This document shows positions 1-32,000 of a stretch of 32,000 nt of DNA, piece after piece. The first letter of the stretch is position 1. Every line of letters begins with the position of its first letter. Origin of the DNA: Candidatus Saccharimonadota bacterium. GTDB taxonomy: Bacteria > Patescibacteriota > Gracilibacteria > BD1-5 > UBA2023. Made by a program: the position numbers and the translations under genes. The notes beneath the pieces were generated by a model. That model had not been told where the DNA came from and searched no databases. It saw only the letters and a program-made list of their open reading frames with translations. The stretch is taken from assembly GCA_042852035.1 (NCBI GenBank), contig BAAFHK010000001.1, positions 540,001 to 572,000 of the forward strand. The letters run 5' to 3'.

Positions 1-1793
1 TTGCCAACCCAAATAAAAATGTCCGTGAACTCCCTCAAGAAATGTATATGGGTGTAGCACTGTTTCTCGCAGTTCCAGAAAAAGATGAAGATCGCCTCGC
101 ATTTGCCTTCAAGATCTACGATCAGTGCTCGACACAAAAAATCTCCCTCCCGACTCCAACCCTCATCAATGCACGTACCAATTTCTACCAGCTCACAAGC
201 TGTTTCAAGCTCAACGTCAATGATGATCTCCGCGCTATCTATCACTCAATCGAGAATATGGCGCAAATCTCAAAGTACGGAGGAGGTATAGGATCATACT
301 GGGGACATATCCGCTCTCGTGGATCATCAATCCGTGGTATCGATAATGCCTCAGCATGAGTCCTCCCGTGGCTCAAGGTCGTCAATGATACTGCCACAGC
401 CGTAAACCAACTTGGAGCTCGTCTCGGTGCTATATCTGTGACACTCGACGTCTGGCATCGTGATATCTATGACTTTCTGGATATGCAGACTGAGACGGGA
501 GATATCCGCTCGAAGGCATTTGATCTTTTTCCAGCGATTTCTATCCCAGACCTCTTCATGCGTCGTGTGGAAGAAGACGGAGAATGGACTCTCATGGATC
601 CGCATGAAGTGAATAATGTCTACGGTCGTCGCATCGAAGATACCTTCGGAACGGATTTCGAAATCTTCTATACTGATGCCGAAAAGAATCCAAAACTCAA
701 ACTCAATAAAGTCGTCAAAGCAAAAGATCTCTTCAAGACCTTCCTAAAGTCTACTGTAGAAACTGGTATGCCGTATGTCTTCTTTCGAGATACGGTCAAC
801 CGCCTCAATCCGAACAAACATGCAGGAAGTATCTATTCGACTCAGCTCTGTACCGAAATCTGTCAGAATTCATCACCAAGTGAATTTATCGAGGAGAAAA
901 ATGAAAATGGAGAAGTAACTCTTCGCTACAAGATGGGAGATACAGTTACTTGTAATCTTGCGTCTATTAACGTCGCAAAAGTAAATACCGTGAAAGATAT
1001 GGAAGAGACTGTACCGGTCATGATGCGCCTCCTCGACAATGTGGTATCGATCACAAAATATCCAATCAAAGAAGCAGAACGTACCAGTCTCCGCTATCGA
1101 CCTATCGCTATAGGGTACCTCGGACTCGCTGAGTACTTCGCGACTCACTCGATGGCATATGATTCACCAGAGGCTCGCCAAGTGGCAGATAAAATGTTCG
1201 AGGAATTCGCATGGCACGTCTATCGTACCTCTATCGATCTCGCGAAAGAGCGAGGAAAATACGACCTCTACGAAGGAAGTGAATTCGATAAAGGAATCCT
1301 CCTCGGTCACGATGAAGCATGGTTCACGAGCGAGACGACAATGAAGGATAAGTGGAAAGAAATCTTTAGCGATATGAAGCAGCATGGTGTCCGATTCGGC
1401 TATCACTTCGGTCCAGCTCCAAATACTTCTACCGCAGGTATCGTCGGAACAACCGCCGCCCTCCTCCCGATCTACAAGAAATACTTCGTCGAAACCAATC
1501 TTTCCTCTCCGACTATCCGCATCGCTCCGAAGCTCAATGCAGAAAACTTCTGGTACTATAAGGAGTATGTAAATATGGATATGAATGATGTCATCGATAT
1601 GATGTCTACTATCTATAAGTGGATCGACCAGTCTATCAGTTTTGAATGGATGATTGACCCAGCGAAGGTCTCTCCTCGCGAACTCTTCAGCTACTATATG
1701 AAGGCGTGGAAGCAAGGCGTGAAGACCGTCTACTATGTCCGCTCGCTCTCGAGTGAGGTCAGTAAGGATAATTGTGTGAGTTGTTCAGGATAG
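1..1793 (+). CDS. nrdA: Class I ribonucleotide reductase large (alpha) subunit. The 5' end lies outside the window; the first complete codon starts at 3.
   Basis: Track ORFs 42..359 and 438..1793 share a frame and are joined by a single in-frame TGA (357..359), read as ...RGIDNASA-G-VLPWLKVVND... Motifs KISLPTPTLINARTNFYQLTSCF, TQLCTEI and WIDQSISFEW are present, along with a C-terminal redox tail CVSCSG. The stop is TAG at 1791..1793. Confidence 0.9.
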
Positions 1794-1843
1794 AGAAAAA
1801 AAGAAAATTAAGAGTTATTAGAAGCATCAAGAGAAAACAAAAA

Positions 1844-1880
1844 TCCCTAACCTTCTAATGCAAGGTTGGGGATTTATTTA
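1844..1880 (+). terminator. Rho-independent terminator after nrdA
   Basis: The stem is 11 bp, tccctaacctt (1844..1854) pairing with aaggttgggga (1862..1872), with one G-U pair and a 7-nt loop. It is followed by tttattta. Confidence 0.65.
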
Positions 1881-1890
1881 AAAAAAACTT

Positions 1891-3294
1891 ATGGCTTATA
1901 AAAATTCTACTCAAACAACATTAGACTATATTGAAAAAATTGAAAATCATCTGAAAAGTGAGTCATATAAAAGTCAAATTTGATGACAAGATATTATAAC
2001 TCAATCAAGCTCTTATAAATATAATAATGAGCAAACACTTGGAGAATCCATAGAAATTATGCGAATTGGTTTCCAAAAGATTAAAGATAATATCAGCTTA
2101 TATGATCAATGAAATATAGATTATAAGAATAATATTAATAATACTTGTATAAATAATATTTTAGCATGGTTAGAATCAAGCCCTATTTCAAATTGGCAAA
2201 ATATTATTCAAAATATTAATAATTTTATAATGTATCTGGGATATATTTGAATCTTTATTGCTTCAGAATGAGGAAAAAATAAAGACTATAAATTATTCAA
2301 TAGAAGACTATCTCAAGCAGAAGACTTTGTTTCTAAAGTTACACAAGCGGAAACATTATACAAAAAATTAAAACCAATAAGTGAAGCAATTCCATCACTA
2401 GAAAGTATTCAGAATGCAAAAACAAATAGTGATGAAATTATCAGGCTACATGAAAATATCAAGGAATTAGAACAGTCTGCAACAGAAAGTAAGAGAAATA
2501 TAGAGGAAAATGCTAAATACGCTTGAATAATGCTCTGAAAAATAACTACTGACGTAGTAGGAAAATATTTTCAAAAACTAGCAGATGAATATAAAAAGTC
2601 TGTAGAATGAGACTGGACAACTGAATTGCTAGACATAACAAATAAAGACGGAACTACTTCTCGTACTTGGAAATTATGGAAATGGAAATATTGATTTATG
2701 AAAGGTTTTTTTAATTGGAATACCTACTATTTTGTTGCGTTATCTTTAGTTGCATTCAGCCTATATTTCATATTATTCTATTCTCAATCGATTGACTGTA
2801 AAACAAATCCATTAAGCTGATCTGGTCTTATTTTACAAAATATAAATGATTGTAAGAAAAAAGTTGAAATAGGATTAGCAGTAAACAATTATGATAAAAC
2901 TTTTATAAAAGATGTGGGCGCCGAAAATATTAATTGATGAATGATAGCACTCGAAATTGTTAAAATTATAAGCAATTGAATAATTCGACTTGTTTTATTG
3001 ATGCCATCTTTACTTTTGCTATGGTTTGTAATGCAAAACAGGAATGATAAAAATCGATTAAGAAAAACATACGAGTTTAGAGAAACCACTATTAATACTC
3101 TTCCTGGCCAACTAGAACAATTAAGACAACAATGAATTCCTTCTGAAAAGATATGAGATTTTTTGGCAGGGACACTAACTCAAATATATTCTGAGCCTCT
3201 AGATGAAAAAAAAGAATCCTGAGAGGGTTTAATAACCAATTTAAAAGATACTGCTGATATTATGCAAAAATGGAAAGATATATTTAAATCATAG
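1891..3294 (+). CDS. Hypothetical membrane protein, 467 aa. It has a helical N-terminal region, then TM segments (YYFVALSLVAFSLYFILFY and IIRLVLLMPSLLLLWFVM) that flank a two-Cys loop, then a helical tail.
   Basis: I read every codon from ATG 1891 to TAG 3292..3294. The frame holds no TAA or TAG and 16 in-frame TGA. The length is exactly 1404 nt. I recognise no family. Confidence 0.7.
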
Positions 3295-3316
3295 TGCCGT
3301 ACTAATTAATAATTTA

Positions 3317-3345
3317 AATCCACCTCCTCGGTGGATTTTTCTTTG
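3317..3345 (+). terminator. Rho-independent terminator (copy 1 of a repeated terminator module)
   Basis: aatccacc (3317..3324) pairs with ggtggatt (3330..3337) around the loop tcctc, followed by a T-run. Confidence 0.75.
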
Positions 3346-3365
3346 TTTTATTCTATACTCTCTTC

Positions 3366-3752
3366 ATGAATTCATTTTTCGACGAAGCTCGCATACTCGA
3401 TCTCCCACTCGGTGAATATGTCATATTCGGGAGTGGCCCTATGGTCGTACGAGGTATCAGAGAGGGGAGAGATATCGATATTATCGTGACTCATTCACTT
3501 TTCGAGAAACTTCGCGATAAGTACTCTAAGCATATCCATGATGAGAAACTCGAACTCGGGAAAATCGAACTCTCAGCAAAGTGTCTTGATTATAGCGATG
3601 ATGAAATACTTACTCTTATTTCGACAGCAGAACTTATAGAGTGACTCCCATTCGCAACTCTCGATGAGGTTATAAAATTCAAAAAACGACTCAATCGAGA
3701 GAAGGATAGAGTTGATATCGAACTTATAGAAACCTATAGAAAAAGTATATAA
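3366..3752 (+). CDS. Minimal nucleotidyltransferase-fold protein (pol-beta / MNT-like), 128 aa
   Basis: The motif FGSGPMVVRGIREGRDIDIIV matches the hG[GS]x9-13DhD nucleotidyltransferase signature. The C-terminal KKRLNREKDRVDIELI resembles the R-x-KD-x-x-D tail of small NTases. There is one in-frame TGA (3642) and the stop is TAA 3750..3752. Confidence 0.65.
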
Positions 3753-3801
3753 TCTGATTTTTTTGGTGGATTTTTTATTCTCGAAAAGTGATAAATATAT
3801 T

Positions 3802-3830
3802 TTGACAATCATAAGAAAAATGTATGATTG
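3802..3830 (+). promoter_or_regulatory. Sigma70-like promoter
   Basis: TTGACA lies at 3802..3807. The -10 is ambiguous: TATGAT at 3823..3828 gives a spacer of only 15 nt. The element is upstream of ATG 3855. Confidence 0.45.
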
Positions 3831-3854
3831 ATTATTATTTAACATAATACCAAT

Positions 3855-4535
3855 ATGTCTCTTTCAAAGGTTTCTCAGGTAGGATTTTATCCTCACGACG
3901 AAGTAAAAACAACTATCAATCCAAATTTTATCATCAAGGCTCACCCTGATGTCACTCCCCATAGAAAAGCACATAGAATACCTGAGGATGTGCTCCATCA
4001 TCGTATAGCAAATGCAAGAAATGGAACCCTCTGGAGAGTTGAGATTCCCAGAAGAATCGGAAAAAGACTCCTCATTGTCGATAGTAATCCAATGGCAGGG
4101 TATGAATATGATTATAAAAGAAGGCTCCATGCTGCCTGATGAAGACTTGGAGCACCGACAGTGATTGGTGTCTCACTCGAGAGACTCTATGCACTCCTTG
4201 ATCCCTATTTTGAGTGATACCCGCTTCTCTGACATGCTGTGGAAAGTATTGAGTCAACACGACTCTCGATTCCATGACGCACTCATTGAATTCTCAATAT
4301 CTGACTCAAAGACTATGATCACTGGAACAGTGTTCTAGACACGACTCAAAAATGATGAATCGTAACCTATGATGCGCTTTTGCGATGACTGCGAGATAAA
4401 AAACCCATAAATAATCCACTTTATACACCTGGTGATGCAGAAAATCCTATTATTAAGGATAGGCGTACAAACTGAAAAACAGGTAAAGCAGCGAGAAGCT
4501 CTGACAGGCTCGATCCTAGTATGAGACGAATATAA
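3855..4535 (+). CDS. Hypothetical protein, 226 aa when TGA is read as Gly
   Basis: I read every codon. The first 94 codons contain no TGA. A tandem TGA-TGA follows at 4137..4142, and nine more TGA occur before the first true stop, TAA 4533..4535, which abuts a terminator. An alternative overlapping ORF exists at 4129..4338 (see findings). Confidence 0.55.
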
Positions 4536-4559
4536 ATCCACTTCCTCGGTGGATTTTTT
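4535..4559 (+). terminator. Rho-independent terminator (copy 2 of the repeated module)
   Basis: aatccac (4535..4541) pairs with gtggatt (4549..4555) around the loop tcctc, followed by tttttt. It is nearly identical to the element at 3317..3345. Confidence 0.75.
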
Positions 4560-4589
4560 CTGATTCAAAACTTCTAGAAAAGAATATTG

Positions 4590-4621
4590 TTGACATTTAT
4601 ATTTTTTAATTAAAATATAAT
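4590..4621 (+). promoter_or_regulatory. Sigma70-like promoter, probably giving a leaderless mRNA
   Basis: TTGACA lies at 4590..4595. The -10 candidates are TAAAAT (4611..4616) and TATAAT (4616..4621). The ATG is at 4623. Confidence 0.6.
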
Positions 4622-4622
4622 A

Positions 4623-5066
4623 ATGAATTCAAGAAATTCGCATTTCATCCGTGCTGTTATCACGGGGACCATCATATCCCTCTCATGAAGTAATGCGCTC
4701 GCCACATGAACCGTAGAAAGTGTAGAAAAACTCCTCACAGAGCCATCCTCTAAGCTCCGTTATAGCGGATGGTCTGCCACTGAAGAAGAACTCATATTCC
4801 TAAGATCATATGCTAAAAGACTCTCAGAATCGACTGATAACAAGATCGTCTCCATGCAATCTATGTGAGTCTATAATGGCGGGAAGTTTCTCGTTATTCG
4901 AGGCGAGGTCTATTATTTTAAAAGAGATACCTCTACTGGTTTTTCCCTCACTCACCTAAAATGACTCAAAGAAAAAACAGTCATCTGAGCAAGAGCATAT
5001 ATGGAGTGAAGAATAATAGAACCAAGAAGACCAGGAAAAGTTACTCTCCCAGATAGAGTTCTGTAG
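4623..5066 (+). CDS. Small secreted hypothetical protein, 147 aa
   Basis: The N-terminus MNSRNSHFIRAVITGTIISLSGSNALA looks like a signal peptide. I read every codon; the frame holds six in-frame TGA and ends at TAG 5064..5066. Confidence 0.6.
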
Positions 5067-5192
5067 TTAAAGGTATGTCTTTTATGCATTCCCCATAACT
5101 TAGCATTCGAAATATTTCGTATTTTTTTGAAAGGATTAGACCTACCCAAACAGCGCAAAGCTTCAGCAATGAGTGTATCCCATGTTTAATAT

Positions 5193-5221
5193 TTGACATT
5201 ATAATAATTTAATTATTATAT
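5193..5221 (+). promoter_or_regulatory. Sigma70-like promoter
   Basis: TTGACA at 5193..5198 is followed by a 17-nt spacer and TTATAT at 5216..5221. Confidence 0.55.
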
Positions 5222-5242
5222 AAAATATATAATTTTTTCTTT

Positions 5243-5911
5243 ATGTCATTAGCACCATCTATTCCAGATCATATGGACCACCTCATGAGAGAGAGTGATA
5301 TCCTCAGTCCTCTAAAAGATACGTTCTGATTTGAGATATGAGAGTTTGGGAAACCACGCATAATCCCATGAAAACAGTACCAAGCCCGCGTAGACATACC
5401 ATTAAGATACCGAGGTGAGACAGCCACACTTATTACTCTCGCTTTTAAACCTGGAGACGGAACTGGGGATATGAGTACCTACAGAGAGTGACAACTTGAT
5501 ATACCGCTAGGATTTCGATTTCTTGAGAACCCTTCGAGGGTATACCCAAGGGCAAAAAATCTCGCAGATGGAAGCCCTCTTCCTATAGAGTGAATGATAC
5601 CACTATTTGTAACCAAAGTATGAGAAACGTGGATGATACCACACAATTCAACCTTGCTTGAATTGTGAATCGTATGAGAAAATGCAATTTGAATCATCTG
5701 AAAGATGCAAACATACTCAAGACCGAGTATTTTACTCACAGTTACCGGAGAATGAGAGGAGAGATATGGAGATCCTCATGCTATATTTTCTCCTCGAGAG
5801 CCATGAGTTGAGGATGGATATCAGGTGGCATGATTTATATCAGCAAATTCAAGACAATCCAAGGTATATGAACTTCTAAAAAATCAATGAAAGCTCCCTC
5901 CAAGTTACTAG
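5243..5911 (+). CDS. Hypothetical protein, 222 aa. The 3' end is uncertain.
   Basis: The frame from ATG 5243 stays open to TAG 5909..5911 and contains 14 TGA. Across roughly 5660..5880 all three forward frames are open, so the true C-terminus cannot be fixed by eye. Confidence 0.45.
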
Positions 5912-5970
5912 AATAAATATGCTTTTCTGAAATTAGTATTTCTTATCTTATATACTTTAGTGTTGTTACT

Positions 5971-6315
5971 ATGCTGTATTCAAAAACTCGATATACGCCT
6001 GCGGGGGAAGGGAGCTCATGAAGACTTGATCGCCCTGCTTCACAGGTTCCCAAAGGTTCAAGGGAAAAATGATGGGAAACGATTGAGGTTGCTCAAGCAC
6101 GAGTAAGAGATCTTACAAAAGAAGTCGCCTACAGAATGCGCGTAGTAGAAGGTCATTTTGATATTACAGAAGCTCACATGACACACGTAAAACTAGAGAC
6201 AACGAGAGGTGCTATAGAAAGAGTACGGAGATTAATTGGCTGAAGCTTTGCGAATCAAGTTCAATTCGCTCAGGAGCTCGCTCGACTAGGAAAACTCGAA
6301 AAAAATCTACCATAA
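5971..6315 (+). CDS. Hypothetical protein, 114 aa, predicted helical
   Basis: I read every codon from ATG 5971 to TAA 6313..6315. The frame contains three TGA. A possible -10, TATACT, lies at 5951..5956. Confidence 0.55.
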
Positions 6316-6339
6316 TCGCCATGTTGATGGTTTTTATAG

Positions 6340-6364
6340 CCTATCGTATTCGATAGGTTTTTTT
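6340..6364 (+). terminator. Rho-independent terminator
   Basis: cctatcg (6340..6346) pairs with cgatagg (6351..6357) around a 4-nt loop, followed by seven T. Confidence 0.8.
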
Positions 6365-6412
6365 GGGTGTACTATATATTTCTTGTGAATCATCAGACAT
6401 GAAAGAATACAT

Positions 6413-6440
6413 TTGACATTTTTAATATTTAAAATATAAG
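6413..6440 (+). promoter_or_regulatory. Sigma70-like promoter, leaderless configuration
   Basis: TTGACA at 6413..6418 is followed by a 16-nt spacer and TATAAG at 6435..6440. The ATG at 6448 lies 8 nt after the -10. Confidence 0.65.
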
Positions 6441-6447
6441 TATATTT

Positions 6448-7260
6448 ATGCAACGACTTCTTCAAGTACCTTGAATAATACTTCGGGCCATACCTGGAAA
6501 TAGGCTCGGTATGCTCACTCTCAGAAATACGATCAATAAAGCCCTCGAAGGGATGACTCAACGCGATCTTCTCACCATCAAAAATGAAATCACTCTCCGA
6601 CTTGGTTGAGAAAGTGAATATTGGAAATATACACTCTGATCTGGGAAAGACCTTGATGAATCCATATACGATTCTCTCTTTAAAGAAATTATTGCTCCAA
6701 CACTTGGTATTTCTCAGCTTTCTCCCGTATATTATGGACAAAGGAAAGAAATTGTAAGGAATTTTATCTCTTGCCTTGAGGACAGGCTACGAAATTTAAA
6801 TGAGGAAACTCCAGAATTAGGATCCGTTTTAATAGACCGTGAAACCATTCTTCGAATAAGTAGACTGGAATGATTCTGAGTAGTCGTAGCACATCTGGAA
6901 GAGTCTAATAAACTTGCCCAAAATTGATTCAATCATGTGGCATATTCTGAAATGATGAAAGCGATAGAAAAAATATTAAAAAAAATGTGTCTTATCTATC
7001 ATCGTGATGCGTATACGAAAGAATATGGTGAAACACCTATAAATGCAAAAATGGAAGATATACTTAAATTTCTCAGAAAGCTCCGTTGGAATGATCGACA
7101 ATACATAAAGCCAATCGATGATTTAAATAAGTTTGCAAATGATGATAAGCATGCAATTACACAAAGATGAAACATAGGAACGATAGAACAATACGACTAT
7201 AATTGAGTTATTTGTTTTATTCTTGATTGGATAGATTGACTCAACAAATCAATACAATAG
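6448..7260 (+). CDS. Hypothetical protein, 270 aa. The C-terminal part may be DUF4145/HEPN-like.
   Basis: The frame joins track ORF 6937..7170 to upstream and downstream sequence through TGA codons, ending at TAG 7258..7260. The C-terminus ...KAIEKILKKMCL...ILKFLRKLRWNDRQYIKPIDDLNKFANDDKHAI resembles the ...IRxxGNxxAH ending of DUF4145-type helical domains. This is recall only and has not been verified. Confidence 0.55.
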
Positions 7261-7266
7261 GAAATA

Positions 7267-7294
7267 TTGACAATAATTTTTTATTAAATATTAT
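7267..7294 (+). promoter_or_regulatory. Sigma70-like promoter
   Basis: TTGACA at 7267..7272 is followed by a 16-nt spacer and TATTAT at 7289..7294. The predicted leader to ATG 7366 is about 64 nt. Confidence 0.6.
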
Positions 7295-7365
7295 TTATCC
7301 GTATCTGTAAGTCCGCCTACTGTTGTAGGTTGGGTGTTTGCAGTACAAAATCATGAGGAGAACCC

Positions 7366-7803
7366 ATGGGCATTGGACTCGCAATTGGCCTTGCTCTGGA
7401 TTTCGGTGGACTCATCGGTCAGGGTGATGGCATCGGCGGTGATGGCGATGGAGAAAGCAGCTCGGGCAGCGGTGGTGACGGGGGGAGTTTTCTCTCCGAT
7501 GCCGCATCAATGCTCGGGGGGAGTGTTGACGAACGTCGGATGATCCGCATCCCGCTTCGGAAAATCCCTTACGCACTGAGGATGCTTCCCCTTGTCATGC
7601 CATCCTTGGCTCTCGCAGCTGAGAAATCTGGAGCGAAGGGATGGGGTGATCGTTGGGCCATCTACGTTGGGCCTATCTTCACCTTCGCGCTGTTCTATGT
7701 GACGATTGGTGGCTGCTTCGGTGGCTTCAACTGCTTTGCATGGGGTGGCGGACTCAAGCTCGGGAACATCGGTCTTGGTGTCCTCTTCCCGATCGGGAAA
7801 TAG
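7366..7803 (+). CDS. Glycine-rich (34 of 145 residues) small membrane protein, glycine-zipper-like, in a GC-rich compositional island
   Basis: The ORF is intact under the standard code. GAGGAG (7354..7359) sits 6 nt upstream of the ATG. Codon first positions are strongly enriched in G. The sequence runs MGIGLAIGLALDFGGLIG...IGGCFGGFNCFAWGGGLKLGNIGLGVLFPIGK. All 34 Gly codons are GGN and none is TGA. Confidence 0.6.
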   Translation: MGIGLAIGLALDFGGLIGQGDGIGGDGDGESSSGSGGDGGSFLSDAASMLGGSVDERRMIRIPLRKIPYALRMLPLVMPSLALAAEKSGAKGWGDRWAIYVGPIFTFALFYVTIGGCFGGFNCFAWGGGLKLGNIGLGVLFPIGK

Positions 7804-7835
7804 TGGCAACACGTTTCCCGACAACCCCAAGGAAT

Positions 7836-7859
7836 GCCTGCACTCGCAGGCGCCTTTTT
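7836..7859 (+). terminator. Rho-independent terminator (GC-rich stem)
   Basis: gcctgc (7836..7841) pairs with gcaggc (7846..7851) around the loop actc, followed by gcc and ttttt. A second hairpin, cgggaaa/tttcccg, lies at 7794..7820. Confidence 0.7.
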
Positions 7860-7862
7860 ATA

Positions 7863-7891
7863 TTGACTCAATAAGAAAATTGTGTTATAAA
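7863..7891 (+). promoter_or_regulatory. Sigma70-like promoter with an extended -10
   Basis: TTGACT at 7863..7868 is followed by a 17-nt spacer that ends in TGT, then TATAAA at 7886..7891. Confidence 0.65.
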
Positions 7892-7919
7892 TTAGTATAT
7901 TGTTACTTTCGTCACTTTT

Positions 7920-8831
7920 ATGAAGGCTTGAGCTCCAGAAGAACATAATGATACACCAGAAACGCTTCCTCACGACCTTCTGAGGAGTATAGAAATATGG
8001 CAAAAAACAACCCTTAGCGATATGGGATGATTCTCACTTAATGAACTTCTTTGACTCAGAAAATGACTCAGAGGACTTGGAGATGATTTGCATCCGATTG
8101 CAGCCAATTTATGAATCAGTGAGAGTGATATATCATTAATCATTAGTCAGGCTATTGTAAAGCGATCACTCCTCGAAGCGCGAGCATGAGTTCTAAACGC
8201 GCTTGATAATCGCATACAGCTTTTATGAAATAGAGCTGGTACCCCTCCACTGAGTCAGATGGCAGATAGGCATGAAGATCCTTTATATATTCCTCCGAAT
8301 TACCCAAACTGGTCAGAGAGAAAGTGGCGTAGTGTTGCCCACTTGCATAGAAAAGCAATGCGAGAAATAGCTTACAATGAACGACTCCTTGCATGGAAAC
8401 AAGAAAGAAGGGAGGAAGAGGAAAAAATAGAAAAAGAATGACAACTTTCTCGACTGATCAGCGTCTTGGAACAAAGAAGGGATATACTGAGAGAAGAAAA
8501 TCAAAGAAGAAGCGAAGAGATTGCATATAACTTATCAAAAACAATCCGCAACGAAGCCATGGAAAACATAGCTATTCTGGGATTCTATTCCTATGCAGGA
8601 GCATTTCTCGACTGCGAACTTTATTTTGCTCTTGATTATAATCTCTATAGAAGATCAAAAGAGCCTTGAAAAAAAAATAGAAAATTCTATGACCAGGTGA
8701 TTGATATACTTCAAAAAGAATTATGAAAGAGAGGCCTTTCATATGACAAAAGGGAAGTTATACGCCAATGACATGTCACCATGACCGAATGAGAGCGTGA
8801 AACTTTTATTAATCAAGTCATCTCAGATTAG
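7920..8831 (+). CDS. Hypothetical protein, 303 aa, with a charged coiled-coil-like centre (...WKQERREEEEKIEKE...)
   Basis: I read every codon. The frame joins track ORFs 8259..8441 and 8466..8669 through TGA. The first ATG after the upstream in-frame TAG (7893) is at 7920, and the stop is TAG 8829..8831. Confidence 0.55.
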
Positions 8832-8842
8832 AGAATAAATAT

Positions 8843-8871
8843 TTGACATACATATTTTATATATTTATAAT
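8843..8871 (+). promoter_or_regulatory. Consensus sigma70 promoter
   Basis: TTGACA at 8843..8848 is followed by an exact 17-nt spacer and TATAAT at 8866..8871. Confidence 0.75.
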
Positions 8872-8879
8872 TATAAAAT

Positions 8880-8906
8880 ATGAGGCGTGTTCGTCGAAAC
8901 AAATAG
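8880..8906 (+). CDS. Eight-codon Arg-rich mini-ORF (MRRVRRNK), a possible leaderless upstream ORF
   Basis: Its ATG lies 9 nt after the -10, at the expected transcription start. It ends at TAG 8904..8906, 44 nt before the next gene. Confidence 0.25.
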   Translation: MRRVRRNK

Positions 8907-8949
8907 ACTCAAGCACAGCGAATTCAATACTACATAATTTTTTATTACT

Positions 8950-9459
8950 ATGAGTGGCGATAAGTTTCTAGCATGAAATAGAGCAGATATTCTTCGAGAA
9001 AATCTAAAATGAAAAAGCTCTGAAGAAAAAGGGAAATACCTTAAAGAATTTCTCTGTGTCGCTTCTTTTAATATTGAAAATCATGCTTTTGGCTACTGGC
9101 TACTAACTCGAAACGATGGGAAGACGGCAATATTTTCTCATGAAAAAAACCAGCTCATAGAAATTCCTCATGAAAAATGAGAAGACCCTAATTTTTGAGA
9201 TATCAGCATCTTACTCTCATTAAGTCCCCGCTGAAGCAATACAAGAGTTATGATTGCTGCAATCGGTTGAATCAGACAAGAATGAGATGATCCAATACGT
9301 GATATTTCATCCCTCGGAGTCATTCATGATACAAAATTCGAAAAAATTGAATGAATTCCATCATGAGTATCCATCATGACGGGACTTAGGATATATATAT
9401 CAAAGCTTCGAGCACTTCATGCAGCAACATGAATACAAGGAGAACAAAAAATTCACTAA
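8950..9459 (+). CDS. Hypothetical protein, 169 aa
   Basis: I read every codon from ATG 8950 to TAA 9457..9459. The frame contains 10 in-frame TGA. Confidence 0.55.
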
Positions 9460-9465
9460 TTTATT

Positions 9466-10389
9466 ATGAACAAACCCATTATTGTTGATCTATCGCGATG
9501 ATTCAGGGCCCACATTACTGGTCAGGATACATCATGTATGGCACTCAGCAGAGCAATTCAATCACTTGGCACAGATGTACTTCGGTCCTTCGATCCCTGG
9601 AATATAGATATGAGGAACCCGCGCCCGATCCTCCAAGATGCTGAAGTTAATGTAAAAACCTGAATCGCAAAGGCTGATGCCCCTCTCTTTTTTAATGCCA
9701 GATGGGCGAGAAGTATCGCTCATGGATCAGATATGATATTTCCTGTGGCACGATTAGCTCAAAGACTTCTCACCCCTGGTGATAGCATAACTGCTGTTTC
9801 ATGATGATTTGAAAAACAAGCCACACATGATATACATATCGTCATATATGATCCAACACTCACTCAGTGAGCAGATCAAAAATGAGAACAATATGGATCA
9901 GGAGAATTCAAAACGCTTCAAGGAAGGACCCTAAGGTATCAAATATTGGCTCAAAAATATAATACAATCCAAGGAAAAAGAGAAAGAAATCCTCTAGCAG
10001 AAGCAGTAATTCGAGAAAATAAAGTAACTCATGAATGACCAAACTTTTCGGTTCCATACGACCCTAAAATGCTTCAAATAATAGGCAGAGACTTCCAGGA
10101 AAATCCAGAATTTCAAACTTCAAGTATGCTTGAAGTCGCTACTTTTATTGGAAGGGAAGTATTTCGAAGACTAAAAGAAGAAGAGAAGATAAAGTACGAA
10201 ATGCTGTTTGTAAGAAGTGTGGAAAATCTCCCAGTTTCCCTAGATGGATTTCAATCCACTGAAGAAGAAACTCTTCCTGCGAGAATCATACGAAGAAAAA
10301 ATATTAACAGTTGGAATTATCTTTTTATCGAAATAATTTTTCCATTCGCACGATGAGAAAAAACAAAACTCTGCCTCGCCTACAAATAA
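9466..10389 (+). CDS. Hypothetical protein, 307 aa
   Basis: I read every codon from ATG 9466, which lies 6 nt after the upstream stop. The frame includes track ORF 10069..10356 and ends at TAA 10387..10389. GQDTSCMALS followed by THDIHIVIYD could be a Cys-His-Asp arrangement, but this is unverified. Confidence 0.55.
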
Positions 10390-10490
10390 AATATATTTTA
10401 TAAATCCCGTCTTTACTATTATTAGAATACATTAAGAATGACCGTAAATAGGATTTGAACTTTTCATTTTCTCTAGAGGAATGAACGTAT

Positions 10491-10513
10491 ATTATGAATA
10501 TATTATTCATAAT
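10491..10513. promoter_or_regulatory. Perfect 10-bp inverted repeat just upstream of the large surface-protein gene
   Basis: attatgaata (10491..10500) and tattcataat (10504..10513) are separated by 3 nt. The repeat ends 8 nt before ATG 10522. Confidence 0.35.
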
Positions 10514-10521
10514 ACTTCACT

Positions 10522-13500
10522 ATGTGATACCTCCTCTCATGACTCAGGATTCTTGGGATTGGTTGAGTACTTTTGAGCTCTATATTTAGCGCTTGAGAAC
10601 TTCGAGCAGCATCTGCTATATCAAATACCGTAACCTCATATGAATATGCTGAGCTTAATAATTGTATTATTCCTATTTGAGAATCCAGCTGTACTGCAAC
10701 CCTTGTCGTATATGGACCTACTGGGATGACTTATACAGTAAAAAATCTCACAAGAGCAATAACATCAAGTAATATTATTACTCCAAATAACTATATCCTC
10801 TACTACGATACAAGATATGCTTACGTACTCAAGGATACCATTTTGGGTGATGCCGCTAATCGACTCACGTACTGAGATAATGATCTTACCATAACTCCTC
10901 CAGGAACAAATATCGCAAGCCTAAAAGCTGTAGGGAATGCATCTTGTGCAAGCTGAAGTGCTTGGAATTGAAAAATTTGTAGCCTTCCAAATCCTCCTGA
11001 ACAATCTGATGGAACCACTACCAGTATTGTCACGATAAAATCAGGAAATTGAGATACTTCGTATTCTTTTGATCTTCCAAAAAATATTTCAAAGAATTAT
11101 TACATGCCAGATCAGGTTGAGAAAAAAATAAGTATTCCTAGCACTACTTCAGTACTCAATATTACTCTCTCAAGCACGAAAGACAGATGTAGCATTTCGC
11201 CAAACTATTCTACAGATAGTGGTCTTATCTTTTCAAGCAATGCAAAAGACTTCATGAAATCGGGGCTCCAAAGCGCAACCACTACAATTCCCGTATTTGC
11301 CACTTATTCAAGCATTGCAAGCTCAAGTATATCATATGGAAAGCTTTCAAGTATTTCTATCAGTTGTGATAATTATACAGAACTCGTGAAAGATCTTATA
11401 ATTTTTAAGTTATCTTCTCTTTCTTCAGTTCCTCCAGTCACAGATAGAACCATGAAAGCATCAAATTGCAGTATATCAATATGAAAAGGAACCTGTACAT
11501 CTACAGTAAGTATCAAGTCAAATCCTAGCTTTTACTACAGCCTGGAAAATAGCACTCGATGACTAACAATGACAAATGCATTCTATCCAGGAAGTTCTCT
11601 CACCCTATCAAGCTCACCCCTTGGAGAGGAAGCGGCAAACTCTCTTACAAATGGAATAAATTCTCTGCGCCTCAAAGAAGGAGATAAAATCGTAACGAGC
11701 ACCCAAGCAACAGCAAGTTGTGTATCTTGAAGTACCTGGAACGGGCAACTCTGTAAAGAAAATGCTCCTATAACCCCTCTTGCAATCACTTGTTCAAAAA
11801 CTACTTATGAAGCATGAGATAGTATTTCGTGTAAGATATCTGGTGGATCTGGGGTAAGAATGTGTTGGCAAACTGGAACAAGTACCACTTCCCCTGTCGA
11901 ATGTACGAGTGTTGGATGGGTAATAGATGGAAGCAATCTTTATTATTCCAAAAACCTATCAACCGGAACAATCGGAAATTATACACTCTTCGTAAAGGAT
12001 GCTCTTGGAAAAAGTGCATCAACAACCGTCTCATATAAGGCTCGATACCAGGAACTTATTACCGATAACTGTACCATACCTACAGGAAAGAATAGCTGTA
12101 CTTCAACAGTTTACCTGGTTAACCCAATATCAGGAAAATCCTATGATCTAAGAAATACTACTCGCAATATTACAACCAAAAATTTCTTTACTCCAAACAG
12201 TATAGGAACACTTCCTGGAAGTAATTATCCTGTATATAAAGTAAGCACGGCTCTTTCAAATGAGAGTGCAAATATTGGAACTTACGGAACAAATAATGTT
12301 ATTGTTGTAGATAACACCATCTCAACTCTATCAGCTAAATTCATTGCGTCTTGCGAGAAATGATCTTCCTGGAATGGACAAATCTGTATGGCAACCACAA
12401 AACCTCCTGTGTCCTGCACTTTACAAGTGCGACTTTGTGAAGATGGTATCCCAATGCCAAGAAATCCAGATACATGTGAATGGCTTCCATGACAATGCGC
12501 CCCAATTCCTACAACAACAGACTCCCCACTTACGGGTTACAGTATAAACGACACAACATATCCATTCACAGGGTCAATTATCACACTCAAAGATACTGTA
12601 GTGTTCTCACTCAAATGAAAAAGTCGTCCTGGTAGCATTCTTTATTTTTACCGAACATGAGAGAAGACATATGAGACCGCTGTAGCTGATCGTACAAGTG
12701 GTGAATGGAGCTTCGCAAAAATATGGTCACCTACTGGATCTAAGGTGATTATCCCAGGAGAAAATACTTACAAACTTTCCACAGTTCCTCCAGGCACTCA
12801 AAGCTCTACTACAAATACTCAAGGAAATTCTCTCATTGCAACACAAGAATATACGCTTCGTATCAATCTCATCTCCACAAGTTCTTCAAATAATTCCGTA
12901 GTCATCGAGGCAAAAAATTGTATTATTCCTATTGGAAAAAGTACATGTGCATCTACAGTAAATGTTACCTCAAAAAAATATATCTGAACTACGGGGGGAA
13001 GGAGTTTTGATTATAGAAATTTCACTCGAAACCTCACAACATCAAATCTTTTTACGCCAAATAACGCTACCACAGTGAATGGTGGTTACCCTGTATACAC
13101 GGTAACATCAAATGCTACTGGCGATGCGGCAAACTATGCAACCATTGGCGACAATGACTTTGGGCTTATCGAATGAGGAGAGGTAATTGCAAAAGTAACC
13201 ATGACTGCAACTTGTGCCAATAAATCAAGTTGGAACGGGCAATTCTGTAAAGAAAATGCTCCTACCAATCCGATTCTGACTGGGGGAATCTTACCAAACC
13301 CCACAAATCCTTATGCAAAAATGACCGGGTGTACCATATCAGAATGATCCAGTACATGTCCTTCAACACTTATGGTATTTGCTCTAAGTGGAAAGACATT
13401 CACGGTTAAAAATGTCACAAGAAATATCGAATCAGCAAATAGTATAACCCCAGAGGATTTTCATATCGTCTGAGGAAAAGGGGTATATATATCTAAGTGA

Positions 13501-14085
13501 ACCATAAACAGTCCTGAGACTCAACAACTCACAAACGGAGTTAATTTTCTCATTATAAAAGAGAATGGACTTGTTCCTCTTACATTACAAGCAAGAGCAA
13601 TAGCTCGATGTGCCCCATGAACTACATGGAACGAGACAAAATGTATTAAAAAAAATATTCCAAATTTCTCCACAATTACGATTGAAACTGCTCAAGGTGT
13701 AAAGTCATTCGTAAATTCGAAGAGTATTTCCTTTGATCCAGCCATTGATAGCTATCTTACTCTTCGATGAGAATGACCACTTGGAAACATACAAGTATAT
13801 GAATGAAACCCTTCAAATATTATAGCCAGCAGCACTTCTCTAGATGCCCAGGGGAAATGGAAAATCACCCTCTCTCTCTGAACATCTCAAAATCCAGGAA
13901 ATCATACCTACACCATCTGGGACTGAACCAATACAAATACCGCCACTAAAATAAATGTTGACATAAAGACCTCCTCTATAAATACACCGAATAATTCTTC
14001 TAGCAATTCATGAAATACTTCATCATGAACCAGCACGAGTATATCGTCTCCACTCATAGTGGAAATGATTACTCTCTGAAACTAG
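10522..14085 (+). CDS. Large secreted/surface protein, 1187 aa, Ser/Thr/Asn-rich, with five four-cysteine modules
   Basis: I read every codon. The frame joins track ORFs 11104..11484, 11860..12363 and 12745..12987 through many TGA and ends at TAG 14083..14085. The N-terminus MGYLLSGLRILGIGGVLLSSIFSAG is hydrophobic and signal-like. Confidence 0.75.
10663..13644 (+). repeat. Five divergent modules of about 96-110 aa inside the 10522..14085 CDS
   Basis: Each module opens with C-x-I-[PS]-x-G-x3-C-x-[SA]-T and closes with C-x3-S-x-W-N-G-x2-C. The modules lie at 10663..10980, 11467..11754, 12070..12387, 12919..13248 and 13330..13644. A 34-nt stretch, tggaacgggcaaNtctgtaaagaaaatgctccta, recurs at 11737..11770 and 13231..13264 with a single mismatch. 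Confidence 0.7.
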
Positions 14086-14144
14086 TAGAAATCAATTATT
14101 TTGTATTTTTTTACGAATCCATATACTCACTCTAGATATTATCG

Positions 14145-14615
14145 ATGCTTCAAATCGTACACAAAAAACTTCTCGTCGTCTGAATTATCTTTCTTTTAAG
14201 CTGGATTTTTTGAAGTTTTCTTATTCATAAATTCGAAGCCTGATATCCAATAGGAGAAAATTATTTTAATGCCTTCTACTTTACTGTTATAACAACCGCA
14301 ACCATCTGATTCTGAGATCTCGTTCCGATGACTGTAGCAGGGAAGTGGCTCACCATGGGATATGCCATATTCTATGTTCCTCTCTTTCTCTATGTAATGA
14401 CCCTCCTTTTTCAGTCAAATCTCCATAAACTCAGACAATCTGATGAAATTCTTCATAAAGAGATAACCGATGTGGAATCAGATGTTAATATTATTCTTGA
14501 TGGCATGAAGCAAGCTATAGAAGATACTTGATGAGTCGAGCCATGAAACACCGGAGAGCCAAAACACCATCATAAGAAACCACGAAAAAGAAAACTTATT
14601 GCAAAAAGTGAGTAG
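14145..14615 (+). CDS. Minimal two-TM potassium channel (KcsA-like pore), 156 aa with a basic C-terminal tail
   Basis: The selectivity filter TTATIGFGD lies at 14292..14318, and both filter glycines are encoded by TGA (14307, 14313). TM helices flank the filter. The frame includes track ORF 14328..14531 and ends at TAG 14613..14615. Confidence 0.8.
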
Positions 14616-14738
14616 ATCTAGAAGGCTATCCCTTAATTTATAACTCTCCATCCTTTGTATTCTCCACGGGAAATTTATCACTTCCTTACATCTGAAGGCC
14701 TTAAGTCAGTCCTTGGAAAGTCATTTTACAAAAGACAC

Positions 14739-14939
14739 ATGGAGGATGATAATCGAGAAAGCCCCTTCGATACTCCTGATGAGATATTCTTACTTGAATT
14801 TCTTATTGCATGAGGCTACCTTATTGCTGAGTATCGCAGTGATCATGCAAATGATTCAGAAAGTTACCTCATATCCACTATGGGACATGCTTTCGTAAAA
14901 AACTATAAACAGTCTTTATTATTTCGACTCAGAGCCTAG
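14739..14939 (+). CDS. Possible small ORF, 66 aa
   Basis: The frame is open from 14637. It starts at ATG 14739 and ends at TAG 14937..14939. I recognise no motif. Confidence 0.25.
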
Positions 14940-14954
14940 GCACACTATTCTCGA

Positions 14955-15026
14955 ATGATCTATTGGATCATCTTTGCTTCTACACTTGGATCACTGATTG
15001 CTAATTTTATCTGGTACTATATGTAG
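14955..15026 (+). CDS. Possible 23-aa hydrophobic peptide (MIYWIIFASTLGSLIANFIWYYM)
   Basis: It shares a frame with the preceding ORF, separated from it by one TAG. Its stop lies 18 nt before a 10-bp hairpin. Confidence 0.2.
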   Translation: MIYWIIFASTLGSLIANFIWYYM

Positions 15027-15043
15027 TTTTTTATATGTAAAAA

Positions 15044-15079
15044 ATGAGGAAAACTACAAAATTACTTGATTTTCCTCAT
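15044..15079 (+). terminator. Hairpin, a likely terminator or insulator ahead of nrdB
   Basis: atgaggaaaa (15044..15053) pairs perfectly with ttttcctcat (15070..15079) around a 16-nt loop, followed by AT-rich sequence. Confidence 0.4.
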
Positions 15080-15085
15080 ATTTAT

Positions 15086-15134
15086 ATACTATATCTTGTA
15101 CCTCATATACTAACTCATACACTATATGTCGACA
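15086..15134 (+). promoter_or_regulatory. Two candidate NrdR-box-like half-palindromes
   Basis: atactatatcttgtac (15086..15101) matches the remembered consensus acaCwAtATaTwGtgt at 12 of 16 positions. acactatatgtcgaca (15119..15134) matches perfectly in the left half and weakly in the right, and it overlaps the nrdB ATG. The two starts are 33 nt apart. Confidence 0.3.
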
Positions 15135-16181
15135 CAAGATGCGAAAATTATCGATAAAAATCTCATATTTAATCCTCTCGGAAATGATGATGTCGGGGCA
15201 CGTACGATTATCAAATGAGCCACAACAGGACTTTTTAATCTCAATGCAGTAAAGTATCAGTGGGCAAAAAGTCTCTATCAGGTTATGGTAGGAAATTTTT
15301 GGGTCCCAGAAAAAGTAAGCGGACTCAAAGATGATGCTCGGGATTTTTCAACCACACTTACTCCTGATGAGCAAAGGGCCTACAAAGGGATTCTTTCATT
15401 TCTCGTGTTTCTCGACTCAATTCAGACGGTAAATCTTCCGAATTTTAATGACTATATTACGAGCCCTGAGGTGAATCTTATTCTTTCCATACAAGCCTAC
15501 CAAGAAGCCATCCACAGTCAATCATATGCAACTATTCTTGAAAGCGTAGTAAGTATGGAAGAGCGCAATGAAATTTATTATTTTTGGAAAAATGATGAAA
15601 CCCTTCTTGAGAGAAATAAATACATTGGTCAGATCTACCAAGACTTTATCGACACTCCCACAGATTATAATTTTTTCCGAGGAATAGTTGCAAATTTTCT
15701 TCTGGAATCTCTCTACTTCTATAATGGCTTCGCATTTTTTGATACTCTTGTAGATCACATGAAAATGCCAGCAACTGGTCGTATGATTGCTTATATTCGA
15801 CGTGATGAGCTTACTCATGTAACTATTTTTGCAAATATTATAAAAGAAATTAAACGAGAATTCCCCGAGGTTTATAATGAATCTCTCATCCTCGACATGA
15901 TGCGTACTGCAGTTGACCAAGAAATCAAATGGTCAAAGCATATTCTCGGAAATCGTATCCCAGGAATTAATGGAGAAACAACCGAAGAATATACAAAATG
16001 GCTCGCCAATCAGCGACTCTCAATGCTTGGTCTCGAACCACTCTATCCTGATGCTATAAGCAACCCATATAAACATCTTGATCGCCTTCAGGATCCAAAT
16101 GCTGATAAAGGAAACTTCTTTGAGACAACCGTTATCAATTACACTCAGAGTTCAAGTATGGCAGGAAGTTGGGATTTTTAG
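15126..16181 (+). CDS. nrdB: Class I ribonucleotide reductase small (beta) subunit, 351 aa
   Basis: Track ORF 15285..16181 extends upstream through one TGA (15216) to ATG 15126. Ferritin-like di-iron motifs are visible (...LDSIQT..., QEAIHSQSY, ESLYFYNGFAFF, IRRDELTHV), and the C-terminal tail is ...SSSMAGSWDF. Confidence 0.9.
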
Positions 16182-16184
16182 ACG

Positions 16185-17198
16185 ATGGAAAAACCTCAAC
16201 TCCACATTCCAAAAAATACAATTCCTCTTCTTATAGAAGAAATTTGCAAAGAGGAATGACTCGACTACTGGATTGAGCCAGAGTATAAATATTTTTGATA
16301 TGTAGAAACTGAAAGAGGACGAAGATTTTTTAAGAATTGGCACATAAACCAAAATCCTCTTGCCTCAATTGAGGTATGTAAAGATAAAGACTACTCAGCC
16401 CAGGCGCTTTCACGATTTTGATTTCTTGTTCCTGAGGGGAAGGTATTTTTTAGTGAAGAAGTAAACCTAAAAATCGAGAAAAAACGTACCTATGAGGATG
16501 CTCAAATTTACTGATTATCTCTCGGTTTCCCACTCATTATAAAACCCAATAATCTCTCTCAATGAGCTTGAGTATTTAAGGCAAATACCAAGGAAGAATT
16601 CCTCGATGCCCTTTCTCGAATGAGAGAATACAGTCATGCCTATCGAGTAGAACGATTTTATAGCGGAAGAGACTACCGTATCGTAGTATATGACGAAAAG
16701 ATTATATCAGCCTATGAACGAATTGCTCTTTCTGTAATCGGTAACTGAAGGGATACTATCGGTGACCTTATACAAAAAAAACAAGATGAATTTTTCAAGA
16801 TTGGAAGACCGGAAGTAATTGATATGTGAGATATTCGTATACTCAAAAAGCTTTCAAATATAGGATGTAGCTTCGATACTGTTCTTCCGGATAGGGAAAA
16901 AATATCCCTTCTTGATAATGCTAACCTTTCAACAGGATGAGAAAGCAAGGACATAACACCCTTGCTTCACCAAGACTTTGCTGATATCGCGATACGAGCA
17001 ACAAAATCACTCAATCTAGAGCTCTGTGGCGTAGATATCATTACTGGTGACGCTACAAAATCACTTGAGGATAATATGAATGAATATATTATACTCGAAG
17101 TAAATGCTTCACCCTGACTTGATAACTATATAACCTCTGGGAATACGCAGAGAAATATCGTAAAATCTATGTATCGGAAAATGCTTTTACTAGAATAG
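16185..17198 (+). CDS. ATP-grasp ligase, 337 aa (cyanophycin-synthetase / RimK / glutathione-synthetase-like fold)
   Basis: The ATG lies 3 nt after the nrdB stop. Motifs include GFPLIIKPNNLSQGAGVF, NLSTGGESKDIT and CGVDII...YIILEVNASPGL. I read codons across the start and the first 180 nt, then followed the frame to TAG 17196..17198. Confidence 0.7.
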
Positions 17199-17673
17199 TT
17201 CGTGGATCCGTTCTTCTTAATGCAAGGCTGCAAGCAACAATAGTTCAAGACATAATTGATGATGATATATTTTTTATTCCTCAAACTTTTGGACTTGAGT
17301 GAAAGTAATTTCACTCAGAATCCATAAATATACCAACATGAGAAATCATTTGAGCTTTATGTGCTAGGGATTTTCTATGAAAAAAAACTAGGTCCCCCAT
17401 CTCATGCTCATCGAGAGGAATGAGTCGAGCTCATGCAACTCAGCCATAAATCATGCTATGAATAAAATCACCGATATATGCATATGGAATAAAAAAACCG
17501 GTACTTTTCTCTATCATATATCTAACAGCCGTAATACAATGTGTCACTCATGGTGCATCTTCATAAGTGGCATCAAGTGCGTAATGAGTTCCACATAAAT
17601 CAGAATGTGCTTGATTGAATTTTTCAGCATTAAAACGAAGATCTTCAAATCGAAGTGCAATAAATTGTGACAT
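17167..17673 (-). CDS. NlpC/P60 (C40) family peptidase-like protein, 168 aa
   Basis: I translated the reverse complement by hand. SDLCGTH, GDLVFF, SHVGIF and YFHSS match the usual NlpC/P60 Cys ... GDLxFF ... HVGIY ... xH pattern. The stop (TAG on the minus strand) lies at 17167..17169, inside the end of the ATP-grasp gene. Confidence 0.6.
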
Positions 17674-17891
17674 AGCCTTCTAACGGGGAAGTTTATCTCA
17701 AGAAAGCCACTCAGCAACAATCCAGGTGGTTCAGCGAATAAGATTTCAGATAGGTCAAACCGATTCTCGAGCTTGATCGATACGAAGATTCGTGCGAATG
17801 ACTGGCGCTATGCGTCATGAATATCTTTGCAGCGGTCATGGAACAATTTTTTGGAAAGTTTTAGAAAGGCTATTCATAAGAAACAGATAAG

Positions 17892-17927
17892 AATAAAAAA
17901 ACACCCGAGCAAAAAGCGCGGGTGTTT
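17892..17927 (-). terminator. Intrinsic terminator oriented on the minus strand, with no obvious upstream gene
   Basis: aaacacccg (17899..17907) pairs with cgggtgttt (17919..17927). On the minus strand the stem is followed by a run of U (plus-strand A-run 17895..17900). On the plus strand only ttt follows. Confidence 0.5.
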
Positions 17928-18061
17928 GAAAAGTTATTACAACATACTATCTCAAAATACCCCGCGAGGAATATGCGGAGCAGGAGATAAAACTTGACCA
18001 GGTAATGATTCGTTTTGAAATAATCATATAATTGAGTGTAGTGAGACGGGAATTTTTGTAA

Positions 18062-20062
<2,001 letters not shown>

Positions 20063-20071
<9 letters not shown>

Positions 20072-20092
20072 TCCCAATTGGGATTATTTTTT
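20063..20092. terminator. Bidirectional terminator shared by the convergent lepA and RNB genes
   Basis: The palindrome aatccc-aatt-gggatt (20070..20085) is flanked by an A-run upstream and a T-run downstream. Confidence 0.7.
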
Positions 20093-21605
20093 ATTTGAGA
20101 TAGTAATCAAAGATTTTTCCTATCAGTTCTCTTCGTACGATTCACTGAATTCTCGTAGCCTCATGTCGATGCCAATACTTCTTGGTTACTTGAAGGACAT
20201 GACCGTCAGGAAGCCTTACTTGTGCTGTGATTTTTTCTGCATTAATTTTCTGTCGAAAATCGAAAACTATCGGTCAACCGAGCACGATACGGGTTTGAGC
20301 AAGAGAATTAAGAAAAGAAAGTGGTGCCATAGCTCCATTCTCGAGTACTTGTTTGCGTAAGCTCTCCTTTATTGTTCGATCATTTCATAGAATTATAATT
20401 CATACCGCCCAGTGCCACATATTTGAATCTGGATTTTCGAGATCAGCCAGAATATATTTCCTAAGTTCCGAGGGAAGTTCATATGTTTTTCCGAGAGTGA
20501 GACGGAGTTGTTGCTTGAAATCATGCGTCGCTGGATCACGGTCAAAATTCTTTCGAACTCGCTCGACGCTCCTCTTTCATTTCGCCTCATGATCATAGTA
20601 TGCATTGAGGATATCTACTTCGAAAATTCTTCGATTAATATAATCAATCATAACTTCAATATGCTCAGGAGTGAGCTCGTATCATTGTTTTCTTATAAGT
20701 GCTTTCAGAAGGCGATGTACTATGACATCTGGATATCGCCTGAGCGGGGAAGTGAAGTGGGTATATGCTCAGGTCTTTTTGATCCTCAGTCATTCATGCC
20801 TCCCGGGATTGAGGGTATAAAATGCTCGTTCTCTTAGATCATGGTGCTGACGAAATATACCAGCTCATGACCCCTTCAAGACTTGTGCAACAATTTGGTT
20901 TGTGGTGACCATGAGCACTTCGATAACACGGTGAACATTCATGCCTTCTCATGAGAGAAGCATCAGCGGTGAAGAAGCATTTTCTTGAATTCATTCCTCT
21001 CAGAGATCAAAACCTTTCTGATTTCGAATTCTATTGGCAACTGTCTCGAGTTCTACGAATTGCGAATGTTGTCGATATCCTCTCGTTTTTACTCATTCAC
21101 TAAATTCATCATGGGTAAACTTCCCTCGATGAGTGAGAAGCGATTCGTAAATATCAAATCGTGTTACCCGACCATTTTTATCAATATCAAACTCTACTGT
21201 AATCGAAATATGTTTTCGTTTTCCATTGAGTGAATAACGCTCATTCGAGAGGTCGAATGGAAGCATAGGAATTACCCCATTTTCTCTATAGAGACTGGTA
21301 CTCCTCATCAGTGCTTCGAGATCAAGGGGGCTAAAAACCTCAATTGCTTCGGTAACATCAGTAATAGAGACATACACCCGATGACCTCATCTAAATTTCT
21401 CTACCCAGACGGCATCATCCGCATCGAGTGTTGTTGACCCATCAATCGTAATACCATCGACATTTCTTCTTCGTACTGCCTGATCTCGTATTCCTCTGAG
21501 GATTTGCTCAGTTTGAGTAGCTACTTGGTTGCTAAAAAAGAGTTTTGGTTCATTCGTTCGTAAATGCTCGCTGAGTTCGAGGGGTGATAGAATTCACTCT
21601 TGCAT
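20091..21605 (-). CDS. RNB-domain 3'-5' exoribonuclease (RNase II/R family), short form of 504 aa
   Basis: Minus-strand hand translation shows DADDAVWV, VIPMLPFDLSNERYSL and YTHFTSPLRRYPDVIVHR (the last at 20727..20759). The start (21605), track ORF 21093..21377 and the stop (20091..20093) all share one frame. Confidence 0.8.
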
Positions 21606-21694
21606 ATTTCTTACTATAAATATGAATTATAGAAAGTAAAATATTATTTGTAATTTGTATTCGAAAAACTGTAATTCTCCTTATACTACATTCT

Positions 21695-22543
21695 ATGTCT
21701 GAAATTTTTAACACCCTATCGAACATCATACATCTCGAACTCCCGCTCCTTACAGCTATCATGGTTTGAATACTGGTAGAAGTGGTATCGCGACGTATAA
21801 AATCTCGCCTCAAAAAATCAATATTTTCTGAGTATGAAAACTCAATTGATCCAGAGCATGCAGAATATTACTTAAGCTATTATAGAAAAATTCAATCTCT
21901 TGATATTTTTCGTGCCCTCTCATTTCTCGCGGTTTTGTTCATAATTTTTACTTTCAAGACCTGAGGAAGTATTAATTTTCTGGTCGTCGGTCTTGGTGCA
22001 CTCATCGTCACAATGAAGGACTTCCTTCTATCTGTAGTTGCTTTTTTTCTCATTATTCGACGATATAAAATAGGCGAAACAATCGGAATTAATGATATAC
22101 AAGGCCAAATCATTTATATTCGTGTACTCGGTGTAGGAATACTCGGAAAAGATAATGATGGGGACAATACGGGTCGAATGTTTGTGATTCCAAGTTTCAA
22201 GTTTCTTACTGAAACTATTAAAAAAGAAGATCTGCATGCTGATAGTATTAGAAAAGAGATTCTTAAAATTCCTTATATAACAAATGAATTTGAGCCCGAT
22301 TTTGCAACATTTATTCGCTCTCTTGAGAACTTTCTGGATAATGAACTCAAGACGCTCTCAAAACGAAATTGTGGAAATTACCAGACTTATATCGGACATA
22401 AGTATAAATTAGATATCGATTATCTCGAAGATAAAGCCATAATAATTACCGTTGGCCTCGTCGGAAAGTGGGAAAATACAGTAGAAAATAAGAAAAAAAT
22501 AGTTTGATTTGTTGAGTCTCTGAAAAGAGTTCCGAAGGAATAG
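21695..22543 (+). CDS. MscS-family mechanosensitive channel, 282 aa
   Basis: TM helices are followed by KDFLLSVVAFFLIIRRYKIGETIGINDIQGQIIYIRVLGVGIL...MFVIPSFKF, which is the MscS beta-domain pattern. The frame joins track ORFs 21782..21964 and 22013..22507 and ends at TAG 22541..22543. Confidence 0.7.
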
Positions 22544-22563
22544 ACTCATTAACCATTAAAGTT

Positions 22564-23469
22564 ATGCGACATATACTCTCAAGCAAACAATTCTCACGCA
22601 AAGCTCTCGAGTATCTTATGTCAGAAGCTCAAAAAATGGACGAAATTCTCATAAAATGAGGAAGTCGCATGTTTGATGAACGTATTATGGCAACCCTCTT
22701 TTATGAACCATCAACTCGTACACGGCTTTCATTCGAGACATCGATGCATCGACTTGGAGGTCGGGTAATATCTGAAACTGATGTTCAGTTCTCAAGTCAA
22801 TCAAAAGGAGAGGTACTTGCTGATACGATTCGAATTGTATCGTCGTATGCTGATATTATCGCAATACGATCAAAAAATACTGGCGATGCAGAGATAGCAA
22901 GCAAATATTCCCAAGTGCCCATAATCAATGCCTGAGATGGTTCCTGAGAACATCCCACACAATCACTCTTAGATCTTTATACAATTACAAAGTCTTTTCC
23001 TCAAATTTTTCTCGACCAACCACTTCATGTCACATTTGTTTGAGACCTTAGATATGGAAGAACGGTTCATTCTCTCTCTATTCTTCTGAGAAATTTCCCG
23101 AAAGTAGAACTCTCATTTATAGCTCCGCAAGATCTCAATCTTCCCGAAAATTATAGGAGAGATTCTGATTTCTTTTCGAGCGAACTTTCATTAGAACTCC
23201 TCTCCTCAAGTGATGTCATATATATGACCCGAGTACAAAAAGAACGATTTCCAAATCAGGAGTCCTATGAAGCAGTCAAAGATAGTTTTATTTTTGATGA
23301 AGCTACGGTAAAGAAAATGAAAAGCGATGCCATACTTATGCACCCTCTCCCGCGCGTAAATGAAATCACTCTCGAGGTCGATAATCTCCCACAAGCAAAA
23401 TATTTCGAACAAGCAAAGAATGGAGTTCCAATTCGAATGGCACTTATAAAATATTGTCTTGAAGGATAA
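22564..23469 (+). CDS. pyrB: Aspartate carbamoyltransferase catalytic subunit, 301 aa
   Basis: Motifs are STRTRLSFE, INA-G-DGS-G-EHPTQSLLDL, FV-G-DLRYGRTVHS and HPLPR. The marked glycines are TGA at 22933, 22945 and 23041. Confidence 0.92.
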
Positions 23470-23544
23470 ACTTGCTTTTTGCGAATTTTCTATATGATGC
23501 TCGCAAAAGGATTACTTTTTATTATATTCTAACCCTAATTATAT

Positions 23545-23982
23545 ATGGCAGAACGATCACTTATTATTCTTAAACCTGATACTATTCACCGAGGACTTAT
23601 TGGAGCTGTAACAACTCGTATTGAAAATCGAGGATTTAAGATTGTTGCAATGAAGATGGCGAAGGTTACTCAAGCAAAGCTTGATGAGCACTATGGTCAC
23701 CTTACCTCAAAGCCATTTTACCCTGAGATTGTTGCCTATATGACAATGGGGCCTGTAGTATTCATGATTGTTGAAGGAGACAATGCAGTCAACGGTATGC
23801 GCCAACTTTGTGGTGCCACAGATCCAGCTCAAGCAGCTATGGGCACTGTACGTGCTGATTTCGCTACAACCATACGATACAACCTTATCCACGCATCTGA
23901 CTCAGTAGAAAATGCAACTGCTGAAATCGCACGATTCTTCGATGAGTCTGAGATTTGTGGATACGAGAGAAAAGTAATTTAA
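23545..23982 (+). CDS. ndk: Nucleoside diphosphate kinase, 145 aa
   Basis: The ORF is intact under the standard code. Motifs include LIILKPD, GFKIVAMK and NLIHASDS (active-site His region). It contains no TGA. Confidence 0.9.
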   Translation: MAERSLIILKPDTIHRGLIGAVTTRIENRGFKIVAMKMAKVTQAKLDEHYGHLTSKPFYPEIVAYMTMGPVVFMIVEGDNAVNGMRQLCGATDPAQAAMGTVRADFATTIRYNLIHASDSVENATAEIARFFDESEICGYERKVI

Positions 23983-23996
23983 TTTTTTGAGAAATG

Positions 23997-24030
23997 AAAA
24001 AAAGTTGATTCTTGAAAATCAACTTTTTTT
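23997..24030 (+). terminator. Rho-independent terminator after ndk
   Basis: gttgatt (24004..24010) pairs with aatcaac (24017..24023), flanked by an A-run and seven T. Confidence 0.75.
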
Positions 24031-24124
24031 AGTGTTTATTTTGATTTTTATTTTTATTATCTATACTTTCTGTCGTATAAATTCAAATGTCTTTCAGAGA
24101 TTTTTGATAGAGACATAAAAAATA

Positions 24125-25102
24125 ATGCGATCCTCTAATAATTACTCCATCTCTCACTTTTCGGTATATTGCGACGAGCGTGAAACCCGAAGAGTCGATA
24201 CCTATCTGTCAGCTCTTTTTCCAGAAAAATCAAGAAGTTACCTTCAGAAAATGATTGAGGAAGGCAAGATTTTTTGTAATGGAGCAAACTTCACGAAGAA
24301 TAAAAAAATCTACCGATGAGATGAAATTCGTATCGAATGGAAAATAGAAAATATGGAACTTCTAGCAGAAAACCTTCCAATCGATATCATCTTTGAAAAT
24401 GATGATTTTGCAATTATAAATAAGGATGCTGGGATGAATACGCACCCAACACCTGGGGAAGAATGAAGAAAGGGAAGTCTCGTGAATGCTCTCCTCTACC
24501 ACTTTAAATCACTCTGAATACGTACCGATGATGGTGAATACAAAAATCCATCTATTATTAATGGGGTAGAGCGACCAGGGATCGTTCATCGCCTCGACAA
24601 GGATACGAGTGGACTTATTATCATAGCTAAAAATGATAAAGCAATGCATGCACTCCAGCTTAAGATAGCAAAACGCACTATCTCTAAAACGTATCTTGCT
24701 CTTGTTTTTTGAAGAGTGAAGGATGAAGAATGATACATCGAGTCTTTCATCTGAAGGGACCCCTTTGATCGAAAAAAAATGACCACCCGAGATCCGGTAA
24801 ATCCAAAAATCGCTAAAACAAAGTTTCGAAAACTTGGCTATCACCATGAAAAATATACACTCCTAGAAATAGATCTTCTGACGGGTCGCACACACCAGAT
24901 TCGTGTTCATCTTTCATCAATTGGATTTCCAATCGTTGGAGACAAAATATATGGAAATGAAAAAATAAATAGGGAAGTGGAGGAACATTATGCACTTAAA
25001 AGACAATGGCTTCATGCGTGGAAGCTTTCATTCAATCTTTTTTGAAAGGATTACACATTCGAATGACCCATTAAAGATGATTTACAAAAAGTAATCGACT
25101 AG
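24125..25102 (+). CDS. rluD: RluA/RluD-family 23S rRNA pseudouridine synthase with an N-terminal S4-like region, 325 aa
   Basis: Motifs are [15 protein letters not shown] and [12 protein letters not shown]. The frame joins track ORFs 24125..24319 and 24779..25045 through TGA and ends at TAG 25100..25102. Confidence 0.85.
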
Positions 25103-25149
25103 ATTTTATTTTCTTATATTTTCTATATAATACAGTCCTCTTATAAAAT

Positions 25150-25521
25150 ATGAATTTACGACAATCAAGACTTGCTGATGCAATAAGAAGGTATGCGAGC
25201 GAAGATATACTCACATATTCACAAATACACGAACATAGTTATGGAATAATTAGCGTAAACACTGTAGAGGTGAGTACTGATTATAGTTATGCTGATATCT
25301 TTGTTTCTTCACAGGAAAACGAAAAAAATCTCCCAAAATTTCTTTCACCAACTGAATTAATTACCAAAAAAAGAATAACAAAAGATTTCTCTCTCAGAAA
25401 AATACCTCAGCTCAGATACCGGGTGGGAAAAAAGAAAAACAATTCAAACGATATTCTTTCACTTATACAGTCTCTCGATAAACAATATGGCCTTTCTAGC
25501 GAAAATTCGCAATTCCATTAA
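25150..25521 (+). CDS. rbfA: Ribosome-binding factor A-like protein, 123 aa
   Basis: The size and pattern fit RbfA: (R)LADAIRR...ISVNTVEVSTDYSYADIFVS...LRKIPQLRY. It contains no TGA. Confidence 0.6.
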   Translation: MNLRQSRLADAIRRYASEDILTYSQIHEHSYGIISVNTVEVSTDYSYADIFVSSQENEKNLPKFLSPTELITKKRITKDFSLRKIPQLRYRVGKKKNNSNDILSLIQSLDKQYGLSSENSQFH

Positions 25522-26545
25522 AAAACGAAAGAATAAAACCTTTCGAGAATCCATAGAAGGCGAACGAAGTCAAAAATATCTTATAAAAGATCATATTAAA
25601 GAACCTCGGAGAAAGAAATGGAGCTTCTTTCGTAAAGAATGAAATCGCCTTTCCCCATTTTCACGATTTCTCGGGGAAAAAATACAAATTACCCAAGATT
25701 TTTCCCAAAGACAACAATTTTATCTCAAGTCTATTGGAATATTTCTAATACTTGCATCAACTTATATTCTTATTTATTCACCGTATTTTCTTCTTTCCCC
25801 ATCGAAAGTCCTTATCGAAGCCGTTGATGAATGAATCGATGTTTCAATTGCTTACAGATCAATAGAGGATTTTTATGGGAAAAATATATTTACCCTTGAT
25901 GAAAATGCCGTTATTTATTCCATAAAATCGAGTCAGAAAAATATTTCCCAAATACGTATTGATAAGCTTTATCCAAATAATATTAAAATTCTTCTTGAAT
26001 GATACCCTATTACTTTTACGGCTGATATTGAATCTGTCGGTGATAGAAAATGGGGAATGAGTGAAAATGGAATACTGATACCCAGCGAAGATCTTTCTTG
26101 AGAAAAGACATGATTGAAGCATGTACACATCGTCGACTTCGCCCTCAATGAAGACAGCCTTATTGACTATAGAGAGATAATCCCTGCCGATTATATACAA
26201 CTCATGAAAAAAATGATTTCATGATTTGAGTCCGCATGGCCAGAACTAGAAATCGAGGAGATTATATACCGCAAAAGAGAAAATGAAGTTCATATAAAAC
26301 TCAAAAATAAAACAATTATACTCACAACTCTTCAAGATTTCACAAGAAAGACGGGTGAGGTTATTACCTATAAGCAACTTACCCTCCAATTTCTCAATCT
26401 TCAAACCTTTATTGAGAATCACAGACAAGATATACTTAACTGATCTTACACCTATATTGATTCACGAATTCCATGAAGAATATTTTCATGTAGAGACCGT
26501 ATTATCTGCGAAAAGAATCTTGCATTTATTTATCCTAATAAGTAA
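25487..26545 (+). CDS. ftsQ: FtsQ/DivIB-like cell division protein, 352 aa
   Basis: It has a basic N-terminal tail, a single TM helix (SIGIFLILASTYILIYSPYFLL) and a POTRA-like region (VLIEAVDEGIDVS...IRIDKLYPNNIKILLEGYP). It overlaps rbfA by 35 nt. The stop is TAA 26543..26545. Confidence 0.5.
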
Positions 26546-26547
26546 AG

Positions 26548-27189
26548 ATGAAGCACGAATTTTCCAAAATTATAGAAATAGTCTACAAGCTCTATTGAGG
26601 GAAAAAAATAGAACTGAATTATGAAACCCCCTTTCAGCTTCTTTGTGCCATCATACTTTCAGCACAAACAACTGATAAACAAGTAAATAAAATCACTCCT
26701 CCATTTTTTCAAATTGTTCGCAATCCTGAAGATGTCATTCCTCTTTCGCTTGATGAAATAGAAAACCATCTCAAATACGTAAACTTTTATAAAAATAAAT
26801 CAAGCTATATAAAACAAACCTGAGAGATTCTTGCCAGGGAATACCAAAGCACTATACCCAATGATCTAAAACTCATTCAAACATTTCCAGGTATAGGCGT
26901 AAAAACAGCAAAGGTTCTTCTTTCTGTACTCTACGATATGCCTTATGTATGAGTAGATACTCATATTCATCGAGTCATGAATCGCATCGGGATTGTCGAG
27001 ACAAAAACCCCTGAGCAGACCGATAAAAGGATTGAAGAGATTTTTACAAAGAAGGAACAACTCATTCTCCATCATCCATTTGTACTTTTTTGAAGGTATC
27101 ACTGCACAGCGAAAAAACCAAAATGTGAGTCTTGTCCCATAAAAAAAGAATGTGCCTATTATAGGACACATTCTTTCAATTCTTTATAA
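26548..27189 (+). CDS. nth: Endonuclease III, 213 aa
   Basis: Motifs are ILSAQTTDKQVN, the HhH element FPGIGVKTAKVLL, GVDTHIHRV and the 4Fe-4S cluster C-x6-C-x2-C-x5-C (CTAKKPKCESCPIKKEC). The stop is TAA 27187..27189. Confidence 0.9.
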
Positions 27190-30100
27190 CTCTCAGAGAA
27201 GAGCTAATTCTTCGGCTGTAAGGTTTAATTCAGAGAGATCAAGAGAATCTTCTGAGGAATCTTCACTCACCGTCAAGGTATCATTATTTTCACTTGGGCT
27301 ATTAAGCGTGATATTTCTATCTGTAATTTCATGATATTTTCTTTGTTGTGAATCAAGTATGCGAAGGAGTGTTTCTCGAGCCATTGAAAGTCTTTCACTT
27401 TCTTCAAAAGAGAATGATTCGAGTTTCAATCGAGCAACCTCATACATATCATCTGGACTTGAACTCTCAAGAGCTCGATGCATATGATCCCAGAATGCTA
27501 TTCTCAAATTGAGGGTTGAATCATCAGCCAAAAGATTCTCCTCATCAAGTCATACAAGATATGTTATGGCTCAATCATTGTTCACTGAATTGCTTCCATC
27601 ATTTCCTTTTGTAAAGGTTCCATCAGCTTGAATAATTCGATTTACAATAATAAGTTTATTCAGCAATTCAGATCCTTCTCAAAGGAATGCAAATTTTGTT
27701 TCTGGCTCAGAGACTGGCGTTGATCCAAGAACCTGATTCTGTCAACTTCCAGTTAGGATAACCTGCCAAGGAGCACCGATTGGTGCAGAGATTCATCATC
27801 CAGGTCACACAGAAACATTGGAAGATGGTGGAGTTGGAACAACTATAGGCGCAACACTCACTGATATGGACACACTTCATGAAGCATTTGCATCAACAGT
27901 ATCTTGAACCTTTATCTGCATAGATCAGATTGTTGAGAGACTTAGTGCATTTGAGAATGTCTTAACTCATGCATCAGAAGGAGCAAAGCTTATACTTGCA
28001 CCACTTGAAGGCAACACAGCTCAAGAGTCGGTACTTGTAAACACAATTGAACCTGAGTATGTTGTCATAATATTTCCAAGCAAATCTCGAGCCTGAACTG
28101 TTGCTCAGAATAAACTTCAAGAATATACAGAAGATGGAGCTATAAGAGTAAATGATCCAAGTGGAATAGGTACTCCATTGCTTGTGACGTTAATATTCAC
28201 TGTGGCATTTGAGCTATTCACTGTTCCATCATTTACATAGAAAGTAAAACTATCAGAACCGATATATCCAACCGCTGGAGTATAAGTAAAGTATCAAGTT
28301 GATGTCATCGTAAGCAGTCCATGCACAGGAAGTACTGATGATGAATAGGTAAGCGAACTTCCTTCAATATCATTTCCAGTCAATGATCCTGAATATATAT
28401 TTCACATACTTACAATACTATTTCATACGGCTGTTACACTTAAGGCGTCAGCTGTTGGAGTATCATTAACTGGATTTACAGTGATATTTACTGTTGCTGA
28501 TGTGGAACTCAATACACCGTCATTCACGTGGAAAGTGAAACTATCTGCACCATTATAATTTAGATTCGGAGTATATCGAATTCATCCGGTTGAAGAAAGG
28601 GTAAGTGTACCATTTGAAGTTGTTGAATCAAGGATATACGTAAGGGTACTCATTTCCAAATCACTTCATGAAACTGCTCAAGAGAATAATGTATCTTCAT
28701 TTACTGAGAACGATGAAGAGTCGGCAGTTGGTGTTGCATTCGTAAGTATAACATTCATGTTGACTGTTACGACACTTGAAACTTGGTTTGTATCATCTTC
28801 AAGCTGATACGTGAAACTATCTGACCCAAAATATCAATTATTTGGAACATAGTAAATAGTTGTACCAGAAAGAGTAGCTACTCAATGTGAAGGATTTGTA
28901 ATTCAAGTTATAGAAAATACAGTTGAATCAACATCATAGTCATTGAGAAGAACTGGTGCTGAAATTGATGTATCCTGATTGAGGGAATAAGAGTCATCAA
29001 CTCATGTTGGAGCATCTAAAACACTATTAATGGTGATACTTACAGTACCTGTATTTGAATCAAATAATCAATCATTCACTATAAAGTCAAAACTATCTAC
29101 TCCATTCATATTAGCTGTTGGCGTATAGGTAAATGATCCATTTGAAGAAAGACTCAGCGCTCAACTTAAAGGCAAAGTAAGTGCCGTAAAACTCAGTACA
29201 TCGCCATTTAAATCGCTTCATGATAGGACGCTTGATAGTACAACATCTTCATTTATTGATGGGTTCATGTTGTATGCTTGTGGGGGAACATTTGGGAGAA
29301 CCACACGAATTGAGACAACTCCAGTATTTGATGATAGAGCTCCACTTTGATCTTGAGCACGGTAGAGAAATGTATCAGTTCAACTAAATGATCCTATAGG
29401 AGTATATTCAAGGTTATCACCATTTTGAACCACAGAACCACTCATAGGTTGAGTAAAGGAAGCTATTGATAATGTCTGAAGGGAATAGGCATTATCAATG
29501 TCGGTATCATTATTTAGTACAGAGATAGAAATCATGGGACCACTTGTACTTCCGCTATCGTTAACCGCTATCGGTGCATCATTAATACAATCTACATCAA
29601 TATTTTGCGAGATAGGTGTTGCATAATGACCCAATTGATCTGAAGCACGAAAAGTAAATGTATCTACTCCACAAAATTCTGCAGCTGGATAATACTGTAT
29701 ACTTCCAGATGAATCAATATTGAGAACTCAATGAATTGGATCAGAAGATTTTTCGAAGAAAACACTATCTCCAGGATTTAAATCAATTCAGGAAAGGGTT
29801 CCATCAATCTCAGGAGCATCTTCTGATCAGGTAATACTTGTAGGATAGATATTTGGTGCTGTATTTGTAGTTGTTACCTGAACACTACAAGAACTTGGAC
29901 CAACATCGTTTACTAAACTGAGTGTAATAGTACTTACCGCATCATACGGAGGAATAAAGGTACGACTTCCACTTGCTCACACGGATTCAACATTTGATCC
30001 AGTGTAGGTATCAAAATAGAGAGTATTTGATAGAGATCATGTGCTACCCCATGATACATCCACTGGTTCTCCAGTAGGAACTGATCATGAAGAAAGATTC

Positions 30101-32000
30101 ATGTTACAAGCTGGTGTAGTAGTAAGATTTGGGGAGTTGTTCCAGAGGACAAAAGTAGTTGAATACGGAGCAATAGTAATAGGCCAGCTTGTCGTAGCAT
30201 TAAGTCAATCAACATAAGCGAAGCACTGTGCTCCTCCTGGACAAGATTGGGTTGCTGGAGTTCCCGTAGAATTTGAATATGCTAGCACTTCGTATGTATT
30301 TGTATTTTTTACATGCGTAGAGAGTCTGTGTAGAGTTACCTCATCAATCTCATATGAGATATCGTTATTGGAAGTTTCAAGAGTCAATTGAGCATCAGCT
30401 GCTGTTGTAGTTGCGGTAATATAGAAAGAAAATACTTGGCCCGTAGAACTCGCATATGTTTCAGCGATTCTGTCTGAATAAACTACAGATTTATCAGCTG
30501 ATGAATGAAGAAAGGCACGGAGATTAATTTGTCCAGAATTTGATTTTGCATATCCAGTTACATGAAAGACTTGTCCAGAAGTAATGGAAAGAATTGCATC
30601 ATTCGTAACCCAGATTCTATCTGGAGACCCTCAAGCTGGCGTAACCGTTGCAGATCAACCAACATTACTTCCAACTGCATTATAACTGATTCAAGGAGCA
30701 CTTCATGTGAGAGCAGAAACACTCCAATTTGAGGCATCTACTGAGAAATCACCATTAGTAATAAGATTTGATGTAGCATAGGTTCCGGTATTAACATATG
30801 GCTTATATCCAAAATACTCAAATTTCGTAATATTCGGATCGAGTTGATTGAGTGCAGCCTTTGTATATTCAACTACCTCTCCTCAAAATTTTACCGTTCT
30901 TGCATATGATGCATTTGGTTTATAGTTTGGAAAAATACTATTGGCATCAAATGTAGAAAATCCACTGACAACACCAGCCCCTGGAACCTCATCACGCATT
31001 TCAATATATGGATAATCTGGAGCCCTTTGAATAAAGGTATTTCCTGTAAAACTATTATTTTGTGTTGCTCAGCTATTATTTTGTATTAGAGAAAGTGTAT
31101 TTATGCGAGATGACAGAAGCATATTCTGAGAAACGGATGAATTTGACGTATCCACCATTCTTACTGCATATTGAGCATTTTGAATTCCATTCTTTATCAC
31201 TGAAAGTCCACTTATTCACTGAGCCAATACTCAGGCATTTTCGCTAGCAGCAATTCAGGTTCCTACATCCCTGATACTATTTTCAGTAAGAGAACTTGTA
31301 ACAGCTCCTATTGTCGAAGAGCTATTTCGAATCGCGGCACACTCAGTAGATCAAGTTGTACAAACGGTACTAATATTATTTCTCATTACATCAGTATCAG
31401 ATCAATAAAGAATAGCGCTTTCTGCAATATTAGTCATTGTATTATATGATACATCTACCGGGTAACTACTCAACACATTAATACCATCACCCGTAATTGA
31501 AGAAATTATATTATTCGAAATAGTTGTAAGTGATCATGAAACGCTCAGAGCTCCAAGACAGTTGGAAATAGTATTGCCATCGATAAGCACTCATGAGGAA
31601 GAATTCACAGCTGCACATGTTGCATTTGCTCATGAAATAGTAGAATTCATGACAGTAATATTGCTTGAAGTATCAATATCAACTATTGATCCAGGGAGAG
31701 AATCTGATACATCAATACCACTAATCACAACATAGCTTGATCCAATAATATTCACTCATTCTACAGTAGCAGTATCGGAAGGACACCCACCATAACTATT
31801 GATTGTTATTGGAAGTCAGACGGATCATGGGAGACTGCTGAGATTTAAAGACTCAGCCCAAGATGCACTACACAAAAGAGATACCGTATCACCCTGAAGA
31901 AGTGGAGTACCGTTAACTTTTGCGAGGGTTTGCCAGGCAGTCGTTGGAGAGAGTCCATCATTTCCATCATTCCCAGAAACAGCATCTACATAGTACTGTG
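27184..32000 (-). CDS. Giant surface/adhesin-like protein, at least 1604 aa. The N-terminus lies beyond the window edge.
   Basis: Track minus-strand ORFs ending at 27531, 29634 and 30387 share one frame and are linked by TGA. Hand translation reads [28 protein letters not shown] plus N-x-[ST]-I repeats (parallel beta-helix), then [12 protein letters not shown] (CBM-like), then repeated ...NDAP/NDTP...YTP...DSFTF units, then an acidic tail ...[27 protein letters not shown]. The stop is TAA 27184..27186. Confidence 0.75.
28100..29880 (-). repeat. About six tandem cadherin/Ig-like domain repeats of roughly 93-95 aa (period about 275-285 nt) inside the giant CDS
   Basis: Recurring plus-strand strings, such as gtgaaactatc and its variants, occur near 28250, 28535, 28815, 29090 and 29660. 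The ND[AT]P boundary motif recurs near 28190, 28465, 28745, 29025, 29300 and 29585. Confidence 0.6.

Follow-up and report, generated by a model that had tools for sequence, protein, structure and literature searches.

The 32,000-nucleotide stretch of DNA analysed here (hereafter the window) raises the question of how the codon TGA is read in its genes. Under the standard code (code 11) only 20 open reading frames in the window reach 100 aa or more, and the longest has 451 aa. When only TAA and TAG are treated as stops, 27 genes are obtained and 91.9% of the window is covered (Table 1). An initial annotation, made from the letters alone, had called the standard-code reading frames misleading and had predicted about 27 contiguous genes with TGA as glycine, and both points were borne out.

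TGA codons within the genes

The 27 genes have 9,797 internal codons, among which there are no TAA, no TAG and 253 TGA codons. The per-codon frequencies expected from base composition are 0.032 for TAA, 0.018 for TAG and 0.018 for TGA, and TGA was observed at 0.026. TAA or TAG closes every one of the 27 genes and none needs TGA as a stop, meaning that in-frame UGA is read as sense and only UAA and UAG serve as stops. Cutting the genes at TGA breaks them into 280 segments with a median length of 21 codons. Pfam domains nevertheless run continuously over TGA codons in NrdA, NrdB, LepA, aspartate carbamoyltransferase (ATCase), the RNB protein, RluD, Nth, the Ion_trans_2 channel and others.

Table 1. 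Genes of the window when only TAA and TAG are read as stops.
Feature	Coordinates	Strand	TGA codons	Evidence and remarks
nrdA, class I ribonucleotide reductase alpha	3..1793	+	1	Pfam Ribonuc_red_lgC 1.3e-142; N-terminus cut by window edge
Seven ORFans	1891-3294, 3366-3752, 3855-4535, 4623-5066, 5243-5911, 5971-6315, 6448-7260	+		Frames open only with TGA as sense
Gly-rich 145-aa gene (HHAS10_05380)	7366..7803	+	0	Exact match to NCBI GAB0174659.1
Four ORFans	7920-8831, 8950-9459, 9466-10389, 10522-14085	+		
Two-TM K+ channel	14145..14615	+		Pfam Ion_trans_2 5.3e-12
nrdB, ribonucleotide reductase beta	15126..16181	+	1	Pfam Ribonuc_red_sm 1e-73
ATP-grasp (RimK-like) enzyme	16185..17198	+	10	Pfam RimK 8.7e-12
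NlpC/P60 peptidase	17167..17673	-	6	Pfam NLPC_P60 1e-5
lepA (EF4)	18104..20071	+	12	Pfam, PDB alignments, codon alignment
RNB-domain exoribonuclease	20091..21605	-	15	Pfam RNB 6.5e-52
MscS-like membrane protein	21695..22543	+	3	Weak Pfam MS_channel_2nd match, below gathering score
pyrB, aspartate carbamoyltransferase	22564..23469	+	4	Pfam, PDB alignment; identical to GAB0174673.1
ndk	23545..23982	+	0	Pfam NDK 1.3e-52
rluD-type pseudouridine synthase	24125..25102	+	8	Pfam
rbfA	25150..25521	+	0	Pfam RBFA
FtsQ-like protein	25487..26545	+	8	Weak Pfam POTRA_1 match; start codon uncertain
nth, endonuclease III	26548..27189	+	4	Pfam, PDB alignment; identical to GAB0174678.1
Giant surface protein, at least 1,605 aa	27184..31998	-	52	Pfam Big_9 1e-68, Cadherin_5, Cadherin_4, Beta_helix

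The seven ORFans upstream of the Gly-rich gene gave no Pfam matches, and 14-58% of their Gly codons are TGA; the product of 3366-3752 matches phrog_12854, a family of unknown function. The product of 10522-14085 is 1,187 aa long with 31 TGA codons and carries internal repeats (D1, D5 and D12). The giant surface protein, whose N-terminus lies outside the window, is built of beta-helix, Big_9 and cadherin-like repeats.

Residues opposite TGA

When the gene products were aligned with their best PDB homologues, the kind of family alignment that the initial annotation had proposed, glycine was found at 17 of the 29 alignable TGA positions and tryptophan at none (P = 5e-13 at a 7% background). The other 12 positions face K, R, N, S, P, C, A, T or V; these are variable or small-residue columns, compatible with glycine but not site-by-site proof of it. 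Among the Gly-facing codons are those in the PyrB motifs INAG-D and FVG-DLRYGR, in VE-G-A of LepA and in A-G-V(L/I)P of NrdA, the latter being the sole TGA of nrdA (357), where 7agj and 5im3 have Gly. Likewise, 7ail and 6zjk have Gly at the position of the nrdB TGA. The K+ channel filter T-I-G-F-G-D (TxGxGD) is written ACC ATC TGA TTC TGA GAT (14301-14318), and its two TGA codons (14307 and 14313) align with the glycines of the K2P and TOK channel filters. Every TGA that had been cited at first for this filter, for lepA (18386, 18593), for pyrB (22933, 22945, 23041) and for nrdA is indeed in frame. Four TGA codons of the rluD-type gene could be aligned to E. coli RluD, three of them opposite Gly, and those of nth face G, A, C and P.

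The window lepA was also aligned by codon with 27 lepA genes of Gracilibacteria type and 34 that use the standard code. The picture was similar, with 8 of the 12 window TGA columns being majority Gly in the 34 outgroups. At the 25 columns where Gly reaches at least 90% in these outgroups, the 28 Gracilibacteria-type genes have either GGN (628) or TGA (72) and nothing else, and at a given column TGA in one relative can be GGN in another, but never TGG. For the RNB protein, 107 distant homologues were compared, of which 106 have Gly opposite the TGA at residue 202 and 97 each opposite those at residues 272 and 402. The UGA columns thus correspond to glycine in standard-code homologues at the PDB sites as well as in the LepA and RNB columns.

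Amino-acid composition points the same way, being normal only if TGA is glycine: Gly content goes from 4.35% to 6.96% once TGA is counted, and Trp content is 0.84% but would rise to an implausible 3.45% if TGA were Trp. The six conserved Trp columns of NrdA are all TGG. As judged from these comparisons of sequence, UGA acts as sense and specifies glycine instead of tryptophan, which is still encoded by UGG. An additional reassignment of CGG and CGA to Trp was considered and rejected, as CGG encodes the invariant Arg in STRTR of PyrB and ERERGIT of LepA and CGA is a common codon.

Uneven use of TGA and a glycine-rich gene

TGA is used unevenly, as the initial annotation had remarked for ndk, rbfA, nrdA and nrdB. 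Its share of Gly codons is 1/32 in nrdA, 1/17 in nrdB, 0/10 in ndk and 0/3 in rbfA, compared to 253/674 overall (pooled P = 1.5e-10). In accessory genes TGA accounts for 2.6-6.3% of codons, rather than the roughly 3-9% first estimated. G+C content was rejected as the cause of the unevenness, since non-Gly GC3 and TGA share are not significantly correlated (Spearman rho -0.19, p = 0.34).

The gene at 7366-7803 lies in an island of 57.5% G+C and has 34 GGN and no TGA among its Gly codons. It has its own promoter, Shine-Dalgarno motif and terminator; no other gene of the window shows a clear Shine-Dalgarno motif. Counterparts of this gene in two relatives (L082 and L083) also avoid TGA (0/32 and 1/36). 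The G+C-rich segment 7300-7850 was considered as a structured RNA, a candidate dropped given the 145-aa ORF, the Shine-Dalgarno motif and the protein homologues; Rfam gave no match over the whole window at gathering scores and none in 7100-8100 at E<=1. A contig search returned just a 2.5-kb Logan contig for ndk and none for HHAS10_05380. It is conceivable, although rather doubtful, that TGA is a second-class Gly codon that selection has removed from strongly expressed genes, an idea suggested by the near lack of TGA in nrdA, nrdB and ndk and by a Gly-rich gene without any. A bolder version would hold that TGA-free genes with a Shine-Dalgarno motif may stay expressible by standard-code bacteria, for instance the Zoogloea host.

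The placement of terminators directly after TAA and TAG stops, also claimed at the outset, held in part. The four best hairpins on the + strand (3316, 4534, 6338 and 7835) start at most about 32 nt past such a stop, but terminator-like hairpins are no commoner than in shuffled sequence (12 versus 9.9+/-3.0 and 7 versus 8.9+/-3.0).

Source genome, alternative readings and known codes

Translated with TGA as Gly, PyrB, the K+ channel and Nth are identical residue for residue to NCBI GAB0174673, GAB0174664 and GAB0174678 of the metagenome-assembled genome (MAG) HHAS10, and the ndk product matches GAB0174674.1 exactly, as does the Gly-rich protein its own entry. The public NCBI record of HHAS10 therefore already carries TGA = Gly proteins, and the matched proteins lie on a 750,307-bp contig of this 1.3-Mb MAG (PMC9530719). 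HHAS10 is the published genome of a Gracilibacteria-type symbiont from activated sludge and has been classified as JAEDAM01 (PMC11393006). The closest lepA loci are those of Candidatus Gracilibacteria MAGs and, along with the exact protein matches, place the window in the Gracilibacteria/Absconditabacteria/JAEDAM01 radiation. Its source is an uncultured Patescibacteria/CPR bacterium of class JAEDAM01, earlier counted within Gracilibacteria/BD1-5 (NCBI 'Candidatus Altimarinota', taxid 363464). We conclude that the window is almost certainly a chromosomal segment of HHAS10 that uses translation table 25, with UGA as Gly and only UAA and UAG as stops; columns, composition and protein identity all support the code 25 assignment with which the initial annotation began.

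Three other readings were weighed against table 25. The short ORFs under code 11 might suggest that TGA is a stop after all, and that the genes are pseudogenes, contain sequencing errors or carry programmed read-through or selenocysteine sites; in a Logan assembly of the same locus, pyrB indeed appears as 88- and 81-aa pieces. Such a reading is extremely improbable, however, as TAA and TAG are missing from all in-frame codons while TGA is at or above its compositional expectation, full-length Pfam domains extend over TGAs, TGA ends no gene and the same pattern recurs in 23 of 27 independent lepA genes of Gracilibacteria type. For selenocysteine in particular, 253 sites are far too many and Cys lies opposite only 1 of the 29 alignable sites. 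It seems just as remote that the window belongs not to a cellular chromosome but to a phage or mobile element that has a recoding of its own. The 12-kb block at 1891-14085 does consist of ORFans only, but a PHROGs search of it found no phage structural or replication families and lends no support to a prophage, since its one match is to a family of unknown function. Moreover, the content of the window is cellular housekeeping (nrdAB, lepA, pyrB, ndk, rbfA, rluD, nth, an RNase and an FtsQ-like gene), and the sequence sits within a 750-kb contig.

The reading of TGA as Trp (code 4), known from Mycoplasma, Spiroplasma and some insect endosymbionts, has in its favor that TGA is plainly sense, that the genome is A+T-rich and that database copies of related proteins show W at TGA positions. 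However, of 107 distant homologues, 97-106 carry Gly where these copies show W, and the W residues are thus artefacts of code 4 gene calling. Trp was found neither at the 29 PDB-aligned sites nor at any of 51 LepA TGA columns, the LepA outgroups lack Trp at every TGA column, TGA is swapped with GGN and never TGG, Trp content would be excessive and the deposited proteins of the source genome have Gly. Taken together, code 4 can hardly apply to this window.

With table 25 as the preferred reading, one would expect a dedicated tRNA-Gly (anticodon UCA) that decodes UGA and the loss of release factor 2, as suggested by the literature and a relative. An ARAGORN scan found no tRNA gene in the window, and the 28 Gracilibacteria-type lepA loci gave tRNAs for Gln, Lys and His only. 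The TGA-recoded related contig L082 has, at 7092-7170, a tRNA with anticodon UCA and G1:C72, C2:G71, G3:C70 and U73, the Gly identity criteria applied in PMC8629427; the same study used the absence of prfB (RF2) as a criterion for Gracilibacteria.

That TGA is Gly here is correct but already known. Table 25, the Candidate Division SR1 and Gracilibacteria code, has been known since 2013 (Campbell et al. 2013; Rinke et al. 2013; both cited in PMC8629427). For a BD1-5 bacterium, proteomics then proved that UGA is read as Gly (Hanke et al. 2014, PMC4032931), and the reassignment was reported by Codetta for c__JAEDAM01 including HHAS10 by the authors of that MAG (Fujii et al. 2024, PMC11393006), so that scientifically nothing is new. 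In practice, because UGA is Gly, standard-code callers fragment the genes of the window and code 4 callers place Trp for Gly, and table 25 must be applied, or gene calling, domain scanning and homology searches on it go wrong. Public resources show both errors, with pyrB fragmented under code 11 and relatives stored with Trp under code 4.

Compared to known systems, the window resembles table 25 genomes in having sense TGA at conserved Gly columns that swaps with GGN in relatives, TAA and TAG as sole stops, UGG as Trp, an A+T-rich CPR genome and Gracilibacteria MAGs as nearest relatives. There is no difference of substance, except that the GTDB class is now JAEDAM01 rather than Gracilibacteria proper. 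Absconditabacteria differ in that CGA and CGG have been proposed to encode Trp there (PMC8629427), whereas both are Arg in the window. The table 4 genomes of Mycoplasma and Spiroplasma share the reassigned codon and an A+T-rich reduced genome, and ORFs come out full length when gene callers fall back to code 4, but UGA is Trp in those genomes while the TGA columns of the window are Gly and never Trp.

UGA as a sense codon

In this window (G+C 37.7%), UGA is a sense codon and UAA and UAG are the sole stops. Under the bacterial standard code the window yields no more than 20 ORFs of 100 aa or longer, with a maximum of 451 aa, whereas stopping at TAA and TAG alone gives frames of up to 1,191 and 1,605 codons and 27 genes, all 27 ending in TAA or TAG, that occupy 91.9% of the window. 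The initial annotation, which had called the standard-code ORF track misleading and had proposed about 27 contiguous genes, is borne out on both points. The 9,797 internal codons of these genes include 253 TGA and no TAA or TAG; base composition would predict 0.032 TAA, 0.018 TAG and 0.018 TGA per codon, and TGA is observed at 0.026. Treated as a stop, TGA splits the 27 genes into 280 pieces, whose median length is 21 codons. Pfam domains extend unbroken across the TGAs in NrdA, NrdB, LepA/EF4, aspartate carbamoyltransferase, an RNB nuclease, an RluD-type pseudouridine synthase, endonuclease III and a giant Big_9/cadherin-like surface protein, and those of the Ion_trans_2 channel, an ATP-grasp enzyme, NlpC/P60, Ndk and RbfA are likewise unbroken when TGA is read as sense.

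Glycine opposite TGA

UGA encodes glycine and UGG still encodes tryptophan. The TGA codons quoted in the initial annotation for the K+ channel, lepA, pyrB and nrdA are all in frame, and when the proteins were translated with TGA as X and aligned to solved structures, the best structure per protein had glycine at 17 of 29 alignable sites (P = 5e-13 at a 7% glycine background) and tryptophan at none, the alignment with homologous glycines which that annotation had expected.

Coordinates and features of TGA sites and other elements (window positions unless a contig is named)
Feature	Position	Strand	Details
K+ channel	14301-14318		ACC ATC TGA TTC TGA GAT; TGAs are both selectivity-filter glycines (T-I-x-F-x-D vs T-I/V-G-Y/F-G)
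LepA	TGA at 18386, 18593		7/12 TGA sites Gly in EF4 of Aquifex and of E. coli alike; 2 further sites Gly in E. coli EF4; last 3 in variable or inserted segments
PyrB	TGA at 22933, 22945, 23041		2 sites opposite invariant Gly (INA-G-D, FV-G-DLRYGR); 1 site opposite Asn; 1 site within a variable segment
NrdA	TGA at 357		sole TGA opposite Gly in two structures
NrdB			sole TGA opposite Gly in two structures
RluD			TGA sites opposite G, G, G, S
Nth			TGA sites opposite G, A, C, P
HHAS10_05380	ORF 7366-7803 in region 7267-7852	+	145-aa glycine-rich membrane-like protein
nrdA-nrdB gap	1794-15125		13.3 kb
Intergenic gap	14616-15125		510 nt, upstream of nrdB
Intergenic gap	17674-18103		430 nt, upstream of lepA
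Terminator hairpins	3311-3340; 4529-4558		93% identical, AAATCCAC(C/T)TCCTCGGTGGATTTTT
tRNA, anticodon UCA (ARAGORN label SeC)	7092-7170 of contig L082	-	G1:C72, C2:G71, G3:C70, discriminator U73, encoded CCA

The closest lepA genes, when one genome was scanned per species, were from Candidatus Gracilibacteria MAGs. In-frame TGAs, 1-14 per gene, occur in 23 of 27 lepA genes of this type, and no gene of the 27 has an in-frame TAA or TAG. We aligned the codons of these 27 and the window's lepA with 34 standard-code outgroups. The outgroups are majority glycine at 8 of the window's 12 TGA columns, and relatives use GGN or TGA at 9. Where the outgroups are 90% glycine or more (25 columns), every codon of the 28 Gracilibacteria-type genes is GGN (628) or TGA (72), and across the 51 columns with any TGA, the other residues of these genes are 75% glycine, with no tryptophan. 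Three TGA columns of the RNB protein are glycine in 97-106 of 107 distant homologues.

Code 4, in which TGA is tryptophan, is contradicted by every one of these column tests; it would raise the tryptophan content of the window genes from 0.84% to 3.45%, whereas reading TGA as glycine takes glycine from 4.35% to 6.96%, and every conserved tryptophan column of NrdA is TGG. Selenocysteine fails too, the sites being too numerous and just one of them lying opposite cysteine. Pseudogenes or read-through at TGA do not fit the complete absence of in-frame TAA and TAG, and a recoded phage is refuted by the gene content and by the window's place in a 750-kb chromosomal contig.

Uneven TGA use and gene signals

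TGA makes up 37.5% of glycine codons overall, and its use is indeed uneven, as the initial annotation had noted: ndk (0/10 glycine codons) and rbfA (0/3) have none, nrdA (1/32, P = 6e-6) and nrdB (1/17) one each, and the ORFans 30-63%, save one small gene at 1/7. The 3-9% of codons claimed for accessory genes was measured as 2.6-6.3%, and third-position G+C does not account for the unevenness (rho -0.19, p = 0.34). Terminators had been placed right after stops; this holds for the four best plus-strand hairpins, at most about 32 nt past TAA or TAG, while terminator-like hairpins showed no overall enrichment in the window. Two near-identical hairpins come after the stop codons of separate ORFan genes, suggesting that a terminator module was duplicated or reused. 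Shine-Dalgarno-like motifs lie within 16 nt upstream of 2 of 25 gene starts inside the window, and most upstream regions are A+T-rich and lack one.

The sole clear Shine-Dalgarno motif belongs to HHAS10_05380, which also has a near-consensus promoter (TTGACA-16-TATTAT) and a strong terminator. This gene sits in a 57.5% G+C island (GC3 0.60 vs 0.18-0.37 in most sampled neighbours and 0.49 in nrdA), and its 34 glycine codons are all GGN, with no TGA (P about 1e-7). No Pfam family matches the product, and the protein database yielded only 7 homologues. Two of these were examined: both come from TGA-recoded contigs, share the arrangement of promoter, 5' UTR and Shine-Dalgarno motif, and likewise make little or no use of TGA (0/32 and 1/36). 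In a relative's contig (L083, 1584-2231), the glycine-rich gene has TGA at the exact site of another relative's TAA stop, and glycine there would lengthen the product by 67 residues.

The genes nrdA and nrdB are adjacent as a rule; here the interval between them holds the K+ channel and 12 genes without a Pfam match, of which one is the glycine-rich gene and another matches a PHROG of unassigned function. No signature of a phage or of a transposase turned up in this interval. The two long intergenic gaps gave no Rfam match; judging by the NCBI protein numbering, the stretch from the K+ channel to pyrB has two small CDSs more than the 27-gene list, possibly located in the gaps.

Decoding and the published record

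UGA would be read by a dedicated tRNA-Gly(UCA) and RF2 would have been lost, the two criteria applied to Gracilibacteria by the Codetta authors (PMC8629427). No tRNA genes were found in the window. The tRNA(UCA) of L082, a JGI metagenome contig with in-frame TGAs in 8 of 9 other genes checked and a homologue of HHAS10_05380, is a tRNA-Gly(UCA) because its first three acceptor pairs and U73 form the glycine identity set. It lies about 650 nt downstream of the glycine-rich gene homologue and adjoins a tRNA-Arg(GCG).

The HHAS10_05380 product is 100% identical to GAB0174659.1, 'hypothetical protein HHAS10_05380 [Candidatus Altimarinota bacterium]', encoded on a 750,307-bp contig. With TGA read as Gly, the PyrB, K+ channel and Nth sequences match GAB0174673.1, GAB0174664.1 and GAB0174678.1, from the record that also has GAB0174659.1, exactly over their full length, and therefore the depositors already used table 25 on this genome; Ndk matches GAB0174674.1. 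The initial annotation was correct in both observation and interpretation, and what remains is the practical value of reading the window with table 25 and a small side observation, the TGA-free genes. In a large protein database, relatives of the RNB protein from this lineage (P0001-P0013) are stored in code 4, with tryptophan where distant homologues have invariant glycine, and in a Logan assembly that covers the same locus, code-11 gene calls break pyrB into 88- and 81-aa fragments.

Taxid 363464 is Candidatus Altimarinota, and the Codetta paper lists the same taxid as Gracilibacteria (PMC8629427). HHAS10 is an activated-sludge MAG of 1.3 Mb in 3 contigs (PMC9530719), later assigned to class JAEDAM01 and seen by FISH amid Zoogloea cells (PMC11393006). 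UGA = glycine is textbook knowledge in this lineage, and for the HHAS10 genome it is already in print: the reassignment was predicted for the radiation in 2013, proteomics confirmed it in 2014, with 97 peptides unique to the glycine translation vs 3 to the tryptophan translation (PMC4032931), and Codetta gives it in c__JAEDAM01 MAGs, HHAS10 included (PMC11393006). A further change of CGA/CGG to tryptophan has been proposed in Absconditabacteria (PMC8629427). Invariant arginines in PyrB and LepA are written CGG, and therefore that reassignment is ruled out here; the window keeps both CGG and CGA as arginine.

What the first reader, a model, noticed from the sequence alone, without database searches (positions are those of the whole stretch)
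1794..15125. The nrdA and nrdB genes are split by a 13.3-kb same-strand island of ORFan genes
Class I RNR alpha and beta genes are normally adjacent and co-transcribed. Here nrdA ends with its own terminator (1844..1880), and nrdB has its own upstream hairpin and AT-rich control region (15044..15134).

The interval holds 13 or more plus-strand genes. I can assign a family to only a few of them: a minimal NTase, a K+ channel and a Cys-module surface protein. This looks like an accessory or hypervariable insertion into a core operon. I see no integrase, tRNA or flanking direct repeats that would explain how it arrived.
Basis: partly seen in the sequence, partly recalled or inferred. Interest (0 to 1): 0.65.

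Follow-up and report, generated by a model that had tools for sequence, protein, structure and literature searches.

The report
Gene-turnover hotspot splitting nrdA and nrdB
In this Gracilibacteria genome, which reads TGA as glycine, the two genes for ribonucleotide reductase are separated by 13.3 kb of mostly lineage-specific genes; the split is old, each gene appears to have its own copy of the same repressor-binding site, and the space between them is a long-lived hotspot of gene gain and loss rather than a recent mobile-element insertion.

Summary
nrdA (3-1793) and nrdB (15126-16181) lie on the same strand 13,332 bp apart, with 14 plus-strand genes (A-N) between them. TGA codes for glycine (code 25).

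The interpretation needs revising. This is not a recent insertion into an operon. The window belongs to a Gracilibacteria clade (about 33 species-level genomes) with no adjacent nrdAB: gaps are 2.8-8.8 kb or more than 10 kb. The channel gene M (often with N) is anchored beside nrdB. All 31 nrdB promoters examined carry tandem NrdR-type boxes 33 bp apart, and nrdA has the same design in six of eleven relatives examined.

Content between nrdA and M turns over fast: 160 ORFs from 24 intervals form 104 families, 84 seen in one genome only. A closer relative (L165) shares G, I, J, K, L, M and N in order, differing by single-gene indels. A-E have no detectable relative anywhere.

I found no integrase, tRNA, phage, plasmid or defence signature. 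The island genes use host codon usage and are rich in TGA-Gly codons, so they come from the code-25 gene pool. NrdA, NrdB and LepA histories disagree, which fits recombination at the flanks.

Verdict: a real hotspot without mobile elements, a new member of a known kind, of moderate interest.

The parts
3..1793 (+). nrdA (class I RNR large subunit; 5' end cut by the window). Left anchor of the hotspot.
   Evidence: Pfam Ribonuc_red_lgC E=5.9e-144. 88-90% identical to 'type I' NrdA of L001, L005, L006, L011 and L018, but only 69-74% to type II genomes and L009.
1841..1875 (+). Hairpin after nrdA, a likely terminator with a weak U-tract. The variable region begins just after it.
   Evidence: -20 kcal/mol, z=-6.0. 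Shared with L011 only; in the other type I relatives similarity stops at the nrdA stop codon.
1891..3294 (+). Gene A: 467-aa membrane protein with 2-3 hydrophobic segments. 27% GC, 16 of 29 Gly encoded by TGA. No relative found.
   Evidence: No hit in Pfam, PADLOC, PHROGs, NCBIfam, viral contigs, phages or plasmids.
3316..3338 (+). Intrinsic terminator after A. A near-identical copy follows C, and one copy lies in the L001 gap.
   Evidence: z=-4.7.
3366..3752 (+). Gene B: 128 aa with a GSG...DxD motif that looks like a nucleotidyltransferase by eye. Membership unconfirmed.
   Evidence: Only phrog_12854 (unknown function), E=8e-12. No Pfam, NCBIfam or PDB hit.
3855..4535 (+). Gene C: 226-aa ORFan, 11 of 19 Gly encoded by TGA.
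   Evidence: no family.
4534..4556 (+). Intrinsic terminator after C (93% identical to the one after A).
4623..5066 (+). Gene D: 147-aa ORFan.
   Evidence: no family.
5243..5911 (+). Gene E: 222-aa ORFan, 14 of 24 Gly encoded by TGA.
   Evidence: no family; no viral relative.
5971..6315 (+). Gene F: 114 aa. Relatives in the nrdA-nrdB intervals of L009 and L010.
6338..6359 (+). Intrinsic terminator after F.
   Evidence: z=-5.4.
6448..7260 (+). Gene G: 270 aa. Shared with L165 (89%) and L002 (63%).
7261..7828 (+). Gene H indel unit: TTGACA-16-TATTAT promoter at 7267-7294, about 70-nt leader, AGGAG Shine-Dalgarno, ORF at 7366-7803. It lies between G's stop codon and G's terminator and is absent from L165.
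   Evidence: 57.5% GC, 0 of 34 Gly encoded by TGA. Junctions flanked by an AGGAA(A)T microhomology. Protein-coding: substitutions at codon positions 1/2/3 = 360/187/793. Tiny family.
7835..7852 (+). Intrinsic terminator. It serves G in L165 and H in the window.
7920..8831 (+). Gene I: 303 aa. Shared with L165 (78%), L012 (48%) and L111 (38%).
8950..9459 (+). Gene J: 169 aa, behind a perfect TTGACA-17-TATAAT promoter at 8843-8871. Shared with L165 (80%) and L002 (27%).
9466..10389 (+). Gene K: 307 aa, 6 nt after J. Shared only with L165 (79%).
   Evidence: no viral relative.
10522..14085 (+). Gene L: 1,187-aa protein with an N-terminal signal-like segment and 30 Cys, probably on the cell surface. 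It is the fastest-diverging shared gene.
   Evidence: Only two relatives among 5.8 billion proteins. 72% identity in L165 and 39% in L166.
14145..14615 (+). Gene M: small two-TM K+-channel-type protein. Conserved resident next to nrdB.
   Evidence: Ion_trans_2 E=2.6e-16. Present upstream of nrdB in 38 related loci.
14739..14939 (+). Gene N: 66 aa. Conserved resident between M and nrdB.
   Evidence: Found in 20 related loci, up to 89% identical.
15014..15029 (+). NrdR-type box (6 of 6 conserved positions), upstream copy seen only in the window.
   Evidence: box definition from PMC13584703.
15034..15088 (+). Hairpin enclosing the -35 element of the nrdB promoter.
   Evidence: -15.5 kcal/mol, z=-6.3.
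15086..15101 (+). NrdR-type box 1 of the conserved pair. It overlaps the -10 element of the nrdB promoter.
   Evidence: A 6/6 box in all 31 clade members, at -40 from the ATG in 24 of them.
15119..15134 (+). NrdR-type box 2 of the conserved pair. It overlaps the nrdB start codon; its start is 33 bp from that of box 1 (17-bp spacer).
   Evidence: 33-bp spacing in 30 of the 33 box pairs found 25-45 bp apart. Spacers of 14-17 bp are functional (PMC12051234).
15126..16181 (+). nrdB (class I RNR small subunit). Right anchor, with its own promoter.
   Evidence: Ribonuc_red_sm E=1e-73; conserved promoter.

Best explanation
The nrdA-nrdB interval in this Gracilibacteria clade is a long-lived gene-turnover hotspot (a flexible genomic island) with no mobile-element machinery. 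It sits between two RNR genes that were uncoupled long ago.

Step 1 (shown). In the window's clade nrdB is not co-transcribed with nrdA. It has its own conserved sigma-70-type promoter (TTGCAT, 17 nt, GATACTAT). Two NrdR-type boxes overlap the -10 element and the start codon. nrdA in six of eleven relatives examined carries a box pair with the same 33-bp spacing.

Step 2 (inferred). One NrdR-type repressor therefore coordinates both subunits in trans. That removes the need for adjacency, so insertions between the genes are tolerated.

Step 3 (shown). The interval has two parts. M and N form a conserved stub next to nrdB. The stretch from nrdA to M is variable and differs almost completely between species-level genomes. 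Between closer relatives it changes by single-gene indels and by fast sequence divergence.

Step 4 (shown). Most island genes are self-contained units with their own promoter-like sites, and several have their own terminators. Gain or loss of one gene should not disturb its neighbours.

Step 5 (shown for composition, inferred for route). The genes are written in the code-25 dialect, with 30-63% of Gly as TGA in most of them and host-like codon usage. They therefore come from the code-25 gene pool, not from ordinary bacteria or standard-code phages.

Step 6 (inferred). New material most likely enters by homologous recombination in the conserved flanks, and it leaves by microhomology-mediated deletion.
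For: - Gap survey: nrdA lies upstream of nrdB on the same strand in 50 of 80 species-level loci, with gaps from 23 bp to 8.8 kb. A further 28 measurable loci come from metagenomes.
- Polarity: on an NrdB tree the window's clade has no adjacent pair and almost always has M next to nrdB. The window's 13,332-bp gap is the largest measured.
- Turnover: 104 families among 160 ORFs from 24 intervals, 84 of them in one genome. In contrast, every gene downstream of nrdB that I tested (g18, g20, lepA, g22-g30) has at least one relative in the same loci.
- Regulation: a 6/6 NrdR-type box in 31 of 31 clade nrdB promoters against 7 of 48 loci outside the clade. There is a second box 33 bp away. The same tandem design lies upstream of nrdA in L001, L007, L018, L021, L031 and L034. 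The site definition and the functional spacer range come from PMC13584703 and PMC12051234.
- Inheritance plus indels: L165 shares G, I, J, K, L, M and N in order. It lacks the H unit and has an extra small channel gene.
- Native origin: TGA-Gly use and the codon model.
- Independent units: terminators after A, C, F and H, plus promoter-like sites in the spacers.
- No mobile-element or defence signal in the window or in other gaps.
- Discordant flanks: NrdA types are 67-74% identical between groups whose NrdB is 77-88% identical. LepA does not follow the NrdA types. L018 and L025 share 93% LepA but only 77% NrdB and 70% NrdA.
- Deletion by microhomology: seen at the H junction and in near-identical, apparently oral strains of another clade.
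- General model: hotspots without mobile elements that diversify by recombination in flanking core genes (PMC5635113).
Against: - The recombination route is inferred from identity matrices only. I ran no formal incongruence or recombination test.
- The left half (A-E) could not be compared with the closest relative, because the L165 contig starts inside G. It could be old and vertically inherited, or it could be a single recent block.
- All comparison genomes are at species level or more distant (nrdA/nrdB DNA identity about 70-80%). Some 'absences' may be divergence beyond detection.
- The nrdR gene is not in the window or in any clade locus within +/-10 kb, so the presence of the repressor is assumed.
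- The nrdA-to-A junction is supported only by this one assembly.
- Promoter-like sites in the island are not enriched over shuffled sequence as a whole. The promoter calls rest on their position in the spacers.
Confidence: 0.7

Rival explanations
1. Pure vertical descent. The interval was filled once in an ancestor. Today's differences come only from very fast divergence of lineage-specific genes plus deletions, with no continuing gene import.
For: L165 keeps G and I-N in the same order. I-L are already down to 72-80% identity where nrdB is 96% (over its first 51 residues) and G, M and N are 89-90%. H is best explained as a deletion in L165. Deletions by microhomology are seen directly. The island genes use native codon usage and are TGA-rich.
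Against: 81% of families occur in a single genome. Yet the fastest-evolving downstream core gene (g28, 30-44% identity) is still detected in 8 loci. Composition within the island is very uneven: A is 27% GC and H is 57.5%. H relatives sit in unrelated genomic contexts. Other gaps hold unrelated, recognisable genes such as PHO4, Fic, CAP, an acyltransferase and YecM. These cannot be diverged copies of the window's genes.
Confidence: 0.17
2. A single recent insertion of a mobile element (genomic island, prophage remnant or integrative element) into an nrdAB operon.
For: Same-strand packing of 14 genes of mostly unknown function. Atypical composition of A and H. Near-identical hairpins after A and C could be scars.
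Against: No integrase, transposase, tRNA or flanking repeats. No PHROG structural hits. No similarity in the viral contig scans (A, E, I, K), in phage records (left half and B) or in plasmid records (left half). The split, the M-N stub and the independent nrdB promoter are shared by the whole clade. The right half is syntenic with L165.
Confidence: 0.05
3. An anti-phage defence island or toxin-antitoxin cluster that happens to lie between nrdA and nrdB.
For: Defence genes commonly collect in hotspots. B has a nucleotidyltransferase-like motif. A Fic protein occurs in another genome's gap. There are weak sub-threshold PADLOC hits: G to PbeC at E=5e-4, and B to a Cas13 C-terminal model at E=7e-3.
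Against: No PADLOC family at a convincing score for any of the ten proteins scanned. No Pfam defence domains. No recognisable multi-gene system.
Confidence: 0.05
4. Assembly artefact: the contig is chimeric at the nrdA-A boundary.
For: The left junction (about 1885-1890) has no independent support, and gene A has unusual composition (27% GC).
Against: The window comes from a 750-kb contig. An independent run gives a 100% identical 2.5-kb contig for the downstream part. L165 independently confirms the order from G to nrdB. Thirteen clade relatives show nrdA 2.8-8.8 kb upstream of nrdB on the same strand. A uses TGA-Gly heavily and scores as coding with host codon usage.
Confidence: 0.03

Closest known systems
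HGT hotspots between core genes that lack mobile genetic elements (Oliveira, Touchon and Rocha 2017, PMC5635113)
   Same: A fixed interval between the same two core genes holds different accessory genes in different genomes. Turnover is high, most families are rare, and no integrase or transposase is present. The flanking core genes show discordant histories, as expected from recombination.
   Different: Here the two flanking core genes are the two subunits of one enzyme, which are usually one operon. The comparison is across species-level genomes of an uncultured, TGA-recoded CPR lineage and not across strains of one species. Flank recombination is only suggested, not formally tested.
Hypervariable regions of streamlined marine bacteria, such as SAR11 HVR2 between rRNA genes and the Prochlorococcus genomic islands (recalled from memory, not checked here)
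   Same: A hypervariable stretch sits inside an otherwise conserved and normally contiguous gene set of a small genome. It includes membrane or surface proteins.
   Different: Most genes in this island are predicted to be soluble and of unknown function. I found no glycosyltransferase or envelope-synthesis genes. No population-level recruitment data were available.
Phage 'morons': self-contained promoter-gene-terminator units (recalled from memory)
   Same: Gene H is a discrete unit with its own promoter. It is inserted between a neighbour's stop codon and terminator, has atypical composition, and is present or absent between relatives.
   Different: The unit is in a chromosome, not a prophage. 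It uses the neighbour's terminator. No phage genes are nearby.
Integron cassette arrays and CALINs (attC clusters without an integrase)
   Same: A run of short, same-strand genes of unknown function separated by spacers of 60-180 nt that contain hairpins.
   Different: The spacers share no attC-like consensus, and only two hairpins are alike. The spacers hold terminators and promoter-like sites, whereas cassettes have no promoter. No IntI is present.
NrdR regulon: paired 16-bp NrdR boxes upstream of RNR operons (PMC13584703, PMC12051234)
   Same: Two partly palindromic 16-bp boxes match all six highly conserved positions. The 17-bp spacer lies within the functional 14-17 bp range, and the boxes overlap the promoter of an RNR gene.
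   Different: Separate box pairs serve nrdA and nrdB individually. The spacer is fixed at 17 bp rather than the usual 15-16 bp. Box 2 overlaps the start codon. The NrdR gene and actual binding were not observed.

Membership tests
Canonical class I nrdAB operon | nrdA and nrdB adjacent and co-transcribed from one promoter | tested here: not met
   The gap is 13,332 bp with at least 5 hairpin terminators in between. nrdB has its own conserved promoter. Co-transcription itself was not measured.
Canonical class I nrdAB operon | Genes encode the class I RNR large and small subunits | tested here: met
   Pfam Ribonuc_red_lgC/lgN and Ribonuc_red_sm with very strong E-values.
Classical mobile genomic island, prophage or ICE | Integrase or recombinase gene | tested here: not met
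   No such Pfam, NCBIfam or PHROG hit in A-N, nor among the 19 sampled ORFs from other gaps.
Classical mobile genomic island, prophage or ICE | Insertion next to a tRNA or tmRNA gene, with flanking direct repeats (att sites) | tested here: not met
   No tRNA or tmRNA in the window. No direct repeats bracket the interval.
Classical mobile genomic island, prophage or ICE | Similarity to known phage or plasmid sequences | tested here: not met
   Viral contig scans for A, K, E and I; phage and plasmid blastn of the left half; tblastn of B against phages. All negative.
MGE-free HGT hotspot (sensu PMC5635113) | The same pair of flanking core genes encloses many different accessory families across genomes | tested here: met
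   24 intervals, 104 families, 84 of them in one genome; gene maps.
MGE-free HGT hotspot (sensu PMC5635113) | Raised recombination or phylogenetic incongruence in the flanking core genes | tested here: inconclusive
   Identity matrices for NrdA, NrdB and LepA disagree strongly, for example L018-L025. No ClonalFrameML or SH test and no core-genome tree were possible.
MGE-free HGT hotspot (sensu PMC5635113) | Turnover among strains of one species | not testable with these tools
   No same-species genome with a different island was found; the closest relatives are L165 and L001. Strain-level presence or absence next to nrdB was seen only in another clade, apparently human-oral.
Integron / CALIN | attC recombination sites between cassettes, and cassettes without promoters | tested here: not met
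   The spacers have no shared structured consensus. They carry terminators and promoter-like hexamers.
NrdR operator | Two 16-bp boxes with C4, A6, A8, T9, T11 and G13 | tested here: met
   Window boxes at 15086-15101 and 15119-15134 both match 6 of 6 positions. A 6/6 box is conserved in 31 of 31 clade loci. Definition.
NrdR operator | Spacer of 14-17 bp (or 24-27 bp) between the boxes | tested here: met
   17 bp in 30 of the 33 box pairs found 25-45 bp apart. Functional range.
NrdR operator | An NrdR protein is encoded in the genome and binds the site | not testable with these tools
   No nrdR in the 32-kb window or within +/-10 kb in clade loci. nrdR is present in a sister clade. Binding needs an experiment.
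Anti-phage defence island | Proteins matching known defence-system models | tested here: not met
   PADLOC gave only two weak sub-threshold hits.
   No Pfam, NCBIfam or PDB match. Only a GSG...DxD motif by eye and a PHROG of unknown function. Structure prediction was not possible because the tool refuses code-25 translations.

The most novel reading that the evidence does not exclude
The nrdA-nrdB interval may be a dedicated 'landing pad' for accessory genes in code-25 symbiotic bacteria. On this reading, duplicated NrdR operators freed the RNR operon to be split. The lineage then uses the space to cycle rapidly diversifying genes for interaction with hosts or phages, such as the fast-evolving Cys-rich surface protein L. 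The interval also holds gene H, a small Gly-rich gene kept free of TGA, GC-rich and led by a Shine-Dalgarno sequence in every genome that has it. H could be built for unusually high or code-independent expression, for example a secreted or membrane-active peptide, or a product that must also be readable by a standard-code cell.
Probability: 0.1. Interest if true: 0.7.

Novelty: new member of a known kind. Interest (0 to 1): 0.4.

Why it matters
- It shows that even very small, TGA-recoded CPR genomes keep a defined place where gene content turns over quickly without any recognisable mobile-element machinery.
- It points to a simple way an essential two-subunit enzyme can tolerate being split: each gene carries its own copy of the same repressor site.
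- It gives a conserved pair of anchors (nrdA and nrdB) for pulling out the accessory gene pool of Gracilibacteria from metagenomes.
- It shows that TGA-Gly density can be used to tell native accessory genes from imports.
- It flags a set of lineage-specific proteins (L, A, H, C, E, K) as candidates for host or phage interaction in organisms that cannot yet be grown alone.

Tried and rejected
- Table-11 ORF tools are misleading here, so all gene calls were redone with TGA read as Gly.
- Non-coding RNA in the 'all frames open' GC-rich stretch (7290-7870): no Rfam match. The substitution pattern shows a protein gene.
- Integron-like array: rejected, no attC-like consensus.
- Defence island: PADLOC negative.
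- Prophage or plasmid origin: PHROGs, viral contigs, phage and plasmid records all negative.
- Foreign origin of nrdA and nrdB from their near-absence of TGA: rejected. Orthologues across the lineage avoid TGA (medians 3% and 6% of Gly), as do other conserved genes.
- Foreign (standard-code) origin of H: rejected. All H-bearing loci are TGA-recoded.
- One database search with ten proteins concatenated returned nothing. I consider it uninformative, because the 8,000-candidate word filter was probably saturated. Single-protein searches with H and L did work.
- Exact look-up of H found no record.
- AlphaFold model of H: pLDDT 45, so unusable, and no fold search was run.
- PDB sequence searches for B, G and K: nothing significant.
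- The metagenome scan gave no relative closer than 87% NrdB identity.
- The 406-nt spacer after g18: z=-2.2 and no credible Rfam match.
- Literature: the published Gracilibacteria 'hypervariation' is a different thing, a PTD-repeat gene. I found no paper describing an nrdA-nrdB hotspot.

Full report
**What is there.** The window uses a recoded genetic code. Reading TGA as sense raises the total of ORFs of 100 aa or more from about 4,900 to about 22,800 aa. In LepA the TGA positions fall on glycines that I recall as invariant in the E. coli protein. That makes it code 25, and related loci are labelled Gracilibacteria. Under this code the window holds nrdA at 3-1793 (5' end cut off) and nrdB at 15126-16181. 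Both are confirmed by Pfam at E=5.9e-144 and E=1e-73. Both are on the plus strand, 13,332 bp apart. Between them lie 14 plus-strand ORFs, which I call A to N. Each scores best in its called frame under a codon model trained on the window's own core genes. H is ambiguous because of its composition, and the competing minus-strand ORFs score negative. The window has no tRNA or tmRNA and no Rfam family. No direct repeats bracket the interval.

**What the island genes are.** Only M has a family: Ion_trans_2, a small two-TM K+-channel type. A to L have no Pfam or NCBIfam family. No PADLOC defence model scores convincingly. The only PHROG match is B, to a family of unknown function. PDB sequence searches for B, G and K found nothing. 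L (1,187 aa) has an N-terminal signal-like segment and 30 cysteines. H has one hydrophobic segment. The rest look soluble. Most spacers hold a hairpin with a U-run after the upstream gene, then TTGACA/TATAAT-like hexamers before the next gene. Terminators follow A, C, F and H. In contrast, the 16-32 kb part of the window has only one plus-strand candidate, and it lies inside the minus-strand gene g22. The genes therefore look like independent units and not one operon or promoterless cassettes.

**The genes are native to the code-25 gene pool.** Typical genes here encode 30-63% of their glycines with TGA, and so do A, C-G and I-N. Their codon usage matches the host. They cannot be recent imports from standard-code bacteria or standard-code phages. 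nrdA (1 of 32 Gly) and nrdB (1 of 17) almost avoid TGA. That is true of their orthologues across the lineage (medians 3% and 6%) and of other conserved genes, so it says nothing about foreign origin.

**Comparative picture.** A scan of species-representative genomes gave 80 Gracilibacteria loci with NrdB 70-91% identical to the window's. A metagenome scan added 80 more. In 50 of the first 80, nrdA lies upstream on the same strand. The gap ranges from 23 bp to 8.8 kb: 17 loci have under 400 bp and 33 have 0.8-8.8 kb. Four further loci have no nrdA within 10 kb. The metagenome loci show the same spread. On an NrdB tree three states separate cleanly:
- One clade keeps nrdA and nrdB adjacent (23-166 bp).
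- One clade has nrdD, a radical-SAM activase (nrdG-like) and nrdR between them, confirmed by Pfam. It includes the complete genome CP042461.
- The window's clade, about 33 species-level genomes, has no adjacent pair at all. Almost every member has the channel gene M, often with N, directly upstream of nrdB.

The split is therefore ancestral to the window's clade. The window's gap is the largest measured; the median of 13 bounded gaps is 3.8 kb.

**How the split is tolerated.** DNA similarity to relatives resumes 40-80 nt before the nrdB start codon, or further upstream, across N, in a few loci. The clade shares a promoter of the form TCTTGCATTTT, spacer, GATACTATATCTTGTAT. The published NrdR site is two partly palindromic 16-bp boxes with C4, A6, A8, T9, T11 and G13 highly conserved (PMC13584703). 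All 31 clade promoters carry a box matching all six positions, and in 24 of them it sits exactly at -40, overlapping the -10 element. Only 7 of 48 loci outside the clade have any match, at scattered positions. A second box overlaps the start codon. The start-to-start distance is 33 bp in 30 of the 33 box pairs found within 25-45 bp. That is a 17-bp spacer, which lies inside the experimentally functional 14-17 bp range (PMC12051234). Of the eleven relatives in which I examined the region upstream of nrdA, six carry a box pair with the same 33-bp spacing, five of them members of the window's clade. I infer that one NrdR-type repressor coordinates two separate transcription units, so adjacency is no longer needed. 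The nrdR gene itself is not in the window or in the flanks I could see. This step is therefore inferred, not shown.

**Turnover.** I extracted code-25 ORFs from 48 gaps and clustered them. The 333 ORFs fell into 199 clusters with 157 singletons. Within the window's clade, 160 plus-strand ORFs from 24 intervals form 104 families. Of these, 84 occur in one genome only, and only M is widespread (maps). A, B, C, D and E have no relative in any of about 160 loci. F, G, H, I and J have one or two each. In contrast, every gene downstream of nrdB that I tested (g18, g20, lepA, g22-g30) has at least one relative in the same loci. That includes the fast-evolving g28 at 30-44% identity. The interval is therefore a true outlier and not just diverged. 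Recognisable genes in other gaps are ordinary accessory functions: YecM, an NlpC/P60-like protein (by eye only), an acyltransferase, a PHO4 transporter, Fic and a CAP-domain protein. None is an integrase or transposase.

**A closer relative shows the mode of change.** L has only two relatives among 5.8 billion proteins. One lies on L165, an 8.2-kb contig. L165 carries G (89%), I (78%), J (80%), K (79%), L (72%), M (90%), N (89%) and the start of nrdB (96% over 51 residues), in the same order. The right half of the island is therefore inherited. There are two clean differences:
- The window's 7241-7828, which holds the H promoter, leader, Shine-Dalgarno and ORF, is replaced by about 13 nt in L165. 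In L165, G's stop codon runs straight into the hairpin terminator that serves H in the window. The junctions share an AGGAA(A)T microhomology. The more distant L002 also has G next to H, so loss in the L165 lineage is the simplest reading.
- L165 has a second small channel gene between N and nrdB that the window lacks.

In another clade, apparently human-oral judging by the GN02-873 record title, loci mostly 95-99% identical in their flanks differ by presence, truncation or absence of a 663-aa ORF next to nrdB. Those junctions also sit at short microhomologies. Loss by illegitimate recombination is thus directly seen. The route of gain is not.

**Route of gain.** Many HGT hotspots lack mobile elements and appear to diversify by homologous recombination in the flanking core genes (PMC5635113). 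That model predicts discordant histories for the flanks, and the data fit it. NrdA in the clade falls into deep types that are only 67-74% identical to each other. NrdB across the same genomes stays at 77-88%. LepA, just downstream, does not follow the NrdA types. L018 and L025 are the closest pair by LepA (93%) but among the most distant by NrdB (77%) and NrdA (70%). This is suggestive only, because I could not run a formal test. Composition inside the island is also uneven, from 27% GC in A to 57.5% in H. That fits piecemeal assembly.

**Rivals.**
- A single mobile-element insertion is largely excluded by the evidence above, and by negative searches of viral contigs (A, E, I, K), phage records (left half and B) and plasmid records (left half).
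- A defence island has no support beyond two weak sub-threshold hits.
- Pure vertical descent with fast divergence explains the right half. It does not explain the unrelated, recognisable genes in other gaps or the scattered contexts of H.
- Misassembly is unlikely. The source contig is 750 kb, and independent assemblies confirm the downstream part and the G-to-nrdB order. The nrdA-A junction itself still has no independent support.

**Caveats.**
- All comparison genomes are at least species-level distant.
- The left half (A-E) could not be compared with the closest relative.
- One database search with concatenated proteins returned nothing and should be ignored.
- Several tools refuse code-25 translations, so structure-based annotation was not possible.
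- My ORF calls in other loci are simple longest-ORF calls, and some minus-strand ones are probably spurious.

**Verdict.** The 'insertion into an operon' part does not. This is an old, clade-wide split with separately promoted RNR genes that apparently share NrdR-type control. The space between them is a mobile-element-free hotspot of gene turnover, filled from the code-25 gene pool. That is a new example of a known kind of genome feature, in an unusual place and lineage. I found no earlier description of it.

Noticed in passing
window 7261-7852 (ORF 7366-7803); relatives at L002:4968-5399, L010:3251-3691, L162:10001-10441, L163:1584-2231, L164:2035-2475: Gene H is a 145-aa Gly-rich protein with invariant VDERR, PSLALAA and C-GGF-C motifs. 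Every copy examined is GC-richer than its genome (45-58% against 36-42%) and has an AGGAG-type Shine-Dalgarno. The three copies counted (window, L002, L010) have no TGA-Gly. All host genomes are TGA-recoded. The family is tiny: 8 proteins, or 10 representative clusters among 1.84 billion. It sits in unrelated contexts, and in two of them it is next to a radical-SAM gene. It is protein-coding by its substitution pattern. The AlphaFold model was unusable. Why the gene avoids the host's own Gly codon is unexplained.
   Followed up: partly
window 15086-15134; nrdB upstream regions of L001-L066: The second NrdR-type box overlaps the nrdB start codon (CAC[T/C]ATATGTCG), so the operator constrains codon 2 (TCG). 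The 17-bp spacer is essentially fixed across the clade, where bacteria usually have 15-16 bp. The window also has a third 6/6 box at 15014-15029, at the edge of an indel relative to L165.
   Followed up: partly
L056, L061, L064, L065, L067, L070, L071, L074 (CP042461), L076, L077, L080: In another Gracilibacteria clade the interval holds nrdD, a small ORF, a radical-SAM activase (nrdG-like) and nrdR. This gives an nrdA-nrdD-nrdG-nrdR-nrdB supercluster that combines aerobic and anaerobic RNRs with their repressor.
   Followed up: partly
L022, L090-L099, L157 (apparently human-oral Gracilibacteria of the GN02-873 type): nrdA is inverted relative to nrdB. Among loci mostly 95-99% identical, a 663-aa ORF directly upstream of nrdB is intact, truncated to 305 aa, or deleted. 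The junctions lie at short microhomologies such as CAGAAAAATA.
   Followed up: yes
nrdA, nrdB and lepA of L001-L066 against the window: NrdA occurs as deep allele types (67-74% identity between types, 80-98% within). These types do not track NrdB or LepA. L018 and L025 share 93% LepA but 77% NrdB and 70% NrdA. This suggests exchange of nrd genes between species-level lineages.
   Followed up: partly
window 16182-18103 (g18 ATP-grasp at 16185-17198; 406-nt spacer at 17199-17604; g20 at 17605-18111): The nrdB-lepA interval is a second, smaller variable spot, 0.3-3.8 kb across relatives. The ATP-grasp gene g18 is present in only four related loci. The long spacer folds only slightly better than shuffles (z=-2.2) and has no credible Rfam match.
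   Followed up: partly
window 3311-3340 and 4529-4558; half-copy at 3765-3776; L001:7471-7489: Near-identical terminator hairpins (ATCCAC[C/T]TCCTCGGTGGAT followed by a T-run) follow genes A and C. The only other copy in 166 loci lies in the nrdA-nrdB gap of the closest species-level relative. It may be a remnant of shared ancestry or a recombination scar.
   Followed up: partly
whole window, gene starts: Most genes have no Shine-Dalgarno sequence. Instead they have a TATAAT or TATACT-like box a few to about 25 nt upstream of the ATG, which suggests very short leaders or leaderless mRNAs. H is the clear exception in the island.
   Followed up: no
window 27184-31998 (minus strand, runs off the window end): A giant ORF of more than 1,604 aa with 52 TGA-Gly codons. 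Only one related locus (L006) has a relative. blastp finds no similarity to L.
   Followed up: no
L081 (Logan DRR350542) against window 21796-24284: A contig 100% identical over 2.5 kb from an independent sequencing run, so the same strain was sampled elsewhere. Its gene calls are fragmented as if made with code 11. This is a reminder that protein databases under-represent TGA-rich genes of these organisms.
   Followed up: partly

What the first reader, a model, noticed from the sequence alone, without database searches (positions are those of the whole stretch)
7300..7860. A GC-rich, TGA-free, SD-bearing glycine-zipper gene is embedded in the AT-rich code-25 island
Four independent anomalies coincide here.
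1. By hand count, G+C is 35/60 and 37/60 in 7381..7500, against 15/60 in 7201..7260 and 13/60 in 7861..7920.
2. The 145-codon ORF (7366..7803) has 34 Gly codons, all GGN and none TGA. Neighbouring genes encode a quarter to a half of their Gly with TGA.
3. It has the only clear Shine-Dalgarno sequence in the window (GAGGAG, 7354..7359).
4. Its terminator stem is GC-rich (7836..7851).

The product has GxxxG-type runs at both ends (GIGLAIGLALDFGGLIG and IGGCFGGFNCFAWGGGLKLGNIGLG) around an acidic Gly/Ser/Asp linker and a basic segment. This is reminiscent of glycine-zipper membrane-active peptides, bacteriocins and contact-dependent toxins.

A plausible reading is recent capture from a standard-code, higher-GC organism, conceivably the host or prey of an epibiotic CPR cell. 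The gene is now driven by a local consensus promoter (7267..7294).
Basis: partly seen in the sequence, partly recalled or inferred. Interest (0 to 1): 0.8.

Follow-up and report, generated by a model that had tools for sequence, protein, structure and literature searches.

The report
Standard-code-looking gene in recoded bacteria
This is a real, conserved small-protein gene of candidate-phyla-radiation bacteria that never uses the reassigned TGA glycine codon, even in genomes where TGA encodes most glycines, so natural selection, not a recent capture, is keeping it readable in the standard genetic code.

Summary
Window 7267-7859 is one self-contained transcription unit: a near-consensus promoter, a covarying 5' stem-loop, the window's only Shine-Dalgarno (SD) site, a 145-codon ORF and a terminator. 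The GC-rich island matches the transcript exactly.

The ORF is a genuine protein gene. Homologues differ mainly at third codon positions, and dN/dS is 0.06-0.26. It belongs to an orphan family of about 30 sequence clusters restricted to CPR bacteria. Most members are in TGA-recoded Gracilibacteria. A few are in standard-code relatives, where the same features look ordinary.

"Recent capture" is not supported. The locus is syntenic among Gracilibacteria, and synonymous sites are saturated, yet GC3 stays high and no member has an in-frame TGA. Twelve recoded members hold 371 Gly codons and none is TGA, even where neighbours use TGA for 72-77% of glycines. TGA is common out of frame, so the constraint is on reading it in frame.

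In six recoded lineages, TGA sits at the stop position. I cannot explain this.

The predicted fold is a glycine-rich beta-sheet plus one hydrophobic helix, not glycine-zipper helices. Function is unknown.

Best reading: selection in place against UGA decoding and for a stable, SD-initiated mRNA.

The parts
7267..7294 (+). Sigma-70-type promoter, TTGACA-16-TATTAT (11 of 12 positions match)
   Evidence: It is one of two sites in the window matching 11 or more positions. A promoter matching 10-11 of 12 sits at the same distance (the -10 box ends 70-78 nt before the ATG) in L001, L002, L004, L005, L006, L011 and L017.
7302..7345 (+). Extended 5'-terminal stem-loop of the 5'UTR. Outer helix roughly 7302-7315 with 7331-7345; apical hairpin CCTAC/GTAGG at 7317-7329.
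   Evidence: Folding each homologue's UTR alone gives the same architecture. RNAalifold finds 13 pairs, 10 with compensatory changes. 95% of cells are paired, against 38-54% in slid controls, and 0 of 500 shuffles reach the observed values. The apical hairpin has a different sequence in each clade.
7346..7354 (+). A-rich single-stranded spacer between the stem-loop and the SD
   Evidence: Unpaired in the single-sequence folds. Aligned as AAAAT/GAAAT across homologues.
7355..7360 (+). Shine-Dalgarno GAGGAG, 5 nt before the ATG
   Evidence: AGGAG- or GGAGG-type motifs occupy the same place in most homologues. They are essentially absent upstream of other genes in the recoded loci (4 of 121).
7366..7803 (+). 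CDS of 145 codons plus TAG. Orphan CPR family. 34 Gly, all GGN; GC 57.5%; GC3 59.6%.
   Evidence: Homologues are 52-75% identical and cover the full length, with indels in whole codons. Differences concentrate at third positions, and dN/dS is 0.06-0.26. The AlphaFold model has confident beta-strands at residues 2-11 and 97-144 and a helix at 64-87.
7801..7803 (+). TAG stop, derived from the first TGG of the ancestral C-terminal ...WKWW. The ancestral stop position two codons later (7807-7809) now reads CAA.
   Evidence: Nucleotide alignment. Downstream comparison.
7804..7834 (+). GC-rich 3'UTR spacer (about 30 nt in the window)
   Evidence: Conserved as nucleotides, not as protein, across homologues. 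GC is 58% for 7804-7858.
7835..7859 (+). Intrinsic terminator: stem 7835-7852 (7 pairs, 5 G-C), then TTTTT at 7855-7859
   Evidence: An equivalent GC-rich hairpin with a T-run follows nearly every homologue, with a different sequence in each clade.

Best explanation
Window 7267-7859 is a complete, autonomous, single-gene transcription unit. It encodes a small glycine-rich protein of an orphan family confined to CPR/Patescibacteria.

Predicted protein architecture: an N-terminal beta-strand, an acidic disordered Gly/Ser/Asp linker, one hydrophobic helix that probably anchors it in the membrane, and a four-stranded glycine- and aromatic-rich C-terminal beta-sheet.

Shown:
- It is protein-coding and under strong purifying selection.
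- It has been inherited vertically in this Gracilibacteria lineage.
- Its standard-code appearance is a family-wide trait held in place by selection where it sits. The trait comprises no in-frame TGA, an SD site and a GC-rich transcript.
- The selection acts on reading TGA in frame, not on the trinucleotide and not on GC content.
- The mRNA carries a covarying 5'-terminal stem-loop, folds more stably than its synonymous shuffles, and ends in a strong terminator.

Inferred:
- The unit is built to produce a long-lived, efficiently and accurately translated mRNA.
- UGA, read by the dedicated tRNA-Gly(UCA), is the slowest or most error-prone way to insert glycine. It may be exposed to near-cognate tRNA-Trp.
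- This protein has about 30 structural glycines packed into a sheet that probably oligomerises. Each error or stall would then be unusually costly, so GGN is kept at every glycine.
- The SD is needed because the GC-rich, structured start region cannot use the unstructured, AU-rich, SD-independent initiation that the rest of the genome uses.
For: Coding and selection. Third-position differences dominate (for example 10, 4 and 48 at positions 1, 2 and 3 for L002 against L018). dN/dS is 0.06-0.26. Indels are whole codons. The invariant Arg codons cycle through six synonyms.

Long residence. Synteny holds between window, L005 and L008, and the neighbours have diverged about as much as the family gene. 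dS is 0.7-2.7. GC3 still exceeds the neighbours' by 0.14 to 0.27 in most members of the VDERR subfamily (the clade carrying an invariant VDERR motif), including standard-code L009.

TGA avoidance. There are 0 TGA among 371 Gly codons in 12 recoded members, with summed log10 P of -77. L023 has 28 GGN and 0 TGA next to dnaK with 34 TGA and 19 GGN. L025 has 33 GGN and 0 TGA next to a gene with 33 TGA and 13 GGN. GGA is the main Gly codon in those two genes, and TGA occurs 27 and 39 times in the two other frames but 0 times in frame.

RNA-level design. The GC island equals the transcript, UTRs included. The coding region is more stable than its synonymous shuffles in 16 of 16 homologues, with mean z of -2.13 against -0.47 for 20 control genes (p = 7e-5). 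The promoter is conserved. The 5' stem-loop is supported by covariation. A terminator follows in nearly every member. The start region folds at -13.3 kcal/mol, the most stable of the 18 window genes tested; most others fold at about -2 to -6.

Literature. SD sites are absent from other genes here, while CPR outside one Parcubacteria subgroup generally keep the anti-SD (PMC9297842). prfB has not been found in any BD1-5 genome (PMC6851277).
Against: Expression level, mRNA half-life and UGA decoding fidelity were not measured. The efficiency-and-fidelity rationale is an inference.

dnaK in L023, normally an abundant protein, uses TGA for 64% of its glycines. High expression alone therefore cannot be the reason, and the explanation needs this protein to be especially sensitive.

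The explanation does not account for TGA occupying the stop position in six recoded lineages (L002, L005, L008, L017, L018, L026). Two of these pairs have stayed under purifying selection with that TGA in place.

Members of the second clade (L007, L025, L026) avoid TGA without any marked GC3 excess, so GC-richness and TGA avoidance may have separate causes.

The coding region has no conserved RNA fold, so selection on structure can only be for generic stability.
Confidence: 0.5

Rival explanations
1. Lateral circulation across the code boundary. The unit is a self-sufficient cassette (own promoter, SD and terminator) that moves among CPR lineages with different genetic codes. Its standard-code traits (no sense TGA, TGA stops, SD, higher GC) come from standard-code donors. 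They are refreshed by repeated transfer or by gene conversion with incoming alleles.
For: The family is very patchy: 7 of 185,579 GTDB species representatives, and about 30 clusters among billions of proteins. It occurs in both recoded and standard-code CPR genomes. Code states interleave on the tree. Standard-code L009 is 70% identical to recoded L001, L002 and L018, closer than the window is to them at 60-61%. In L009 the gene lies in a GC3-rich block of about 4 kb. Codons at the stop position (TAA in about 9 lineages, TGA in 6, TAG in 2) resemble the usage of a standard-code genome such as L024.
Against: Synteny and matching divergence of neighbours in window, L005 and L008 show long residence. 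A two-state decay estimate of mine, not a tool result, suggests a GC3 excess would fall to a quarter or less over the observed dS. It is still +0.24 to +0.25. Under neutrality, long-resident copies should carry some TGA, and none does. So selection where the gene sits is needed in any case. No mobile-element genes, tRNA genes, or phage or plasmid copies were found. Internal tree nodes have weak bootstrap support of 0.2-0.4.
Confidence: 0.2
2. Code-robust gene. The product is needed precisely when UGA is not being read as glycine. Examples: during infection by code-11-compatible phages that impose release-factor-2-like termination or deplete tRNA-Gly(UCA), under some stress that does the same, or after delivery to a standard-code partner cell. 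The gene is therefore kept readable under both codes, and TGA is an acceptable stop.
For: This is the only reading that explains both the complete absence of in-frame TGA and the repeated use of TGA at the stop position in recoded genomes. It also fits a self-sufficient, strong set of initiation signals. Code-11-compatible phages predicted to infect Gracilibacteria exist and show the same two traits (PMC10746230). The TGA-ending copies stay under purifying selection, with dN/dS of 0.06 and 0.18.
Against: There is no direct evidence for any such condition. No PADLOC defence family matches, and no defence or phage genes are nearby. Most members end in TAA. Only L026 has a close back-up stop after the TGA. 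prfB is reported absent from BD1-5 genomes (PMC6851277). It is an elaborate scenario.
Confidence: 0.1
3. The gene was recently captured from a standard-code, higher-GC host or prey bacterium and encodes a glycine-zipper membrane-active toxin or bacteriocin.
For: Its composition, SD and lack of TGA are atypical for the genome. Standard-code relatives exist.
Against: Those relatives are other CPR bacteria, not plausible hosts. No non-CPR homologue was found in searches of 5.8 and 1.84 billion proteins. Synteny and saturated dS exclude a recent event. No glycine-zipper, bacteriocin or toxin family matches. No transporter, immunity or delivery genes are adjacent. The model predicts beta-strands where the glycine-zipper helices were proposed.
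Confidence: 0.03
4. The GC-rich segment is a structured non-coding RNA, and the ORF is a by-product of low stop-codon density.
For: The open frame is not statistically unusual for this composition. Nearly all six frames are open when TGA is read as sense. The plus strand folds somewhat better than shuffles, z = -2.3.
Against: There is no Rfam match even at E <= 10. Conservation is strictly codon-periodic and dN/dS is far below 1. Indels are whole codons. The body has no conserved structure, with a covariation term of -2.3 kcal/mol. Only the 5'UTR stem-loop is a conserved RNA element.
Confidence: 0.01

Closest known systems
Code-11-compatible (dual-code) phages predicted to infect Gracilibacteria and Absconditabacteria (Liu et al., mBio 2023, PMC10746230)
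   Same: The coding sequences sit in a code-25 setting, contain no in-frame TGA, and sometimes use TGA at gene ends. They can be read under either code.
   Different: Here it is a single chromosomal, syntenic, vertically inherited cellular gene, not a phage genome. There are no phage homologues. Back-up stops close to the TGA are present in only one of six TGA-ending members. Selection against TGA where the gene sits is demonstrable.
5'-terminal stem-loop mRNA stabilisers, such as the E. coli ompA 5'UTR hairpin and the SD-dependent stabilisers of Bacillus mRNAs (from my own knowledge, not tested here)
   Same: A base-paired 5' end within a few nucleotides of the predicted start, followed by a single-stranded spacer and a strong SD, on a single-gene mRNA for a small envelope-type protein. 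The helix is kept by compensatory changes.
   Different: There is no sequence relationship and no Rfam family. The transcription start and the effect on half-life are predicted, not measured.
Glycine-zipper small membrane proteins (Pfam Gly-zipper families; GxxxG helix-packing motifs)
   Same: Small and very glycine-rich, with GxxxG spacings in hydrophobic segments at both ends.
   Different: No member of the family matches any Pfam model, including these, at E <= 1. The glycine-rich segments are predicted with high confidence as beta-strands, not helices.
Horizontally acquired 'alien' genes recognised by atypical composition
   Same: GC and codon usage deviate strongly from the host genome, and the gene has its own expression signals.
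   Different: The deviation is conserved across syntenic orthologues despite saturated synonymous divergence. No donor and no mobility genes were found.

Membership tests
Pfam glycine-zipper families (Gly-zipper_Omp, Gly-zipper_YMGG, Rick_17kDa_Anti; names recalled from memory) | Significant match to the family HMM | tested here: not met
   No family at E <= 10 for the window protein. None of these families at E <= 1 for any of 21 members.
Pfam glycine-zipper families | Glycine-rich segments form transmembrane alpha-helices packed through GxxxG motifs | tested here: not met
   AlphaFold2 with 21 sequences predicts residues 2-11 and 97-144 as beta-strands, with pLDDT 81-94. Only residues 64-87 are helical. 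This is a prediction, not a solved structure.
Class II bacteriocins | Double-glycine leader peptide, with an adjacent C39-peptidase ABC exporter and an immunity gene | tested here: not met
   The N-terminus is the most conserved, hydrophobic part of the mature fold. The neighbours have no Pfam domains of that kind. Contexts differ between clades.
Contact-dependent or polymorphic toxins | Toxin domain at the end of a large delivery protein, with a cognate immunity gene downstream | tested here: not met
   The gene is a free-standing 145-codon single-gene unit with its own promoter and terminator. No related neighbours were found.
Dual-code-compatible coding, as in Gracilibacteria phages (PMC10746230) | No in-frame TGA in a code-25 host setting | tested here: met
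   0 TGA among 371 Gly codons in 12 recoded members. TGA is frequent out of frame.
Dual-code-compatible coding, as in Gracilibacteria phages | A TGA used as stop is backed by another stop codon close by | tested here: not met
   The next TAA or TAG lies 5 codons after the TGA in L026, but 18, 19, 31, 68 and 132 codons after it in L017, L008, L005, L002 and L018.
Dual-code-compatible coding, as in Gracilibacteria phages | Located on a phage genome | tested here: not met
   No match in INPHARED phages, IMG/VR or PLSDB. The neighbours have no PHROG matches. The window's own protein is recorded on a 750 kb contig.
Recently transferred gene | Absent from related genomes or not syntenic, with a detectable donor at low synonymous divergence | tested here: not met
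   Syntenic in window, L005 and L008. The lowest dS between clades is about 0.7. No non-CPR homologue was found.
Recently transferred gene | Flanked by a tRNA gene, an integrase or other mobility genes | tested here: not met
   No tRNA or tmRNA gene in the 32 kb window. No Pfam or PHROG hits in flanking genes. Those genes could not be annotated at all, so this is weak negative evidence.
Structured non-coding RNA | Match to a curated RNA family, or conserved structure with covariation and no codon periodicity | tested here: not met
   Rfam finds nothing. The coding region has a weak consensus fold. Codon periodicity and dN/dS are those of a protein gene.
5'-terminal stabilising stem-loop | Conserved helix at the extreme 5' end of the transcript | tested here: met
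   The helix starts about 1-8 nt after the predicted start in most members. 10 of 13 pairs have compensatory changes and 95% of cells are paired. The start site is inferred from the promoter only.
5'-terminal stabilising stem-loop | Lengthens mRNA half-life | not testable with these tools
   Needs an mRNA decay measurement.

The most novel reading that the evidence does not exclude
A cellular gene family in code-25 bacteria is held by selection in a form that can be read under both genetic codes. It has no sense TGA, accepts TGA as a stop, and carries its own SD. The reason would be that the protein must be made when UGA is not decoded as glycine, for example during attack by standard-code phages that restore UGA termination or remove tRNA-Gly(UCA), or in a standard-code partner cell. 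This would be the first 'code-robust' host gene. It would also imply that UGA decoding in these bacteria is conditional or contested.
Probability: 0.1. Interest if true: 0.9.

Novelty: new variant of a known kind. Interest (0 to 1): 0.66.

Why it matters
Reassigned stop codons are usually treated as ordinary sense codons once the change is complete. This family shows otherwise. In genomes that encode up to three quarters of their glycines with TGA, one conserved gene has excluded TGA from about 30 glycine positions over long evolutionary time. Several lineages of that gene still use TGA where the protein ends.

So either UGA decoding carries a real, gene-specific cost in code-25 bacteria, or some genes must stay readable in the standard code. 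Both ideas can be tested directly with this family as the probe, by synonymous recoding, C-terminal proteomics and expression during phage infection.

The locus also provides three further things:
- a new CPR-restricted protein family with a confidently predicted glycine-rich beta-sheet;
- a covariation-supported 5'UTR element;
- a rare, clear case of SD-dependent initiation in a genome that otherwise lacks SD sites.

Tried and rejected
- Rfam at gathering and at permissive thresholds found nothing.
- Pfam, NCBIfam, PHROGs, PADLOC and PDB sequence searches, on single proteins and on alignments, gave no family.
- The first AlphaFold run, with 8 sequences, had pLDDT 45 and was discarded. The second, with 21 sequences, was usable, but Foldseek against PDB and BFVD gave nothing significant; the best E was 0.36.
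- Phage, plasmid and IMG/VR searches found no homologue.
- Pfam and PHROG annotation of the neighbours gave nothing except an ion-channel gene at 14145-14615.
- A conserved RNA fold in the coding region was not supported.
- A cluster-name look-up to identify L021 and L024 returned no names. L021 was placed only through the named relatives of its SMC-like neighbour. L024 remains unplaced.
- My first crude test for recoding, total ORF length under each code, misclassified L009 and L010 as recoded. I corrected this with non-overlapping coding coverage and stop-codon usage.
- A Biopython bootstrap timed out. I replaced it with a lighter neighbour-joining bootstrap, which leaves the internal branching unresolved.
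- 'High expression explains TGA avoidance' was rejected as sufficient because of dnaK in L023.
- 'GC or A-content pressure explains TGA avoidance' was rejected. GGA dominates in L023 and L025, and out-of-frame TGA is common.
Full report
**1. What is in the sequence**

The window is 37.7% GC and reads TGA as a sense codon. ORFs of at least 120 aa cover about 2,900 aa under table 11 and about 20,000 aa when TGA is sense. Its own copy of the protein is recorded on a 750 kb contig of a 'Candidatus Altimarinota bacterium'. That name is taxid 363464, the taxon listed as Gracilibacteria, with UGA read as Gly, in PMC8629427. In orthologue alignments between loci, in-frame TGA lies mostly opposite TGA or Gly, and Trp is not among the common partners.

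GC is 35/60 and 37/60 inside the segment against 15/60 and 13/60 outside. The ORF at 7366-7803 has 145 codons and 34 Gly, all GGN. GAGGAG lies at 7355-7360, one base from the stated position. The terminator stem is at 7835-7852, and the promoter TTGACA-16-TATTAT is at 7267-7294.

The GC-rich island is the transcript. GC runs 20% upstream, 46% in the 5'UTR, 58% in the CDS, 58% in the 3'UTR plus terminator, and 29% downstream.

Other window genes have GC3 mostly between 0.18 and 0.37. They use TGA for 37-38% of Gly codons, and none has an SD.

**2. Is it a gene or an RNA?**

The open frame alone proves nothing. 18% of composition-matched random sequences have one as long, and nearly all six frames are open if TGA is sense. 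Homologues settle the question.

- Eight proteins match over the full length at 52-69% BLASTP identity, with indels in whole codons and invariant motifs such as VDERR, PSLALAA and GxCxGGFxC.
- In codon alignments the differences sit at third positions (for example 10, 4 and 48), and dN/dS is 0.06-0.26.
- The invariant Arg codons cycle through CGT, CGG, CGC, CGA, AGG and AGA.
- Invariant nucleotide columns follow codon positions 1 and 2.
- Rfam finds nothing, and the coding region has no conserved fold.

It is a protein gene.

**3. The family**

The family is small. The searches found 8 and then 19 proteins among 5.8 billion, 10 representatives among 1.84 billion, 7 of 185,579 GTDB species and 5 metagenome loci. 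There is none on phages, plasmids or IMG/VR contigs, and no paralogue in any locus. No Pfam, NCBIfam, PHROG, PADLOC or PDB sequence match exists.

With 21 sequences AlphaFold2 gives mean pLDDT 70. The conserved ends are confident: a strand at residues 2-11 and four strands at 97-144 (pLDDT 81-94). There is also a hydrophobic helix at 64-87 and a disordered acidic linker. Foldseek finds no significant neighbour.

So the 'glycine-zipper helix' picture is not supported. The glycine-rich segments look like a five-stranded sheet. A sheet with alternating hydrophobic residues and an aromatic C-terminus, attached to one hydrophobic helix, suggests a membrane-associated and possibly oligomeric assembly. 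That is my inference only.

**4. Genetic code of the homologues' genomes**

I classified loci by non-overlapping coding coverage under each code, by stop-codon usage and by read-through distances.

- Recoded: window, L001, L003-L008, L011, L023, L025 and L026. L002 is also recoded, with low TGA use.
- Not reading TGA as sense: L009, L010, L021 and L024.

The SMC-like neighbour in L021 is 65-73% identical to proteins named Lloydbacteria, Parcubacteria and Paceibacterota. In L021 and L024, TGA ends 5 of 8 and 5 of 16 genes, AGGAG precedes most genes, and the family gene's composition is ordinary. The traits that stand out in the window are therefore normal in standard-code CPR relatives.

A neighbour-joining tree supports a VDERR clade that includes L021 (bootstrap 0.98). 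Its interior is unresolved. Standard-code L009 is 70% identical to recoded L001, L002 and L018, closer than the window is to them. Some exchange across the code boundary is likely.

**5. Why it is not a recent capture**

The gene immediately upstream (6448-7260) is 62% identical to the gene immediately upstream in L005, and L005 and L008 share downstream genes. The family protein has diverged to the same degree, about 60% identity.

Synonymous sites are saturated, with dS 0.7-2.7. By a two-state decay estimate (mine, not a tool result), a neutral GC3 excess should have fallen to a quarter or less over that divergence. It is still +0.25 in the window, +0.24 in L005, and +0.14 to +0.20 in L001, L003, L004, L006 and L023. 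It is +0.27 in standard-code L009.

The same promoter sits at the same distance in most VDERR members, and nearly all members have a terminator.

**6. TGA avoidance is selected and acts on the reading frame**

Twelve recoded members hold 371 Gly codons and no TGA. Local background rates are 9-77%, and the summed log10 P is -77.

- In L023, TGA supplies 77% of the neighbours' glycines (dnaK has 34 TGA and 19 GGN), yet the family gene has 28 GGN.
- In L025 the family gene has 33 GGN next to a gene with 33 TGA and 13 GGN.
- In both, GGA is the main Gly codon. It is one G-to-T change from TGA and has the same third base.
- Across ten recoded members TGA occurs 27 and 39 times in the two other frames and 0 times in frame.

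Three explanations are therefore insufficient: GC pressure, avoidance of A, and avoidance of the trinucleotide. dnaK shows that high expression alone is insufficient too.

Only 4 of 89 background genes with at least 10 Gly are TGA-free, and none of them has an SD.

**7. RNA-level design**

The family's codon usage shifts to C- and G-ending codons and away from A-ending ones. The UTRs are GC-rich as well.

The coding region folds more stably than its own synonymous shuffles in 16 of 16 homologues. Mean z is -2.13, against -0.47 for 20 control genes (p = 7e-5).

The 5'UTR forms an extended stem-loop of about 45 nt starting a few nucleotides from the predicted 5' end.
- Single-sequence folds agree.
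- RNAalifold finds 13 pairs, 10 with compensatory changes.
- 95% of cells are paired, against 38-54% in slid controls, and 0 of 500 shuffles reach the observed values.

Most of the 18 window genes tested have unstructured start regions, at about -2 to -6 kcal/mol for -30 to +30. This gene's is the most stable, at -13.3. That gives a reason for its SD. According to PMC9297842, CPR outside one Parcubacteria subgroup keep the anti-SD.

**8. The unexplained part: TGA at the stop position**

In L002, L005, L008, L017, L018 and L026, all recoded where testable, the codon right after the conserved ...WKWW is TGA. The others have TAA there.

What follows is conserved as a 3'UTR and terminator, not as protein. 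Close relatives differ in frame. The next TAA or TAG lies 5, 18, 19, 31, 68 and 132 codons after the TGA.

The TGA-ending pairs are under purifying selection, with dN/dS of 0.06 and 0.18 at dS of 0.7-0.8. So this state is old.

The C-terminus otherwise ends within a residue of WW across the whole family. The window's TAG arose as TGG-to-TAG two codons before the old stop position, which now reads CAA. It may be a repair of such a state.

prfB is reported absent from BD1-5 genomes (PMC6851277). These products should therefore be extended, or the mRNAs should lack a stop codon, unless UGA can end translation there. Taken together, the family evolves as if under the standard code for both sense and stop codons.

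**9. Interpretation**

Most likely (0.5): selection where the gene sits keeps the mRNA stable, SD-initiated and free of UGA. The argument is that this protein's roughly 30 structural glycines make any slow or erroneous decoding unusually costly.

Rivals:
- lateral circulation among CPR lineages across the code boundary (0.2);
- a gene that must stay translatable when UGA is not read as Gly (0.1);
- recent capture from a host or prey (0.03);
- a non-coding RNA (0.01).

The closest precedent is the code-11-compatible phages of Gracilibacteria (PMC10746230). This case differs in being a chromosomal, syntenic cellular gene with demonstrable selection in place.

Noticed in passing
window 42-1793 (runs off the window start); L008 903-3533: A ribonucleotide-reductase-like gene (identified by eye from its sequence, not by a family search) is also GC3-rich (0.50 in the window, 0.57 in L008) and nearly TGA-free (1 TGA with 31 GGN, and 1 with 45). 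The two copies are 74% identical, more conserved than other shared genes. It is a second 'standard-code-looking' gene in these genomes, possibly an acquired one.
   Followed up: partly
window 8843-8871: A perfect 12 of 12 sigma-70 consensus promoter (TTGACA-17-TATAAT) lies upstream of the gene at 8950-9459. It is the only site in the window stronger than the promoter of the gene studied here.
   Followed up: no
window 10522-14085 (+) and 27184 to beyond 31998 (-): Two giant genes, of 1187 aa and more than 1600 aa, encode repetitive Ser/Thr/Asn-rich proteins with recurring Cys-containing modules. They are probably surface proteins. TGA supplies about a third to 40% of their glycines.
   Followed up: no
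window 15126-16181 and 23545-23982: Two ordinary-GC3 genes are almost or fully TGA-free. One is ribonucleotide-reductase-small-subunit-like (1 TGA, 16 GGN) and the other is nucleoside-diphosphate-kinase-like (0 TGA, 10 GGN); both were identified by eye only. TGA use clearly varies between genes in this genome.
   Followed up: partly
L023 (JGI 3300073880, 24% GC), whole locus: An extreme code-25 genome. TGA encodes 77% of glycines in the neighbouring genes and about 6% of all codons. dnaK has 34 TGA and 19 GGN. Background GC3 is about 0.10.
   Followed up: partly
L010 (labelled Saccharibacteria), whole locus: Nine long genes, among them what look by eye like ribosomal proteins, plus a 593-aa synthetase-like gene, contain no TGA in frame, either as sense or as stop. 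All stops are TAA or TAG. TGA appears unused there.
   Followed up: no
L009 3225-7305 (labelled Nomurabacteria, standard code): The family gene lies in a block of about 4 kb in which most genes have GC3 of 0.60-0.70 and several have SD-like motifs. The flanking genes have GC3 of 0.21-0.31. This may be an acquired island.
   Followed up: no
L006 4002-4823 and L004 about 3200-3800: Immediately upstream of the family gene lies another TGA-free ORF of 56-62% GC. It encodes an Ala/Glu/Pro-rich, low-complexity protein of 273 aa in L006.
   Followed up: no
P0016, P0018 / L025 4086-4622: In some members of the second clade, a cysteine-rich segment with many CxxC-like spacings replaces the acidic Gly/Ser/Asp linker. 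This hints at metal binding or disulfide-rich exposure of the linker.
   Followed up: no
L002 (Logan SRR22315507), whole locus: This recoded contig has unusually low TGA use (9% of Gly codons) and higher GC (43%). It carries cytochrome bd oxidase, a flavodoxin, a radical-SAM enzyme and an MFS transporter, an uncommon set for a CPR genome.
   Followed up: no
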